Source of the DNA: Heterodontus francisci
Taxonomy: Eukaryota
Length of the DNA: 64,000 bases
Reading direction: 5' to 3'
NCBI RefSeq assembly: GCF_036365525.1
Contig: NC_090387.1
Coordinates: 76,507,300-76,571,299, forward strand
In this document: piece after piece, positions 1-64,000 of the stretch
Position numbering within the stretch: the stretch's first letter is position 1
Layout of the letters: the number at the start of each line of letters is the position of its first letter
Translations under genes and position numbers: made by a program
Notes under the pieces: model-generated
Databases searched by the model: none
What the model saw: only the letters and a program-made list of their open reading frames with translations
Told to the model about the DNA's origin: nothing

Positions 1-491
1 TTTAACTTCTGAACTGTCCTTGCTGTAATTCATCACGGGAAAAGAAGAGTATCAATTCAACTGCTGAATTAGACTGCATACTGTTCAACTGTTGAAGAAC
101 CCTTTCCCCCCATCGGATGGCTGTCAGGATTCATGCGACCTTGGACTACTCCACATTGGAAGATTTCACTTCAGCAGGAGCGTAAATATGCAAGGACACT
201 ATTATTTTTTCTATTTTAAATGTTGTTTATTACTTAGTAGTATTTAAGAATTTAGTTTTCCTAATTAAACAGTTAATTTGTGGATGCAAAGCCCAAACCT
301 GGTTTGGTTAGCCTCATTCAGAGGTTAGTAGATGGCACAATTTGGCTGGGTCTCTCTTTAATTTGCAAAGTTTAAAAATGATATGTTGGGCAATCTGTGG
401 AGGGAGCGGACTGAATCAACAGTGTGTTTCTTGCACCACAATAAGAATCATATATTTTGATTGGGGGCTTTGACGAGCGGTCGGTCATAAC
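1..491. mobile_element. Right part of an LTR inserted in the copy C intron (same family as 30220-31204)
   Basis: Similar to about 30780-31204. Ends ...ggtcataac directly before the sequence matching 36521, and is absent from gene A. Confidence 0.7.
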
Positions 492-683
492 TCATGGAAT
501 CCCTAATGAAAAATTGAAACTGTAGTATTTGGTAGAATCATAGAGCCATCGATCGTAGAAGGAGGCCATTGGTCCATCTTGCCTTTGTTGGCTCTTTGAA
601 AGAGCTGTGAAATTAGTCCCACTCCCTTGCTTTTTCCCCATAGCCCTGCAAAATATTCCTTTCCTAGTACACATCCATATTCG

Positions 684-2146
684 GGCAAGATTCCATGACA
701 TTGGAAAATAGCGAATGTAACTCCTTTATTCAACAAGGGAGGGAGGCAGAAAGCAGGAAACTACAGGACAGTTACCTTAACATCTGTCTTAGGGAAAATG
801 TTAGAAGCTATTATTCAAGACGTTTTAGCAGGGCACTTAAAATAAATTCAAGGTAATCAGGCAGAGTCGACATGGTTTTTTGAAAGGGAAATCATGTTTA
901 ACCAATTTATTGGAGTTCTTTGAACAAGTAACGTATGCTGCAGATCAAGGGGAACCGGTGCATGTACTGTACTTGCATTTTCCGAAGGCATGTGCTAAGG
1001 TTATTCAAAGGTTATTGCGAAAACTAAAAGTTGATGGTGTAGGGGGTAACATATTGGCATGCATAAAACTTTGGTTAGCTAATAGGAAACTGAGATTAGG
1101 CATAAATGGGTCGTTTTCTTGTTGGCAAGATGCAATGAGTGATGTGCCACAGAAACCATTTCTTGGGCCTCAAATTTTGCAATTTATATTAATGACTTGA
1201 ATGAAGGGACCAAAAGTATGGTTGCTAAATTTGCTGATGACACAAAGACAGGTAGGAAGGTAAGTAGTGAAGCCGACATAAGAAGGCTACAAACGGATAT
1301 AGGTAGGTTTAGTGAGTAGACAAAGATCTGACAAATGGAGTATAATGTGGGAAAATGTGCAATTATCCATTTTAGCAAGAAGAATAAAAAAGAAACATGT
1401 TATCTAAATGGTGAGAGATTGCAGAGCTCTGAGATGCAGATTGATCTGGGTGTCCTAGTGCATGAATCGCAAATGGTTAGTATGCATGTTCAGCAAGTCA
1501 TTAGGAAAGCTAATAGAATGTTATTGTTTATTGCGAGGGAATTGAATACAAAATAGGGAGGTTATGTTTCAGTTATACAGGACATTGGTGAGACCACATC
1601 TGGAGTACTGTGTATAGTATTGGTCTCCTTATTTAAGGAAGGATGTAAATGAATTGGAAACAGTTCAGAGAATGTTTAATTTGACTAATACCTGGAATGG
1701 GTGGGTTGTCTCATGAGGAAAGGTTGAACAGGCTAGGCTTGTATCTGCTGGAGTTTAGAAGAGTCAGAGGCGACTTGATTGAAACATATAACATGCTGAG
1801 GGGTCTTGACAGGGTCGATGTGGAAAGGATGTTTCCCCTTGTGGGTAAATCTAGAACTGGGGGTCACTGTTTAAAAAATAAAGGCTCACCCATTTAAGAC
1901 AGAGATGAGGAGAATGTTTTTTTTCTCTGAGGGTCATGAACTCTTCCTCAAAAGGCAGTGGAATCAGAATATTTATAAGGCAGAGGTGGGAAAATTCTTG
2001 ATAAGCATGAGGGTGAAAGGTTATCGGGGGTCTGGAGTCATGTTACAATCAGATCAGCCATGATCTTTTTGAATGGCGGAGCAGGCTCGAGGGGCCGAGT
2101 GGCCTACTCCTGCTCCTAATTTCGTATGTTCGTATGTATGTTCGTA
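684..2146 (+). mobile_element. 5'-truncated CR1 LINE (degenerate RT and 3' end), nested in an older minus-strand CR1 remnant (about 530-2300)
   Basis: ORF fragments GKSCLTNLLEFFE, KFADDTK and RLGLYLLEFRRVRGDLIETY, with a terminal (tatgttcg)-type microsatellite. Confidence 0.88.
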
Positions 2147-3277
2147 GATCCAATTCCACCTTGAAAATTGCTATTGAAACTGCTTGCTTCCAGTTAGTGA
2201 GTTCCAGATCACAGCAGCCTGCCGTGTAAAATAATTTCTCCTCCCCTCCCCTCCTATTCTTCTGCCAATTATCTTAAATCGGGTGCCTCTGGTTACTAAA
2301 TCATTGTTATCTGGTTATAAAGTCATGTGACTTTACAACGCAGGAATCCATTTGGCTCAGTGTGCTCGTGCCAGCTCTGAAAGAGCAATCCAGTTAGTCT
2401 CATTGACATATTTATACTCCCTTCAGCCCTTCAGGTATTCCCGTCAGAACAGTTAAGCTTCTTATTTCTGTTCTAATACATTCCATTCGTTTCCAAACAT
2501 CATCTCTCGGTGATCGGCCGTTACCTCGGCGGAAGAGCTGCGGGAACAGAAGAAAAACGAAATTCCCGAGGGTTTTCAGAGAATTCCACTATGTAATGTT
2601 GAGAGGAACATGTGGCCGCTTTGCGCAGGGACATGGTAAATATACTCACAAAGGTTTATTGTGGTTTTCTTTCTAGTGAAATCATAAAGTTGGTTCAAAA
2701 CACTTACCATCTCGAGAACAAAATTTCATCCTCATTTTAGCAAAATTGCAGTGACCAGTCCAACGTTCCTGCACAGTAGAAATTCCCTGTTTTGCTATTT
2801 CCAGTCAAATTGTAGGAATTTTCTAAAGAAATATTTGGCCAGCGATAAGAGAAGATCGTCGATCAAGAAAGTGCATATTGGGGCAGGTTTTGACTTTGTG
2901 CGACAATGGAAACCGGGCTAGAGTCAGTCGGCAGTCCCTCTTACATATCCCCTATTTTTTATTCCCATTGAAGTTGGAACCACCAGCTTTCTATCAATTG
3001 TTCTAAATTATCTACACATTGACACAGTAGGTGGAAGATTTCCTGCCTTGTACTATGTTAGGAAATTGTAAATCGTTAAAAAAAAACTGGTTTCATTGCA
3101 CAAAACAGAAAAGCTTCCCGTATAGCGACAATCTCAGCTCTTGAGTGGCTTGATGTTGACACTGGATACAAAAACCTGGGCCGGTGTCCCATTCCCGCAC
3201 GCTTCTCTACCTCTCTGGTATTTTACTAAATACCTGTTGCACAACTGACACTTGTAACAATAGCACCGGCGACTTAC

Positions 3278-3326
3278 TGGCCACAAGGAGCTGTGAGCCG
3301 GTTCCATTCCCAAACATTCCTCCCCG
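3278..3326 (-). pseudogene. Copy C: 3' remnant of a gene-A-like V exon (RGGMFGNGTGSQLLVA) with intact donor
   Basis: 47/49 nt identical to 39126-39174 and followed by gtaagt. Sequence above 3326 is unrelated to gene A. Confidence 0.85.
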
Positions 3327-4159
3327 TAAAATATGGCCACCTTCTAACAGGAATGATGGACCAGTGATGATAATTGAGCTTCCACTTTAGCTTGGGGCAT
3401 GGAGGTTAGTTGTGCCACCCCCCACCCCCCAACAACACCCCCCCCCCAACTGCCTTCACAGCCCCCCCCCCCCCCTCAACCCCCCAGCTTAGGTCACTAC
3501 TTTGCACAATCTGTTAACCTAACTGTCTGCCTGGGTAGTCAGTAAAGGTCATGTTTTCTGCAATCTTGTTGGCCACACAACTTATGATATGCACCATTTG
3601 TTAGATTTTTTTCAGCACATTATTTCAGTTTAAATTTGAGCCCTTTCAGTTACTGCAGATGTGAGCTGATGACAGTTGGGACCTTAGTGAATGACTGACA
3701 GGACCAGTAATCTATATCCTTAGCCAATGAAATTTAAGGCTGAGGAAAGGAACGAACGACTGTCGGGGGTGAATTGAAGTTGGTGAATAAAATTCAATTC
3801 AAGTGCAGAAAGCAAAATAAAGATTGCATTGAGAGAAGCGACAGATTTAAAAAATCTAGAATTTTCTACATGCCAAAATGATGCTTAATTTAAATTGTTC
3901 CCTTTTTAGGCTGGAGAGGTTGAATGCTATTGCATTAACAGTTATCCCATGAGAGAGAGAGGGGCACAGAGAGAGGGAGAGAGAGCTTTTAAGCATGAGC
4001 CCTAACTTTCTGCGGCAAGGTTAATGTGCAATTATAAAAAGTTCTGAAAAATAAGGAGATGTTGAGGGTGATCTGCCACTTGTGAAAGACAAACGGCTCA
4101 GCGGTCTAAAGTGATCAGTTCGTGTCTCTTTGCCTTTAATTTTCTGGCACATTTGCGCA

Positions 4160-4500
4160 TTAAGATAATAAGGTTTGATAGGATAGACATAAAGAAGGTG
4201 TTTCCACTGAGTGGAGAAGGAAAACTAGGGCTGACTTTAAATGATACTCAATACAGAATCTGGGGGAAACATCTTTACCTAGAAAATTATTAGAATGTGG
4301 AACTCTACCACAAGGAATGGTTAAGGTAAATAACACACATGCATTTAAGGAGAAGGCCGATAAACACGAGGGAGAAAGGAATGGAGGCTTTTAGTATAAA
4401 TTTGGATAGCGTAGTGGGAGGGAGGCTTGTGTGGAGCATATGTGCCAGTATGAACCAGTTGTGTAGAATAGCCTGTTTCTGTGCTGTACATTCTATGTAA
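4160..4500 (+). mobile_element. CR1 3' fragment
   Basis: Typical CR1 ORF2 end and 3'UTR (tttgataggatagac...ctgtgctgtacattctatgtaa). Confidence 0.6.
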
Positions 4501-4562
4501 TAAAGGCATTTTGTTTTGAACTTGCACTTTTCCTGCAAGATTTGGGCTGCTGTCTTTACTAG

Positions 4563-4766
<204 letters not shown>

Positions 4767-5159
4767 TGAGGAAGTAATTCGGTAACGCATGCACATGCTG
4801 CTGGTTCATTGAGACCTCCGGATTGTTTAAAGCTTAATGGTTTAGGAGAGGAATAAGCACTGATTTTAATTTTATATGGCTTGGGAATGTCTAAAACAGC
4901 TTCGTATGGAAATGGTCTTAACAGGCCTGTAGATAATAAATATGCCAGTCATGAATCTGATCTGTACTGCCTTGTGTTGATCCTAATGTTCGCCTATCTT
5001 TCCCATTAAAAGTAAGACTTGCAGAGGGTGCAGTGAAGGCTTTCCTGGAAAATTGAGCAACATGTTGCAGTTTTGTCACTTTGACATATTTTCCTTGTTT
5101 ACGGCTTAACAGTTTTCTTGGGCAAACTGAAAATATTCTTTCTTCTTTGCCCTACCTGG

Positions 5160-7070
5160 ATTAGTAACAGCAGTAGGTCATTTAGCCCCTTGATCCAATT
5201 CTGTCATTGTGATATAATGGCTGATGTACAACTTAACTCCAGATATCCGCCTTTGCTCTATATCCCATAATGCCTTTGGTTAACAAAGGTCTTATCAGTC
5301 TCAAGTTCTAAATGTAACAATTGATCTAGCATCAATTGCTGTTTGCAGAGGAGAGAATAAGAACAAAGAACAAAGAACAGTCCAGCACAGGAACAGGCCA
5401 TTCGGCCCTCCAAGCCTGCGCTGATCTTGATGCCTGCCTAAACTAACACCTTCTGCACTTCCGGGGCCCATATCCCTTTTATTCCCTTCCTATTCATGTA
5501 TTTGTCAAGATGTCTCTTAAACGTCGCTGTCGTATCTGCTTCCACCACCTCCCCTGGCAGCAAGTTCCAGGCACTCACCACCCTCTGTGTAAAAAACTTG
5601 CCTCGCACATCCCCTTTAAACTTTGCCCCTCGCACCTTAAACCTATGTCCCCTAGTAACTGACTCTTCCACCCTGGGAAAAAGCTTCTGACTATCCACTC
5701 TGTCTATGCCGCTCATAACTCTGTATACCTCTATCATGTCGCCCGCCCCTCCACCTCCGTCGTTCCAGTGAAAACAATCCGAGTTTTTCCAACCTCTCCT
5801 CATAGCTAATGCCCTCCAGACCAGGCAACATCCTGGTAAACCTCCTCTGTACCCTCTCCAAAGCCTCCACGTCCTTCTGGTAGTGTGGCGACCAGAATTG
5901 CACACAATATTCTAAGTGTGGCCTAACTATGGTTCTGTACAGCTGCAACATGACTTTTTATACTCTATGCCCCGACTGATGAAGGCAAGCATGCCGTATG
6001 CCGTCTTGACTACCTTATCCACCTGCGTTGCCACATTCAGTAACCTGTGGACCTGTACACCCAGATCTCTCTGCCTGTCAATACTCCTAAGGGTTCTGCC
6101 ATTTACTGTATACCTCCCACCTGCATTGGACCTTCCAAAATGCATTACCTCACATTTGTCCGCATTAAACTCCATCTGCCATTTCTCTGCCCAGGTCTCC
6201 AACCGATCTATATCCTGTTGCATCCTCTGACAATCCTCATCATTATCCGCAACTCCACCAACCTTTGTGTCGTCCGTAAACTTACTAATCAGACCAGCTA
6301 CATTTTCCTCCAAATCATTTATATATTCTACAAACAGCAAAGGTCCCAGCACTGATCCCTGCGGAACACCACTAGTCACATCCATCCATTCAGAAAAGCA
6401 CCCATCCACTGATACCCTCTGCCTTCTATGACAGAGCCAGTTCTGTATCCATCTTGCCAGCTCACCTCTGATCCCGTGTGACTTCACCTTTTGTACCAGT
6501 CTGCCATGCTGGACCTTGTCAAAGGCTTTACTAAAGTCCATATAGATAACATTCACTGCCCTTCCTTCATCAATCATCTTCGTCACTTCCTCAAAAACCT
6601 CAATCAAATTAGTAAGTTCCAAACATCTTTTTTTTGTGTGTGAGTGTTGCCTAACTTCTCTCCTGAAAGACCTGGTTCTAATTTTTGGACTATGACCCCT
6701 TGTCCTAGACTCCACAGCCGTTGGAAATAGTTATTCTCTGAGCTCTTTGTTGCACTCATCTCGAAAACTTGGATCAAATTACCCTTTAATGGTCTAAATT
6801 TCAGGAATACAAATCTATTTTGTGTAATTTAACCCGTAGAATCCAGGTCTTTTGGCAAATCTATGCTGCAGTCCCTCCAAGGCCATTATATTCTTCCTAA
6901 GGGGAGCTGCTCAGAACTGCTCACAGTACTCCATGTGTGGTCTATCCAGGGCTTTATACAATTGTAGCATAACTTCTGCCCCCTTGTTTTTCTGGTTGTT
7001 CAGATATAAAGATCACTATCCCATTCGCCTTTTTGAATATGTTCTGTACCTGCCCATGAAGTATTAATCT
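5160..7070 (-). mobile_element. Younger CR1 (about 5356-6615) nested in an older CR1 remnant
   Basis: ORFs 5927-6715 (MDFSKAFDKV, GVPQGSVLGPLLF, KFTDDTK) and 5691-5951 ([13 protein letters not shown]). 3' (aagaaca)n tail at 5356. Confidence 0.9.
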
Positions 7071-10000
7071 ATATATTGTATAGACAGTAAGAATCAAATC
7101 TAATTCCAGGAACTTACTTGGAGAATATATAGGGTGCTTGTGTCAATGCTCTGAGAACAGAATATATCCTGCCAGATCACTTTTATAAATTGCTGTTCTG
7201 GGTTTATTTGCAAATCAGTTTTACTTAAAACAAGGTACATGGGCAACGTAAATAAAAAGGGTGAATGAGCCCTTTTCAAAAAGCTGTCTGTACAGCAGTT
7301 TATGACCATTGCTTTGGGTGAATTGATGGAGCCTTATTTTCTTGGTTTGCAGTCTGCAGTCTTTACCGATATAATGGCATGCTTGGAATGAAAGCTTTAG
7401 CTTCCAGGTTCTGAGCTAAAGATATCAGAACTTAAGCTAGCAGTCAGCAATGGAATATTTCTTCAGTGAGCTAGCCTTTGATTGAAAGATAATTTTTGAA
7501 GTGGTAAAGTAACAAACAAGTGAGCTATTAAGTCTTTGGATCCGTGTACCTGATGTCTTGAACAGTTCCTTTCGGCAATTTTTGCCCCACCTTCTTGTTC
7601 TCATTTATGGATCACAGTAATCGGTGCAATGATTAACATTTTTAAGTTACTGTCCCAGCCATCAAAGTTTCCTTATCACATTTGTTTTGGTTCATGGAGG
7701 GTGCAGCTCTTCCATTTCTATCTTAAGGAAGAGTCACTTTCATTTTGACCTTATTACTTGAAATTATGCAAAAATGAAGAGAGACATTCTGATTCGAGAT
7801 AGTCCGTTACCCCTAATATCACCCAGGCACTTCCTGTAGACACAGTGGGTCAAAGTTTGCTGAAGCAGAGCAACTTGTGGCCTGCCTGCGTAGTGAGACC
7901 TTTTCCTGTACCTTTCAGCTTATTTTTTCTTTTGCCTTGTAGTTGGAGGTGTGAGATGATAACAGAACAGGGATAACTGGGTTTCTGACACTTTGGCGAA
8001 CAACAGAGCCAAGTGCATCTTGGGTGAGACTAAAGGAATGAGAAAGAGGTCGGACTGAAGAGGGGGGTGAATTAGAGTGAGTGAATTCAATGTCAAATCA
8101 GAAAGTGAAAGAAAGATTAGATTGAAAGACAAGAAAATGGAAAACATTTTGAAATATTCCATTCAATACATGAAGGAACAAGCATGCATGCCTTGAATTA
8201 TTTTGGGCGAGAGGTTGATCGGCAGCCATTAAAAATTATCACATCATTAAAAGTGCACTTGCATTAGTAACAATTACTTGACTTGACTTTTTGTGGTGAG
8301 TTTAATGAGCTATTAATTTGCAAATGCAACAACTTCATGAAACGAGTGAAAAGGTTTTCCAGAAGCTAGTGAAGCAAATTGTCCAGCAACTTGTAGAAAT
8401 TCACAATTCAACGAATATCTTCCTCGCCACAAATTTCTGGCCAATTTTCACACTTATGTGTGTAAATCGCACTGTTTTCTTCAGTAAATTCGATCCCAAT
8501 AAAGAGTTGGAGATTTTGCGAGGGCTGGGGCAGGGGAAGACCTCCGGAAAAGGGTCCATGCCCCCACCATTCTTTTTGTTTCATGATTTGTTTTGCTGTG
8601 GCTTTTAATTTATTTTGTGCAACGAATTAGTTGTCTTTTAAAACCATTCCTATGAGCAAGGTGTAAATGACTCTGGAGGGTTCCAATTCAAGTCAGGTTG
8701 GCTGCTTCAGTACAATACAATTGGGCAACCTCAGGCCTGAGACCCAATTTATTTAAGGCAGTTTTTTAAACGATCTTATTCTTTTTAATACCCTTAGGTT
8801 TAATTGCATTGTTCATGTTTAATATTTTTAATATATTGCAGTGTATGCTCATTTTTCAGTGTACTAAAATTCTCCTACGTTTTAAAATGTCAGGTGTAAT
8901 TTTATCTATAACTGAAGTTTATGGACATGTCAGATACAAGATCATGGTGGACATATGGGTCCAGCTTCCCTCAGCATCTTCAAGCATGGCTTCCATCGGC
9001 CACAGATTTTAATCAGTCCATCAGTTCTTCTAACCAAACCCAGTGGCATTTTGCAGCACCTGCCCTGACTTTGCTGGTGCTTAATTGGAATTATATTCAA
9101 CTCTACCAACGATGAAGCCAAGGAACTAAACTGGCGCTATAAAAAAATGTTTCTTTCTGCTCGTGTGTAATTGTTTGCATTTCCTACTTTATTAAATGGA
9201 CAAAGATACCTTTATTTTCTGAGGGTTTTAATTTGTGCATTTTGTTGTTTCACCCTGTTCATTTCAAATTCTAATTTGCAATTGGATGTAGCACTCAAAA
9301 CCTAGTTTGATTGATAAAAATTCACTCGTCCAGTTCTGCTGCATCAGTTTGTATAGTACAAACATAAAGTTTTAATCTCGTCTTTTGAAACAGGAGTTTT
9401 CTCGTCCAACTCCAGCCTCATACAGTTTTGGTCTGCTTTATGATCAGATCTGGAACTCTGATCCTTGGCTTATACTATTGGTTGAGATGTTAACTCTTTC
9501 CTGTTTTTTATGACAATACTTGTACTTTCTTTGAGCTGTATGCTTCATACCATGTCAGAGGTGTGCAGATGATCTGACTGCAGTTAGTTTACGGGCCTGT
9601 CCAATTTGCTGCAGTATCTGCTGGGTGCAATTTAGATTCTGAGTGTAATTAAATCTTCAGAAAATTGAAATGTTCGGCATCAGTGGATCTGGCAGTAAAT
9701 GTCAGATTGAAGGTAGTCATAAGGCTGTATACAAATCATCATGAATTTGTCAAAATATATTCACTTAACTAGTGGGGAGACGTGGGGGAGGGGTGGAGTT
9801 GGGGCAGGGGACGGTGGAAATTCTTGAACCCACAATAGAAACATTCAATTTGAACTGCACTAGTGCTGTAGGTGTGCAAATCTTTCACTGGATGAGTGTA
9901 GCTTGGTCTTGAAAAGTAGTGAACCACCAGTGGGTCTCGGTTTGTGTCCTCAGTTGGTAGTGGGTCCATCGTTTATCCTAACTTCATCCTTTAGTTCTCA

Positions 10001-11925
10001 TTCTGAAGTTCTTCTGGTTTTGAAAATATCTTTGAAATATTTACACTGAATATTGCAACATGGATGGATTAAATATTTATCTCGCACTATCTTAATGCCT
10101 TGAAAATGGCTTGAGTGCTTAGCAAGAGCCACGTGATGAGTTGGAATATGGGGATGCTAGGATCATTGTACCAGTAAGAAGTGCTAGAACGTTACCTGTG
10201 GCAAATGCTGGGTACAGGTTTTAGAAGTGATGTCACTTGGATTGCTGTGGGCATGTATAATTCATATTGGGTCTGTGCTGCATGCAATTATCCAGTAATG
10301 AAGATGCCTTCCAAAGCTAGTCTGTGCCTGTAGCGAGCCATATAAACAGTCAAATGGCAAAGTGTGAATGGGTCTGCCACTGCTGAATGATCAGAAAATG
10401 AGCTTGTATTGCCTAAGTAGTGCAAAGCACTTGGCTTAAATGGGTTGTCCCTGGCATACCACGATGCTATCACTGGTCTCTCGCAGTAACTTTGGCAAGC
10501 CATGAGATGTGATAAATGGCTCCTTACACTCTGTGGTACCAAAATGCTTGATAGCCTTGTGCTTGCACTACATTGCACCAACCTACAGACCATTAGAATG
10601 AATACTCTACCAGCTGACAAATTGATGTAAATGTGTTGTCCTATTCATATAGTAAAGTTGACCATTTTCTTCCAAATGCGTTCTTGGGCAGAAGTGCAAA
10701 TATTTGTTGAAAAATCTGTGATTAAACCCCTCTACTCTTCATGGGGGCGTTAAAACCTGGGCATAGACTTGTGACTGTTCTCCTTCTAAACAGTTGTGAT
10801 CCTGAAAGTCGCTTTCTAGACATAGTCGTGCTAACCTAGAAATAAACTGATTTACAATAGTGGAACCATGTGTCTACCTTCGAATTGTGTCCTGTTCTGT
10901 TAGTATGCTTTATCTATCTTCAGCTTATGCTTAAACTTTGCTAGGTTGTACCAGCTGGCACATTTTGCCAAACCACAATGAAAACTGCACAATCTTGGAC
11001 CACAGCCAGAGTCCGTGTTAGCTGTGCTGTCTCTTTGACCCTGTTGGATATTCAGCTGTGGCTTCTGTGAGATAAGTTGCTTCTGTGTTTCAATAGTTGC
11101 TGTTCTGTACTGTACTCAACTGACTACCTTGTGTAGTAAAGGTTCGAAAAAATGTCTCTATTGACTTTTCATACTATATTGCTTTTAACTGCATTTAAAA
11201 TGGTATATTTTAGTCATATTTCTCTCTTAAGTGAATTTATTTGTGCGTGTTAAGCTTGCCTGGCCCTCTATTAAAACTGGGCTACTTCAAAATAGGATCT
11301 TAGAATAGTTTAAACAGTTCGGTGCATTTTGTGGGGTTATGGGTTGATTGGCTTGCCCCCTCCTCTCTCCTGTAACCGAAAAGACCACAATACAGAACGT
11401 ATTTACAGCGAATGATGTTATAATTTGTTAAACAATAGTAAATATTCATTTTTTTAAAGTTGGATGATTGGCACTTTCTTAGACTTCAAGGGACTCCTTA
11501 TGATTTGACCATGCAAGCTTAATTTTAAGAAGCATCACATATCTGCCGGCGCAATTTTCTGATGACCCTTGGTTGATATCAAGGTAAAAACATCGCACAT
11601 GTTTGAAATTCAGAACACGTGGACCGGAGTAGCTTTTCAACCGACCGCCGCGTAAATTTGGCTTTGCAAACCCTGCTCTCGGCTGGTTCTATAATGGACC
11701 GACGACCAATTCCACCAGCTTACCGCCTCATCATTGAGATTGAAAATTAACACTTCTCCTCTCAAAACACACACACACGAGATGCGTGTAATGTTCCAGA
11801 ACGTTACTCATTAGTCCAGTTGCAATAAATGAAAACAATGATAGAAGCACGTTTAATGGTGTATAATCGAATACCCTGGAACGACACCCAGAAATAGCCA
11901 AGTTTTTCGGGCTGTGTTTAGATTC

Positions 11926-12063
11926 TTAACTTCTCTCTTTCTTTATCACGTTTACTTCAGCATACACTGCGCTCTTGTCTTGTTTAGGTTTTGATGTTTT
12001 CTTGGAATCAGCAAGCTGCAGAGCCGCGTAAGTCAGCTGGTTCTCACCGCTTCTTTGTTTAGT
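11926..12063 (-). CDS. Gene B exon 8 (terminal): tyrosine module 3 with canonical ITIM (TKQRSGENQLTYAALQLADSKKTSKPKQDKSAVYAEVNVIKKERS*)
   Basis: Acceptor acttttacag|, 138 nt ending in TAA. LTYAAL fits I/V/L/SxYxxL/V and AVYAEV is ITIM-like. Candidate ATTAAA at 11852-11857. Total CDS 1143 nt = 380 aa. Confidence 0.88.
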   Translation of the reverse strand, partial: TKQRSGENQLTYAALQLADSKKTSKPKQDKSAVYAEVNVIKKERS

Positions 12064-12497
12064 CTGTAAAAGTAATATTTCGTATCACCCGTTAATCTGT
12101 TGCTCACTCATTGCTTGAGGTAATTTAGGTTTGAAAAAGACTGTAGCGAAATTTCTTCTCATCAATTACCAACTTCAGGTTGTAACCGGATTTTGTTTTG
12201 GTTTGTTTCTCCAGTTTCTCCCCTCTCTGCAAACGATTCACGTTGCGTTCCAATTCCACACCCTCCCCTAAATCTTACTGGTATTCCGCTTTAACCTTCA
12301 TATAAAATCAGTTCTGCTGAAAGGTCACAGACCTGAAACGTTAACTTTGTTTCTCTCTCCATAGATGCTGCCTAACCTACTGAGTACTTCCAGCACTTTC
12401 TGGGTTTTTTTCAGATTTCCAGCATCCGCAGTATTCTGCTTCTATAAAATTAGGTCTCCTGCTCATGCAGCCCATTCAAGGGAGCAGATTAATACTT

Positions 12498-12747
12498 CAA
12501 AGAACAAAGAACAAAGAACAGTACAGCACAAGAACAGGCCATTCGGCCCTCCAAGCCTGCGATGATCTTGATGCCTGCCTAAACTAAAACCTTCTGCACT
12601 TCCGGGGCCCATATCCCTCTATTCCCTTCCTATTCATGTATTTGTCTAGATGTCTCTTAAACGTCGCTATCGTATCTGCTCCCATGGCAGCAAGTTCCAG
12701 GCACTCACCACCCTCTGTGTAAAAAAGCTTGCCTCGCACATCCCCTC
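12498..12747 (-). mobile_element. CR1 3' fragment in the last intron of gene B
   Basis: Near-identical to 5360-5613. Confidence 0.8.
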
Positions 12748-12988
12748 AATTAAAATATAAAAATGAATTTCATACTGGTCTCTTAAGGGTATTTGGAATT
12801 ATGATATTGTAAAGCACTGTTTTTGAGGCCCTATTGTTTGAGCCTCGAAGGTCAAATATGATGAACCTTGTCTGAGATCAGCTGACACAACGCAGTGGTA
12901 GATGAAACCTGGGATCTTTGCATTTCCTGCAGCCCGGTGTCGTAACACTTAACATTGCTGATATATCAATGAATGATCTGAGCTGTAC

Positions 12989-13081
12989 CTGAGCATACAC
13001 CGTACGCTGTTCCTTCTGTCGGTGTTTCGCATTGTTCCTGGTCCTGGTTTCGACAGTGGTGTAAGGAAATTCTTGTTCCGT
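12989..13081 (-). CDS. Gene B exon 7: tyrosine module 2 (TEQEFPYTTVETRTRNNAKHRQKEQRTVYAQ)
   Basis: Acceptor tattttacag|, donor CAG|gtacag, 93 nt, phase 0-0. Same two-Tyr layout as exons 6 and 8. Confidence 0.8.
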
Positions 13082-13428
13082 CTGTAAAATAGATATTTGC
13101 CAGTCTTACCAGGTGAGTTTCTTATTTTGTAATTTGTAGTCGTTATTACAGTCAAACTCGAAAATGAAGTGGAGCTAATTTTGATTGACTGTCGTGTAAA
13201 ACAAGTGGATAGAATCCGCAACCCGTTTTACATTTCTCATGATTTCTATTTCCAACCAAGTCAGCGGGAGAGATGCCGACTCGCCAGCACTCGTTATCTA
13301 CTGTCCCATAAAGTCAACACTACCTCGGTAAATGCTGTATAGGTTGTTAGAGTTGACTCTGTTATCACAGAGTGATGATTTTATGTAGAAATGGTTTGGA
13401 TATCATTCGCGCCAATCGCTCGCCCTAC

Positions 13429-13539
13429 CTGGGGATAGACGGTGTGCTCTATCTCATGTCTACGTTTGGGGGGTCCTTTGTCATCTCTCAAGTTTAGAGT
13501 AGCGTAGGCGGTAAGTTGTTCACTTGGTGCTTGTCTAAC
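13429..13539 (-). CDS. Gene B exon 6: tyrosine module 1 (VRQAPSEQLTAYATLNLRDDKGPPKRRHEIEHTVYPQ)
   Basis: Acceptor tatttttacag|, donor CAG|gtaggg, 111 nt, phase 0-0. Contains TAYATL and TVYPQ. Confidence 0.85.
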
Positions 13540-14299
13540 CTGTAAAAATAAGATATGGAATACTGATAGTTAGAGTCTAATACAGCAGCCAGCTACCATC
13601 AATTGGAACTGAGTCTGAAAGTGTAAATATGGAGACAGTAACCGATAAAATTAGGGCTTAATTGCATTCTGCCCACTCACAATCATTTTATTCAATATCT
13701 CTCCCATAGGGTGAGGAATAATGTTCTAAATATGAAATCCAGTGCACTCAAATCTTTTTAATCCTCAGTCAGCCCATCTTATTGGAAGACTTTCCAGGCA
13801 GAGGCTGAGATTGTCCTCGTTCCACTTCCAGCCACATCTATCCAGAGCTGGAAATCAGCCGCTGAGACATTCAGCCCCTCCCCGCAACTGCCTAACCCAG
13901 GGTTTCAGGGTGCAGACCAATTAGGTGTTGGTAGCAATGTCCCAGCTAACACACCAGCGGTGGGGACGGCACCTGGGACCCTGGAATCTAAAAGCAAAAT
14001 ACTGCGGTTGCTGGAAATGTGAAATAAAACAGAAAATGCTGGAAATACTCAGCAGGCCTGGCAGCATCTGAAGAGAGAGAAGCAGAGTTAACTTTTCAGG
14101 TCTGTGACCTCTCATGGAAGGTCACAGGTCTGAAACGTTCCCTCTGTAGCTCTCACCTTCCTAATCTATCTGGTTGTGCAGGACAACGTCTCAATTAAGC
14201 AACTGGGCATCTCCGATTTTTAAAATAATTTGAATTACGAAAGAGAAATTTGTCAGATGCATATGTTACAGTAAATACAAATATTTATCTTGGCCTTAA

Positions 14300-14897
14300 A
14301 ATCAAGACATGTAGTACAAAAACAAGAAATTTATGCAAAACCTTTCTAAATCACTGGTCAGGCCTCAACTGAAACATTGTGTTCAATTCTGGGCACCACA
14401 CTGTGGGAAAGATGCCAAGGCCTTCGAGAGGGTGAAAAGGAGATTTACTGAAACGGTATCAGGAATGAACGACTTCAGTTATGTTGGGTAGACTAGAGAA
14501 TCTACGATTGCCCTCCTTATAACAGAGAGCGTGAAGGGGATATTTAATGAAGGTGTTCAAAATTATGAGAGGTTTTGAGAGAATAAATAAGGAGAAACTG
14601 ATTTCACTGGTCGTTGTGTCGGTAGCCAGGGACAGAGATTTAAAATAATTGGCAAAATAATCAGGGAAGATGAGGATATTTTTAATGCAGCCTGCTGTTG
14701 TGATCTGGAATGCACTGCCTGAAAGGGTGGTGGAAGCAGATTCAATAGTAACTTTCAAAAAGGATATATACTTGAAATCAAAAATAATGTGGGGCTATTT
14801 ATAAAGAGTCGGTGAGTGGGGCTAATTGGATAGTTATTTCAAAGAGCCAGCAGAGGCAGCATGGCCTCCTTCCTTGCTGTAGGATTCTATGATTCTA
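14300..14897 (+). mobile_element. Degenerate CR1 3' fragment
   Basis: Remnants of the RPQL..CVQFW and WNALP coding regions, with a gattctatgattcta tail. Confidence 0.7.
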
Positions 14898-14988
14898 TAA
14901 AATTTTATAAATATCTTCTAGACTGAATGTAAAAATTCTTGTTATTCCCCCGCCTACTTTTGGAACATGAAGAACATTGTCACCCTAC

Positions 14989-15032
14989 CTGCTCTTCAGC
15001 CTGACCCGCTTCCGCAGAGTCTTTCTTGCTGC
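14989..15032 (-). CDS. Gene B exon 5: cytoplasmic linker (GSKKDSAEAGQAEEQ)
   Basis: Acceptor ctctttccctcag|, donor CAG|gtaggg, 44 nt, phase 1->0. Bridges the TM exon to the phase-0 tyrosine exons. Confidence 0.82.
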
Positions 15033-15647
15033 CTGAGGGAAAGAGAAGTCCACATTGAATAGCTTAATCAGTATATAAGCAAAACAAGTTCATGTTTTTG
15101 ATGCTAAACACAGATGCTGTGTAAAGTAAGGAGACTTGAAGGTACAGATCGCTCTGAAGATGCTCAGCAGTACCAGCCATTACAGTGCAGCATGCTGGGA
15201 ATTCCCTTCTCATACCCTACAGTGTCGCTGCATCCAATGGTGTGGACCTCGTCTTTGTGCGATAGTGAAAAACAGGGTTGTCCATCCTTTCCGCATGATG
15301 GGGGGGTGGGGGGGGGGGGGTTGCTGGGGGTGGCAGGGGCGGTGGCACAATACAATTTTGTCTTATATAGGGGGCTGGTGAGACAATTTTGGAAAGATAA
15401 AGGCATTAAAAATACATCTTACTATTAATCAAAATAGCAACAAAGGTGCATTGTTGTGAGGAAGCTTTAAATATTCAACTACCAAACACAAAAAGCTCTG
15501 TGCTATCAACTTCATTCTTTAAAGATGCAGTAAGGTGCTCTTTATTCTTCAACAATGAATGAGGATTCACCTGCCCTTTTTGTATTGTAAAATTACAACT
15601 GGGCCTTTGAAAATAAAAGTATTCGGCAGAATAAGAAATATTCTTAC

Positions 15648-15752
15648 CATCTGATGCCTTTAATTTGAGTCTGGTCAAAATTATTATTAATAGTAAAATT
15701 GCCAGTATGCCCCCCGCACATCCAAAAATCAGCAGAAATGTATTATCAGTAC
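15648..15752 (-). CDS. Gene B exon 4: uncharged transmembrane segment
   Basis: Acceptor cctgcag|, donor G|gtaag, 105 nt, phase 1-1. (G)TDNTFLLIFGCAGGILAILLLIIILTRLKLKASD: hydrophobic span followed by a basic stop-transfer. Confidence 0.92.
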
Positions 15753-16753
15753 CTGCAGGATCAACAGATATTTGAAATAAGAAACTGTAGAAGACAGCGA
15801 GATATATACACAGAGTATCGTGGGTCAGGCAATGGAGGACGAGTTGCAAAGGTGTCTCTTGGGATAACGGCCTCTACCGTCAGTGGGGCTGGACCCCTTT
15901 TTTATTATAATGTGCACCAAACAATGACGATTGTAATCCAGTAATGGAATTTATGGAGAAAATAAATCCTATTCCATAAAGGCACAGGAAGCTTCTCTCT
16001 GCACGTGAGGGTTGTTTATTAAGAGTAAAGGGAGTTACACTTTTTTACCTAGCAGTGCGACACCAGACTGATCCGCAACGGCTGCAAAGGTGGCAAAGTC
16101 TTCCACTCTTCAGCGCTGACATTCCTCAGCAGTGTTACTGCTGTTACTTTTAGTAGGTAACAAGCAACTTGCATTTATGCAGCGTCTTTAACACAGTAAA
16201 ACGTCAAAAGGCATTTCACAAAGAATCACCAAACAGAATTTTAAACCGAGCCACATAAAGGGATATTAGGAAAGATGGAGGTAGACTTCAAGGAGCGTCT
16301 TAAAGGAGAGGGACATAGAGAGCCGGAGTGGTCGGGAATTTTAACTTTTAGGATGTAGACAACTGAAGGCACGATGCGCAGAGAATAGATGAACATAATG
16401 ATATTTCCATATATCCAATTTAAATTCACGGGATGTAAAGTGACTCTGAGAGAACCGATCCATTTTATGTGTAGTTTCATTTTATTTGGCAAGAATTTGA
16501 CGAGGAATAATCTTTCAAGTTTTGAACAGTTGTCCATCAACCTCCTGTTTCAGATCGCTTCAGGGAAATACTTTCCTTCCTTCACCTACTTGAATATTTT
16601 ATTTCGTTCCCATAAGTGTGGCATTGAGAGTAAATACAGTCCACATTCACTCCGTATCCTCGTGTTTGAACAGTGTTCCAGCTACATGTCTAATCAGTAA
16701 ATACAGATTGAAGTAGTCACCACGCTCCCCGCTGGATATGTTTTCAAACGTAC

Positions 16754-17047
16754 CTCGATTGACGGTGTAGCTGACGCTAGCAGGTACCAGAAGAGAGATA
16801 TGAGATGCCAGACAGGTGTAAACAACTTTCTTCGGGGCAGGTTGTGCTTCTTCCAAAAAACTGGAAACTTCATAAAGTTCTTCCGTGCTCTTGTTTTTCA
16901 CAGTTTCTATTCCGCTCAGAATTTCGACACCATCCCTTAACCAGGAGATTTCTAAATGCTCTGGATAAAAGGCAACCGTTTTACACTCGAGTTTCAGAGA
17001 AGTCGCTGAAGTTTCAACAGCAACGATTTTCAGGGGGGTCGGGGGAA
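16754..17047 (-). CDS. Gene B exon 3: C1-set Ig domain
   Basis: Acceptor ttctctgttatag|, donor G|gtacg, 294 nt, phase 1-1. (V)PPTPLKIVAVETSATSLKLECKTVAFYPEHLEISWLRDG...LYEVSSFL...YTCLASHISL...; C1 motifs LxC, FYP, W and YxCxxxH. Confidence 0.93.
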
Positions 17048-17176
17048 CTATAACAGAGAAAAAAAGTTTTTTTTTAGTTTAAAGGAACACATTCTCATTT
17101 TCTACCCTCCTTTATGCTATTACACCCCTACGGTTACAATGGTTATCGGTGCTGTCGTTCTTTAAGCTTTATGCTT

Positions 17177-17432
17177 GCAGCACAGTGGCGCCATGGTTAG
17201 CACCACAGCCTCAGCGACCCGGGTTCAATTCCGGGTCCTGCCTGTGTGACGTTTGCAAGTTCTCCCTGTGGCCGCGTGGGTTTTCGCCAGGTGCTCCGGT
17301 TTCCTCCCACAGCCAAAAACTTGCAGGTTGATAGATAAATTGGCTCTAGTATGGGAAGGTGGAGATGGGATTAATGTAAGATTAGTATTGATGGTGTGCC
17401 GAAGGGCCTGTTTCACTGCTGTATCTCTAAAT
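17177..17432 (+). mobile_element. tRNA-derived V-SINE (HE1-like)
   Basis: tRNA-like head (gggttcaattcc B box), V-domain core ctccggtttcctcccacagccaaa and a CR1-like tail. Other copies at 21765-22095 (-) and 46580-46810 (+). Confidence 0.75.
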
Positions 17433-19130
17433 AAAAAAATAGATTGTTGTAAGGCACACAGCAAAATGACGAAATGTATTGCAAACGATGCACAAAGAGG
17501 TTGCAATTAGGGAAGCAGATGCCACTGCTCTGAATGGAAGTATCAGATCCTGGCGCGGGATTGGGGTTAGCAGTAATGATCCCAAATGAGATTCCTGTCC
17601 GAATATATCGGAGTGAGCGCAACCAGTTCACACGAACAGCGGAATCGTCTCTCCTTATACTGTAAGAATCATTGCTGTACTAAATATTTTGTGTGTTTAT
17701 TTCAAAACTGATCGTTTTTCGAATAGTTCATATATTTGAAAACATATTTTATTTCAGTATTATTCAGAAGATGATGTGTGTAATCAAAACATCTCTGATG
17801 TCGATATTGAATCCAGACAGGATGTTTTTATATGTGTAGATTAGAATTCGTGCATTCCAACATTTCAGCGTCTGTGGTGGAGATTTCAGATCGTGCAGCT
17901 TTCATCTAGGGAACTTTCTCTAGAGGGGGAACCGAGGGCTGAAACATTTTTCATCTAATTTAATAATTAGGGACATTATTAACTTGCAAAATTATATTAG
18001 CCTTTATTCCCAACAAAGGCTCAGAATTTCTCTTTTACCATGGATCTGCTTTAGAGATAATATGCAATGCAGTAGAATTTCAGTGGAGGAGGGCAGTGTT
18101 CTTTTGATCTCTTGCCGTAATTTCTGTCTGGGGTTTGGGGCGTGTAAGTGGAAATCATGAAGTACAAATACCGGAGCCCAGGCTTTTACTCAAATGTTCG
18201 GTGATATCCTTCCAGTATTTGACGGGTTGACAGCGTTTAAAAGAAAGTCCAATTGACGTAAGACAGGGGTTCAAACACGGGCATTGGGTAGCTTCACTGT
18301 TCTTCAAGCTGGGCTGGAATCCAGCATTGAGGGCAGGATCAACACCTCCCTTCTCACTAGGTCGTAGGTTTCATTTATGAAAAGAGTTTGGTAGCTCAAG
18401 CAAGTTATCAATGGACACAAGTGCACAGCATAAACTGTGGACAGAGGAACAGGAGTAGGCCATTCATTTAGATTATGATTGATTCTTACACTAACTCCAT
18501 TTTCCCGACTTAATTCCTTTCCTTTGATACCCATACCTAACAAAAATCTGTCCAACTCAAATATCGGACAATTTGGTATAGAAAGTATGAGGTGGCAATT
18601 TTGAGCAATGGAAATTTATCTGGTGCGAGAAATATTTACGGCGGTGGTAGGAAAGTGTTCACCTGAGTTTGTGACCTTGTCGGGGCGGATTAGATGGTCT
18701 TTAATGTTGTATAAAAGACTTGACCTAGGAGGTGTTAAAATTGTTCCCATTGTCGCACTTTGGCACCGTTATTTTGGTGAGAAGGAACCTGGCCTACTTA
18801 TACTATTGATTAATTTCAAACTAAGATTTAAACATTTTTTTCACTCTCTTGGCTTAATAACAATTGTACCTGCACCAAAAGCACTCATTGAGTGAAAACA
18901 CTTTGGAATGTTCTGCGATGTTGTGAGGACAATGAGCGGGTGAAATTGGTCTTAGACAGTAGCGCAAAACGGACGATAGCGAATCGGCAGTCGTTGTACA
19001 CCGGGGTCAATGGAAAAGAAAATCCCGAGATGTGTAAAACGAATTTGTTGTCAGCAAGTTTTCTTCCAGTGAAATTACATATATTGCACACAGCTGAAAA
19101 AGCCCCACTCCCTGGTACAATGACACTTAC

Positions 19131-19433
19131 CGTACACAGTAAGCTGGGAACCACTTCCATCTCCAATAGATTCTTGATGTTTTACTTTACAGTAATACAT
19201 TCCGGAGTCTGCAACACTCGCATTCAGAACATCAAATGAACTACTTCCCTTTTTTACATTAAATCGCTTTCTGCTGTCTGGTTTCAGAAACGATCCCTCG
19301 CCGCGTTTCCACCAATAAACATCTGGAATATCTTGAAATAGGGGAAATGTACAGAACATGGAAGCATTCGCACCTCTGGCAACCTTCAAGAATTTAGGAA
19401 ACTGTTCCACTTTGTTCGAAGTTACTTCAGCGG
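19131..19433 (-). CDS. Gene B exon 2: V-set Ig domain with germline-joined J-like G strand
   Basis: Acceptor ttttctaatag|, donor G|gtaag, 303 nt, phase 1-1. AEVTSNKVEQFPKFLKVARGANASMFCTFPLFQDIPDVYWWKRGEGSFLKPDSRKRFNVKKGSSSFDVLNASVADSGMYYCKVKHQESIGDGSGSQLTVY. Has the B-strand Cys, C-strand Trp, DSGxYYC and GxGSxLxV. Confidence 0.95.
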
Positions 19434-19622
19434 CTATTAGAAAATAAACAGTTTCATACATCAGATAAAGAAAATAACAGAAATAAAACTCAAGAACCAT
19501 TAAAAACACCAACAAGCGAATTGGAGAAACACATCTAATTTTGCAATTCATAACAATTGTACAATCTTCTAAAATATGATTGAAGTTATTCTGAAAGGGC
19601 AGCATATACTAACTAAAGGTAC

Positions 19623-19677
19623 CTGGCCAAACCATGCCCAAAAGAGCCATGTACTGAACTGAAGCTCTCACCGACAT
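19623..19677 (-). CDS. Gene B exon 1: signal peptide (MSVRASVQYMALLGMVWP)
   Basis: ATG at 19677, 18 codons + 1 nt, donor CCAG|gtacct. Phase 1 matches the V exon about 190 nt downstream. Confidence 0.85.
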
Positions 19678-20274
19678 GTTGCAACTTGCAATTGGTGTAA
19701 ATGAGAATGGCAACCTGAATGATGTGGGCAAGAAATGGATTTCATAGATAAATATATGAAACATGTGACCATGACATGAGGTATCACGTGACTAAAACGG
19801 CGTATTAAGTCGGGTTATATATACTTCTGCGTGGGAGTCTGGGAAGTAGGAGGTCACCTGCAGACTGAAAAGTTTCCATCGAAAAAGCATTGCTTTTACA
19901 GCCGCTCCCGGCACTTCGATCCGACAATCTTCTATTCCAATACCTGTCTTAGATCCTCTTCTCAATCCTGAATATAACGACTCGGGCTGCAAGCGTGGGC
20001 AGTCCGCCCACACTTTATCTCAAGGAATCTTCTTTATGCAGGAGCATGGACAGCGAGAGTAGAAAATATTTAGTCCCGGGAGCTCAGGTGCGATCATGAT
20101 CTCTCCCAACCTCCATGAACCCGGACTTCTAGCAGAAGTCACTGGAATAGCAATTCGAATTAATAACCCTGCTCATCGCTCTTTCTCCACTCCAAAGCTC
20201 GTGAGGCCTACTTTAGCCTCATCCAAGACAGAGATGAAATGTTGGACCGATACCCACGTGGTTCAATGTTACAG

Positions 20275-20830
20275 ATTGTTTTTCCAAAAAATATACTTTA
20301 TTCCTAGAAATTTGCAAAAATACATTACAAAACAATTCAAAACAGTTCAAATTTCACATTTCAGGAAGTACAGTCGAGATCAGATTTATTCGATACAGAA
20401 AACATGAAGTGACTCACAATTCTTGCCATTCCATTTTCAATGAAATGTACATTGGCATTACATAGCAAAAAACATTTTGTTGCTTACAGGCCGAAGGGTT
20501 TTACACAGGTTCCAGACCCTCAGTATAGTATGCCAGGAGGACCTTACACAGTGGCTTTTCCCCATTGAGCCTTTGTAGCAGCTGCCCCAAGCTTTAGTGC
20601 ATCCCTCAGCACATAGTCCTGGGCCTTAGAATGTGCCAGTCTGCAACACTCGGAGGTGGACAACTCTTTGGTCTGGAAGACCAGCAAGTTTTGGGCTGAC
20701 CAAACTGTGTCCTTCACCCAGTTGATAGTCCTCCAGCAACAGGTGATGGTTATCTTAGTGTGCGTCCCTGGGTAAGCCCGTAGAGAACAGAGTCTTGTGC
20801 TCCAGAGCTGCTCGGGATGAACCTCAACAG
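20275..20830 (-). mobile_element. Tx1/L1-clade LINE 3' end
   Basis: ORF 20544-20888 ends WRTINWVKDTVWSAQNLLVFQ...VLRDALKLG...WG, resembling a Tx1-type ORF2 C-terminus, followed by an AT-rich 3'UTR. Confidence 0.65.
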
Positions 20831-21184
20831 AAACCATTGCATCTCTTTCCAGACCTGCTATGTAAAGTCCAACAAGCTTGAAATGCAACGAGGAATACTC
20901 ACGATGAGTGCAGATGAAACTGCGAGGAGAAACTGACTAGAATGACCACATTTAACTGATTGTAAAGAGAAAGGAGATTTCAATGGAAGTGAGGCCCATC
21001 ATTCACAGCTTGTTGTAGGTTCCAATTTCCAAATCTGCTCCTTGTCGAGTTAGTTGATCTGAAGCAGGAGGTGAAAATCATTCAGGAGTCTTGTTTCTAA
21101 CTGCCGACCAGTTGAGCTGTATGAACCTTTGGTAGTAGCAAGACGGGGATAGGCTGTAACTTACTTCTACCCCAAATCTCAGAT

Positions 21185-21620
21185 CCTCTGATTCTTTTGC
21201 CAATCACCTTAATTTTTTGCCCTCTGATTACCGACCCTGCTGCCACTGTGAACAGTTTCTCCTTATTTGCACTATCAAAACTGTTCATAGTTTTGAACTC
21301 CACTGTCAAATCTCTTAACCTTCTTGACTCTAAGGAGAACAAACCTAGCTTCTCTAGTCTCCCCACATACCAAATGGCCCTCAATCCTGGTACTGTTCTA
21401 GTAAATCTCTTCTGCACCTCCTCTAAGTCATTGACAACCTTCCCGAAGTCTGGTGCCCAGTTTTGAACATAACACTCCAGCTGAGGTCTAACTAGTGCTT
21501 TATCAAGGTTTAGTATAACTTCCTTGCCTTGTGCACTATGTCTCTTTTAATAAATCCAAGGATCCCCTGTGGTTTAACAGCCTTCTCATTTGTCCTGCCA
21601 CCTTCAAAAAATTCGACATT
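21185..21620 (-). mobile_element. CR1 fragment
   Basis: ORF 21097-21417 contains RFTRTVPGL...[16 protein letters not shown]. Confidence 0.75.
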
Positions 21621-21764
21621 TAACCCCAGATCTTTACTTGCATTGAAATCTCCTTTCTGTTTTCAATCCGGAAAATGTGAGTCATTTTCCTCATAGTTCC
21701 ATCTTTAGGTAGGGTTGGAATGATGGCAGGTCTCTATAGTGAATATAGAAAGCGGTGTCAAAGA

Positions 21765-22095
21765 GTCATATAGCACTGAAAAAGGCCTTTCGGCCCACCG
21801 AGTCTGTGCCGACCGAAAACCACCCATTTATACTAATCGTACATTAATCCCATATTCCCCACCACATCCCCACCATTCTCCTACCACTTACCTACACTGG
21901 AGGCAATTTACAATGGCCAAATTAGCTATCAACCTGCAAGTCTTTGGCTGTGGGAGGAAACCAGAGCACTCAGTGGAAACCCACGCGGTGACAAGGAGAA
22001 CATGCAAACTCCGCACAGGCAGTACCCAGAACCAAACCTGGGTCGCTGGAGCTGTGAGGCTGTGGTGCTAACCACTGCACCACTGTGCTGTCCCA
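21765..22095 (-). mobile_element. V-SINE copy
   Basis: Reverse complement of the 17177 element family. Confidence 0.75.
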
Positions 22096-22359
22096 ACAGC
22101 TTAACCAATTAGGGACAGAGTGCTGAAAGTTATTCTGTTGAACTGCATTCAGTTTTGTGGTTTGGTAACCTATGGATATGAATTCACTATAGCTGAGAGC
22201 TATATAAGGTAATAAAATATATAGTACTCCTATTTGTTCCAGTCTGTTCTGAAGGAGAGAACTGGGGGTGGCTGCTTGTCTGATGAAGATTGATTATTCA
22301 CCTCAATTGTCCTCCCTCATTGAAACACAACAATGGGCCAGCTCTTCCCTCTTAAATAT

Positions 22360-23120
22360 GAACACGAACATACATACAAGCATTTGAATTAGGAGCAGGA
22401 GCAGGCCATTCAGCCCCTCAAGCCTGCTCTGCCATTTGATAAGATCATAGCTGATCTGATTCTGGCCTGAACTCTACTTTCTTGTCTACTCACTATACCC
22501 TTTGATTCCCTTGTCAATCAAGAATCTATCTAACTTAGCCTTAAAAATATTCAATGACCCTGCATTGGGGAAGAGAATTCCACAGGCTAATGACCCTCGG
22601 AGAGAAGAAAATTCATATCTCCCTCTTAAATGGAAGACCCCCTATTTTTAAACTGTGTCCCCTCGTTCCAATGTCTCCCACAAGGGGAATCATCCTCTCA
22701 GCATCCACCCTGTCAAGTCCTCTCAGGATCTTATATGTTTCAATAAGATCACCTCTCATTCTTCTAAACTCTAATGTATACAGGCTCGACCTGTCCAACC
22801 TTTCCTCATAAGATAACCACTTCATGCCTGGAATCAGTCGAATGAACCTTCTCTGAACTGCCTCTAATGCAATTATATCCCTTCTTAAATAAGGAGACCA
22901 AAACTTTACACAGTACTCCAGATGTGGTCTCACCAACACCCTGTATAACTGTAGCAAAACCTCCCTACTTTTATACTCAATTCCCACTGCAATAAATGAG
23001 AACATTCTATTTACTTTCCTAATCACTTGCTGCATCTGCATCCTAACAATTTGCGATTCATGTGCCCGGACAGCTTCTGTACCACAGAGTTCTTCCATCG
23101 CTCGCCATTTAAAAATATAC
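22360..23120 (-). mobile_element. CR1 3' fragment
   Basis: ORF 22613-23098 contains [15 protein letters not shown]...RGDLIETYKIL. Confidence 0.85.
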
Positions 23121-24099
23121 TGCTGTTATTCCTGTAGAGATTTACCATGAAGAACTCCGATGGCCATTGCTGGAGCAGGGGCGAAGCTCCACAACACCAG
23201 CCTGAGTGAGTATCGCAGTTGTTTGCGATGTTTCTCGTGATTGCTACTGAAATTCTGAAGGGAAGAACAAAGCTGCATGGTATTGTCTATTCGGAAATGG
23301 GTAGTGGGTTACTAAACAGAGAAAAGAACAAATATAGGCCAGAGATCAAGAATATCTCATGCAACAGAGAATTGGATTAATGAAAAAAATCCTGAATGTT
23401 GGAAACATGAATTTAAATCTAAAGTATTGGAAGTACATTAATGACCTCCCAGCATCTGTAAAAAAAAAAGTCGAGTCACAGCAGGGTTGGCAACTGCAGT
23501 TTGATGCATTCCTGGAGATTCGATCTTGTGATGTTGCTCATGTGATGTTTAATCACATAGGAACAAGAGTCAGCTATGTAGCTGTTCCAGCATGTTCTGC
23601 CATTCAGTGAGATCATGTCTGATCTGTAACCTAACACCTTATACCTGACGTTTGATCACGTGACACTGGCCCACTGTTTGTAGATGTTATTGCATTTACG
23701 TTAGTTGAGTTTCTTACTACCACCAAGCCCTGAATAAAATATTTGTTTTTTTTATTTTATAGTGAGATGGATATTGTAATTCATAAATCAAAGAAAGCAC
23801 TCACAAGAATAGAAAGATTTAAGAGTCAAGAATTTTAAAATAAAAACTGCTCTTTGTGATGTTTCTACTGTGTCAACCGCAATAAAAAACATCAAGTAAA
23901 TATTGTTAATTCAACAATAATATCATTAATATAAGTAACGTCTCACTAAAGTTCTCATACAATTTTATGGCGTTTTACACACATAGCAAGTTAGAACAGC
24001 AATAAATAAAACAAAATCTAATTTAATTCACTAAGTCCCACACCCCACTGCTGAGACCCAGCTTCTGGAGTCAGAGGCTCAGTTCTCAGTTCAACAACA

Positions 24100-24558
24100 C
24101 TCAGGTAGCTTGACACTATCCTGGACCAAGCAGCCCGGTTGATCGGCACCCCATCCGACACCTTAAAAATTCACTCCCTCGACCACCATGCACAGTGGCA
24201 GCAGTGTGTACCATATACAAGATGCACTGCAGCAATTCACCACGCCTCCTTCAACGGCACCTTCCAAATCCACGACCTCTACCACCTCTAAGTACAAGCA
24301 CAACAGATCCATGAGAACACCACCAACTGCAAGTTCCTCTCCAAGCCACACGCCATCCTGATTTGGAAATATATCGCTGTTCCTTCACTATAGCTGAATC
24401 GAAATCTTGGAACTCCCTCCCAAACAGCATGGTGGGTGGTTACCTGCACCAGATGGACCGCAGCGATTAAAAAAGGCAGCTCACCACCACCTTCTCAGGA
24501 GCAAGTAGGAATGGGCAACAAGTGACGCCGACATCCCATGAAACTAATTTAAAAAAAA
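24100..24558 (+). mobile_element. 3' fragment of the LINE family seen at 44571-47985
   Basis: Similar to 47520-47985 (gcagctcaccaccaccttctc...). Another copy at about 56665-57010. Confidence 0.7.
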
Positions 24559-25144
24559 CAGCGCCAAAGCTCACTGACTCCCGAAAACAAAACAACTGCA
24601 CATATTACATATAAACAAGAAATGCTGGAATCACTCAGCAGGTCTGGCAGCATCTGTGGAAAGAGTTCCGAAGAAGGGTCACTGACCCGAAACGTTAACT
24701 CTGCTTCTCTTTCCACAGATGCTGCCAGACCTGCTGAGTGATTCCAGCATTTCTTGTTTTTATTTCAGATTTCCAGCATCCGCAGTATTTTGCTTTTATG
24801 CACATATTACATATCACTCTCCCTCCCGCCAGTGTGTGCTGCTTTTGTTTTCTTGCTCCCTCCCTTAGTTTGTGTTTCTCTCTGTCCTCTTTCTCCAGTT
24901 TGTTTCTCTCTTCTGCCAGTTGACGTTGCTGTCTCTCCCTCTCCAGCTCCCCAATTACTCTCTTTGCACACAAGGAATTTCCAAGTGATTTTCACTGGTG
25001 CTGAATCCACCATTTTCACAAGTGGCAATTAAACGGTGTTTTCAAATAGCATTCATTCAGCTAGGTAAAAGGATGCTGACTATAATAGAGAGCTTGCAGC
25101 TCAAGCTGCATATACTTTAGATTGAAATAATGATTGTAATACAG

Positions 25145-25570
25145 TGGTAACACTCTGCCCTGTGAGTCTCACTCCAGAGATTTCAACACATAATCTAGGC
25201 TGACACTTTAATGCCGTACTGAAGTAGTGTTGCACACTCGGCGGTGTCCTATTTCGGATGAGCCATGAAAACATGACTCCTTCTTCCCTCGTGGTGGATG
25301 TAAATGATCCCTCCAACCAACTGGAAGAGGAACATGGAGTTCTTAGTTTCCTGGTCATTATTTATTTCTCGTCTAACATCACTAAACAAAAATTGATTAT
25401 CTGGTCGTTATCACATTGCGTTTTATGGGACCCTGCTGTGCACAAACTGTTGTTCATTTCCTGCAACAGTGACCACACTTCAAAAAGTACTTCATTGGCT
25501 GTAAAACGGTTTCAGGGGGGTATTTGGGGGCGTCCCAAGGTCATGAAAGGCGCTATATAAAGATGCTTTC
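25145..25570 (+). mobile_element. Deu-domain-type SINE with L2-like tail
   Basis: aggctgacact...tgcacactcggcggtgtcc core and a ggcgctatataa tail. Related copies at 40930-41390 and 63820-63950. Confidence 0.6.
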
Positions 25571-28339
25571 TTTTCTTCAAATGATGCCTTTTCACCTACC
25601 AAATGCGGTGGGTATTTTTCAATGATGTTGATATGCAACACACATGCCGCCATCTTAACTATAGCTGCCAATTATGAAAGGTTGGGCAATTTGCTGACTG
25701 TGAAGGATTAGATCGAACCGATCTATAAGAAGCACCACAAATACTGAATTATTTTTAGGTGAGAGAAATGATTGGGGGTTTGTTTTTAAATCCACCGAAG
25801 TTACTCATTTTAACACAATCTGAGACGGACAATTTAAAATGAAGAAATACGCAATTAACCAACAGGATATGCAAATGGTCGCAACAATCATAAAATAAAA
25901 TGTTGCCTTTAATTATTTTGATAGTCTAAGGATGATATTGCAGCAATAAAGCCACTATGAGCAGTTTTATTCCAAAGTACTGATGAGGGCCTCCATTCCT
26001 GGAAGTGTTTTTTTCTAACCAAGAGATAATAAACCATGGGTCTCTCTATCTCTTCAGGTGGGCATAAAAGATCCCATGCCAAATTGAGTTCACCTGCTGC
26101 TCTGACCAACATTGTTCCCTCAACCGGCATTACTACTTGCAGATTATCTGGTCTTTTATCTCATTGCTATTTGTGTGACCTCTCAGTTTGCTAATTGCCT
26201 GCCTTTTTTTTCTCTACATTACAACAGTGACAACACTTCAAATGGAAAACATTTGGAACATCTCGATGTGAAAAGCGCTGTACATATACTGTTTATACTG
26301 CTGTCAGTGTGAGCTTGCTGCGTGCAAATTTTCTTATCGTTTTGCCTATTTCAAAAGCAATGAGTATGAGGCGCTTTGAGACATTTCATAAGCGAGGTAA
26401 TGAGGTGCTACAAATGAACACAAGTCGTGCTTTCTCTCATTATTGTGCCATATCGGAAACCCTGCAAACATGATGGGAATTTGGAATTCACCAAGCATAA
26501 CTGGAAGTTGGAGAATTAAATATTATACATATTGTCAGGATGGGTGAGTCACAGGGTTAGTGCTACCGGCTTAAGCTGCAAAATTGGTTTTCACGGAAAA
26601 TTATTTCCACTTCACAATGTAATTCCAGAGCCAGGACCCCACAGGAATCCAGAACAATGGATGGGAGTTCCACTTCTAGGTCTTGAGTTCCAGTCGATTT
26701 GACATCACTGCCCTTCACACAGCATCTCCAGGACTGTGGCAGCTAGCGACGGTACATGAGGACCTTGGTTGTGGCCGGTTGTTTGCCTTCTTTTTACAGA
26801 AAGTAACTGTCTAAGTGAAAAGAAGAGATCCTTACCTTATAGCAAAATCCCACATCATATTGCTTGTGCTCTGCCCAACATTCATTTCTCAACTAACTTC
26901 ACGAAAACAAGATATTTGGCCATTATAATGTTGATGTTTGCGGAACGCTGCTGTGCGCAATATGGCTGCCACGTTTCCTACATGACAACACGTCAAACGT
27001 ATTTAATTGGCTGGAAAGCGCTTTGGGAGTTCAAACGTCGTGAAATGTGCTATATCAATACAAGTTCTTTTTTTCTTTCTCTAATTTTACTCTGGCTATT
27101 TTGTTTTATAACAAGGCCATCTATCCATTCAAATATATAATCTAATATACTGGATGACATTACGTATAATGAGATGTTTCTGAACAATAACGCTATTCTC
27201 TATTACAGCTGAAAAGGAGCGTCAATTTTTCCAAATAGTCGTTCCCTTGATGTAACCTATTTCATGTTGAGAGTGTGGTATACGGAGAGAGATTTCTCCG
27301 GACCTTATCGATTTTATAGTGATTATCGCCAAAAATCATAAATGGTTCACTCTACGACTTTCCCACAGAAAGAGCTCCATATCTCTGAAGTTAATTACAT
27401 TTAACATTGACATTTAGATGATATCGTTATAATTGCTTAACATTTCAATTGTCAGAATGAGCATGCCGGCGTACCGCTAAACTCAGACATTGCAGAAGAA
27501 CTGCAGAAATGTTTGGTTGCGAGATTTCAAATACATTTCTTAAATTATACTTCTTTTGAACATCGAAACAGGTAACGCAAACACTGTGCAACTTGCATGG
27601 CCTGAGAGGAGCGCAACCACTAACCACAAAGTGTTTCCATGATGCCACTAGCAGAATCGCCTTGCAGTTCTGTTCTCCCAGTGATTGCAATTTCCCATTA
27701 GCTCAAACTACGAGTGCACTGTGCGGTAAATGATTAGCTAAATGAAGAAATCAGCTTCAAGATTAGATCTATTTTCATAGAAAAGTTGCAAAATTTCACA
27801 CATGAGCAACTGCAATCGCGTATTACAAACAGAAATCTAAAATAGATGTCTCTGTGGCGAGAACCCTTCATCAGAATGGAAGATGTTACAGATAGGAAGC
27901 ATTTAAAAAGGAGCAGAACAAATGCAAAGGGGACGCAAACCCACACATAAAGACACCCACACAGACACACAAACACTTACCATACAAGTCGCATTTGTAT
28001 ATCACCTTCAACGCGGTAAGCCTTCAAAAAGCGCTTCATAGGGAACATTATTAAACAAATTTTAACACTAAACAACACAAGGTTCCGGTGGCCAACAGCT
28101 TTTAAAGGAGGAAGGAGAAGCAGAGATATTTCGGGTTGGAATTCCAGAGCTTAGGGCCTCGGCAGCTGAAGACACGCGGAGCGAAGAAAATTGGGGATGG
28201 ACAAGAAGCCAGAATGCAAGGAGGCCATGGAGGGATTTGAAAACAAAGATGAGAATTTTAAACTAAAGGCGTTGCAGGACCCGGAGGCAGTGTAGGTCAA
28301 CGAGCATGAGGAATGAATGTTCCTTGGCGTGAGTTATAC

Positions 28340-28660
28340 GTACAGACATACATACACACATACATATACACAGAAGCACACACAGACACACATATACACA
28401 TGCACACACATTCACATATACACATAGATGCACACATACACATACACACTCATACATTCACCCATTAAAAAAAGACTTGTAATTATATAGCACCTTTAAT
28501 GATCCAGGAATGCCAAAGCACTTAACAGCCAAGGAAGTGTAGTCACTGTTGTAATTCCGGAATACACATACACAATCGCACCCACACCCATATACACCCA
28601 CATAGCCCAAAATACATGCACACACATACATACACATATATGCACACACACACACACAGA
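28340..28660. repeat. Degenerate (CA)n microsatellite tracts
   Basis: CA/TA-rich simple repeat, interrupted at about 28460-28560. Confidence 0.85.
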
Positions 28661-28899
28661 CAGGAGAATGGTGAAGTGTTTAAATGGAAAACGGGATCAT
28701 TTTCCTTCCTCGCTCACACAATATATTTATTTTCCCTTCACTCTTCCCTTCGTTCCATTCCCATGATATCTGCAACTCCCTGTCTGAATATGTCCAATCA
28801 GATTTCCACCCCACCACAGCTCCGAAACAGCCCTAATCAAATTTGCAAATGACATTCTGTGATGGCGACCTCATATCTGCTTCATTATAAAGACTGCCT

Positions 28900-30215
28900 A
28901 CTTCCACGTCTGTAACGTTACCTGACTTCACTCCACCTCAGCACTCTGCAGCAGAAACAGTTATCGATGCCTTGTTGACTTCCATTGTTGATCAATAAAG
29001 CTAATGGAAATAACAATCTGAAGTAACGTAAAACAGGCTGCTGACGCATTTACACCATTGCACATAGTCATGATCTACCCAATTACACAAATGTACTCCT
29101 AGCTGATCCCCTAACTCCCAGCAGCCGCCAATTTGCATAAACTTTAGCTCATCCGAAACTCTGCTGCCCATGTCCTATCCCATACTAGGTTCTGCTCATC
29201 CATCATCCCTATCCTGGCTGACCAACATTGGTTTCTCACTTCCCACCCCTCTTCCCCTCCACATCCCTCATTGTCTCAAATTTAAAATTCTCACCCTCAT
29301 TTAAAGTCTTTCATGGCGTTGTCCCTCTCTATCTAGAACCATAGCAAAATTATGGCACAGCAAGAGGCCGTTCAGCCCATCGTGTCTGGGCCAGCTGAAA
29401 AAAACTAGCCACCCAATTTAATCCCACCTTTCAGCACCTGGTCCGTAGCCTTGCAGATTACAGCACTTCAGGTGCATGTCCAGGTACCTTTTATATGAGT
29501 TGAGGCTTTCTGCCTCCACCACCGTTCCTGGCAGTGAATTCAAAACACCCACCAGCCTCTGGGTGGGAAGGTTTTTCCTCATGTCCCCTCTTATCCTTCT
29601 ACTAATCACCTTAAATTTGTGCCACCTGGTAATTAACCTCTCTGCTAGGAGAAACAGGTCGTTCTTGTCTACCCTATCTAGGCCCCTCATAATTTTGTAC
29701 GCCTAAATTAACTCATCCCTCAGCCTCCTCTGTTCTAAGGAAAACAGCCCTAGCCTATCCAATTTTTCCTCATAGCTGCAACTTTCAAGCCTTGGCAACA
29801 TTCTGGTAAATCTCCTCTGTACTCTCTCCGGAGCAATTATATCCTTCCTGTAATGTGGTGGCCAGAACTGTACGCAATACTCCAGCTGTGGCCTAACCAG
29901 CATTTTATATAGTTCCAGCAATACATCTCAGCAACTGCACCAGCTAACAACGACCCCATCGCTCCACCAGTCCCCGAACTGTGGAATGTAGGACATTTCC
30001 TGTTTCTTTGCCCACCATGCACTAACATTCTCTCGCTAAACATCTCTGCTTCTGAATTCTCTCTCTATTTAGATTGTTGTTCAAAGCTACCTCTTCGATT
30101 AAACTTTTGGTTTCTCCTTCCTAATACATCTTTCTTGACTGGATGTATTTTTCTTTTTGGTTAGGCCTTTGGAAAATACTTTAGGATGTCTTTCTACTTT
30201 AAAGGCTTTATATAA
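28900..30215. mobile_element. L2-like remnant interrupted by a minus-strand CR1 fragment (about 29335-29925)
   Basis: L2-like text (catcatccctatcctggctgacc...tttaaaattctc) and CR1 ORFs 29418-29921 ([11 protein letters not shown]). Confidence 0.65.
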
Positions 30216-30219
30216 ACAT

Positions 30220-31204
30220 TGTTATGATCCTGCAGTTTTTTTCGGGGGGTGGGGTGGTGCAGGTGGCAGAATGTGGTGTGCCTTTAAGGCTGGAAAGGGA
30301 GAAGTACTGCTGTCAGACAGCAAACTCTAAAAACTGAGTCAAAGAATGCATTCTCGTTGCCCCGGGATACAGCCATTTGGAGACTGTGAGTCAAAGAGTG
30401 ATTTCTTGTTGCCTGGGATACAGCCATTCAGGAGCAGAGATGGAGAGATACATTGTTACAATTTAATTTTGAACTGGTTATAGTGGAAACAGACTGTTCT
30501 AACTCAGAGAAACAGACAGACAGCTGTGTGTTAGCACCTGAAAGGAGATCTTTCAGACCATTTAAACTGAAGGAAGAGAATTTAGTCTGTTTATCTATTA
30601 TTCTGTCTCAAAATTCTAAAACGTCAAGCCAAAACAGAGATTTCTGATAAATTAAACTGAAGGGAAGTTACACTGTGATAATCTTTTATCCCTCAAAAAT
30701 TCTAAAGCCAAATTGATTCATTAGAAAGTGTTTGCTAGTTGTTAATTGTTGAAATTCATCACTGGAGAAGGAAAGCATCAATTTTACCTTCTGAATTGGA
30801 CGAATGACTGTTCTACTGTTGAAGAACCTTTTTTTCCCCATCGGATGGCTGTGAGGACTTCAAGCAATCTTGGACTGTTCCACACCTGGCAGGAGCATAA
30901 ATATGCAAGGACTTTATTTTTTTTTCTATTTTATGTGTTGTTTATATCTTAGGAGTGTATAAGAATTTACTTTTTCTAATTAAACAATTAATTTGTTGAT
31001 TTAAAGACACCTGGTTTGGTTTGCCTCATTCGGGGTTAATAGATGGTATAATTTGGCTGGGTCTTTCTTTAATTTGGAATGTTTAAAATGATATGTTAGG
31101 CAATCTGTAGAGGGATGGGATTGAATTAACAGTGCAGTTCTCCCAACACAATCAAAATTGTATATTTTGATTGGGAGCTTTGACTGGAGCAGTCAGTAAT
31201 AACA
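30220..31204. mobile_element. Solo LTR
   Basis: Termini TGTTAT...ATAACA form an inverted repeat. Flanks acat/atat are an imperfect 4-bp TSD. Second copy at 1-491. Confidence 0.7.
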
Positions 31205-31344
31205 ATATCGGTTGTTATTTTATGCCTTCCTCTTTATTTTCCCAGTTCTGATGAAGGGTTATGACCAAACTATTAACTTATCTGTTCTCTGGGGAGATGT
31301 GTATCGACCCACTGAGTATTTCCAACATGTTCTGTTTTGCATTA

Positions 31345-32200
31345 CATAAAATTACATGGGGACCATTCGCCCAAACTGCTCTATGCTGCTATTTATGGCC
31401 TCATGAGTGTCCTCCCACCCCTTTTCATCTATCCCTATCAGCATATCCTTCGACTTCTTTTTCCTTCATATGCACATCAAGCTGCCCCTTTAAATACATC
31501 TCTGCCATTCACCTTAGCTACGCAATTTTCTACCCATTCGGTAAAAGTTTCTCCTGAAATCCCTCTTGGATATATTTAAGACTATCTTATATTTCTGCCC
31601 TCTAGTTTTGGATTCCCTCACAAGTTGAAACATTTTCTCTCGGTCTACCGTATCAAACCCGTTCATAACTTCAAAGACCTCGATCAGGTTCCCCCTCAGC
31701 TTTCCCTTTTCTAGAGTAAAGAACCTCAGACTGTTCAGCCTTTCCTGAGAAGTTTATCTTCTCAGTTCTGGCATTAACCTAGTGGATATTTTTGCACCTT
31801 TTCCAGTGCCTGTAAATAACTTCCATAATATGGAAACTAGAAATTTGCACAGTGCTCCAAGTGTGGTCTAACCAAGATTCAATACAAGTTTAACATAACT
31901 TTGCTACTTTTTAATTCTATTCCTTTAGAAATTAACCCCAATACTTGGCTTACTTGTTATGGCCTTATAAATCTGCATTACCTGCTTTTAGTGATTCATG
32001 GATTTGTACTCCTAAATCGCTTTCCCCTGTACCCCATTTAGACCCTTATTATCCAAGCAGTATGTAGCTCCTTACTCTACCTACCAAAATGCACCACCTC
32101 ACACTTACCTATATTGAAATTCAATTGTTAATTGTATTTTGTCGCTTTCTTCCTCAGTATTAATCATAGACCCCATTTTGGTGTCACCACAGACTTTGGT
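31345..32200 (-). mobile_element. Old CR1 fragment
   Basis: Reverse-strand CR1 ORF2 end text (cagtgctccaagtgtggtctaacc; caaaatgcaccacctcacac). Confidence 0.7.
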
Positions 32201-34929
32201 TGTGCTACCGATTTCTGAGCTTTGGCTTCAGATTTCCAGCAGTTTATGTTTTTTTTTTCTTTTTTTGCGTGGTCATAATGCTGAGGCGGTGCGAGGCCTG
32301 GCTGGCAAAGGCGTGCAGTGTTTCTGTGAAGCCTGAAGAGGCACGCTTGCTCTTTTCAGTAGTTGAACTCTACAACAAGATGGCGTCAATTTAAAATTAA
32401 AGCCAGGCCATTCAGGAGTAAAACCAGGAAACACCTTTTCACACAAACACCATGAAATGTGGAACCCTCTTCCCAATAGGCTGTGAATGCTTGGACAATC
32501 GGAGCTTTCAAGACTGTGATGGTAGATTTTTGTTAGTTAACGGTATCAAAGGATACAGAAGGTCAATGGAATTGAGGTGCAGATCAGTCATGACCTAATT
32601 GAATGACGGATCAGAGCTCAAAGGCTGAATGGTCTATTCCTGTTCTCATGACATGGCTATAGAAGCTATTTAAAACCCTTCCACTCCAGTAATGCCAATT
32701 TTCCAAAGTAAAAATTCACTTTTGTTTTTCCGGATTTCACGGCTTTCTCACAGATGTTACATGGGAGATCGGCAGACCACTGCTCGAATTATCGGCTGTA
32801 CATCTGTAGAACTGATTAACAGTGCTGCAGATTAAGCTGGGGTTTGAATTTTGTTGTGGGATGCTGAGCGTGAACCGCAGCGGTAAATCTGCGAATCCCT
32901 AGAGAAGCCGGCTAAATGCCATCAATTAGCCGGCTTCTCCAGGGTTCTCGTCAATGTTTTGCCAAGGTTATTACGGGAAATCGGTAGAAACCTCCGCAGA
33001 AAAGCCACCTAGTTAATTTAACGTCATTGCTATCCAATGGCGGCATTGGTCGCATTGCATAAACCAAAATGTAAACTCCTGGCATCCGTCTTTGTCATCA
33101 GCTATGTCTACAAATGCATTGGACTTCATATCCAGTTAGAAAGTGCATTTTTAGATTTCAAATACCTTTAGATTTATTGAATTATTAAAGTGTTTTGGGC
33201 AACATCATCAGACAATTGGTGAGAAACCATTGCATTCATTTTGATGAGAACCGTGCATTGAGCACAGTCTGAATCATAGAGCGACTGTCTGCCGATGTCC
33301 TCAGTGTGAAGGTTGCATTCTGGAATAGGAAGGTGCGTGCGTGAGGGGTCAGGGTTGCTGCTCCACATCCCAGCATTTAATATTTATCTTCGGGCACTGG
33401 TATAATTGCACAGATCAGGAGGATCAGTAAGATAAGTTCAGCACTACTTGGAAAAGGAGGGTCATTAAAGAAGTCCACAGAGGAGGTTTCAAGAAAATCA
33501 GTGATCCGAGCCCCAAAGAAAGAGCAATTGATGTGGTCCTTAGAAGAGATCCACTTATCAGGTAACGGAGGAAGTCACGAATCAGATCTCCCCATAAAGG
33601 GGGGATTAAGCTCCTAAAGGAGATTCATTCATCAACGCTTTTGAGAAGGGTCATTGACCAGGTATCGAGAGGACAGTGCCCAGAAAATATGTTACTTCGA
33701 TCACTCAAACTAGTACCCGAAGGCAGGGAATGCTAACAAAAAAATAAATTAAAGGAAGCATGGGGTAATGGTGTAAGGTGGGGGTTATTGAATTGGCCGT
33801 CCGTTAGACAACAGCCCGATTTTCCTTTACTTCAATAGAAAGGAAAATCAGGCGCGGCTAATTCAGGATCAACCAGTTCACAGCATCGCCCAAGGTTAGA
33901 ATTACCTCCATGGACTCTAAAAACCGCTGAATCTTAACTAGGAACAATTTCATTCCATAATCTTACCGCTGATACCAAGGATTTAATTTAAATAATCACT
34001 TTGCTTCACATACATTGCACTGAAAATCTTTTATTGAATAGATTCCATGATGATACAAACAGAATTAACCGATTCCAGTAAAAAGCTGGCACGCGACATG
34101 ATGGGTTGGATTTTCCACATGCTACCCGGATGGTTTACATAAAAACAGCTGATTCGTAATACCAGTTTAACCTTGAGCGGCAAATTGAAAAACTCTCTCA
34201 AATGCTCCATTTTGAAGTAAATACCCTCAATATTATTAATTTAACCACAACTGGACTCAAGTTTTCTTGCATCTCCAATCTTCATTAGAGATTTATGTTG
34301 TTTTGAACAGGCCAAAGCTTATTCATAGTAAACGCATTGAAACGTTTTCCTTAGAGGAGAAAATGGAGAAAAAGTAGATGTGCCATCGTGAAAAACCATT
34401 GGTAACAAGGTGGCAGCCCGTGTTACAGCTCACCGAATACTTATTGCCATCTACTAAAATGGGGAGAGATATAGATCAGATTGCCAACCCGCTGCCACCG
34501 TTTTACAAGATCTATCCCGCTATTCCTTGTTTTTATTAATTCAATCACAACTGATATCCAGGTTCAATGCCATAATTTTTAAATGTTTATTTCTATGATT
34601 TTAAGCAGAAGTTCGGCTCCCAAAGTTTGCAAAAAATGTCCATGTTGCGATAAAATCAACATTGTAATAATTGTAATCCAGCCCGTGGAGGCTGACAGTA
34701 CAACTATTTTATCTAGATATCCAATGCTACAGGAAACATAAGGCTAGATATTGACTTTGTACGACAGGGTAAAATGGATGATAGTGAGTTAGCAGCCCAT
34801 TTTACATCTCCCCCCATTTTTATTCCCATTGATCTATGCTCCTATTGAAATAAAACACAGCAGAGATGTAAAAAGTGATGCCAACACACTGTCACCCATT
34901 TTACACTATCTCAGAAGGTAAAAATCTAC

Positions 34930-35039
34930 CCCATCGTACGTTGGGGCTTGCAAGTCATAACCCGCAGAGAAATCACTTTCCTTGGAGACAAATCTTCCGC
35001 ACAGTATGTTATATTCCAGTCAGTTGTTTCCTGGATGAC
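34930..35039 (-). pseudogene. Gene A vestigial tyrosine-module exon (frameshifted homologue of gene B exon 6)
   Basis: Acceptor tttttatcag|GTC ATC CAG reads VIQETTDWNITY. It is 110 nt to a gtagat donor versus 111 nt in gene B. Restoring one base places Tyr at codons 12 and 35, the same as in gene B exon 6. Confidence 0.6.
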
Positions 35040-35134
35040 CTGATAAAAAAAGGGCAACATTCAATACTGACGGTTGATTGAATTATTGATTACGTTGATG
35101 AATTACTACTAGCCCCCATCCCCACCAGTCTTAC

Positions 35135-35175
35135 CCGTCCTCTTCCAAATGTACCGATAAGCTTCCCTTCAATAT
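35135..35175 (-). pseudogene. Gene A vestigial cytoplasmic linker exon
   Basis: cttcccatag|41 nt|gtaag. Size and phase (1->0) resemble gene B exon 5, but it is out of phase with the gene A TM donor (phase 2), which gives AGA TAT TGA. Confidence 0.5.
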
Positions 35176-35631
35176 CTATGGGAAGTCACGTGGTCGTGAA
35201 AGGCGCTGTACAAATACAATTTATGTACAAAATTGTTTTGAAACAATAATTGGCCCGATAACCAAGCGGTTGGATTTTTACTCCCGTTTAATAACTGGGG
35301 AAATTACCTCTGGTTGCTATTTCTAGTGAAGTCTTAAATGGCTTCTTTTAAAACACTTCCACAATTTTCCTAGAACATGAAAATCCTCCAAATTTCTTCG
35401 CAACGTTGCGAACCCATAATGATCAGAGTCCTTTGTGAGGAGATATAAATGACAGAACTTTGGATCAGCTATTGCCCCGAAATAATATCCGATTACTTCC
35501 AATGTGTAAATTGTGAACCTTCAAAGAACATTCATTTTCATCTACTATCGGTTAACGCGACGTTATTTGCTCATTTACAATAACGATTTTATCTGCAAAG
35601 CGGCGGTGCACTCTGGTAATAAACGTATTTC

Positions 35632-35750
35632 TCACCTTTCACAGTACCTCCGCTTAAAATAATTCCCAACGATGACTATCAGCACCATTATTATCAATAT
35701 ACCCACTAACTGCCGAGACACCAAAAAGAGAGTAGCGACGTTAACAGCAC
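35632..35750 (-). CDS. Gene A exon 4: Arg-containing TM and short tail (GAVNVATLFLVSRQLVGILIIMVLIVIVGNYFKRRYCER*), non-canonical acceptor
   Basis: The exon start GT GCT GTT AAC aligns with gene B GT ACT GAT AAT, but the intron ends tttgtcg instead of AG. Read-through stops at TGA 35634-35632, and an AG|gtgag donor is present at 35636. Confidence 0.65.
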
Positions 35751-36056
35751 CGACAAACAGAGTAACGGAGATATAAGACCGACGGGCATTAATGTCAATT
35801 AAACCAGCAAGAAAACCCAGGGAAACACGGGATCAGAACTAATCGTGTAAAGTCCATTTAATATAGATACAGATTGCTTAAAAAAATATTCAAATAAAAT
35901 GCCAACAAATGAAACAATTCACAATCTGACCAATAAATCATCAATGTAATACACGCATGCAGTAACATCAAATGCTATCACGTGTTCACAAACGTGTGCT
36001 CGTATTAAGAAAAACGATAAAGGAGCGAACGCTTCTGTAAAATGAATTGATCATAC

Positions 36057-36356
36057 CTTCCAAGTTGTAACTGACATTGGCTGGAGTCTCAAGGGAGACA
36101 TGAGATACTTGGCAGCTGTATGTAGCTCCACTGTAGGATAGCGTCGTATCTTTTAAAGTGCTGGAAATCTCATACAGTCCCACTCTGGTTTGCTGTTTGG
36201 TAGTATTGATCCCGGTTACAATTTTTGCATTGTTCTTATACCAAGTCACATTGAGATCTTCAGGGTAAAATTTAGCTGTTTTACACAGGAGAATTGGAGA
36301 AGTGGACGGACGGAATTCAGACTCAACTAAGTCGATCCTCAGAGGAGTGGGCGGAA
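36057..36356 (-). CDS. Gene A exon 3: C1-set Ig domain
   Basis: Acceptor cttttcctcccaag|, donor G|gtatga, 300 nt, phase 1-1. (V)PPTPLRIDLVESEFRPSTSPILLCKTAKFYPEDLNVTWYKNNAKIVTGINTTKQQTRVGLYEISSTLKDTTLSYSGATYSCQVSHVSLETPANVSYNLE. Confidence 0.93.
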
Positions 36357-36710
36357 CTTGGGAGGAAAAGAAAATTATTTTAAGTTTGAAACATGAATTA
36401 GTATTATATTTCTGTAGTCTATAATTTCGAACACGAGTTCAGGACAGGTCCCTTTACCATCGTATTTCATTGAAACATTTTTAATTTCTTCCTTTCCACA
36501 TATTATGAAGCTAGAAATTACATGGAATCCTTAACGAAGAAAGGAAAGTGTAGTATTTGGTAGAATCCTGGAGCCATGGAGCGTAGAAGGAGGCCACTGA
36601 TCCAACTTGCCTTTGTTAGATCTTTGAAAGAACTATGCAATTAGTCCCCCTCCCCTGCTCTTTCTCCATAGCCCTGCAAACATTTCCTTTCCAAGTACCT
36701 ATCCAGATTC

Positions 36711-38182
36711 CGACAAGTTTCCATGAGATTGGGAAATAGCGAATGCAACTCCTTTATTCAATAAGGGAGGGAGACAGAAAGCAGGAAACTACAGGCCAGT
36801 TAGCTTAGTATCCCTCTTAGGGAAAATGTTAGAAGCTATTATTAAAGACGTTTTAGCAGTGCACTTAGAAAAATTCAATGAAATCAGGCAGAGTCAACAT
36901 GGTTTTCTGAATAGGAAATCATGTTTAACCAATTTATTGGAGTTGTTTGAAGAAGTAACATGTGCTGTGCATAAAGGAGAACCGGTGGATGTATTGTACT
37001 TGGATTTCCAGAAGGCATTTGATAAGGTACCACATCAAAGATTATTGCAGAAAATGAAAGTTCATGGTGTAGGGGGTAACATATTGGCATGGATAGAACA
37101 TTAGCTGGCTAACAGGAAACAGAGTGGGCATAAATGGGTCATTTTCTGGTTGGCAAGATGGAAAGAGTGGTGTGCCACAGAGATCAGTGCTGGGGCCTGA
37201 AATTTTGCAATTTACATAAAAGACTTGGGGATGAAGGGACAAAAGGTATAGTTGCTAAATTTGTTGATGACACCAAGATAGGTAGGAAAGTAAGTTGTGA
37301 AGCCGACATCAGGAGGCTACAAATGGATATAGTTAGGTTAAGTGAGTGGACAAAGATCTGGCAAATAGTGTATAATGTGGGAAAATGCGAAATTGCCCAT
37401 TTTGGCAGGAAGAATAAAAAAATAAGCATATTATCTAAATGGTGAGAGATTGCAGAGCTCTGAGATGCAGAGGGATCTAAGTGCCCAAGTGCATGAATTG
37501 CAAAAGGTTAGCATGCAGGTTCAACAAGTCATTAGGAAAGCAAATAGAAAGTTATTGTTTATTGCGAGCAAATTGAATACAAACATAGGAGGTTATGCTT
37601 CACGTATACAGGGCATTGGTGAGACCACATCTAGAGTACTGTGTGCAGTATAGATCTCCTTATTTAAGGAATGATTTAAATGTGTTGGAAGCAGTTCGGA
37701 GAAGGTTTAATTGGACTAATACCTGGAATGGGTGGGTTGTCTCATGAGGAAAGGTTGGACAGGCTAGGCTTGTATCCACTGGAGTTTAGAAGAGTAAGAG
37801 GCGACTTGATTGAAACATATAGCATGCTGAGGGGTTTTGACAGGATCGGTGTGGAAAGGATGTTTCCCCTTGAGGAAGAATCCAGAACTAGGAGTCACTG
37901 TTTATAAAATTAAGGGCTCAACATTTAAGACAAAGATGAGGAGAATTTCTTTCTCTGAGGGTCATGAACCCTTCCTCAAAAGGCAGTGGAAGCAGCGTCT
38001 TTAAATATTTTTAAGGCAGAGGTAGATAGGTTCTTGTTAAGTATGTGGGTGAAATGTTATCGAGGGTGTGGAGTCGAGGTTACAATCAGATCAGCCATGA
38101 TCTTTTTGAATGGCGGAGCAGGCTCGAGGGGCCGAGTGGCCTACTCCTGCTCCTAATTCGTATGTTAGTTTGTATGTTCGTA
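36711..38182 (+). mobile_element. CR1 in gene A intron 2 (same insertion as 684-2146)
   Basis: ORFs 36826-37907 contain YLDFQKAFDKVPH and KFVDDTK. Junctions match those in copy C. Confidence 0.88.
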
Positions 38183-39125
38183 CAATTCCCCTTGAAAATT
38201 ACTATTGAAACTGCTTGATTCCAGTTAGTGAGTTCCAGATCACAACAGCCTGCCGTGTAAAATAATTTCCCCTCCCCTCCCCTCCTATTCTTTTGCCAAT
38301 TATCTTAAATCGGTGCCTCTGGTTACTAAATCGTCGTTATTTGGTTATAGAGTCATGTGATTTTACAACGCAGGAATCCATTTGGCTCAGTGTGCCCGTG
38401 TCATCTCTGAAAGAACAATCCAGTTAGTCTCTTTGACATATTTGTGCTCCCTTCAGCCCTTCCCGTCAGAACAGTTAAGCTTCTTATTTCCAGTGGCCGT
38501 TTTGTGCAGGGACATGGTAAATATATTCGCAAAGGTTTCTTGTGGTTTTGTTACTAGTGAAATCATAAAGTTGTTCCAAAACACTTACCATCTCGAAAAC
38601 AAAGTTTCATTCTAATTCTAACAAAGTTGGAGTGACCAGTCTAACGTTTCTCCACAGTAGAAATTCCTTGTTTGCTATTTCCAGTCAAATTGTAGGAGTT
38701 TTCTTTTAAAGAAATATTCCACCCAGAAACCAGCCCATAATTAGCAAACATTGGGGCAGGTTTTGACTTTGTCCGACAATGGAAACCGGGCGAGAATCGT
38801 CGGCAGTCCCATTGAAATTGGAAGCACCAGCTTACGATCAATTGTTCTACATTATCTACACATTGACACTGAAGGGGGAAGGTTTCCTCCCTTGCACTAT
38901 GTAAGGAAATTGTCCATTTAAAAAAAAACTTATGACGTTGCAGAAAATATACGCAGGAAATCTTCCCGTAAGTCAACAATCTCAGCTCTCCAGTCGCTTG
39001 ATGCTGATACTGGATACAAAAACCTGGGCCGGTGTCCCATTCCCGCACGCTTCTCTACCTCTTTGGTATTTTGCTAAATACCTATTGCACAACTGACACT
39101 TGTAACATCAGCACCAACAACTTAC

Positions 39126-39440
39126 CGGCCACAAGGAGCTCTGAGCCGGTTCCATTCCCAAACATTCCTCCCCGGCAGTACACGGAGCAGTAATAGCGGC
39201 CAGAATCTTTGAAGCTTACATTCAAGAGATGGATGGCGGCTCCTCCTTTTTTCAGAAGTTTGTATTGTCTGTTGCTCGCTTCTCCGTCGTTCAAGAACTC
39301 ATCATCACCATGTCGCCACCACTGAACCTTTACATCTGATTCCTCTTGAAAGACGGGGAATGTGCAGTAGAAGGTGATGTTTGCTCCTCTGAGCGCAACT
39401 TTGATTGGAGGGATTTGGCCGACTGTGGATTCCCCAACAA
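39126..39440 (-). CDS. Gene A exon 2: V-set Ig domain with germline-joined J-like segment (FGNGTGSELLV)
   Basis: Acceptor tctgatag|, donor G|gtaag, 315 nt, open. VGESTVGQIPPIKVALRGANITFYCTFPVFQEESDVKVQWWRHGDDEFLNDGEASNRQYKLLKKGGAAIHLLNVSFKDSGRYYCSVYCRGGMFGNGTGSELLVA. Roughly 40% identical by eye to the gene B V domain. Confidence 0.94.
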
Positions 39441-39612
39441 CTATCAGACAGCCAATGGAAACATCAAAATAAATATCTAAATGTAGCGAATAATAAATAT
39501 AGAAAGAAGGTTAAAAATAACGAAATATAACAACGATAAACCGCGAATGGTGATAAATTCAACGTTCAAATAATATCACTCTCCATATTTTGTTCTTATA
39601 TTTTGGAAATAC

Positions 39613-39652
39613 CGTTGTGTGTAATCAACAGGATCAGTATACTTGGTAGCAT
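39613..39652 (-). CDS. Gene A exon 1: signal peptide (MLPSILILLITHN)
   Basis: ATG at 39652, 13 codons + 1 nt, donor G|gtattt, phase 1. TATA-like sequence about 90 nt upstream. Confidence 0.82.
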
Positions 39653-42600
39653 TTCCGACAATGGAAGTTGAATGAATGCAAGGAAATAAGGGACATCCGA
39701 TCGTTTGGAGTGAGTGGGTTTACAGCAGACCAGACGAGAAATATATAAGAGATTGGTGACACACGTGCAGGGCAGTGGTTTCAATAAACATGTGTTTTTC
39801 CATTAAGAAAGACACCTCAAATCACAACGGCGGTGTCAACGAACCTAAATTCTAATCCTTAGCGCTAACCCCGAACGCTAATCACGAATCCTTACGTTAA
39901 TTCGATCAACCTAACTCCTCACCCTAAACTATGATGATAAGCCTATTCTTAACTCTAAACGGTGCGGTGTCGTTGGCGCCATGCATGGCCGGGTACTCAT
40001 CATGAATACGGGTTGGCTGAGGTCAACGGTAATTGTGACGTCATCATCGACAGCGGTCTGCTGCTTTCTCAACAGTTAATTCTTAACCGGATGTTGATTG
40101 AGGTCTGCGCATGCATAGCACTTTTGGATACCGTATATGAGTGCTTTGAGACATAACATAGTGTAGCATGGTTGGAAGGAATAGGTGACTTTAGACCTAT
40201 GGTTCCCCAAACTCTCCACCACTGGAGTTTTCTTCCTGTCATTTCTAGGTCTGTTGTAGACTAATTAATGGAGATTGATTGGTCTGATTAGTCAACAACA
40301 CCATTACGGTGTGACCACCCGGACGGTAGAAGTGGAACGAGATGGATTTTTTTTTAAATCTGAAAGTTCTATTCCCCTACGTGAAGTGCTGGCGAGCGAA
40401 ATAGTGTCCAGATAAAACAGGCCTGTTGACTCTGCGCCACTGTTAGCAACGTCTAGTCTCATATTGGTACTTAAAACCTAGCTGCTCCACTTGTCTCACC
40501 ACTAATTCTAAATACTACTTCGAAATGCATACTGACAATGATAGGTCCTCGGTTCAGACCTTCAAATTCTGGTTAAGTTGCTGTTCTGGTCTGGTTTCAG
40601 CGGAGCCACAGGAATCAGTTTAACTAAACAAGATAGAGTTTAAATGAAACGCAAAACTGTTATCAGGAGGGACACTGGGGGAAATGCGATGAGATAGAAA
40701 ACTGACATTTATTGTTGTTACTTGGGTACACTTAATTTCAGGATGAAATTCTCCTCTGTCTGGTGAAAGTAATTTTTGCCAGTTTCATTCAGAAATATTG
40801 CAGGGCTGGCTCTGGTGGGAAATAGGAATGTTGCCTATAAAGGACATTCCAATAAGTTTAGAACTGTGACACTTTGATGGGTCAGATTTGAGGAACTTTT
40901 ACTTTGCATCTAAGTAGTGCTTATACGTGTCAGCTGTGGCTCTGTTGGTAGCATTCGTATATGTGAATCATATAGTTCTGAGTTCAAGACCCACTTCAGA
41001 GCTTAAACACAAAAATCAAGGCTGATATTTCAGTGCAGTACCTAGAGAATGCTGCACCGTTGGTGGTGCCGTCTTTGGGGTGAAAGGTTAAGCTGAAACC
41101 TCACCTGAGCAGGTGGATGCAAAAGAAAAATGTCCCGTAACATTGTTTCAAAGAGAATAAATGTTCCCAGTGTTGTGGTCAATATTGACCCTCGATTCAA
41201 CATCACAAAAGCGGATTATCTATCATTATTACATTGTTGTTTGTAGGAGTTTGCCACGTGTGTACAGACTGCTGTAATTCCAGCATTATAACAGTGACTG
41301 CACTTCAGAAAGTACTTTATTGACTGTAAAGTGATTTGAGATGTCCAGTAGTTGTGAAAGTTGCTATATAAATGTAAGTTTTCTTTCTCTTTTGCACGAC
41401 CTACCAGTGGTTATGAGACATTTTACAGGAAGCGTCTTTGCTTCAGTTTTGTATCTGAGTTGAGAGTGTTCAGAACCTATGATGAAAGGTCATTGACCTA
41501 AAACGTTAACTCTGCATTTCTCTCCACAGATGCTGCCAGACCTGCTGAGTATTTCCAGCACTTCGTTTTTACTCCTTAAAACTTATATCTTTGACGAAAT
41601 GTTCGGTCACCTGTACTATTATCTCCTATGTGGCTCCATGTCACATTCACTTGATGACACTCCTGTGATGTGCCTTGGACTGTTTTACTATGTTAAAGTC
41701 ACTATATAAATGCAAGTCGTTGTTGTCAATATGCATAAATAATCACTCTAATTAGTCATGTTATTTTTAAAAACTGCCACTTCTAAGCAGCTGATTGGTT
41801 GGCAATTGGAACTTTTTCGGATAAGTCGCATAATTGGGCTCATTTCAAGTTTCCATGATGACGCAAAACAGGCAATATTGGATTAGCAGTCCATTGTAAA
41901 CCCCATTCATATTTCCTGTCCATTGAAGTCACCAGAACGGTGAAATATATAATGGATGACCAATGTGATATTGCCCATTTTACATCATTGCTGAAAGTTA
42001 AAATTATTACAAATGAGTGTTGCCTTCTAGCTAGTTCATTGGTCACTGTACACAGCCACCAATTAGCCAATGGACATAACGATCATGTTGCTGTGGATGA
42101 TGTCACAAAGCTGCTTTGTGATCCCAGTGATCATTTTTAACAATATTGCATCCTGGTAGTATGGACTCTGGGGCACAGCTGTGATGTTTATGTGGTAGCC
42201 TGATATCCCCTAATGTCTGCTGCTCAGGTACTGCATAGAAACTGTTTAAATAGGTTCTGAGGTCAATCTGAGTTTAATTGCTATTTGATGAGAAGAGGCT
42301 GCACATTGTCAATCATTTGTACATTTCGAGCCTCAGGTCCAAAGCACAGCATAGAGTGAAATTCAACTTTCAGCAGGTACAAAACGGGTGTTAGTAGATG
42401 TCTGTTACACACACTGCTCAAATATTGGGTGGGTGAGAAATATGTGGATGGATGATCAACTGCCGCCTCTTTTGCACCTGGCTGAACTTTCATCATCTTT
42501 TCCATGTCATTCTTTAGCTGTTTTGTATAACTTTAACACTTTTATGTCTTTTGCATGATGGATCCTCTCAATACTTCAACATTTGCCAGAGTGCAAGGAA

Positions 42601-44570
42601 TGTCAGAATCTTTAAAAGGTTTTACTCTTGGTCAACATAATAATAGCATGAGATATATGAGTAGGAGTAGGCCATAGAGCCCCTCGAACCTGCTCTGCGA
42701 TTCAACAATATAATGGCTATTCTTCTACATCAATTCTACTTTCCTACCCTATCCCTTCGATTCCCTTTGTGCCCCAAAATCTATCAATCTCAGTTTTGAA
42801 TATACTTAATGGCTAAGCATCCACAGCCCTCTGGGGTAGAGGATTCCAAAGTTTTACTACCCTTTGAGCGAAGAAATTTCTCATCTCATTCCTAAATGAC
42901 TCACCCCTTATTCTGAGACAATGACCTCGAGTTCTAGATTCTTCAGTCAGGGGAAACAGCCGCTCAGTATTTATCCTGTCACTTCACTCCCTCTAAGAAT
43001 TTTGTTAAGTTTCAATGAGTTGATCTCTCTTCTCAACTCCAAAGAATATAGGGTCAGTCTACTCGACCTCTCCCCTCTCGTCCCAGGGATCAATCTAATG
43101 AACTTTCATTGCACCCACTCGAAGACAAGTATATTCTTCCTTAGGTAAGGAGACCAAAACTGTACACAGTACTCCAGGTGTGGTCTCGCCAAAGCCAAAT
43201 ATAATTGTAGAAAAACATCCTACTCTTATACTCCCATTCCCTTGCATTAAAAGCTAACATACAATTTGCTTTCCAAATTGCTTGTAATACCTGCATCTTA
43301 ACTCTCTGTGATTCTTATACAAAAACATCCAAATCCCTTTTAATAGCAACACTTCGGGGCGTCTGAGTTTGAAAAAACAAGTGAACGATTACATCACAGG
43401 AAAGCTGCAAGGTGATTGGTCGGTGAGGAACTGCTGTTAGGGAGTATCAGTAAATAGCTGGGTTAGTACAATAACGTTAGGATGCGTGTGTAAATAGCTG
43501 GGTAATAGCATCTCAACAACTGGCAGACTAAAAATGAGTAAAAAATTAAGTATTAATAATAAGGAACAAGTGAGTAGCTGCTGAGTATTATCTTTTTTTT
43601 GAGCAAGGTTTATTCTAACTAGTGAACTGTATTGATTAGTAGTAGGGTTTAACAGTACTGCTAAGGATTTAATAATAGTTCGAAGGTGTTTTAGTATTGG
43701 TAACATTTCTTTTTTTTTAGCAGTAGCAAAGGGTCAACTCATAACTAAAGAAATGGCAGGGGTGATTCAGCCTCGAGAGTGCGCCTCCTGTGCTATGTGG
43801 GAGTTCCAGGATGCTTCCCATATCCTGGAGAACCATTTGTGCAGGAAATATTGTCAATTGCAGAAGCCTGAGCTCTGGGATTTGGAACTTAAGCAGCAGC
43901 TGGCGACACTGTGATGCATTTGTGAGGATGAGAGCCAAGTGGATAGCACGTTTATAGGTGTGGTCACCCCACAGCTTAGAGTCCGCAGAAAGAGAGGGAA
44001 TGCGTGACCTTGTACAAAAACATCCAAATCCCTTTTAATAGCAACACTTCGGGGCGTCTGAGTTTGAAAAAACAAGTGAACAATTACATCACAGGAAAGC
44101 TGCAAGGTGATTGGTCGGTGAGGAACTGCTGTTAGGGAGTATCAGTAAATAGCTGGGTTAGTAATCAAAAAGAATCAGGCAGATAGTGCAGGAGACCCCT
44201 AAGTGCATCTCACTCTCCAACAGGTATTCAGTTCTGAATACTGAGGAAAGCAATGCTTCACCTTGGGAGTGCAGCCAGAGCCAGGTCCATGGCCCCATGT
44301 GTGGCTGAGCTACACGGGGTGGGGAGGGGGGGGGGCGGATGTGGTGGGGGGTACAGGGAAGACTGGACGAGCTATAGTGAGAGGTGATTCAATAGTCAGG
44401 GAACAGATAGGCGTTTCTGTGGCTGCAGACATGAATCCAGGATGGTGCATTGCTTCCGTGGTGCCAGGGTCAAAGTTGTCACTGAGAGGCTGTAGAGCAT
44501 CCTGAAGGGGGAGAGTGAATAGCCAGCAGTCGTGGTCCATATTGGAACAAAAGACATAGGCAGAAATAGG

Positions 44571-47500
44571 GGGAGGTGGTGGCGTAGTGGTATCATCACT
44601 AGACTAGTGACCCAGGGTATTTCTCTGGGGACCAGGGTTCGAATCCCACCACAGTAGAAGGTGGAATTTGAATTCAATTAATAAATCTGGAATTAAAAGC
44701 TAGTCTAAAGATGATACCACTACGCCACTGCCTAATGATGGCCATGAAGCCATTGTTGATTGTTATAAAAACCCATCAGGTTTACTAAATGCCCTTTAGT
44801 TAAGGAAATCTGCTTTCCTTACCTGGTCTGGCCTACATGTGACTCCAGACCCACAACAATGTGGTTGACTCCTAAATGGCCGAGCAATTCACTCAGTTGT
44901 ATCCAACTGCTACGAAGTCAATGAACCTGGACGGACAACCCGGCATCGACCTAGGCACGGGAAACAACAAAGGCAAACCCAGTCCTGTCGATCCTGCATA
45001 GTCCTTCCTACTAACATCTGGGGGCTTGTGCCAAAGTTGGAGAGCTGTCCCACGGTCTAGTCAAGCAACAACCTGATATAGTCACTGCCATCACCATCCC
45101 CGGGTATGTCCTGTCCCACTGGCAGGACAGACCCAGAAGAGGTGGTGGCACAGTGGGATACAGTTGGGAGGGAATGTGCACAACATTGACTCCGGACCCC
45201 ATGAAGTCTCATGGTATCAAGGCAAACATGGGCATGGAAACCTGCTGCTGATTACCACCCTCCCTCAGTTCATGAATCAGTAGTCCTCCATGTTCATCAC
45301 CACTTGGAGAAAGCACTGAGGGTGACAAGGGCACAGAATGTATTCTAGGTGGGGAACTTCAATGTCCATCACCAAGAGTGGCTCGGTAGCAGCACTATTG
45401 ACTGAGCTGGCCAAGTCGTAAGGACGTAACTGCTAGACTGGGTCTGCAGCAGGTGATGAGGGAACCAATAACAGGGAAAAGCATACTTGACCTCGTCCTC
45501 ACCCATCTGCTTGCGGCAGATGCATCTGTCCATGACAGTATTGGTAGGAGTGATCACCACACAGTCCTTCTGGAGTCGAAGTCCCACCTTCATATTGAGG
45601 ATACCCTCCAGCATGTTGTGTGGCACTACCACCATGCGAAATGGGATAGCTTTTGAACAGATCTAGCAAGGCAAAACTGGGCATCCATGAGGCACTGTGG
45701 GCCACTAACAGCAGGAGAATTGTACTCAACCACAATCTGTAACCTCATGGCCCGGCATATCCCCCATTGTACCATTACCGTCAAGCCAGGGGACCAACCC
45801 TAGTTCAATGATGAGCGCAGGAGGGCATGCCAGGAGCAGCACCAGGCATACCTCAAAATGAGATATCAAGCTGGTGAAGCGACAACACAGGACTACTTGC
45901 ATGCCAAATTGCGTAAGCAGCATTGTATAGGCAGAGTTAAGCAGTCCCAAACCCAATGAATCAGATCTAAGTTCTGCCAGATCCAGCCATGAATGGTGGT
46001 GGATAATTAAACAACTAACTGGAGGAGGTGGCTCCACAAATATCCCCATCCTCAATGATGGGGGAGCCCAGCACATCAGAGTGAAAGATAAGGCTGAAAC
46101 ATTTGCAAAAATCTTCAGCCAGAAGTGCGGAGTTGATGATCCATCTTGGCCTCCTCCCGGAGTCCCCAGCATCAAAGATGCCAGACTTCTGCCAATTCGA
46201 TTCACTCTGCGTGGTATAAAAAAACGACCAAAGACACTGGATACTGCAAAGGCTATGGGCCCTGACAATATTCCGGCAATAGTACTGAAGACCTGTGCTC
46301 CAGAAGTTGCTGTGCCCCTAGCCAAGCTATTTCAGTACAGCTACAACACTGGCATCTACCCGGCAAAGTGGAAAATTGCCCAGGTATGTCAAGTACACAA
46401 AAAACAGGACAAGTCCAACCTGGCCAATTACTGCCCCATCAATCTACTCTCAATCATTAGTAAATTGATGGAAGGTGTCATCAACAGTGCTATCATGTGG
46501 CACTTGCCTAGCAATAACCTGCTCAGTGACGCTCAGATTGTGTTCAGGCAGGGCCACTCTGCTCCTGACCTCATTACAGCCGGGTGCTCCAGTTTCTTCC
46601 CACAGCCAAAGACTTGCAGGTTGATAGGTAAATTGGCCATTGTAAATTGTCCCTAGTGTAGGTACGTGGTAGGAGAATGGTGGGGATGTGGTAGAGAATA
46701 TGGGATTAATGTAGGATTAGTATAAATGGGTGGTTGTTGGTTGACACAGACTGAGTGGGCCGAAGGGCCTGTTTCAGTGCTGTATCTATCTATATCTATA
46801 TCTATATCTAAAACAGCTGAACTCCAGAGTTGAGGTGAGAGTTACTGACATCAAGGCAGCAGTTTACCGAGTATGGCATGAAGGAGCCCTAGCAAAACTG
46901 AAGTCAATGGGAATCAGTGGGAAAACTCTCCACTGATTGGAGTCATACCTAGCACAAAGGAAGATGGTTGTGGTCATTGGAGGTCAATCATCTCAGCTCC
47001 AGGACATTACTGCAGGAGTTCCAAAGGGTAGTATCCTAGGCCCAACCATCTTCAGCTGCTTCATCAATGACCTTCCTTCAATCATAAGGTCACAAGTGGG
47101 GATGTTTGCTGATGATTGCACAATGTTCAGCACCATTCGCGACTCCTCAGATATTGAAGCAGTCTGTGTAGAAATGCAACAAGACCTGGACAATATCCAG
47201 GCTTGGGCTGATAAGTGGCAAGTAACATTCGCGCCACACAAGTGCAAGGCAATAGCCATCTCCAACAAGGGAGAATCGAACCATCTCCCCTTGATATTCA
47301 ATGGTATTACCATCACTGAATTCCCCCACTATCAACATCCTCGGGGTTACTGTTGACCAGAAACTGAACTGGAGTAGCCATATAAATACCATGGCTACAA
47401 CAGCAGGTCCGAGGTAGGAATCTTGAGGCGGGTAATTCACCTCCTAACTCCCCAAAGGCACAAATCAAGAGTGTGTTGGAATACTCTCCACTTGCCTGGA

Positions 47501-47985
47501 TGGGTGCAGCTTCAACAACACTCAAGAAGCTCGACACCACCCAGGACAAAGCAGCCCATTTGATCGACACACCATCTACAAACGTTCACTCCCTCCACCA
47601 CCGATGCACAGTGCAGCTGTGGGTACCATCTACAAGATGCTCTGCAGCAACGCACCAAGGCTCCTTAGACAGCACCTTCCAAACCTGCGATCACTACCAA
47701 CCTGAAGGACAAGGGCAGCAAATGCATGGGAAGACCACCACCTGTAAGATCCCCTCCACATCACACACCATCCTGGCTTGGAACAATATCACCGTTCCTT
47801 CACTGTCACTGTGTCAAAATCTTGGAACACCCTGCCGAACAGCACAGTGGGTATCCCTACCTCACATGGACTGCAGCGGTTCAAGAGGGCAGCTCACCAC
47901 CACCTTCTCAAAGGGCAATTAGGGATGGACAATAAATGCTGGCATAGACAGCGATGCCCACATCTCATGAATGAATTTTAAAAAG
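44571..47985 (+). mobile_element. APE-RT LINE with a tRNA-like 5' head, nested in CR1 ORF1
   Basis: A box TGGCGTAGTGG at 44580-44590 and B box GGTTCGAATCC at 44636-44646. APE remnants (ILDLVLT, SDHH), RT (KAMGPDNI, GVPKGSILGP, FADD). Interrupted by a V-SINE at 46580-46810. Confidence 0.8.
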
Positions 47986-49720
47986 TGTGGTGTTGCAGTC
48001 AGAATTTAAGGAGCTAGTTAAGAAATTAACAAGCAAGACCACAAAAGTAGTCATCTCTGGATTACTTACAGTGCCACGCACTAGTGAGTCTAGAAGTAGA
48101 AGGATCAGACAGATGAATGTGTGGCTGGAAAGATGGTGCAGGAGGGAGGGCTTTAGATTCCTGGGACATTGGGACTGGCTGTGGGGGAGATGGGACCTGT
48201 ACATGCCAGACGGGTTGCACCTGAACAGAGGCGGGACTGAATTTCTTGCTGGACGTTTTGCTACTGCTGTCGCGGTGGGGTGATATTAGTTTGGCAGGGG
48301 ATGGGGACCTGAGGGTAGACTCAGTTGGGACAAAATCAGAAATGAAAATGGAAGGCAGAAAATTAATGGATGAACCCCGAAGTCAGAGGAAACAAAGGTT
48401 AGAAAATAAAAAATAGAGAATTTGCAAGTGCTCAAGGGTATCTATTCCAATGCAATGATATAGCAAATAAAGCAGATGAGCTGAGGGCACAGATAGACAC
48501 ATGGCAGTATGATATCATAGCTATTACAGAAACATGGCATAAGGAGGGACTGGAATGGTAGCTCAACCATCCTGGTTACAGGGTTTTCAGATGCGATCGA
48601 GATGGGAATGAGAAAGTAGGGAGACTGGCAATTTTGGTCAAAGAAACTAATACAGCTGTGAGGAGGGATGATATGTTGGAAGGTTCACCAAATTCGGCCA
48701 TATGGATTGAACTAAGCAACAAAAAGGGGCAATTACACTTCTAGGAGTGTAATGTAGACCCCCAGTCAGAGAGAGATAGAAAAGCAGGTATATAGGCAAA
48801 TAACTGAGATGTGCACAGACAATAGGACAGCAACAGCAGGGAATTTTAATTACCCCAATATTAACAGAGATAGTTTTAGTGTGAAAGGAATTGAGGGAGC
48901 TGAATACTTGAGCTGCATTCAGGAGAACTTTTTTACCCAGTATGTAGCAGTCCAACAATAGAGGGTGCAGTTTTAGACTTAGCTTTAGGAAATTAATCTG
49001 GCCAGGTGGAAGGAGTGGGAGAGCATTTTGGTGGTAGTGATCATAATTCAGTCAGTTTTATCATAATTATGGAAAAGGACAGAGATAGAATAGGAGTTAG
49101 AGTTCTCAATTGGGACAAGGCCAACTTTACTAAACTGAGGAGTGATTTAGCAAAAGTTGACTGGAAATAGCTACTTGAAGGTAAATCAGTGTCAATGCAG
49201 TGGAAGGCATTCAAAGGGGAGATGCAGGGGGTTCGGAGTAAACATGATCCCACAAAGAAAAAGGGTGAGACAGCCAAATCTAGAGCCCCATGGATGTCAA
49301 GAAGCTGGTAGGGCAAGACAAGACAGAAAAGGAATGCTTATGCCCAACACAGAGAACTCAATACTACAGAAAGCCTAGAGGAGTATAGAAAGTGGAGGGA
49401 TGAAATCAAAAAGGAAATTAGGAAAGCAAAGAGAGGACATGAAAGAATATTGACAAGAAAAATCAAGGTGAACCCAAAGATGTTTTATCAATACATTAAG
49501 AGTAAGAGGATAACTAAGGAGAGGGTAGGGCCCATAAAAGACCAAAAAGATAACCAGATATAGGGGCGGAAGATGTTGGTATTGTTATTAATGAATACTT
49601 TGCTTCTCTCTTCACAAAACAGGGGGACGATGCAGATATTGTAGTTAAGGTAGAGGGTGTGAAGTATTAGATGTGATAAACATAGGAAAAGAGGAAGTAT
49701 TAATGGGATTAGCATCCTTG

Positions 49721-50342
49721 TGTTGACCCTTTTTCTCTGTAGGGTATCAACTGACGTGACAGACAAAGATACACTAAAACCAAAGTCTCGTATAACTTCA
49801 CTTTATTAGTACTAAAATCACTTAAAGCATACAAATGCTTACAACAGTTTTATTTAGACACCAAATAAGTACAAGGCTCACTTCTTGTACAAGATACTAC
49901 CCGTCAACACAGAGGTGATCAGTCTCTTGTCACGGTTGATCACTGAGCCTCCAGACTTAGGGTCCTGCCTTTGAGAGTTGTTCCTGGGTTCTCGCCGAGA
50001 ATACCCTCAAGTGTTAACCCTTATATATTCTTTGAAGGCTCCTTGCTCAACCTATGACTCACATGATCTTGTTTTGCACAAATCTTCAAGCATTATCTCA
50101 TCTTTGGCAAGCCATGTAGCAACCTGGACAGAAGTTGTTTACAATAACCACCATTCGTTCCCCTATTTCTGTTCCTCTTTTATCTATTCTTGTTCAATAC
50201 TCTTATCTAATGGTCACATATCTCTAACCACAAGCTTCAACATGTCTGTTAGCTTACTTCAGCAAGTTCTGCACTTATCTTCAGCTGCCTTGGAGCATGC
50301 TGGGTATAAAGCGTTATTTGACCAACTTTTCAAGAGCCTACA
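49721..50342 (-). mobile_element. Solo LTR inside CR1 ORF2
   Basis: TG...CA termini with a perfect 4-bp TSD CTTG (49717-49720 and 50343-50346). Minus-strand AATAAA at 49802-49807. Confidence 0.85.
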
Positions 50343-53300
50343 CTTGAAAGTTGATAAATCACCAGGGCCGGATGAAATCTACCCCATACAGTTAAAAGAA
50401 GCAAGAGAGGAAATAGCGGAAGGTCTGACAATCATTTTCAAGTCCTCACTCGATACAGATGTGGTGCCAGAGAATTGGAGAACTACTAACATTGTACCTC
50501 TGTTTAAAAAGGGAGTGAGGGATAGACCAAATAATAACAGGCCAGTCAGTCTAACCTCAGTAGTGGACAAATTATTGGAATCTATTCTGAGAGATAGGAT
50601 AAACTGTCACTTAGAAAGGCACAAGTTAATCAAGGATAGTCGGCATGGATCTGTTAAGGGGAAATCTTATTTGACCAACTTGATCGAGTTTCTGAAGAAG
50701 TAACAAGGAAGGTAGATGAGCATAGTGCAGTTGATGTGGTCTACATGGATTTTAGCAAGGCTTTTGACAAGGTCCCACATGGCAGACTGGTTAAAAAATA
50801 AAATCTCATTGGATCCTGGGAAATACAGCAAGGTGGATGGAAAATTGTCTCAGTGGCAGGAAACAAAGGGTAATTGTTAACGTGTGTTTTTGTGACTGGA
50901 GAGCTGTTTCCAGTGGTGTTTTGCAGGGCTCAGTACTGGGCCCCCTGGTTTTTGTGGTGTATATTAAAGATTTGGACGTAAATGCAGGGGGCATGATCAA
51001 GAAGTTTGCAGATGATACAAAGATTGGCCGTGTGGTAGATAGTGAGCAGGATAGCTGCAGGCTGCAGGAAGATATTTGATGATCTGATCAGATGGGCAAA
51101 AAAGTGGCAAATGGAATTCAATCCAGAAAACTGTGAGGTGATGCATTTGGGGAGGTCAAACAAGGCAAAGGAATAAATGATGAATGGGAAAATACTGAGA
51201 AGTGTAGAGGAAGTGAGGGGCCTTTTAGTAAATGTCCACAGATCCATGAAGGTAGCAGGACAGGTAGATAAGGTGGTTAAGAAGGCATATGAAATCCTTT
51301 CCTTTATTAGCCTAGGTAGTGAATACAAGAGCAAGGAGGTTATGATGGAACTGTATAATTCATTGGTTAGGCCACAACTTGAGTAGTGTGTGCAGTTCTG
51401 GTCACCTCCTTACAGAAAGGATGTAATTGCACTGGAGAGGGTACAGATGAGATTTACGAGGATGCTGCCAGGACTGGAAAAATGCAGCTATGAGGAAAAA
51501 TTGGATAAGCTGGGGATGTGCTCATTGAAAAAGAGAAGGCTGAGGGGAGATCTGATTGAAATGTGCAAAACTGTGAGGGGCCTGGATAGAGTGGAGGTGA
51601 AGGACCTATTCACCTGAGCAGAGAGGTCAGTGACTAGGGAGCATAGGTGATTGGTAGAAAAATTAGAGGGGAGATGAGGAAATACTTTTTCACCCAGAGG
51701 GTGTTGGGGGTCTGGAACTCACTGCCTGAAAGGATGGTTGAGGCAGAAACCCTCAACTCATTCAAAAGAAGTCTGGATATGCACCTCAAGTGCCATAATC
51801 TGCAGGGCCGTGGACCAAATGTTGAAATGTGGTATTAGAATGGGTGGATCTTTTTCAGCCGACACAGACACAATGGGCCGAGTGGCCTTTTTCTGTGCCT
51901 TAAACTTTCTATGTTTTCATGATTCTATGATTTACTAGTTTCTCACATTTGAAAAAATATTTTGCTTTTCTATTCTTCATACCCAAGTCGATACTTAATT
52001 ACACTCCATCTGCTATGTTCTTGCCCAATCACCTAACTGGTGTATATCCTTTTGCAGCCTCTTTTCATCGTCCTCAAAGATTACTGTCCCACCTAGCTTT
52101 TTATTATAAAGAACATGTGACATATTACACTCAGTCCCCTCATCTAAGTGACTAATATAGATTGTAAATGGCTGAGGCCCAAGCACTGATCCTTGTGACA
52201 CTCCACTATTTGCAGCCTGCTAATCTGAAAATGACCTGTTTAATCCTATTCTCTGTTTCCATCCATTAGACGATTCTAAATCCATGCTAATATAGTATCC
52301 CCAATCCCAAACCCTAATCTTGTGTAACAACCTCTTGTGTGACACCTGACTGAATGCTTCTGAAAATCCAAATATACCAGATCCACTGGTTTACCCTTAT
52401 TTACCCTGTCAGTTACATCCTCAAAAAACTCTAGATTTGTCAACATGATTTCCCTTTCATAAAACTGTATTGACTCTGCCTAACAATATTATGATTTTCT
52501 GAGTGCCCTGTTACCATGTCCCTTATAATAGATTCTAGCAATTTCCCTACTAATGATGTCAGGCTAACTCACCTATAGTTCCCTGTTTTCTTTCTCCCTT
52601 CTTTATGGACAGCTAGGTTACAGTTGCCACCTCCTAATCTCCTAGGATAGTTCTAGGGAATTCTAGAAGATCAAAACCAATGCATCCACTTTCTCTGCAG
52701 CCATCTCTTTTAAAACTCTAGGATGTAGGCCAACAGTTCCATGGGATCTGTCAGCTTTTAGTCTCATTTATTTCTCTTTCACTTTACTAATATTTATTAC
52801 TTTAATGTTCTCACTCTCACTAGGCCCATAGTTCCCCACTATTTCTGCTATGCTCTTTGTATATTCTACTGTAAAGGTAGATACAATACATTTATTTAAT
52901 ACCTCTGCCATTTCCTTATTCCCCATTATAATTTTTCCTGTTGTTGTCTCTAAGGGAACCATGCTTACTTTTGCTAATCTCTTCCAATATTTTATGTACT
53001 TGCAAAAGATTTTAGTCTGTTTTTATATTTTTTTCTAGTTTACTCTCATATTTTATTTCCTCCTTCATTATCAATTTCTGGTCATTCCCCCAATCTGAGG
53101 CTTACTACCATTTTTGGCAACACTGTAAACCTTTTCTTTTAATCTAATACTATCCTTAACTTTTCTAGTTATACACAGTTCAGCCACTTTTCCAGTGGAG
53201 ATTTTATTCTTCAAGGGATTGTATATTTGTTGAAAATAATAAATTATTTCTTCAAAATGTTTTTCGTTGCTCATCTACTGTCATATATTTTAAGCTCATT

Positions 53301-54129
53301 TTCCAATCTACCTTAGCCAACGAGCCTGTCATACCTACATAACTGACTTTGTTTAAATTTAAGACCCTAGTTTTCGACTTAACCCCATCACTCAAACTCA
53401 GTATGAAATTCTATCATATTATGATCATTCTTTGCCAGAGGATCTTTTGATTACTATTTAACCCTGTCATATTATGCAATGCTAAATATAAATTAGGTTG
53501 TTCTGTAATTGGTTCCTCGACATATTTTCTAGAAAACTTGATTGCATTTTATGAACTCATCCTCTAAGCTACAAAGAAAGATGTTACTGGATTGTAAGGA
53601 TTTACTTTTTAAAAAAGAAATATATTTTTTTTAAATCACAGAAATTTTTCATTTAACTTACCTTTTCAGTGTTGTTCCTCTGCTCTCTTCTGTTGATGCT
53701 CACATTGGAAAAAATATGCAAAACCAATATTTTTCATAATTTTCTTTAAGTGCAATGAGATAAACTAGTTACATAAGTATATACATATGCTTTTATTAAA
53801 TATAAATATTACATATATATGAAATAGTTTCTAAATGATCATGGCAACTGGTGGTTCATTCTGTATTATGTCAGCCTCCATGCCAGCATATGTTACCCAG
53901 TGGCATTCCTGCAGGAAGAGAACCTATTAGACTAATTTGCTGAGTTGAGGTGATCAAGCTTAAGATGGTACATTTATGTTGCACTAAAGTTTGACCCGAG
54001 TTTAGTTTTGACAGTGTTGAGAATAGATAGCACCTGGCTGAACTGCCCAATGATTAGATTTCTCTGCTCAGGCAAAGCAATATTCTCTTTTGCCAGCTTC
54101 CAATTGCTGGAGAAATTTCGATAATATTA

Positions 54130-56662
54130 AAGGTCAGGACAGAGAGCGTAAGCCACAGACTGAAAAGGAAGGCAAGAAAGCAAGAAATGGAGACTGGAAA
54201 TATAAGTAATCAGGACCAGAAATGGAAAAGATATAGGCTGGAATTTTGAGGGGTATATGACATTCAAGAAGAATAGAAAGCTAGGTAAGGTGAAGGGATA
54301 ACACTGTTAATCAGGGATGGCATTGGTGCAATACTTAGAGATGACCTTGGTTCAGGAGATCAGGATGCAGAATCAGTTTGGGTGGCGATGAGGAATAATA
54401 GGGGAAAGAAGTCACTAGTGGGAGTGGTCTAAGGGCTCCCTAACAGTAAGCACAATGTATGATGAAGTCTGCAAGAAGAAATATTAGGTGCCTGTGATAA
54501 AGGGATGGCAATAATCATGGGTGATTTTAATCTACATATAAACTGGAAAAATCAGATTGGCAATAGTAGTCTGGATGACGAGTAAATAGAATACTTTTGA
54601 GATAGTTTCTTAGAGCAGCAGATTCTGGAACCAGCCAGACAGCAGGTTATATTAGACTTGGTATTGTGTAATGTGACAGGATTAATTAATGATTTCAGAG
54701 TAAAGGCACCTCTAGGTAGCAACGACCGCAATATGATTGAATTTTACATCCAATTTGAAAGAGAGAGGAGTGTGTCTAAGATGAGTATTTTAAACTTAAA
54801 TGAGGGCAACTATGTGGACATAAAATCTGAGCTAGCTGAAGTGAACAGGGTTACTAGGCTAGAAGATAGATCAATAGAGAAGCAGTGGCAGACATTTAAG
54901 GGGATATTTCAGAATACACAAAATAAGTATATTCCTGCTGTAAAGAAAAATTCTAAGGGGAAGACCCACTATCCGTGGCTAACTAAAGAAGTTAAGGAAA
55001 GCATCAAACTTAAGGAAAAAGAATATAATTTTGCAAAGATGAGTGGCAGGTCAGATGATTGGTCAGAATATAAGAATGGCAGAGAATGACTAAAAGGTTA
55101 ATCAGCAGAAAGAAATTAGAGTATGAAAGGAAGCTAGCTGGAAATGTAAAAACAGATAGCAAGAGTTTCTACAGGTATTTGAAAAGGAAAAGAGTAAGTA
55201 AAGTGAGTGTTGGTCTTCTAGAGAGTGAGAATGTGGAGTTAATAGTAGATAATAAGGAAATGTTAGATGAAATGAACAAATATTTTGCTTCTGTCTTCAC
55301 TATAGAGGACACAAAAACATTCCAGTAATAGCTATAAATCAGGACGTGGAGGGAAGAGAGGAACTTAGTGAAATTACAATCACCAGGGAGGCGGTACTGA
55401 GCAAACTGATGGAGCTGCAGATTGACAAGTCCCCGGGTCCTGATGAACTTCATCCTAGGGTCTTTAAAGAGGTGGCTAATGAGGTAGTAGATGTGTTGGT
55501 GTTAATTTTTCAAAATTCATTAGATTCTGGAAAGGTTTCATCAAACTGGAAAGTAGAAAATATAACCCCTCTATTGAAGAAGTGGGGAGGCCAATTGGCT
55601 TGACATCTATCATGGGCAAGATATTAGAATCAATCATTAAGGAAATTATAGCTGGGCACATAGAAAAACTCAAGGTAATCAGGAATATTCAGAATGGTTT
55701 TGTGAAAGGGCAATCATATTTAACCAACTCATTGGAGTTCTTTGAAGGAGTAACATGCGCTGTGGATAAAGGGGAGCCCATTGACATACTGTACTTGGAT
55801 TTCCAGAAGGCATTTGACAAGGTGCCACATAAAAGGTTATTGCTCAAAATAGGAACTCATGGTGTAGCGGGTACATATTAGCATGGATAGAAGCAGCTGG
55901 CTGGCAGAAAACAGAGAATGTATAAATGGGTCCTTTTCTGATTGGCAATTGTGATGAGAGGAGTTCAGCAGGGGTCTGTGCTGCAGGCTCAACTTTTTGC
56001 AATTTATCAATGACATAGATGAGGGCAGCGATGGCATAGTAGCTAAATATGAAGATGAAACAAAGATAGGTAGGAAAGTATGTTGTGAAGACGACATAAG
56101 AAGGTTGCAGACCGATGCAGATAGGTTGTGAGTGGGAACAAATCTGGCAGATGGAATATAATGTGGGAAAATGTGAAGTTGTTCACTTTGGCAGGAAGAA
56201 TAAAAAAGCAGAGCATTACTTAAACAGAGAACGACCGCAGAATTCCAGGGTGCAGAGGGATCTGGCTGTTCTAGTGCACGAGTGTCAAAAAGTTAGTATG
56301 CAGGTACAGCAGGTAATTTAAAAAGTTAATGGAGTGCTATCCTTTATTACGAGAGGAATTGAAAATAAAAAGTAAGGATGTTATGCTTCAGTTATACAGG
56401 GTACTGATGAGACCACATCTCCAATACTGTGTGCAGTTTTGGTGTCCTTATTCAAGGAAGGATGTAAATGCATTGGAGGCGGTTGAGAGGCAGTTTACTA
56501 GATTGATACCTGGAATAAGTGGGTTGTCTTATGAGGAAAGGTTGGACAGACTGGGCTTGTTTTCACTGGAGTTTAGAAGACTGAGGGGAGATTGACTGAA
56601 GTATGTAAGATCCTGAAATGTCTGGACAAGGTGGATGTGGAAAGGATGTTTCCTCTTGTGGG
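54130..56662 (+). mobile_element. Degenerate CR1 ORF2 (APE-RT)
   Basis: ORFs 54658-56595 contain KSPGPDELHP, YLDFQKAFDKVPH and RPHLQYCVQFW. Confidence 0.88.
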
Positions 56663-58654
56663 TCAGTCCACCAGCGAACAGTAGCAGTAGTGTGTACCAT
56701 CTACAAGATGCATTGCAGCAACTCGCTAAGGCTATTTTGACAGGAGCAGACACACAGGAACATCACCACCTGCAAGTTCCCTTACAATCACACACCGACC
56801 TGACTTGGGACTATATCACTGTTCCTTCACTGTCGCTGAGTCACAAATCTGGAACACCCTCCCTAACAGCACTCTGGGTTTACCTAAACCACCTGGAGTG
56901 CAGCGATTCAAATAGGAGGATCATTATCACCAGTTCAAGGGCAATTAGGCATGGTCAATAAATGCTGGCTTAGCCAGCGGCGATCACAGCCCAAGAATAA
57001 ATTTTTAAAAAGCTACCCAACTTGCTGAGTGTATCCAGCATTTTCTGTTTTTTGTTTCAGATTTCCAGCATCCACAATATTTTGTAATTTAAAATTGCTC
57101 TTTGAATGGCTGCCCCTTGCAGAGGGAATGGTATTGGAGTGGAAAGCACTAAATTTGAAGTGCAGAAGCTCTTAAAGAGCTAGGTCACTTGAGGGAGGCT
57201 TATTAAATGGACAACATGGCTGTAACATTTCCCAGAACTTTCTCCTTCAGTGAGGACAGGTCTTAGTGTGGAGATTGCAGACTGTTGTCATTGAACTCTG
57301 GCAGAAAGGTGCAGCCCTGGTCCCACAGTCGCATTCTCCATGCACCTCCAAAGAGTTACGAATTCATTGACTATCGCAGGATGATAGCATCATATCTGCT
57401 GCTTGGAGTCATCTGCATTATTTAGTTTTCGTGGTCTGTGACCACCTGCCATTGATGGAATGAAATCCTTTTTGATTCATATATGCCACAGGGTTGTTAT
57501 TGGCCCCTAGTGGTAACACAGGAACCATCAATGAGGCCATGCACCATTAGAAACCCAACAGAATTGCAGACGTGTTGTGCCCTCTGCGTGCTATTGGGTA
57601 AGTGATCAATATGCTCCCTTGGCAAACAAGTCATCAGCCTAAAGGAGCAGTGTATGGACAGCTAACTATTCTGGCAAATGTCACTAATAGTGGCTTGAAA
57701 TGAGATGGTATCAAATAATTTCAATGCGGTAGTGACTTTGACTGCCACAGGTCAATGTTGCAACAAATATTTATCAGCCAATTAACATACCTGAACAGGA
57801 TTGGATGAACAATTTCAACTTTGGCATTTGATATAAACTGATATTCTACTTCTCCCTCCACAGCACTGGACTTATTTTATAACATTGTGCTCAATATTCA
57901 ATTTCTGTAACAGCACTCAGCTAAATCCAAACTATAATGAGTAGTGTGAGAGGAATTTAATTGCTAGGCACTGTCATATTTGTGCTGTGCGGGAGAAGGG
58001 ATCCTGATGGAAAGCACAGTAGAGCAGACTGTGGCTTTAACTGCAATAGCAGTAAGACCCTGTCACTAGGGTTGGGCAGATCCTCGCTTCATCAACGCCC
58101 ATCTGGATCTAATGCTGTAGGCTGTGAGGGAGAGGAGGGAGGTCTTCTTCATGAAGGGGTACAGGAGGAGGCCACCTCATTGTGTAGCAGGGGCACCTCT
58201 CTGTTTAGTGTTATCCCCCTCCATCCCTCTTTCTCTTCCTCACTTACCTCCTACTCCTCCCCCGATGAACTGTCTCCTTCCAGAGCCTCACTGTCCTCAA
58301 GGTCCACATCTCTCCGGAGGGTCATGTTATGGAGAGTGCAACAGATCACCACAAGACTGAGACCCTTTGAGGAGGGTATTGGAGGGTACCACCCAACCAA
58401 TCCATGCACCGGAATTGCATCTTCAGTTATGCAATAGCCTGCTCAATGGTTGGCCCGCTGAGCAGGTGTTTATTTCACCTCTGTGCCTCTGTCTGGGACT
58501 TCCATAGTGGGATCAGTAGTGATCTCTTCAAGGGAATTCCCTTGTCCTTTTGGATCCATCCACACACTTTAGGGTTGGAGTGAAGTACTGAGGCAGCCTC
58601 GATTAGAGAAGGAAGAATCATGGTAGATGCCAGGAAAGCAGACATAGCGGAAGC

Positions 58655-59597
58655 TCTTCTGTGGAGAGAGAAGCAGAGTTAACGTTTCAGGTCTGTGACC
58701 TTTCCTGTAAGGACTCCATTCCATTCTCTCAGTTTCTCCATCTCTGATGCATCTGCTCTGATGATGCAACCTTCCACAACAGTGCTTCTGATATGTCTTC
58801 CTTTTTCCTCAACCGAGGATTCCCCCCACTGTGGTTGACAGAGCCCTCAACCTTGTCCGGCCAATTTCCTGCACTTCTGCCTTCACCCCTTCCCCTCCCT
58901 CCCAGAACCACGATAGGATTCCCCTTGTCCTCACTTTCCATCCCACCAGCCTTCACATCCAAAGGATCATCCTCCCCTATTTCCGGCACCTCCAGCGTGA
59001 TGCCACCACCAAATGCACCTTCCCCTTCCCTCCCCTGTCAGCTGTCTGAAAGGATCATTCCCTGGTCCACTCCTCCATTAGCCCTGACACCTCGTCCTCT
59101 TCCCATGGCACCTTCCCATGCAATCGCAGGAGACCAAACGCAGATTAGGTGACCGCTTTGCAGAACACTTCCACTCAGTCCAAAAGCATTATCCCGAGCT
59201 TCCGGTTGCTTGCCATTTCAACACTCCCCCCTGCTCTCATGCCAACATTCCTGTCTTTGGTCTGCTCCAGTGTTCCAGTGAACGCAAGCTCAAGGAAAAG
59301 CAGCTGGTCTTTCGATTAGGCACTCTACAGCCTTGCGGACTGAACATTGAGTTCAATAACTTTAGAGCATGACTGGCCTTTTATTATATTTTATTTTTAA
59401 ATTATGTACCTATTTTTCATGTAATCAGAGCTGCTCATTATTCCGGTATTAACGCTCTCTGGACTAATGCTTTAGGTCACAGACTGAAATGTTATCTTTG
59501 CTTTTCTCTCCACAGATGCTGCCAGACCTGCTGAGTATTTCCAGCATTTTTTGAATTTGTTTCAGATGTTCAGCATCTGCAATATTTTGCTTTTGTC
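58655..59597 (+). mobile_element. Penelope-like element fragment
   Basis: FLNRGFP...RIPLVLTFHP...ETKRRLGDRFAEH...PVACHFN, with flanking gatgctgccagacctgctgagt terminal repeats. Confidence 0.75.
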
Positions 59598-59844
59598 TTA
59601 GAGGAAGCACTTGTTATGGTCACAAACCAGTTGGATGTTGAGGGATTAGAAGCTCTTCCTGTTGATAGATCTCACTGGCCGGTTGCTGGGTGCCATGATG
59701 GCCACATGGGTGCAAGTGATGATGCCCTGCACCTGGGGGAATCTAGGGATGGAGGCTCGACTCAATGCTCTCAGTATTTGCTCAGGCCTATCTGTGTCGA
59801 AATGGATGTAGTTCGCATTTCCTGAATATGGCATTTGTGACCTC

Positions 59845-60737
59845 TGTAACGACCAGGTAAGAAAGGAGTCGAGAGTTCCCTCTTAGCCTTCACCTGGTCT
59901 TAACATAACAGGGTTTAATTTTAAACACACCATGTTTTATCTCCCCCCTGGTGAATCCTTGTTCATTGCTTTCCAATTGTAAGGCAAAGAAACCAGCCAA
60001 ACAGGTTTTCTTAGGTTTAAAGAAGAAAGGTTGAACTTTCTTAAACTTAAACCCTAATTTGGTTAACACTTACGGAAACGCGACACGCTTGGCTAGCATG
60101 CATACGCAATACACACATGCAGATAGAGACAGAAAAGAGCAGCAGAAATAAAGTGGAAATGTTTGAGGCAATATCTGAAGATGGTTTTGGTTACTGATCT
60201 TTGAGCTCACTGTAGAGTCCTTGATTGTAGGTAGGTTTTGCTTTTTGTTAAGGCCCAGTATTCTTCTTAAATCTTGTTCAATGTAGGAGACTTTTCTCTC
60301 TTGAGGTTCACATGTCTTCACAGGGTCCAGAGGCTTGTGAGAAAGAGATGGGAGCAGACAGGAGAGGTCTTCTCAGTCCAGGAGCAAACAGTCTCTGTGA
60401 GTTCAAACTGTCTGTCGCTAGTTCAAAACAAAACCTGGACTAGCCAGTTGGTTTAATTAGTCCAGGTTTTGTGGATTGTTTCATCTTAGCAGTCTCTGGA
60501 ATGCTCTTCCTTACATCTTCAATGTCTGGTGATCAAAATCCATTGTGGGTTAAGTGGACCAGGGAATAGTCCATTGTCTCCACAGGCACTGTCTGTTAGT
60601 ATACAAATGCCCTTTCAGCCAAGTGTCTGGTGATTTTTTTAACAAGTCCTTTCTTCACTCCAGCAACAGTTTAAAATCAATGTTCATATGACAAAATTAA
60701 TATGCCTCATTCTTGGCAGGTGGGGGCCTCCATGACA
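59845..60737. mobile_element. Solo LTR
   Basis: TGT...ACA termini with a perfect 4-bp TSD CCTC (59841-59844 and 60738-60741). Confidence 0.85.
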
Positions 60738-61759
60738 CCTCCCTGATGGTGTGATGAGCTACTGACTGCTCAATGGAACCTAGGTTAACAGCTGATCCCT
60801 GGAATGACCTGGTTTCATAGAAATTCAGGATGACCGTGACCTTGACGGCTGCAGGACGGTGCCATGGGGGCTGTGAGGCCTCAGGTCATTGTGGATCAGA
60901 GCACACAGGTCCAACACCATCTGCCTGGATAGGCACAAGTTCCTACAGCACTGGTGCTCTGTCATTTGCAGGTAACTGACTCTTGGCTATGCACCCGATG
61001 TTCTGGGTCACACCATCCTCCCCTTGCAGCCTCCTGCTCTGCTCCTCTGGTCTCCTGCACTCTGGGGAGGTTGCATCTGCTGCAGATCATCCTAGCTGCT
61101 CTGTCCAATGTCAGAGTAGCTTGTTCCCATCCGAACTCCCTCAGCTGGGCGTTTGCATTCACCAGGCCTTCCCTGCCAACCATAGCTGCCCAAGTGATGC
61201 CAGTGGCCTCACGTCCCTCTCTGGATTCCTGCCACTCACCACTGAGAAAAGCAAGACTTACACTTGCAGCAATGGCCATTCTGTGGCACTTTTGAAGCAG
61301 CTTCACTTTCATTCGTGTCTCTGCAGTATTTTAATCAGCCCTTCCCATATCTCTCATGACCCCCACTGTATTTGTGACTTGAATACCCTGTTGTATTCCC
61401 CACATGGCATTCTCCATGTTCCCAGCTTATAAAATGTAAAAACTATTGCAGAAAAGCCTGTAATGAGCTGTCTAGTGAGCTCAATAAGCACTTAATTGGA
61501 AACATGCACCTGACCGGTTCCCTCCTGGCATCCCTTTAAAAATGACGTTGCGTTCCAGAGGCGATGGCTCCCAGTGCCAACCTTGAGAATGCAATCTTCA
61601 AATTGCACTTGCCTCTGCACCTGCACTCAGTGCGCTTTAAAAATCAGGCCCAATATCTCTTATGTGGCTTTTTGTCAAATCTTGTTTGGTAATGCTCCTG
61701 TGAAGCACCATGGGACACTTCATTATGACAAAGGCACTACATAATGCAAGTTAATGAAA

Positions 61760-63040
61760 GGAAAATACTGCAGATGCTGGAAATCTGAAATAAAAACAGA
61801 AAGTGCTGGAAATACTCAGCAGGTCAGGCAGCATCTGTGGACAGAGAAGCAGAGTTAATGTTTTTGATCTGTGACCTTTCATTAGAACTGGCAAAGATTA
61901 GAAAAGAATCAGGTTTTAAGCAAGTGAAGGTTGTTGGGGCGGGTGGGGGGGGGGGTGGTGGGTGAAGGGAAGTGAAGAGAACAAAAGGGGAGGTGTGTGA
62001 TTGGGCAGAGGGCAGGAGAGATTAAATAATAAAGCTGTCCTGGGACTGAGCAGAGGTGTTCCGCAAAGTGGTTACCTCCAGCGTGATGGCACCACCAAAC
62101 ACATCTTCCCTTCCCCTCCCCTGTCAGCATTCTGAAGGGATCGTTTCCTCTGTGACACCCTGGTCCACTCTTCCATCACCCCTGACACCTCGTCCCCTTC
62201 CCACAGCATCTTCCATGCAATCACAGGAGGTGTAATACCTGCCCTTTTACCTCCTCTCTCCTCACCATCCAAGGCCCCAAACACTCCTTCCAGATGAAGC
62301 AACAATTTACTTGTACCTCCTGCAATTTAGTATACTGTATTCACTGCTCACAATGCAGTCGCCTCTATATTGGGGAGACCAAAAGCAGATTAGGTGACTG
62401 CTTTGCGGAACACCTCTGCTCAGTCCGCAAGCATGACACCGAGCTTCCGGTTGCTTGCCATTTCAACACCCCCTCCCCTGCTCTCATGCCAACATTTCTG
62501 TCTTTGGCCTGCTCCAGCGTTCCAGTGAACATCAACTCAAGCTTGAGGAGCAGCACCTGATCTTTCGATTAGGCTCTGTACAGCCTGCAGACTGAACATT
62601 GAGTTCAATAACTTCAGAGCGTGACTGGCCTTTGTTTATATTTTTATATTTTTTTAAATTTCGTTTTATTTTATTTTTTAAACACACGTCTGTTTTTCTT
62701 GTAGACAGAGCTGCTCATTATCCCACTATTAACACACTCTCTGGACTAATGCTTTGTCTTTCACCACAAGCATTAACACACCCTTTGCTTTTGTCCCAGG
62801 ACAGCTTTGTTATTTAATCTCTCCTGCCCACTGCCCTATCAGACACCTTCCCTTTTGTTCTCTTCACCTCTCCCCCCCCCCCCCCCCCACCCCCACCAAC
62901 AACCTTCACTTGCTTAAAACCTGATTCTTTTCTAACCTTTGCCAGTTCTGATGAAAGGTCACTGACCTGAAACGTTAACTCTGATTCTCCACAGATGCTG
63001 CCTGACCTGCTGAGTATTTCCAGCACTTTCTGTTTTTATA
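61760..63040 (+). mobile_element. Penelope-like element with GIY-YIG endonuclease remnant and inverted terminal copy
   Basis: ORF 62294-62560 contains LVYCIHCSQCSRLYIGETKSRL. 61760-62070 is an inverted copy of its 3' part. Short terminal fragments also at about 12310, 13990, 24615, 31245, 41480 and 57015. Confidence 0.8.
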
Positions 63041-63339
63041 TATAATGCAAATTGCTGTTGTTGTTGGATAGTTTATGGAGGAATTTTGAACTGACCTGAT
63101 GATGTTCTTTTGTTCCTTTATAGAATGTCATTCATGGCAACTCTTAATACTATTAAGAGTATCAGCAAAGGACAAATATTGTTAAAAGTGGCTGCAGTCC
63201 CGCTTCACTATCTCAAAAGCTCAGGTGCTGTTCCTCGAGCTTGCGTTGATGCTCATTGGAACACTAGAATAGACCAGACAGAAATGTTGGCAAGAGCAGG
63301 TTCACTAGTTCACTATCTCCTTATTCTACTTTCGGATGA

Positions 63340-63550
63340 GGCGTGTTGCAGTTGCCATGGTCCAACAGTATTAAAGAGCTCCACCGCTGGCTGCCCCAGT
63401 GGCTGCAATTCCTATCCGGTCTTTCGGCGGCGCCGTTGTGGGAGACGTTGTTCTTGGTGGTGTGCCGGGTGTTGCCGGGAATTGTAGTTCTTCGGTAAGG
63501 CAGTGGGAGGCGGTGATCAGTAAGATTGGAGCAGCTGCTCCGGGGAAGGG
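63340..63550 (+). promoter_or_regulatory. CpG-rich promoter with ZNF143/SBS motif
   Basis: gggaattgtagt at 63477-63488 is the reverse complement of ACTACAATTCCC. RFX-like gttgccatgg at 63351. CpG density is far above the rest of the window. Confidence 0.7.
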
Positions 63551-63664
63551 ATGAGTTCTAAGAGGCTACGGAGCGCTCCGGAGAGTTGGGTCGGAAGGAA
63601 GAGGCAGCTAAAGAGGCGGGAGGTCGCAGAACTCAACCCGCTCCTGTTGGAAGCGAAGGAGCGA
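63551..63664 (+). CDS. Probable first coding exon of an unidentified gene (MSSKRLRSAPESWVGRKRQLKRREVAELNPLLLEAKER)
   Basis: ATG with G at -3 just downstream of the ZNF143 site, 38 codons, then a consensus donor CGA|gtgagt. Confidence 0.55.
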
Positions 63665-64000
63665 GTGAGTGAGGCCTGGAGCCGGGGGCTCGAGTACTCA
63701 CATGGTGAGGGGAAGCGTATATGGGACTGGGAGAAGGGGCTGCAACTCTCAGACGGCGAAGAGAGACAGAAAGTTAGGAAGCGGGACAGTGAGAGGTGTC
63801 AAGATCGGAGAAATAATTGAAGTGTCGGCTTGAATCAGTGGGTGCTGTCCTGTATCAGTCAGAGGTCATGGATTCAAGCCCAATTCTCAGATTTGCGCAC
63901 GTGATGTAGACTGACAGTTCAGTGCAGTACCGAGGGAGCGCTGCATTGTCTTTCACACGCAACATTGGCAGATGATGACTAAACTGTCAGCATTAGCCAT

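Follow-up and report, generated by a model that had tools for sequence, protein, structure and literature searches.

The window analysed here, a 64,000-nucleotide stretch of the horn shark (Heterodontus francisci) genome, contains only genes of one receptor family and repeats. An eight-exon gene on the minus strand spans positions 19677 to 11926, and its product consists, in order, of a leader, a V-set domain, one C1-set domain, an uncharged transmembrane (TM) segment, a 44-nt linker and the segments encoded by exons 6, 7 and 8, which form the 3' end of the gene and carry the two-tyrosine tail modules (Table 1). The J-like end within exon 2 reads G-x-G-S-x-L-T-V. Exons 6, 7 and 8 are each preceded by TTTTACAG and all are in phase 0, GT follows exons 6 and 7, and the residues between the paired tyrosines number 22 in exon 6 and 21 in both exon 7 and exon 8; the acceptor octamer, phase, tyrosine spacing and exon lengths of 111 and 93 nt given by the initial annotation were all reproduced from the sequence. 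The eight exons joined by their coordinates give RefSeq XP_067906043.1 (P0010) exactly, and the same gene minus the TM exon translates to XP_067906044.1 (P0001) exactly. Used as a query, the V exon matched at 100% Heterodontus francisci RefSeq entries called ‘tyrosine-protein phosphatase non-receptor type substrate 1-like’; the gene is already annotated, by automatic naming only. A six-frame profile scan found no fourth module in the window (best other match, E 0.29).

Table 1 Features of the eight-exon gene in window coordinates.
Feature	Position	Strand	Evidence or remark
Exon 1 coding part, leader peptide	19623..19677	-	RNA joint 19433-19623 in run X1
Exon 2, V-set domain and J-like end in one exon	19131..19433	-	PF07686, E 6e-10
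Exon 3, single C1-set domain	16754..17047	-	PF07654, E 3e-8; RNA
Exon 4, uncharged TM segment, 105 nt, phase 1-1	15648..15752	-	skipped in frame in 3/3 runs
Exon 5, cytoplasmic linker, 44 nt, without tyrosine	14989..15032	-	RNA
Exon 6, internal-type module, 111 nt, 37 aa	13429..13539	-	sequence, RNA
Exon 6 Tyr codons (slash, splice junction)	13506-13504 (TAYATL); 13437-13435 (TVYPQ/T)	-	sequence
Exon 6 donor GTAGGG	13423..13428	-	GTA = codon otherwise Val at Y+3
Exon 7, middle module, 93 nt, 31 aa, likely hybrid	12989..13081	-	sequence, RNA, module scores
Exon 7 Tyr codons (slash, splice junction)	13063-13061 (FPYTTV); 12997-12995 (TVYAQ/T)	-	sequence
Exon 7 donor GTACAG	12983..12988	-	GTA again in Y+3 Val position
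Exon 8 coding part, terminal module, 138 nt to stop, 45 aa	11926..12063	-	sequence, RNA
Exon 8 Tyr codons	12030-12028 (LTYAAL, ITIM); 11964-11962 (AVYAEV)	-	sequence
Exon 8 Val codon GTA at Y+3 of AVYAEV	11955-11953	-	sequence
3' untranslated region	11400..11925	-	run X1 contig; transcribed at least to 11400, edge of region examined

A neighbouring family gene lies at 39652-35020 on the minus strand, with V at 39441-39127 and C1 at 36357-36055, and matches P0061 at 100% and the gene with the tail modules at ~40%. Near 35800-35640 there is an open hydrophobic stretch in which an Arg precedes the hydrophobic run; P0061 skips this stretch, which may be a TM exon of the activating type. The short-tailed members P0006, P0019, P0044, P0075 and P0105 have a similar Arg, and such Arg-bearing, short-tailed members suggest that the family includes paired receptors. 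The segment 493-3326 matches 36521-39174 at 82-87% and contains, besides intron, just the 3' end of a V exon (3329-3275); to judge from this match, it is a duplicate of the neighbouring gene that has been truncated. The introns and the remainder of the window are filled with high-copy interspersed repeats and fragments of LINE-like reverse transcriptase (e.g. 12309-12746 and 13989-14115).

The RNA evidence comprised three runs (X1, X2 and X3) from one sample, as contigs assembled on 11400-19900. The runs were taken to be spliced RNA because the contigs join across GT-AG introns, and regions without contig cover were excluded as evidence; assembled contigs drop rare forms, and contig depth is a poor measure of abundance. 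The exon 5-6 and exon 7-8 joints were found in all three runs and the exon 6-7 joint in two, confirming that exons 6 and 7 enter transcripts, as the initial annotation supposed. Exons 5-6-7-8 lie on a single unbranched contig in X1 and X3. The X2 contig breaks between exons 6 and 7, at 13067-13081 (depths 55.5 and 44.7), or ~14 nt into exon 7 judged by record lengths, and this break may stem from an allele, a paralogous copy or a minor splice variant. Joints that skip exon 6 or exon 7 are absent from the 15 joints listed of 20 in the three runs of the one sample, and none of the distinct RefSeq proteins for this gene lacks either exon (0/3 in horn shark, 0/2 in catshark); the missing skip joints are weak evidence of absence and not a refutation of exon 6/7 skipping. 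The TM exon, by comparison, is skipped in frame by a C1-to-exon-5 joint in all three runs, and the TM-to-exon-5 joint was found in two of them. The contig depths for TM skip vs inclusion were 111.6 vs 46.7, 32.1 vs 15.9 and 6.8 vs 0, and the higher depth of the skipping side is a hint about abundance. Models without the TM that keep the tail in frame are present in catshark (P0011), Narcine (P0022, vs P0180) and chimaera (P0169 and P0179), with the caveat that TM-less gene models of relatives can be wrong. A TM-less protein composed of leader, V, C1 and tail would be secreted, tyrosine tail included, and would be non-signalling. In short, the variant splicing in the RNA contigs takes out the membrane anchor and leaves the tail modules in place. 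On the minus strand at 16312-16779, an X1 contig (depth 16) continues past the C1 exon into the intron that follows, and its frame is open to a stop near 16647, giving a second possible soluble form; the paralogue model P0003 ends much like this.

For the relationship among the three tail exons, their local alignments were compared with those of shuffled sequences. At the protein level, the scores of exons 6/7, 6/8 and 7/8 were reached by 6, 1 and 190 of 5000 shuffles, and at the DNA level by 27, 3 and 35 of 2000 shuffles, respectively, and six control pairs using exon 5 or the TM exon were at chance (647-1606 of 2000). We also scored each exon against a module profile made of 61 modules from other family members, with eight close relatives left out, and as a null each exon was shuffled 2000 times with its tyrosine motif positions fixed, because any ITIM pair looks alike. 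Exons 6, 7 and 8 scored 31.6, 21.5 and 50.1 bits, and 0, 2 and 0 of the 2000 shuffles reached these scores. On the same profile, the two SIRP-alpha modules scored 25.9 and 17.3 bits (4/2000 and 28/2000 shuffles) and the unrelated Ig receptor tail P0162 scored 13.0 bits (15/2000); against these counts, horn shark exon 7 alone stands only moderately apart from generic tails. The catshark orthologue of exon 7 is closer to the other modules than the horn shark copy is (0 and 1 of 5000 shuffles). Between the acceptors of exons 6, 7 and 8, 10-12 of 17 upstream positions are the same (null 0.002-0.012); the remaining 18 acceptor pairs in the gene agree at 5-9 of 17. When the motif codons were masked, direct spacer identity was significant for exons 6/8 (p 0.008) and not for exons 6/7 (0.37) or 7/8 (0.48). 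No similarity was detected between the 150-nt upstream and downstream flanks of the modules or in intron-vs-intron BLAST, and the module repeat was detected neither by Tandem Repeats Finder nor by self-BLAST of the window; with all of these lacking a signal, a recent duplication was ruled out. By the shuffle tests, the module profile and the acceptor match, the mutual similarity of the modules proposed earlier is significant: exons 6, 7 and 8 are, as judged by these comparisons, homologous modules whose similarity is low, above chance and extends beyond the tyrosine motifs. One of the three masked spacer pairs being significant and the deeper flanks being unrelated, the duplication would be an old one.

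Searching the 50% representatives for the family at E 0.001 yielded 911 proteins, of which the best 150 are considered here. From proteins of ≤520 residues we took 83 tails, with six duplicate isoforms and SIRP-alpha set aside; two tails of ≤10 residues and six near-duplicate or odd models were dropped, leaving 75 scored tails. Among these matches listed, 31 tails have no module, 19 have one, 18 have two and seven have three, which bears out the expectation that module number varies across paralogues and species. The named members come from chimaera, Heptranchias, horn shark, bamboo sharks, catsharks, Mustelus and sawfish, and among rays from electric ray, stingray and devil rays; coelacanth and paddlefish have more distant one- and two-module relatives. 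RefSeq names many family members after SIRP-alpha. In the horn shark paralogue P0002, exon 5 leads straight to the terminal exon and only the last module is present, and this model could be a skip isoform. Module number differs between genes (0-3), not demonstrably between isoforms. The models P0014, P0015 and P0002 (RefSeq XP_067905821-23) are isoforms that differ in the V and last exon, and P0014 is only 45% alike to this gene in the V domain and 64-83% alike in C1, TM and tail, a pattern that reflects an exchange of V exons or else a gene model in which tandem genes are merged. Another horn shark model, P0054 (XP_067906074.1), has four modules, two of them exactly repeated, which could be a very recent duplication or a model error, and it was excluded from the counts. 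Our literature search, which covered the main texts of mostly open-access papers, found no publication describing this chondrichthyan family.

Trees were built of the ectodomain and of the modules themselves. In V+C1 and C1 trees, which contain no SIRP rows, the gene belongs to an elasmobranch group of 16 rows (89/98 and 94/93), together with ray and Mustelus genes of two modules, a bamboo shark model of one and the catshark gene of three. In the module tree, which has 36 columns and unsettled support, exon 7 of horn shark clusters with that of catshark (98/81), exon 8 joins the last modules of the two-module ray and Mustelus genes (98/95), exon 6 lies among the first modules in a weakly supported group, and the chimaera three-module tails fall elsewhere; chimaera P0171 and P0172 have a separate doubling of the internal type. 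The 3' half of exon 7 scores as internal-type (30.9 vs 17.8 in horn shark and 33.5 vs 16.0 in catshark) and the start of catshark exon 7 as terminal-type (12.4 vs 1.7), which is the pattern expected from unequal crossover. The start of horn shark exon 7 is terminal-type by just 1.4 vs -3.8, the exon 6 starts score as terminal-type as well (5.9 vs 1.5), and the two introns flanking exon 7 have no detectable mutual similarity, so we regard the apparent hybrid signal as moderate. Exon 7 is likely a later addition shared with catshark, a hybrid made by unequal crossover of the exon 6 and exon 8 types, from which six residues have since been lost in horn shark. It is missing from the models of Mustelus (two modules) and Chiloscyllium (one) despite their nesting with catshark, which needs loss, paralogy or incomplete models. 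In chimaera, P0027, P0029 and P0173 have an internal TVYxQ/E-T module and a terminal module. The single triplication of one exon put forward in the initial annotation is therefore not supported, a two-module tail being already present in chimaera and exon 7 coming later; the data fit an old tail of one internal and one terminal module, to which the third, middle module would have been added later.

The second tyrosines of exons 6 and 7 differ from that of exon 8 at the splice junction. The second motif of exon 8 ends in GAA GTA (Glu-Val), and its counterpart in exons 6 and 7 is CAG GTA, of which GT is the donor. The next exon begins with Thr, and the spliced protein reads TVYPQT at exon 6 and TVYAQT at exon 7; that is, these motifs have Thr at Y+3 because the donor GT sits on the Y+3 Val codon. 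The motifs quoted in the initial annotation stop at Y+2 because the donor falls there, a point that it overlooked. The ITIM definition (S/I/V/L)xYxx(I/V/L), as given in PMC12151841, fits one of the six tail tyrosines, LTYAAL of exon 8, and the ITSM TxYxx(V/I) fits none of the six in the spliced protein and two only upon donor read-through. Thr is absent from the +3 preferences that the same paper gives for the two SHP-2 SH2 domains, and TAYATL of exon 6 fits its SHP-2 C-SH2 preference; a hydrophobic Y+3 is kept at four of the six tyrosines. Hence the earlier description of three equivalent SHP-1/2 modules is not supported in that form, since the second tyrosine of exons 6 and 7 carries Thr at +3, outside the ITIM, the ITSM and the SHP-2 preferences. 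The preference of SAP is TIYxxV/I/L/T in one review (PMC12084948) and the narrower TIYxxV/I in two older papers (PMC2213098 and PMC2212903); the wide form fits two of the six tyrosines, with Val for Ile at -1, and the narrow form fits none. Bamboo shark T cells express an sh2d1a-like gene (PMC11372145).

The Thr at Y+3 is shared within the family. Among the matches listed, it is found in 19 of 28 scorable internal modules vs 0 of 24 last modules, 23 of which have V/L/I at this position, with the exon boundary at Y+2 in relatives placed by protein alignment. A Fisher p of 1e-7 overstates the independence of these rows, which are related, and for this reason the Y+3 Thr of the internal modules is best read as one old state, not 19 events. 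The TVYxQT-type internal state is present in Callorhinchus, so the state would predate the chimaera-elasmobranch split, which occurred ~400 million years ago. The inner TVYxQT sites are likely modulatory and a poor SHP ligand. That they serve as docking sites for SAP/EAT-2-type adaptors is a tentative possibility that we hold more doubtful than not, the remaining probability being split between weak SHP sites and no function.

With moderate confidence, we favour the view that three homologous two-tyrosine modules are spliced together as the tail of a V-C1-TM receptor that is likely inhibitory, in which exon 8 is the predicted recruiter of SHP-1/SHP-2, exons 6 and 7 provide weaker or different sites, exon 7 is the later module, and variation arises by gene and by TM skipping. 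According to this explanation, the ancestor of the family would have had an internal and a terminal module, and exon 7 would have been added by unequal crossover in the lineage to horn shark and catshark. Ligand binding would lead a Src-family kinase to phosphorylate the tail, LTYAAL and AVYAEV would bind the paired SH2 domains of SHP-1/2, and weaker or different SH2 docking sites would come from exons 6 and 7. The output would be varied mainly between genes (0-3 modules in the gene models) and by skipping of the TM exon, which would give a secreted, non-signalling form, and not through loss of exon 6 or 7 from the transcript. A bolder version, which we think unlikely, holds that the cluster is the so far undescribed cartilaginous-fish root of the SIRP family and a paired-receptor array of exon-modular tails, that the donor on the Y+3 codon makes TVYxQT switch sites for SAP/EAT-2, each duplication adding one before a fixed SHP tandem, and that TM skipping yields an abundant soluble decoy.

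Two other readings are improbable in our judgement. One is that of the initial annotation, in which the tail holds three SHP-docking tandems and their number is tuned by regulated skipping of exons 6/7. Both exons are symmetric and in phase 0, and the part of this proposal that stands is that skipping would keep the frame. The four hydrophobic Y+3 residues and the fit of TAYATL to the C-SH2 preference of SHP-2 also speak for it, as do the models without some modules (P0002 and Mustelus P0165) and the fact that Thr is beta-branched like Val. Against it, the three runs of the one sample list no skip joint, the exon 5-8 contigs are unbranched in two of the three, and the RefSeq proteins of horn shark (0/3) and catshark (0/2) show no skipping. 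Moreover, skipping would remove sites and could never create a canonical motif, since Thr is the first residue of exon 7 as well as of exon 8. The other, to which we give a similarly poor chance, is that the internal modules have become a nearly neutral spacer in decay and exon 8 alone signals. The first tyrosines of both exons 6 and 7 are lost in the horn shark paralogue P0014 and that of exon 7 in the paralogue P0004, horn shark exon 7 is six residues shorter than that of catshark (31 vs 37 aa), and the Y+3 Thr may persist merely as the first residue of the terminal exon. The second tyrosine is missing in 4 of the 32 internal modules among the matches listed, but it is retained in the other 28, with Thr at -2 in 22 of 28, from chimaera to rays, and P0014 keeps both TVYxQT sites while its first tyrosines are gone. 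An idea that the second tyrosine of the inner modules is kept better than the first was dropped, the losses being about even. The weakest alternative, which we consider very improbable, makes exons 6/7 alternative last exons, with donor read-through restoring the ITSMs TVYPQV and TVYAQV followed by a stop after 15 or 36 further residues; the family gene model P0032 continues with Val at the donor position and the donor of exon 7, GTACAG, looks weak on inspection, but the contig depth in the exon 6-7 intron is 0.37, 0 and 0 vs 53, 21 and 2.6 in exon 6, and no read-through piece is among the contigs listed for the three runs.

Finally, we compared the gene with known receptor systems. SIRP-alpha (SHPS-1) shares the V and C1-set ectodomain, the uncharged TM and, with two-module members, a four-tyrosine tail. 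The family profile aligned end to end with the mammalian SIRP-alpha-like P0161 (probability 99.6, E 1.5e-23), with all four of its tyrosines in register with the two-module tail, so the resemblance to SIRP-alpha claimed initially is real, the tails being collinear tyrosine for tyrosine. The two differ in the number of tyrosines (six in this gene, four in SIRP-alpha) and in the second tyrosine of the inner module (TVYxQT here, TEYASI in SIRP-alpha), and the tail modules lie on separate exons here whereas all four tyrosines of SIRP-alpha lie in one exon. P0010 has one C1 domain and SIRP-alpha has two (P0161; PMC13503985), and the spliced C1-TM and C1-exon 5 contigs contain no second C1. A PDB profile search placed UrIg2 (9dmx, E 1.9e-34) on top, ahead of SIRP-alpha (2.7e-27), and ectodomain searches ranked UrIg2 and antibody chains level with or above SIRP-alpha, a comparison that draws on PMC12227049 and PMC10751288; PMC11599192 concerns V-only CD28 relatives. 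The gene resembles the SIRPs, and its orthology and membership in the family are unproven. UrIg and UrIg2, non-rearranging VJ-C1 molecules of elasmobranchs, share the single-exon VJ and C1, and differ in that nurse shark UrIg2 has nine C1 domains (PMC12227049) and this gene, a member of a multigene cluster, has one, so that the UrIg arrangement of VJ followed by several C1 domains is not found here; ITIMs go unmentioned in the main text of the UrIg2 paper (PMC12227049). The ITIM+ITSM tandem of PD-1/BTLA likewise has two tyrosines ~22 residues apart, and is read as one unit by SHP-2 (PMC12151841); this gene differs from it by its C1 domain and its three tandems, of which only LTYAAL fits the strict definitions. 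By analogy, the receptor might work like SIRP-alpha or PD-1. The ITSM or SAP/EAT-2 sites of the SLAM family share Thr at -2 and a hydrophobic -1 with the inner sites, and Thr at +3, as in these sites, is allowed in the SAP motif of PMC12084948, but the canonical ITSM requires V/I at +3 and the ectodomain is V-C1 here and V-C2 in the SLAM family. Identity with NITRs was ruled out, the second domain here being C1-set. NITRs occur in bony fish and have a V and an I-type second domain. Soluble PD-1 delta-exon-3 and soluble CTLA-4 are inhibitory receptors made soluble by skipping of the TM exon. The gene shares with them the in-frame loss of the TM exon with the leader kept, and differs in that the skip is found here in 3/3 runs and in catshark, electric ray and chimaera models.

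The gene is of an already known kind, an inhibitory-type receptor with an exon-modular tail, and if the inner tyrosines are inert, it would be an ordinary ITIM receptor, already annotated, in which an exon was duplicated long ago. The features worth following are the junction-made TVYxQT, the module number, which has changed repeatedly, and the frequent skipping of the TM exon. The tail illustrates how exon duplication can both multiply and alter signalling motifs, a residue that determines SH2 specificity being provided from across a splice junction. For the family as a whole, a large chondrichthyan V-C1 family with a tail collinear with that of SIRP-alpha would be a concrete candidate for the origin of the SIRPs.

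Follow-up and report, generated by a model that had tools for sequence, protein, structure and literature searches.

Teleost NITRs have a V domain with a J-like motif and comprise ITIM-bearing inhibitory members and activating members with a charged transmembrane (TM) segment. NKp30/NCR3 and Xenopus XMIV occur in activating and inhibitory forms and are multigene in some lower vertebrates, and the J-like strand of human NKp30 includes an NGT sequon. The tail of SIRP-alpha contains the motifs ITYADL and TEYASI, and the TM segment of SIRP-beta has a mid-membrane Lys. NKp30 and PRARP have been described as non-rearranging, MHC-linked VJ genes (PMC10751288), and NCR3 was treated as a VJ-domain gene, only its V domain being used in trees, in the UrIg2 paper (PMC12227049). 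UrIg, which exists solely in secreted form, contains three C domains, and UrIg2 contains between nine and eleven (PMC12227049; Flajnik et al. 2023 and 2025).

Here we analysed a window of 64,000 nucleotides (NC_090387.1, positions 76,507,300 to 76,571,299) from the horn shark Heterodontus francisci, a chondrichthyan, as an earlier note made from the sequence alone had supposed. Within the window lie two members of a non-rearranging VJ-C1 immunoglobulin-superfamily multigene family, together with one fragment. Genes A and B lie head-to-tail on the minus strand, each consisting of a leader, a single-exon V-J and one C1-set domain. Pfam searches found V-set and C1-set domains in both genes, with identities of 40% between the V domains (E 2e-24), the value that had been estimated by eye, and 44% between the C1 domains (E 4e-30), bearing out the proposal of two genes whose leader, V and C1 exons are homologous. 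The C1-set hallmarks given in PMC2785349 (FYP, Cys-13 residues-Trp, and CxVxH or CxAxH) were all present in both genes, with exactly 13 residues from Cys to Trp. The non-rearranging VJ-C1 nature ascribed to both was correct; because V and J are joined in one germline exon, members of this family do not rearrange. We consider the locus as a whole probably best explained as part of a shark VJ-C1 family in which gene B is inhibitory, gene A is secreted and the activating counterparts lie elsewhere. The earlier observation was thus confirmed in part, and its interpretation supported in part. The gene B model rests on RefSeq and that of gene A on RNA contigs and RefSeq; the features are:

19623 to 19677, minus strand: gene B exon 1, leader, ATG at 19677, phase 1 donor, matching RefSeq (P0155)
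19131 to 19433, minus strand: gene B exon 2, single-exon V-J with DSGMYYC and J-like GSGSQLTV; Pfam V-set 3.2e-10
16754 to 17047, minus strand: gene B exon 3, C1-set with FYP, Cys-13-Trp and CLASH; Pfam C1-set 2.5e-08
15648 to 15752, minus strand: gene B exon 4, uncharged TM segment LLIFGCAGGILAILLLIIIL plus stop-transfer residues
14989 to 15032, minus strand: gene B exon 5, 44-nt cytoplasmic spacer leading from phase 1 to phase 0
13429 to 13539, minus strand: gene B exon 6, tail with the tyrosines of TAYATL and TVYPQ; tail profile 25.8 bits
12989 to 13081, minus strand: gene B exon 7, tail with the tyrosines of FPYTTV and TVYAQ; tail profile 21.0 bits
11926 to 12063, minus strand: gene B exon 8, tail with canonical ITIM LTYAAL, AVYAEV and the stop codon; tail profile 49.4 bits
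39613 to 39652, minus strand: gene A exon 1, leader, contig joint 39476/39613 (GT..AG), RefSeq P0154
39126 to 39476, minus strand: gene A exon 2, V-J with DSGRYYC and GTGSELLV, joint 36356/39126; Pfam V-set and Ig_3
39440, minus strand: alternative acceptor of gene A exon 2, RefSeq X2
39220, minus strand: cryptic donor of gene A exon 2, joint 36356/39220, losing 94 nt and giving a 104-aa truncated product
36057 to 36356, minus strand: gene A exon 3, C1-set with FYP, Cys-13-Trp and CQVSH, seen in contigs and joints; Pfam 7.9e-14
35632 to 35832, minus strand: gene A fossil TM exon, an unspliced ORF ending in LFLVSRQLVGILIIMVLIVIVGNYFKRRYCER and a stop that lies within the donor-like AG/GTGAGA
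35308 to 35430, minus strand: gene A optional exon, joints 35429/36056 and 35037/35306
34100 to 35039, minus strand: gene A terminal exon, ending the protein in GHPGNN (stop 35020-35022), then 3' UTR, extending past 34100
20 to 3326, minus strand: third, truncated gene-A-like copy, found by blastn self-comparison at 80-87% identity

To place the two genes in a wider family, about 90 family sequences were retrieved from sharks, rays and a chimaera, chondrichthyan in every case where the species was looked up, with 70 representative clusters below 1e-30. With a V-C1 profile, 90 sequences scored at least 210 bits, the next being coelacanth SIRP at 97-99 bits, and 44 of 44 matches in the profile search were named as chondrichthyan. 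Among the sequences retrieved, in a word-limited search in which 8000 candidates were scored, the family thus appears to have been recovered so far from cartilaginous fish only. Its members share a split leader, a short V and a J-like G-x-G-S/T-x-L-x-V strand in one exon, and one C1-set domain, with varying 3' ends (ITIM, R...DH or soluble). RefSeq names them inconsistently as SIRP-alpha-like, tapasin-related-like, NCR3LG1-like, Ig-lambda-like, TCR-beta-like or HLA-DO-beta-like; because the same family also receives the last three names, the tapasin-related/B7H6 names are best-hit-transfer artefacts. A limited literature search found no paper describing the VJ-C1 family.

The family resembles several known systems in part. 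Ig light and TCR chains have the same V-J plus C1 ectodomain, split leader and phase-1 exons, and Foldseek matched the AF2 model best to Fab light chains (E ~1e-16); they differ in that the family has V and J germline-joined in one exon, a signalling tail in the chain itself, and a V domain that is short (57 residues separate its Cys in gene A) and on which I-set profiles score nearly equally. The elasmobranch genes UrIg and UrIg2 likewise do not rearrange and have C1-type domains after a VJ encoded in one exon, and UrIg2 was among the top PDB matches of the family profile (134.6 bits), whereas the family has a single C1, is multigene and carries ITIM, R...DH and soluble 3' ends. Teleost NITRs also form a big, fast-evolving multigene family with a J-like V and with ITIM and charged-TM members, but their second domain is I-type rather than C1-set, and to our knowledge they occur only in bony fish. 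Tapasin-related protein and B7H6 share V-like and C1-like ectodomains (the TAPBPR C1 scored ~45 bits against the gene A C1), but the family lacks the tapasin N-terminal domain and has the J-like G-x-G strand.

Eight GT-AG exons of gene B reproduced RefSeq XP_067906043 (380 aa; P0155) exactly, the length that had been predicted. Within the window, the family TM profile scored highest on exon 4 (28.3 bits), and the TM segment formed a helix at residues 222-251 in the AF2 model. The tail is encoded by three phase-0 exons and has six Tyr, among them that of its single canonical ITIM, LTYAAL, and that of an ITSM-like motif, TAYATL. The neutral TM segment and six-Tyr, ITIM-bearing tail described earlier were therefore confirmed and, judged by these motifs, gene B is an inhibitory receptor, the type originally assigned to it. 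Ligand binding by the V domain would be followed by phosphorylation of the tail by Src kinases and recruitment of SHP-1/2.

For gene A, RNA contigs contained the GT-AG joints leader to V, V to C1, C1 to 35430 and C1 to 35039, the last two in up to three runs. Translation of the contigs gave proteins of 104, 232 and 236 aa, the longest being identical to RefSeq X1; the RefSeq models have 236 and 224 aa, both without a TM segment, and not the 257 aa expected before. When it follows C1, the optional exon is translated in another frame, and the protein terminates in NLEGL, while the terminal exon, documented by joint 35037/36055 and a 1000-nt contig, gives the same end as RefSeq P0154. Gene A is thus predicted to yield two secreted V-C1 proteins, 232 and 236 aa long, and in addition a frameshifted form. 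The contigs (Logan) come from one sample with the tissue unrecorded; since contigs drop rare isoforms, there may be a minor or tissue-specific TM-bearing isoform. Read in phase 0, the terminal exon resembles the last ITIM exon of the family (NITYCAEDL) and ranked fourth in the window for the tail profile, right after the three tail exons of gene B (11.0 bits, next chance match 3.9 bits), and the ORF at 35632-35832 ranked second for the TM profile, after gene B (12.3 bits, E 0.021); in these profile searches of the whole window, both fossil exons show weak homology (E 0.02 for the ORF, 0.07 for the terminal exon), and BLASTP found nothing for them.

The earlier note had read genes A and B as an activating/inhibitory pair, in which a 257-aa gene A protein would recruit FcR-gamma, DAP12 or CD3-zeta through its TM Arg. 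The ORF at 35632-35832, lying between C1 and the downstream exons, does encode an Arg, a hydrophobic stretch of ~20 residues and KRR as a basic stop-transfer signal; it also matches the family TM profile, a TM Arg occupies the same position in P0016, P0025, P0029 and P0050, and other members have an R...DH TM segment with a short tail. However, although present in the DNA, this ORF cannot be joined to C1: an acceptor scan found no in-phase AG upstream of the Arg, the sole in-phase AG (35705) falls past it, and the exon alignment has TGCTG/TT in gene A at the acceptor that reads TGCAG/GT in gene B, so that the AG is absent. None of the spliced gene A contigs has a joint into 35632-35832, even though both joints from C1 to the downstream exons were seen, and the RefSeq isoforms lack the segment. 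The stop about 10 aa after the TM segment, formerly taken as a short tail, is a read-through artefact because it sits in the donor-like GTGAGA. The gene A TM exon is therefore a skipped fossil, and rather than encoding an activating receptor, gene A gives rise to transcripts for predicted secreted proteins. Pairing is further contradicted by ectodomains that are merely 40-44% identical, whereas the usual pairs combine near-identical ectodomains with opposite signalling. In the tree, gene B fell into a clade (99% SH-aLRT) of 21 shark and batoid sequences including the R...DH forms P0034, P0174 and P0176, while gene A formed a long orphan branch (best identity 48%), indicating that the two belong to different, anciently diverged subfamilies and hence are no pair. 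The pair reading is already largely refuted, and we regard it as highly improbable. The partners of gene B are likely to be near-identical paralogues and orthologues in which a short tail follows an R...DH TM segment: putative activating counterparts with 64-90% identical ectodomains and an R...(D/E)H TM segment were found, XP_067906052 being one in the horn shark, so the expectation of inhibitory and putatively activating forms held for the wider family. Gene A would instead descend from an ancestor with TM segment and tail whose TM exon lost its splice acceptor; C1 would therefore have been spliced into the former tail exons in the wrong frame, reaching a stop within 1-6 codons, and the product may act in solution as a decoy or in the manner of an opsonin, or the gene may be moving towards decay. 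That gene A is already no more than a pseudogene, transcribed but lacking function at the protein level, seems to us rather unlikely. Its TM exon is dead, its tail exons are out of frame, its orphan branch has no close orthologue and a truncated duplicate lies nearby; moreover, the frameshifting donor at 39220 is about as frequent as the normal one (depth 13.7 vs 14.4 in X1), and in X2 no other V-C1 joint was seen. By contrast, leader, V and C1 are intact with canonical Cys, Trp, DxGxYxC, FYP and CxVxH, splicing is canonical with a productive isoform among the contigs, and TM-less isoforms are also annotated for P0003, P0168 and P0177.

Two further alternatives concern the preferred reading of a distinct VJ-C1 family. 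The SIRP-like label of the earlier note agrees with the RefSeq names of many members ('tyrosine-protein phosphatase non-receptor type substrate 1-like', 'SIRP-beta-1-like') and with the position of a genuine coelacanth SIRP as nearest outsider in the retrieved set, raising the alternative that cartilaginous fish have in this family their orthologue of SIRP-alpha/SIRP-beta, with one C1 lost or not yet duplicated, and that it binds CD47. SIRPs share a V domain with a J-like strand followed by a true C1-set domain, and ITIM-tailed and short-tailed charged-TM members; an LTYAAL-type motif followed by a TEYAxI/L-type motif resembles the SIRP-alpha tail, though ITIM plus ITSM-like tails recur in unrelated families, Siglecs and CEACAM1 among them. 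In the PDB, human SIRP-alpha was the best non-immunoglobulin, non-UrIg match of the family profile, aligned over V and C1 in one stretch, but its 118 bits fell below the IgA1 heavy chain (138 bits) and UrIg2 (134.6 bits), whereas a coelacanth SIRP control gave SIRP-alpha 181 bits, well over Ig at 122; membership of the SIRP family was not supported. The gene B V exon and the gene A C1 exon as single-domain queries had no SIRP among their top 60 matches. The family has one C1 domain rather than two, is ~27-30% identical to coelacanth and lungfish SIRP-like proteins, and its putative activating TM segments have an Arg near the outer end and D/E-H at the inner end in place of the mid-membrane Lys of SIRP-beta; we consider SIRP orthology doubtful. 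We think it quite improbable that the family is the published shark NCR3 (NKp30) family or a homologue of chicken PRARP, and hence not new. NKp30/NCR3 and XMIV do share the non-rearranging VJ-type V domain, multigene organization in some lower vertebrates and the two signalling types, and the sequon inside the J-like strand of human NKp30 recurs in the family as NGTGS. Eight NCR3 genes are known from the nurse shark (MT914154-61), and NKp30 and PRARP match the family in being non-rearranging VJ genes (PMC10751288). However, NKp30 is V-only while every family member has a C1, a separation drawn from description rather than sequence: the use of the NCR3 V domain alone in trees in the UrIg2 paper suggests that NCR3 has no C1 domain.

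The third partial copy noted earlier does exist, but at 20-3326, beyond the span 11926-39652 in which it had been placed. Neither blastn nor tblastn found C1 or TM exons in it. The region is a segmental duplicate of parts of 30746-39174, covering the gene A V-C1 intron and the end of the V exon, and keeps the last 16 V-exon codons (3276-3326; tblastn 94% over 16 aa).

What remains of interest in the locus is a chondrichthyan-wide, multigene family of non-rearranging VJ-C1 proteins with inhibitory, putatively activating and secreted members. Two of its genes lie on the minus strand of the window, gene A (about 34100-39652) and gene B (11926-19677). By Pfam, each combines a V-set with a C1-set domain (C1-set E-values 7.9e-14 for gene A and 2.5e-08 for gene B). 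Similarity searches were run with exons queried singly and with RefSeq proteins as full-length queries. An earlier note had reported two homologous genes within 11926-39652 and judged their V domains about 40% identical by eye; both genes lie within that span, and the measured identity is 40% for the V exons (E 2e-24) and 44% for the C1 exons (E 4e-30). That observation was largely real and its inhibitory gene right, while an activating gene A and the pairing of A with B found no support.

By the sequence criteria of Hatherley et al. (PMC2785349), a true C1-set domain is recognised by a BC loop with (F/Y)(F/Y/H)P, a spacing of exactly 13 residues from the B-strand Cys to the C-strand Trp, and an F-strand Cys followed by xVxH. 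Both genes show FYP and C-13-W; at the F strand gene A reads CQVSH and gene B CLASH, the latter a CxAxH form that was counted as conforming. The V exon of gene A (39126-39476) encodes DxGxYxC and a J-like GTGSELLV, that of gene B (19131-19433) DxGxYxC and a J-like GSGSQLTV, each followed by the phase-1 donor G|GTAAGT. In both genes V and J are germline-joined, because both lie in one exon ending at a phase-1 donor, and the arrangement is that of the non-rearranging VJ type (V and a J-like G-x-G-(S/T)-x-L-x-V in one uninterrupted exon). The V domain of gene A is short, with 57 residues between its two Cys, and I-set profiles score nearly as high as V-set profiles on the V domain.

A search over GT-AG sites yielded a set of exons for gene B whose translation equals RefSeq XP_067906043 (380 aa) at every residue.

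Exons of gene B (RefSeq-identical GT-AG exon set)
19677-19623, minus strand, leader exon
19433-19131, minus strand, V-J exon
17047-16754, minus strand, C1 exon
15752-15648, minus strand, transmembrane (TM) exon
15032-14989, minus strand, 44-nt spacer exon, phase 1 to phase 0
13539-13429, 13081-12989 and 12063-11926, minus strand, three tail exons, phase 0

The TM is uncharged and the tail contains six Tyr, as the earlier note had correctly read. LTYAAL (exon 8) is a canonical ITIM, conforming to (S/I/V/L)xYxx(I/V/L) in the tail of a TM protein, and TAYATL is ITSM-like; the remaining four Tyr motifs are TVYPQ, FPYTTV, TVYAQ and AVYAEV. AlphaFold2, given an alignment of 33 family sequences, produced a model in which two beta-sandwich domains, both confident, precede a helix (residues 222-251) and a tail that is disordered. 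Foldseek matched this model only to Fab light chains in PDB, confirming the fold without discriminating families, and ESM Atlas returned generic V-C families (B7/butyrophilin, CD200, TAPBPR). A homodimer prediction for the ectodomain scored 0.00, which counts neither for nor against a dimer. Gene B would bind a ligand via its V domain, and phosphorylation of its tail tyrosines would recruit SHP-type phosphatases via LTYAAL and neighbouring motifs. In three RefSeq isoforms from gene B and horn-shark paralogues (retrieved proteins P0003, P0168 and P0177), the 105-nt TM exon is skipped in frame, so that the annotated protein lacks a TM but retains the tyrosine tail, and the family may regularly produce soluble isoforms.

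Searches with single exons placed the window in the horn shark Heterodontus francisci: the C1 exon of gene A is 100% identical to RefSeq XP_067906048, which is encoded on a 99.65-Mb sequence. Spliced contigs of gene A were recovered from three runs of one sample, for which the library type in the record is only a guess; GT..AG boundaries on the minus strand at their joints identify the contigs as RNA.

Exons of gene A (RNA contig joints)
39652-39613, minus strand, leader exon
39476-39126, minus strand, V-J exon
36356-36057, minus strand, C1 exon
35430-35308 then 35039 onward, or 35039 directly, minus strand, the two 3' routes after C1

Since the C1 exon ends in phase 1, both 3' routes stop almost immediately. 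The predicted products end in ...NLEGL* (232 aa) and ...NLEGHPGNN* (236 aa), the latter being RefSeq isoform X1; isoform X2 uses an acceptor at 39440, 36 nt further in. A cryptic donor at 39220 on the minus strand, within the V exon (AAT|GTAAGC), is represented in the RNA contigs about equally to the normal V donor; its use removes 94 nt and shifts the frame to give a 104-aa product, which may reflect regulated unproductive splicing or be a sign of decay. The earlier view of gene A as a short-tailed receptor with a charged TM finds no support in these data: the transcripts and RefSeq models are without a TM, and there is no in-phase acceptor upstream of the Arg. Single-base differences between contigs and assembly occur at 36142 (C>T, C1 exon, run X2) and at 34389 (T>C) and 34402 (G>A) in the 3' UTR (run X1), probably because of allelic variation or because the RNA came from an individual other than that of the assembly.

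The charged TM had been read from an ORF of gene A at 35632-35832 (minus strand), ...LFLVSRQLVGILIIMVLIVIVGNYFKRRYCER*, into which no contig joint was seen in the three runs of the one sample. From the C1 donor, the sole in-phase AG acceptor is at 35705, after the Arg codon, and its use would leave a hydrophobic stretch of 17 residues. Alignment of the TM acceptor sites gives TGCTG|TT in gene A versus TGCAG|GT in gene B. The stop of the ORF sits inside AG|GTGAGA, opposite the gene B donor G|GTAAGA; what looked like a "short cytoplasmic tail" thus results from reading through a former donor. When a family TM profile built without genes A and B was searched on all six-frame peptides of the window, the gene B TM exon ranked first (28.3 bits) and the gene A ORF second (12.3 bits, E 0.021), ahead of a third peptide at 6.5 bits, and the Arg of the ORF aligned to the conserved Gly of the family Gly-Cys motif. 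A tail profile from which gene B and close paralogues of it had been left out placed the three tail exons of gene B on top, then the gene A terminal exon, which reached 11.0 bits (E 0.07) when read in phase 0; the following match scored 3.9 bits. BLASTP gave no alignment between the putative fossil exons of gene A and the tail exons of gene B.

Descent of the ORF from an activating-type exon was also considered. A profile of TMs that have Arg close to their outer end and (D/E)H at the inner one, hereafter R...DH forms, gave the ORF 5.8 bits and rank 4, and this candidate was rejected; it was the general family TM profile that picked the ORF. BLASTP of the ORF against one R...DH form (P0007) gave no alignment. 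The Arg-containing ORF is a non-working fossil exon, and in the simplest interpretation an ancestor of gene A had both a TM and a tail. Loss of the TM acceptor would have left C1 to join the old tail exons out of frame, yielding a secreted V-C1 protein that may act as a soluble competitor or binder, or else the gene may be decaying. Gene A would then exemplify conversion of a membrane receptor into a secreted protein by loss of a single splice acceptor.

The gene A protein was searched with phmmer against 1.84 billion representatives, giving 70 matches below 1e-30, most of them single V-C1 proteins of 230-450 aa. A V-C1 profile divided the retrieved proteins sharply, with 90 sequences at 210 bits or more and the next, from a coelacanth, at 97-99 bits. 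Only one C1 exon or domain occurs in genes A and B, as in almost every one of the approximately 90 family sequences. Every member whose species was looked up is chondrichthyan, including sharks (Heterodontus, Heptranchias, Scyliorhinus, Carcharodon, Chiloscyllium, Hemiscyllium, Mustelus), batoids (Amblyraja, Mobula, Hemitrygon, Hypanus, Pristis, Narcine) and a chimaera (Callorhinchus). The horn shark has about ten family gene models on the same chromosome, and the numbering of XP_067906041 and XP_067906052 next to genes A and B hints at more members just outside the window. RefSeq names the members variously SIRP-alpha-like, SIRP-beta-1-like, tapasin-related-like, NCR3LG1-like, Ig-lambda-like, TCR-beta-like and HLA-DO-beta-like. 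The family therefore has no curated name and, scattered over at least seven misleading ones, is invisible to name-based surveys. Its members differ at their 3' ends.

Types of 3' end in the family
Type 1 (majority): uncharged TM with conserved Gly-Cys, tail with LTYAAL-type and TEYAxI/L-type motifs
Type 2 (P0034, P0174, P0176, P0007, P0013, P0047, P0026): R...(D/E)H TM, short tail
Type 3: PWWIY...CC-rich TM, Lys-rich tail without Tyr motif
Type 4: no TM

A crude count of ITIM/ITSM motifs flagged 39 of the 90 sequences, or about 34 once R...DH forms matching by chance were removed. The R...DH relatives have a TM of the kind that recruits adaptors in other receptor families, and may couple to an adaptor with an acidic TM. 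Among type 3 proteins, P0042, P0054, P0101, P0173 and P0179, from sharks, rays and the chimaera, carry a juxtamembrane PWWIY...CC(K)CC cluster and a Lys-rich tail without Tyr motifs; the Cys cluster suggests palmitoylation.

Paired receptors have very similar ectodomains and opposite signalling (PMC3533184), and genes A and B had been proposed as such an activating/inhibitory pair. Gene B supplies the ITIM-tailed partner; with V and C1 identities of only 40% and 44%, the ectodomains are not similar in this sense, and gene A is no short-tailed partner with a charged TM. A maximum-likelihood tree built from 87 V-C1 segments placed gene B within a 21-sequence clade from sharks and batoids (99% SH-aLRT). 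This clade contains four horn-shark paralogues with V domains 83-90% identical and R...DH forms from Scyliorhinus and Heptranchias. Gene A stood as an orphan on a long branch, its best identity being 48%, so that A and B belong to different old subfamilies. The horn-shark protein XP_067906052 (P0177) has a V domain 90% identical to that of gene B and a last-exon peptide that is the same as in R...DH forms. Under the pair definition (PMC3533184), the likely partners of gene B are these relatives, not gene A.

The earlier note placed the genes in a SIRP/NKp30-like system. SIRP is indeed the nearest named receptor family, and the match of the family profile to SIRP-alpha is a single stretch across V and C1. 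Against PDB sequences, however, this profile scored IgA1 heavy chain (138 bits) and UrIg2 (134.6) above SIRP-alpha (118), whereas a control coelacanth "SIRP-beta-1-like" protein scored SIRP-alpha at 181 bits versus 122 for Ig; the clear signal of a real SIRP is thus missing from the family. SIRPs also have a V and two C1-set domains, and the family has one C1; membership in the SIRPs is not supported. UrIg is a secreted VJ protein with three C domains and UrIg2 has VJ and nine to eleven (PMC12227049); the single C1 of the family likewise sets it apart from a VJ plus at least three C1-type domains. There is a small chance that the family has already been described under the name NCR3/NKp30 or PRARP. 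NKp30, with a single V, stalk and TM and no C domain, is treated as a V-only gene in the UrIg/UrIg2 literature (PMC12227049), in contrast to the C1-set domain in genes A and B and throughout the family; we found no description of a chondrichthyan VJ-C1 family in the searchable literature, and a full-text search for "PRARP" found, among the 15 papers listed, only unrelated uses of the acronym.

Apart from antigen receptors and MHC molecules, only a few associated proteins have C1-set domains, and single-exon VJ genes have been sought as relics of the gene split by the RAG transposon (PMC12227049, PMC2785349). The family has the two-domain V-J plus C1 layout of light chains and TCR chains, but germline-joined and in some members with inhibitory tails of their own. 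We consider it unlikely that it represents an undescribed, ancient, membrane-bound non-rearranging lineage (VJ exon, C1, TM with a conserved Gly-Cys at the outer end) that is sister to SIRP and near the Ig/TCR stock. If it did, these would be the living genes best matching the hypothesised architecture of a pre-RAG receptor chain, and inhibitory, activating and secreted forms would predate the split of sharks, rays and chimaeras. The family offers comparative immunologists a gene set for studying signalling and pairing of such chains without rearrangement.

The third partial copy mentioned in the earlier note exists, outside the span given there. It occupies 20-3326 and matches parts of 30746-39174 at 80-87%, as a duplicate of the V-C1 intron of gene A and of sequence lying downstream of that gene. 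Of the V exon it retains the 3'-terminal 16 codons (3276-3326), where the copy ends, and the C1/TM-exon stretch of gene A is absent from it. The 64 kb have no N runs. Outside A and B no other host gene was evident there, only LINE fragments; reverse-transcriptase ORF fragments of LINE-like type were seen at 5438-6715, 22613-23098, 36826-37907, 46081-47356 and 49978-50703. The V-C1 intron of gene A includes, at 36648-38215, a reverse-transcriptase repeat of LINE/CR1 type that recurs at 493-2468, 22364-23121, 42634-43314 and 55588-56663. RNA contig depth over the intronic stretch rose to about 58,000, compared with about 20 on exons, which reflects genome-wide repeat transcripts and not the gene A locus. 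Between genes A and B, 28260-28700 is a long (TG/CA)-rich, microsatellite-like tract that appears in ORF lists as Cys-Val repeats.

Follow-up and report, generated by a model that had tools for sequence, protein, structure and literature searches.

Several described systems resemble the gene family reported here. The SIRP receptors (SIRPα, SIRPβ1) share with it a J-like V domain and C1-set structure, paired ITIM-type motifs and clustered inhibitory, activating and soluble forms (PMC2785349, PMC9652883, available sections), and their origin is stated there as unknown (PMC9652883). They differ in having two C1 domains (V-C1-C1) where the family has one, and in the activating transmembrane (TM) segment, which is of the Lys/DAP12 type in SIRPβ1 (the Lys being visible in bat protein P0169) and carries an Arg near its outer end in the family, which moreover has at least 45 V exons and does not adjoin NSFL1C. 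The elasmobranch UrIg and UrIg2 genes have an unsplit VJ exon followed by C1. However, UrIg2 is homodimeric, with several C1 domains, and belongs to the Ig/TCRαδ complex, and UrIg is part of the MHC (PMC12227049, available sections), whereas the family has one C1, a TM segment and an ITIM tail and lies on contig C17, not on C29 or C34. There is an active search for intact VJ-C1 genes related to the gene invaded by RAG (PMC12227049), and the Ig/TCRαδ complex has been derived from the proto-MHC via UrIg/UrIg2 together with PSMB5 (PMC12227049, PMC10751288, in the parts available).

Germline-joined shark IgL genes have a joined VJ exon and one C1, but they have no TM or tail, they show WYxQ and FGxG, and a common clade with the family is rejected by the AU test on V+C1. 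B7-H6 and tapasin-like proteins have a V + C1 ectodomain and lend their automatic names to some relatives of the family; their V, however, is without the J-like GxG, and they form a separate starred group in the V+C1 tree (96/90). NKp30 (NCR3) has a joined VJ-type V and an Arg-type activating TM, but it is a single V without C1, and the NKp30-like V exons of this genome (labelled by likeness) lie on C29, which carries the MHC, and stand as a group apart in the V tree. Finally, PRARP and the tetrapod VJC1 genes have a joined VJ and combine V-C1, the form of PRARP outside birds, with an inhibitory motif, but they are cited as MHC-linked and have a low copy number.

The window comprises the whole stretch of 64,000 nucleotides analysed (G000:C17:76,507,300-76,571,299) and contains two Ig-superfamily genes, A and B, both on the minus strand (Table 1). 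The spliced coding sequence of gene A is 1143 nt, encoding 380 aa over eight exons with all introns GT-AG. Its product ends in database protein P0005 and the version without the TM exon is P0001, both being NCBI proteins labelled Heterodontus francisci and automatically named SIRPα-like. The initial annotation, which covered 16754..19433, spans two of the eight exons; leader, TM, tail, TM-skipped isoform and the family of at least 45 V exons lie beyond it.

Table 1. Features of genes A and B in the window
Feature	Position	Strand	Evidence
Gene A exon 1, leader (18 codons + 1 nt)	19623..19677	-	leader-V joint bridged in contig
Gene A exon 2, joined VJ-type V-set domain, without RSS	19131..19433	-	Pfam, RSS scan
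Gene A exon 3, C1-set domain; B-strand Cys to C-strand Trp, 13 residues	16754..17047	-	Pfam
Gene A exon 4, uncharged transmembrane helix; left out in one isoform	15648..15752	-	present in P0005, missing from P0001
Gene A exon 5, 44-nt cytoplasmic (phase 1 to 0)	14989..15032	-	contig joints
Gene A exon 6, cytoplasmic; Tyr279 TAYATL (ITSM/ITIM-like) and Tyr302	13429..13539	-	contig joints, motifs
Gene A exon 7, cytoplasmic; Tyr311 and Tyr333, motifs degenerate	12989..13081	-	contig joints, motifs
Gene A exon 8, coding part; Tyr347 LTYAAL (ITIM), Tyr369 AVYAEV (ITIM-like), stop	11926..12063	-	contig joints, motifs
Gene B leader exon (predicted)	39613..39652	-	
Gene B joined VJ exon, without RSS	39126..39440	-	Pfam, RSS scan
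Gene B C1-set exon (predicted splice)	36057..36356	-	Pfam
Gene B TM-like segment, Arg (activating) type	35636..35720	-	TM profile; use uncertain

Splicing of gene A was followed in contigs from three runs of one sample, whose RNA status is a guess, no run being on record as RNA. Six of the seven consecutive joints are bridged in these contigs (leader-V, V-C1, TM-exon 5, 5-6, 6-7 and 7-8), the C1-TM joint being absent among the contig joints listed. A joint from C1 to exon 5 is also bridged and gives the TM-skipped isoform. The V-to-C1 splice proposed in the initial annotation is bridged in two of the three runs, with the same guess as to RNA, and the ectodomain is thus V-C1, as the C1 exon splices straight onward to the downstream exons. 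The cytoplasmic tail contains six tyrosines, of which 279, 347 and 369 stand in ITIM/ITSM-type motifs; two others end in Q-T after splicing, which is non-canonical, and one more (FPYTTV) is degenerate.

The J-type G strand described in the initial annotation as part of the V exon was found in both genes. In gene A the exon closes on IGDGSGSQLTV followed by a phase-1 GT donor, with I and not F/W before the GxG, and in gene B it runs through a GxGS/T G strand, ends ...MFGNGTGSELLV and is likewise followed by a phase-1 GT donor. The TM-like segment of gene B is of uncertain use, since the sole in-frame AG acceptor falls after the Arg. The second domain had been called a true C1-set domain and scores as such: in gene A the best Pfam score is C1-set (34.7 bits, cut-off 21) with no C2-set match, and in gene B it is C1-set with 52.3 bits (cut-off 21) over 27.6 bits for C2-set_2. 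A Cys-Trp spacing of 13 residues is the C1-set criterion in the available part of PMC2785349. Spacings of 11 that also appeared were set aside as likely regex artefacts.

The structural comparison rests on the AlphaFold model of P0002, a paralogue of gene A (89% identical; pLDDT 83), which comprises two Ig domains and a TM helix. Domain 2 of this model matches C1-set structures, namely HLA-DP/DQ β2, IgL C and IgNAR C, with Z 14.2-15.6 and rmsd 1.3-2.1 Å, and B7-H6 aligns across both domains (Z 15.4). SIRP is absent among the best 50 structural matches listed, which excludes nothing. A single-sequence fold of the gene A C1 domain was dropped (pLDDT 54).

Among 103 candidates from the search with the gene A V exon, 46 are matches (45 of them distinct). 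Every match sits on C17, at 71, 76.1-77.0, 88.4-90.8 or 92.5 Mb. The number is a lower bound, as a later search added one more (L127). Forty-two of the 45 V loci were analysed in fetched DNA of 10 kb or less each. The GxG is present in 36 of these, a C1 exon was found in the fetched DNA of 38, and the TM profiles are of the uncharged type in 27, of the Arg type in 5 and missing within the fetched 10 kb in 10, the split between the first two being approximate because some of the 27 (L045, L048, L063) bear an Arg near the start. Locus L037 has an Arg-type TM and a V that is 90% identical to that of gene A. Within the cluster, similar ectodomains thus come with an ITIM tail in some members and with a charged TM in others, an anatomy that fits the definition of paired receptors (PMC3533184, available part).

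No heptamer-spacer-nonamer was found within 120 nt of the YxC in any of the 42 family loci, nor near the V exons of genes A and B, in agreement with the initial annotation. Under the same mismatch limits, RSSs were found after 10 rearranging Ig/TCR V exons among 20 reference loci, so that the absence in the family is meaningful. Family V domains show W-W-K/R-x-G where the Ig/TCR V references show W-Y-x-Q, and they are mostly without F/W before the GxG. Residues of WYxQ and FGxG have a role in V-V pairing, and their replacement argues against such pairing in the family. For the seven paralogues closest to one another, dN/dS amounts to 0.53 (V) and 0.41 (C1), hence no overall positive selection is visible, and the most variable V columns lie near the BC and FG loops.

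Gene A is a non-rearranging leader-VJ-C1-TM gene of eight exons with a tyrosine-motif tail. It belongs to a chondrichthyan cluster in which at least 45 related V exons were counted, and it probably acts as the inhibitory half of a SIRP-like set of paired receptors. The cluster as a whole is a real family of VJ-C1 receptors that do not rearrange and probably function in the manner of SIRP; it is also expressed, according to contigs whose RNA status is a guess. The single V domain would bind a self cell-surface ligand through its loops and as a monomer; given the altered WYxQ and the scarcity of F before the GxG, single-chain binding as in SIRP is inferred rather than a paired Fv. Src-family kinases would phosphorylate the tail of gene A, which, to judge from its motifs, may then recruit SHP-1/SHP-2 and damp leukocyte activation. 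The Arg-TM paralogues may pair with an ITAM adaptor of the FcRγ/CD3ζ type and activate, their targets being probably pathogen mimics of the self ligand, and the TM-less form could serve as a soluble decoy.

The relationships of the family were studied in trees of V (47 rows), C1 (43 rows, four redundant or short rows being dropped) and V+C1 (26 rows) under LG+G4 without mixture. They contain a single SIRP species and no TCR C domains or UrIg V, the latter because the search upstream of two Ig-type C1 exons on C29, over 40 kb, gave no UrIg V exon. Reference chains were labelled by sequence likeness and recall. In the V tree the family (99/96) and the antigen-receptor V domains including germline-joined IgL/IgH (97/88) are separate starred groups, deeper links are without resolution, and SIRP groups with NKp30-like genes (86/78) and not with the family. 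Nesting of the V domains within the rearranging IgL and TCR families, which would speak against the initial annotation, is not seen in the V and V+C1 trees.

It is most improbable that the family consists of IgL or TCR genes secondarily joined in the germline that captured a TM and an ITIM tail, and for IgL this is largely refuted. The V-C1 fold is light-chain-like, germline-joined IgL and IgH genes are present in the same genome, and the single-domain AU tests, which reject nothing and lacked power here, leave a clade of family and IgL (p=0.13 and 0.12). In the V+C1 alignment, however, the AU test rejects the family with joined IgL (p=3e-44) and with all IgL (p=3e-5), and besides forming a starred group of its own the family shows no WYxQ and mostly no FGxG; for TCR, the C domains lie outside the trees.

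The C1 tree places the family (93/96) together with coelacanth protein P0167 and SIRP domain 2 (89/87), outside the Ig C group, and the V+C1 tree prefers the same group (84/59, not starred). The family may, tentatively and at somewhat less than even probability, be the true chondrichthyan orthologue of the tetrapod SIRPs. In that case a single C1 would be the older condition, and the cluster would have changed its place in one of the lineages. The paired ITIM-motif tails, as in bat SIRPα P0168, agree with this, and a SIRPα search found no better candidate in the genome and none on C16, the contig of NSFL1C, in a stricter first look; the 100 kb that flank NSFL1C on each side are likewise free of V and C1 exons. 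The cluster itself is on C17 and so apart from NSFL1C, the neighbour of SIRP in humans. This lack of linkage counts against orthology, as do the unstarred support, the long branch of the single SIRP species and a V tree that does not unite the two, although the union is not rejected there (p=0.38).

Gene A encodes a receptor of the ITIM type, its paired family has expanded greatly, and the best trees put it nearer SIRP than Ig; it is therefore a derived descendant and not a relic of the time before RAG. The initial annotation had regarded the family as informative about the pre-RAG ancestor, especially if linked to the MHC or a paralogon of it. What may remain of this is information through another paralogon, that of NDRG and MT-MMP, which the initial annotation does not consider. 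Linkage to the MHC is contradicted: all 64 MHC_I matches fall on C29 or on small contigs that are unplaced, and the contigs with intact PBX genes are C8, C29, C32 and C43, so that the cluster on C17 is neither in the MHC nor on a PBX-marked paralogue of it. The MHC_II_beta family search returned nothing in the genome nor in the controls and is hence uninformative. A PBX match on C17 was rejected as a stop-containing fragment.

The order on C17 is MT-MMP (74.5 Mb), NDRG (75.8 Mb), BBS2, an AMFR-like gene, NUDT21 and, directly after it, the first family V (76.12 Mb), the distance from the cluster being 0.3 Mb to NDRG and 1.6 Mb to MT-MMP. The AMFR-like name is our presumption with a weak Pfam match, and the exon gave no PDB match. 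This contig also carries GPI and large Maf, and the human counterparts of the block are presumably on 16q and 19q12-13.1. Positions on C16, C5 and C34 were predicted for its ohnologues before the NDRG and Maf results. NDRG genes were identified on exactly the predicted contigs (C17, C16, C5 and, at 15.27 Mb among Ig clusters, C34), MT-MMP genes on C17, C5, C34 and the unplaced C1892, and large Maf genes on C17, C16 and C5. The NDRG quartet pairs C17 with C34 (97/99 over 208 columns; informative sites 9 versus 4 and 3) and the MT-MMP tree does so weakly (67/67). C34 holds V exons with RSSs, which we take from sequence likeness to be of IgH and TCRα/δ type. C17 is thus likely a genome-duplication sister of the chromosome of antibodies and T-cell receptors.

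With the cluster near NDRG and MT-MMP genes whose closest paralogues are on C34, and the NSFL1C contig as a third, the family, SIRP and the antigen receptors are possibly ohnologues of one another in a paralogon other than that of the MHC. In this reading, which is somewhat unlikely, the two genome duplications would have copied an ancestral VJ-C1 gene linked to NDRG and MT-MMP, with the C17 copy staying unsplit. AU tests do not reject a clade of family and Ig in V (p=0.42), in C1 (p=0.29) or, with the coelacanth protein, in V+C1 (p=0.08). The best V+C1 tree, however, parts the family from Ig with a 95/92 branch and places another VJ-C1 gene, on C10, nearer Ig. Immune clusters also readily relocate, the single NDRG exon of C34 that was compared resembles NDRG1/3 with a higher score than NDRG2, and UrIg V is outside the trees. 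The markers are three families only (NDRG, MT-MMP, Maf), picked after C17 had been identified, with no large Maf placed on C34, and the four contigs make up ~8% of the genome. The published derivation from the proto-MHC also speaks against it, and the main text of PMC12227049 and PMC10751288, as far as available, does not mention NDRG. In its full form the proposal, just as doubtful, is that a single VJ-C1 receptor locus, part of the NDRG/MT-MMP/Maf linkage group and not of the MHC paralogon, existed before the duplications and survives as this cluster, as the SIRPs of tetrapods and as the IgH/TCRα-δ complex. The family would then lie on the direct sister of the chromosome on which RAG split the VJ exon, and would keep the ancestral single-chain VJ-C1 signalling form. 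Because of the position on C17, a specific account in which antigen receptors do not derive from the proto-MHC can be tested by synteny, and if the ohnology is true the SIRPs obtain an origin 450 million years old.

Named relatives come from eight shark species, seven species of rays, skates and sawfish and one chimaera. Their automatic names are of four kinds that do not agree with one another: SIRPα-like, B7-H6-like, tapasin-related and IgL-like. Both TM types are present among these database proteins, and the motif pair LTYAAL...T/AxYAxV/L recurs in shark and ray relatives. The family is a large set of VJ-C1 paired receptors across cartilaginous fish, hidden under those names, and supplies candidate inhibitory and activating leukocyte receptors for sharks. 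Apparently it is undescribed in papers, and members carry only automatic labels in public databases. No published description was found, which is weak evidence in a literature whose coverage is incomplete (subscription papers, supplements), and the elephant shark genome supplement contains no mention of SIRP, NKp30 or ITIM (PMC3964593).

It is unlikely that the shark family, or a part of it, is orthologous to PRARP or to the VJC1 genes of amphibians and was thus already described in other vertebrates. PRARP is listed among the joined-VJ IgSF genes (PMC11599192) and tetrapod VJ-C1 genes are mentioned elsewhere (PMC10751288), each in the parts available, and the one coelacanth look-alike, P0167, is a V-C1-TM protein with two tyrosine motifs. 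PRARP is nevertheless cited as a VJ gene in the MHC (PMC10751288, available part), and the cluster is outside it. A homologue search with P0167 returned P0167 alone, and among 20 homologue-search proteins examined the full-length V-C1 family-like ones are all chondrichthyan or coelacanth, the four tetrapod ones being SIRP, a frog (V-C1)x2 protein, NCAM2 and FcRL. SIRPα is the best non-titin PDB sequence match and the two best ESM clusters carry SIRPα names, while in a profile search of the PDB with the family the IgA heavy chain and UrIg2, the latter second-best, outscore SIRPα. One relative, skate protein P0026, contains two near-identical C1 domains.

In the cluster on contig C17, the locus L042/L137 (protein P0012) has a divergent V exon (47% to gene A) together with a C1, TM and tail that are close to those of gene A. 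This combination suggests that V exons have been shuffled between members of the cluster. Three other members (L041, L069 and L130) carry frameshifts or stops, L069 being a pseudogene copy of gene B, and these disrupted members are consistent with evolution by birth-and-death turnover. The family also contains P0059, which is formed by a V domain, a TM and the LTYAAL motif repeated four times, with no C1 match in this protein. It further includes inhibitory models with the V domain only (P0082, P0107 and P0140).

This V-exon locus and further features are listed in the table.

Loci with antigen-receptor-like or related exons and repeats (G000, Heterodontus francisci genome)
Feature	Position	Locus or protein
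V exon joined to C1, TM and tail	G000:C17:76.24-76.26 Mb	L042/L137, P0012
VJ-C1-TM gene apart from the C17 family	G000:C10:72,644,000-72,645,700	L124, L101, L126
V exon with 23-spacer RSS, and C1 exon	G000:C42:8,304,899-8,307,200	L089
Joined VJ exons, very short CDR3, without RSS	G000:C13:120.34-120.44 Mb	L186, L187
NKp30-like joined-VJ exons, several (MHC contig)	G000:C29:14.8-15.4 and 31.9 Mb	L095, L100, L104, L193
Tapasin/B7-H6-like gene with V and C1	G000:C17:44.04-44.05 Mb	L119
LINE reverse-transcriptase/endonuclease ORF fragments	window 5400-6800, 22600-23200, 45700-47900, 49900-51400, 54600-56300	

The C10 gene presents FTGEGTKL as its J-like strand and an Arg in its TM-like segment, and is closer to Ig chains than the C17 family is (95/92, V+C1 tree); it is a candidate relative of PRARP or of an antigen-receptor precursor.

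The C42 locus is an unusual antigen-receptor cluster, with only ~2 kb between V and C1 exons, the V joining TCRβ-like V (97/85) and the C joining IgM CH4/IgW (96/88). Both C13 V exons fall inside rearranging IgL/TCRγ V domains in the V tree, and no C1 exon was identified in the 10 kb of sequence covered.

At 10.57 Mb, the MHC contig also contains two C1 exons of Ig type, which may be part of UrIg. The tapasin/B7-H6-like gene shares its contig with the C17 cluster, and the trees show no relationship between them. Finally, the LINE fragments, presumably CR1-like, are ordinary repeats.
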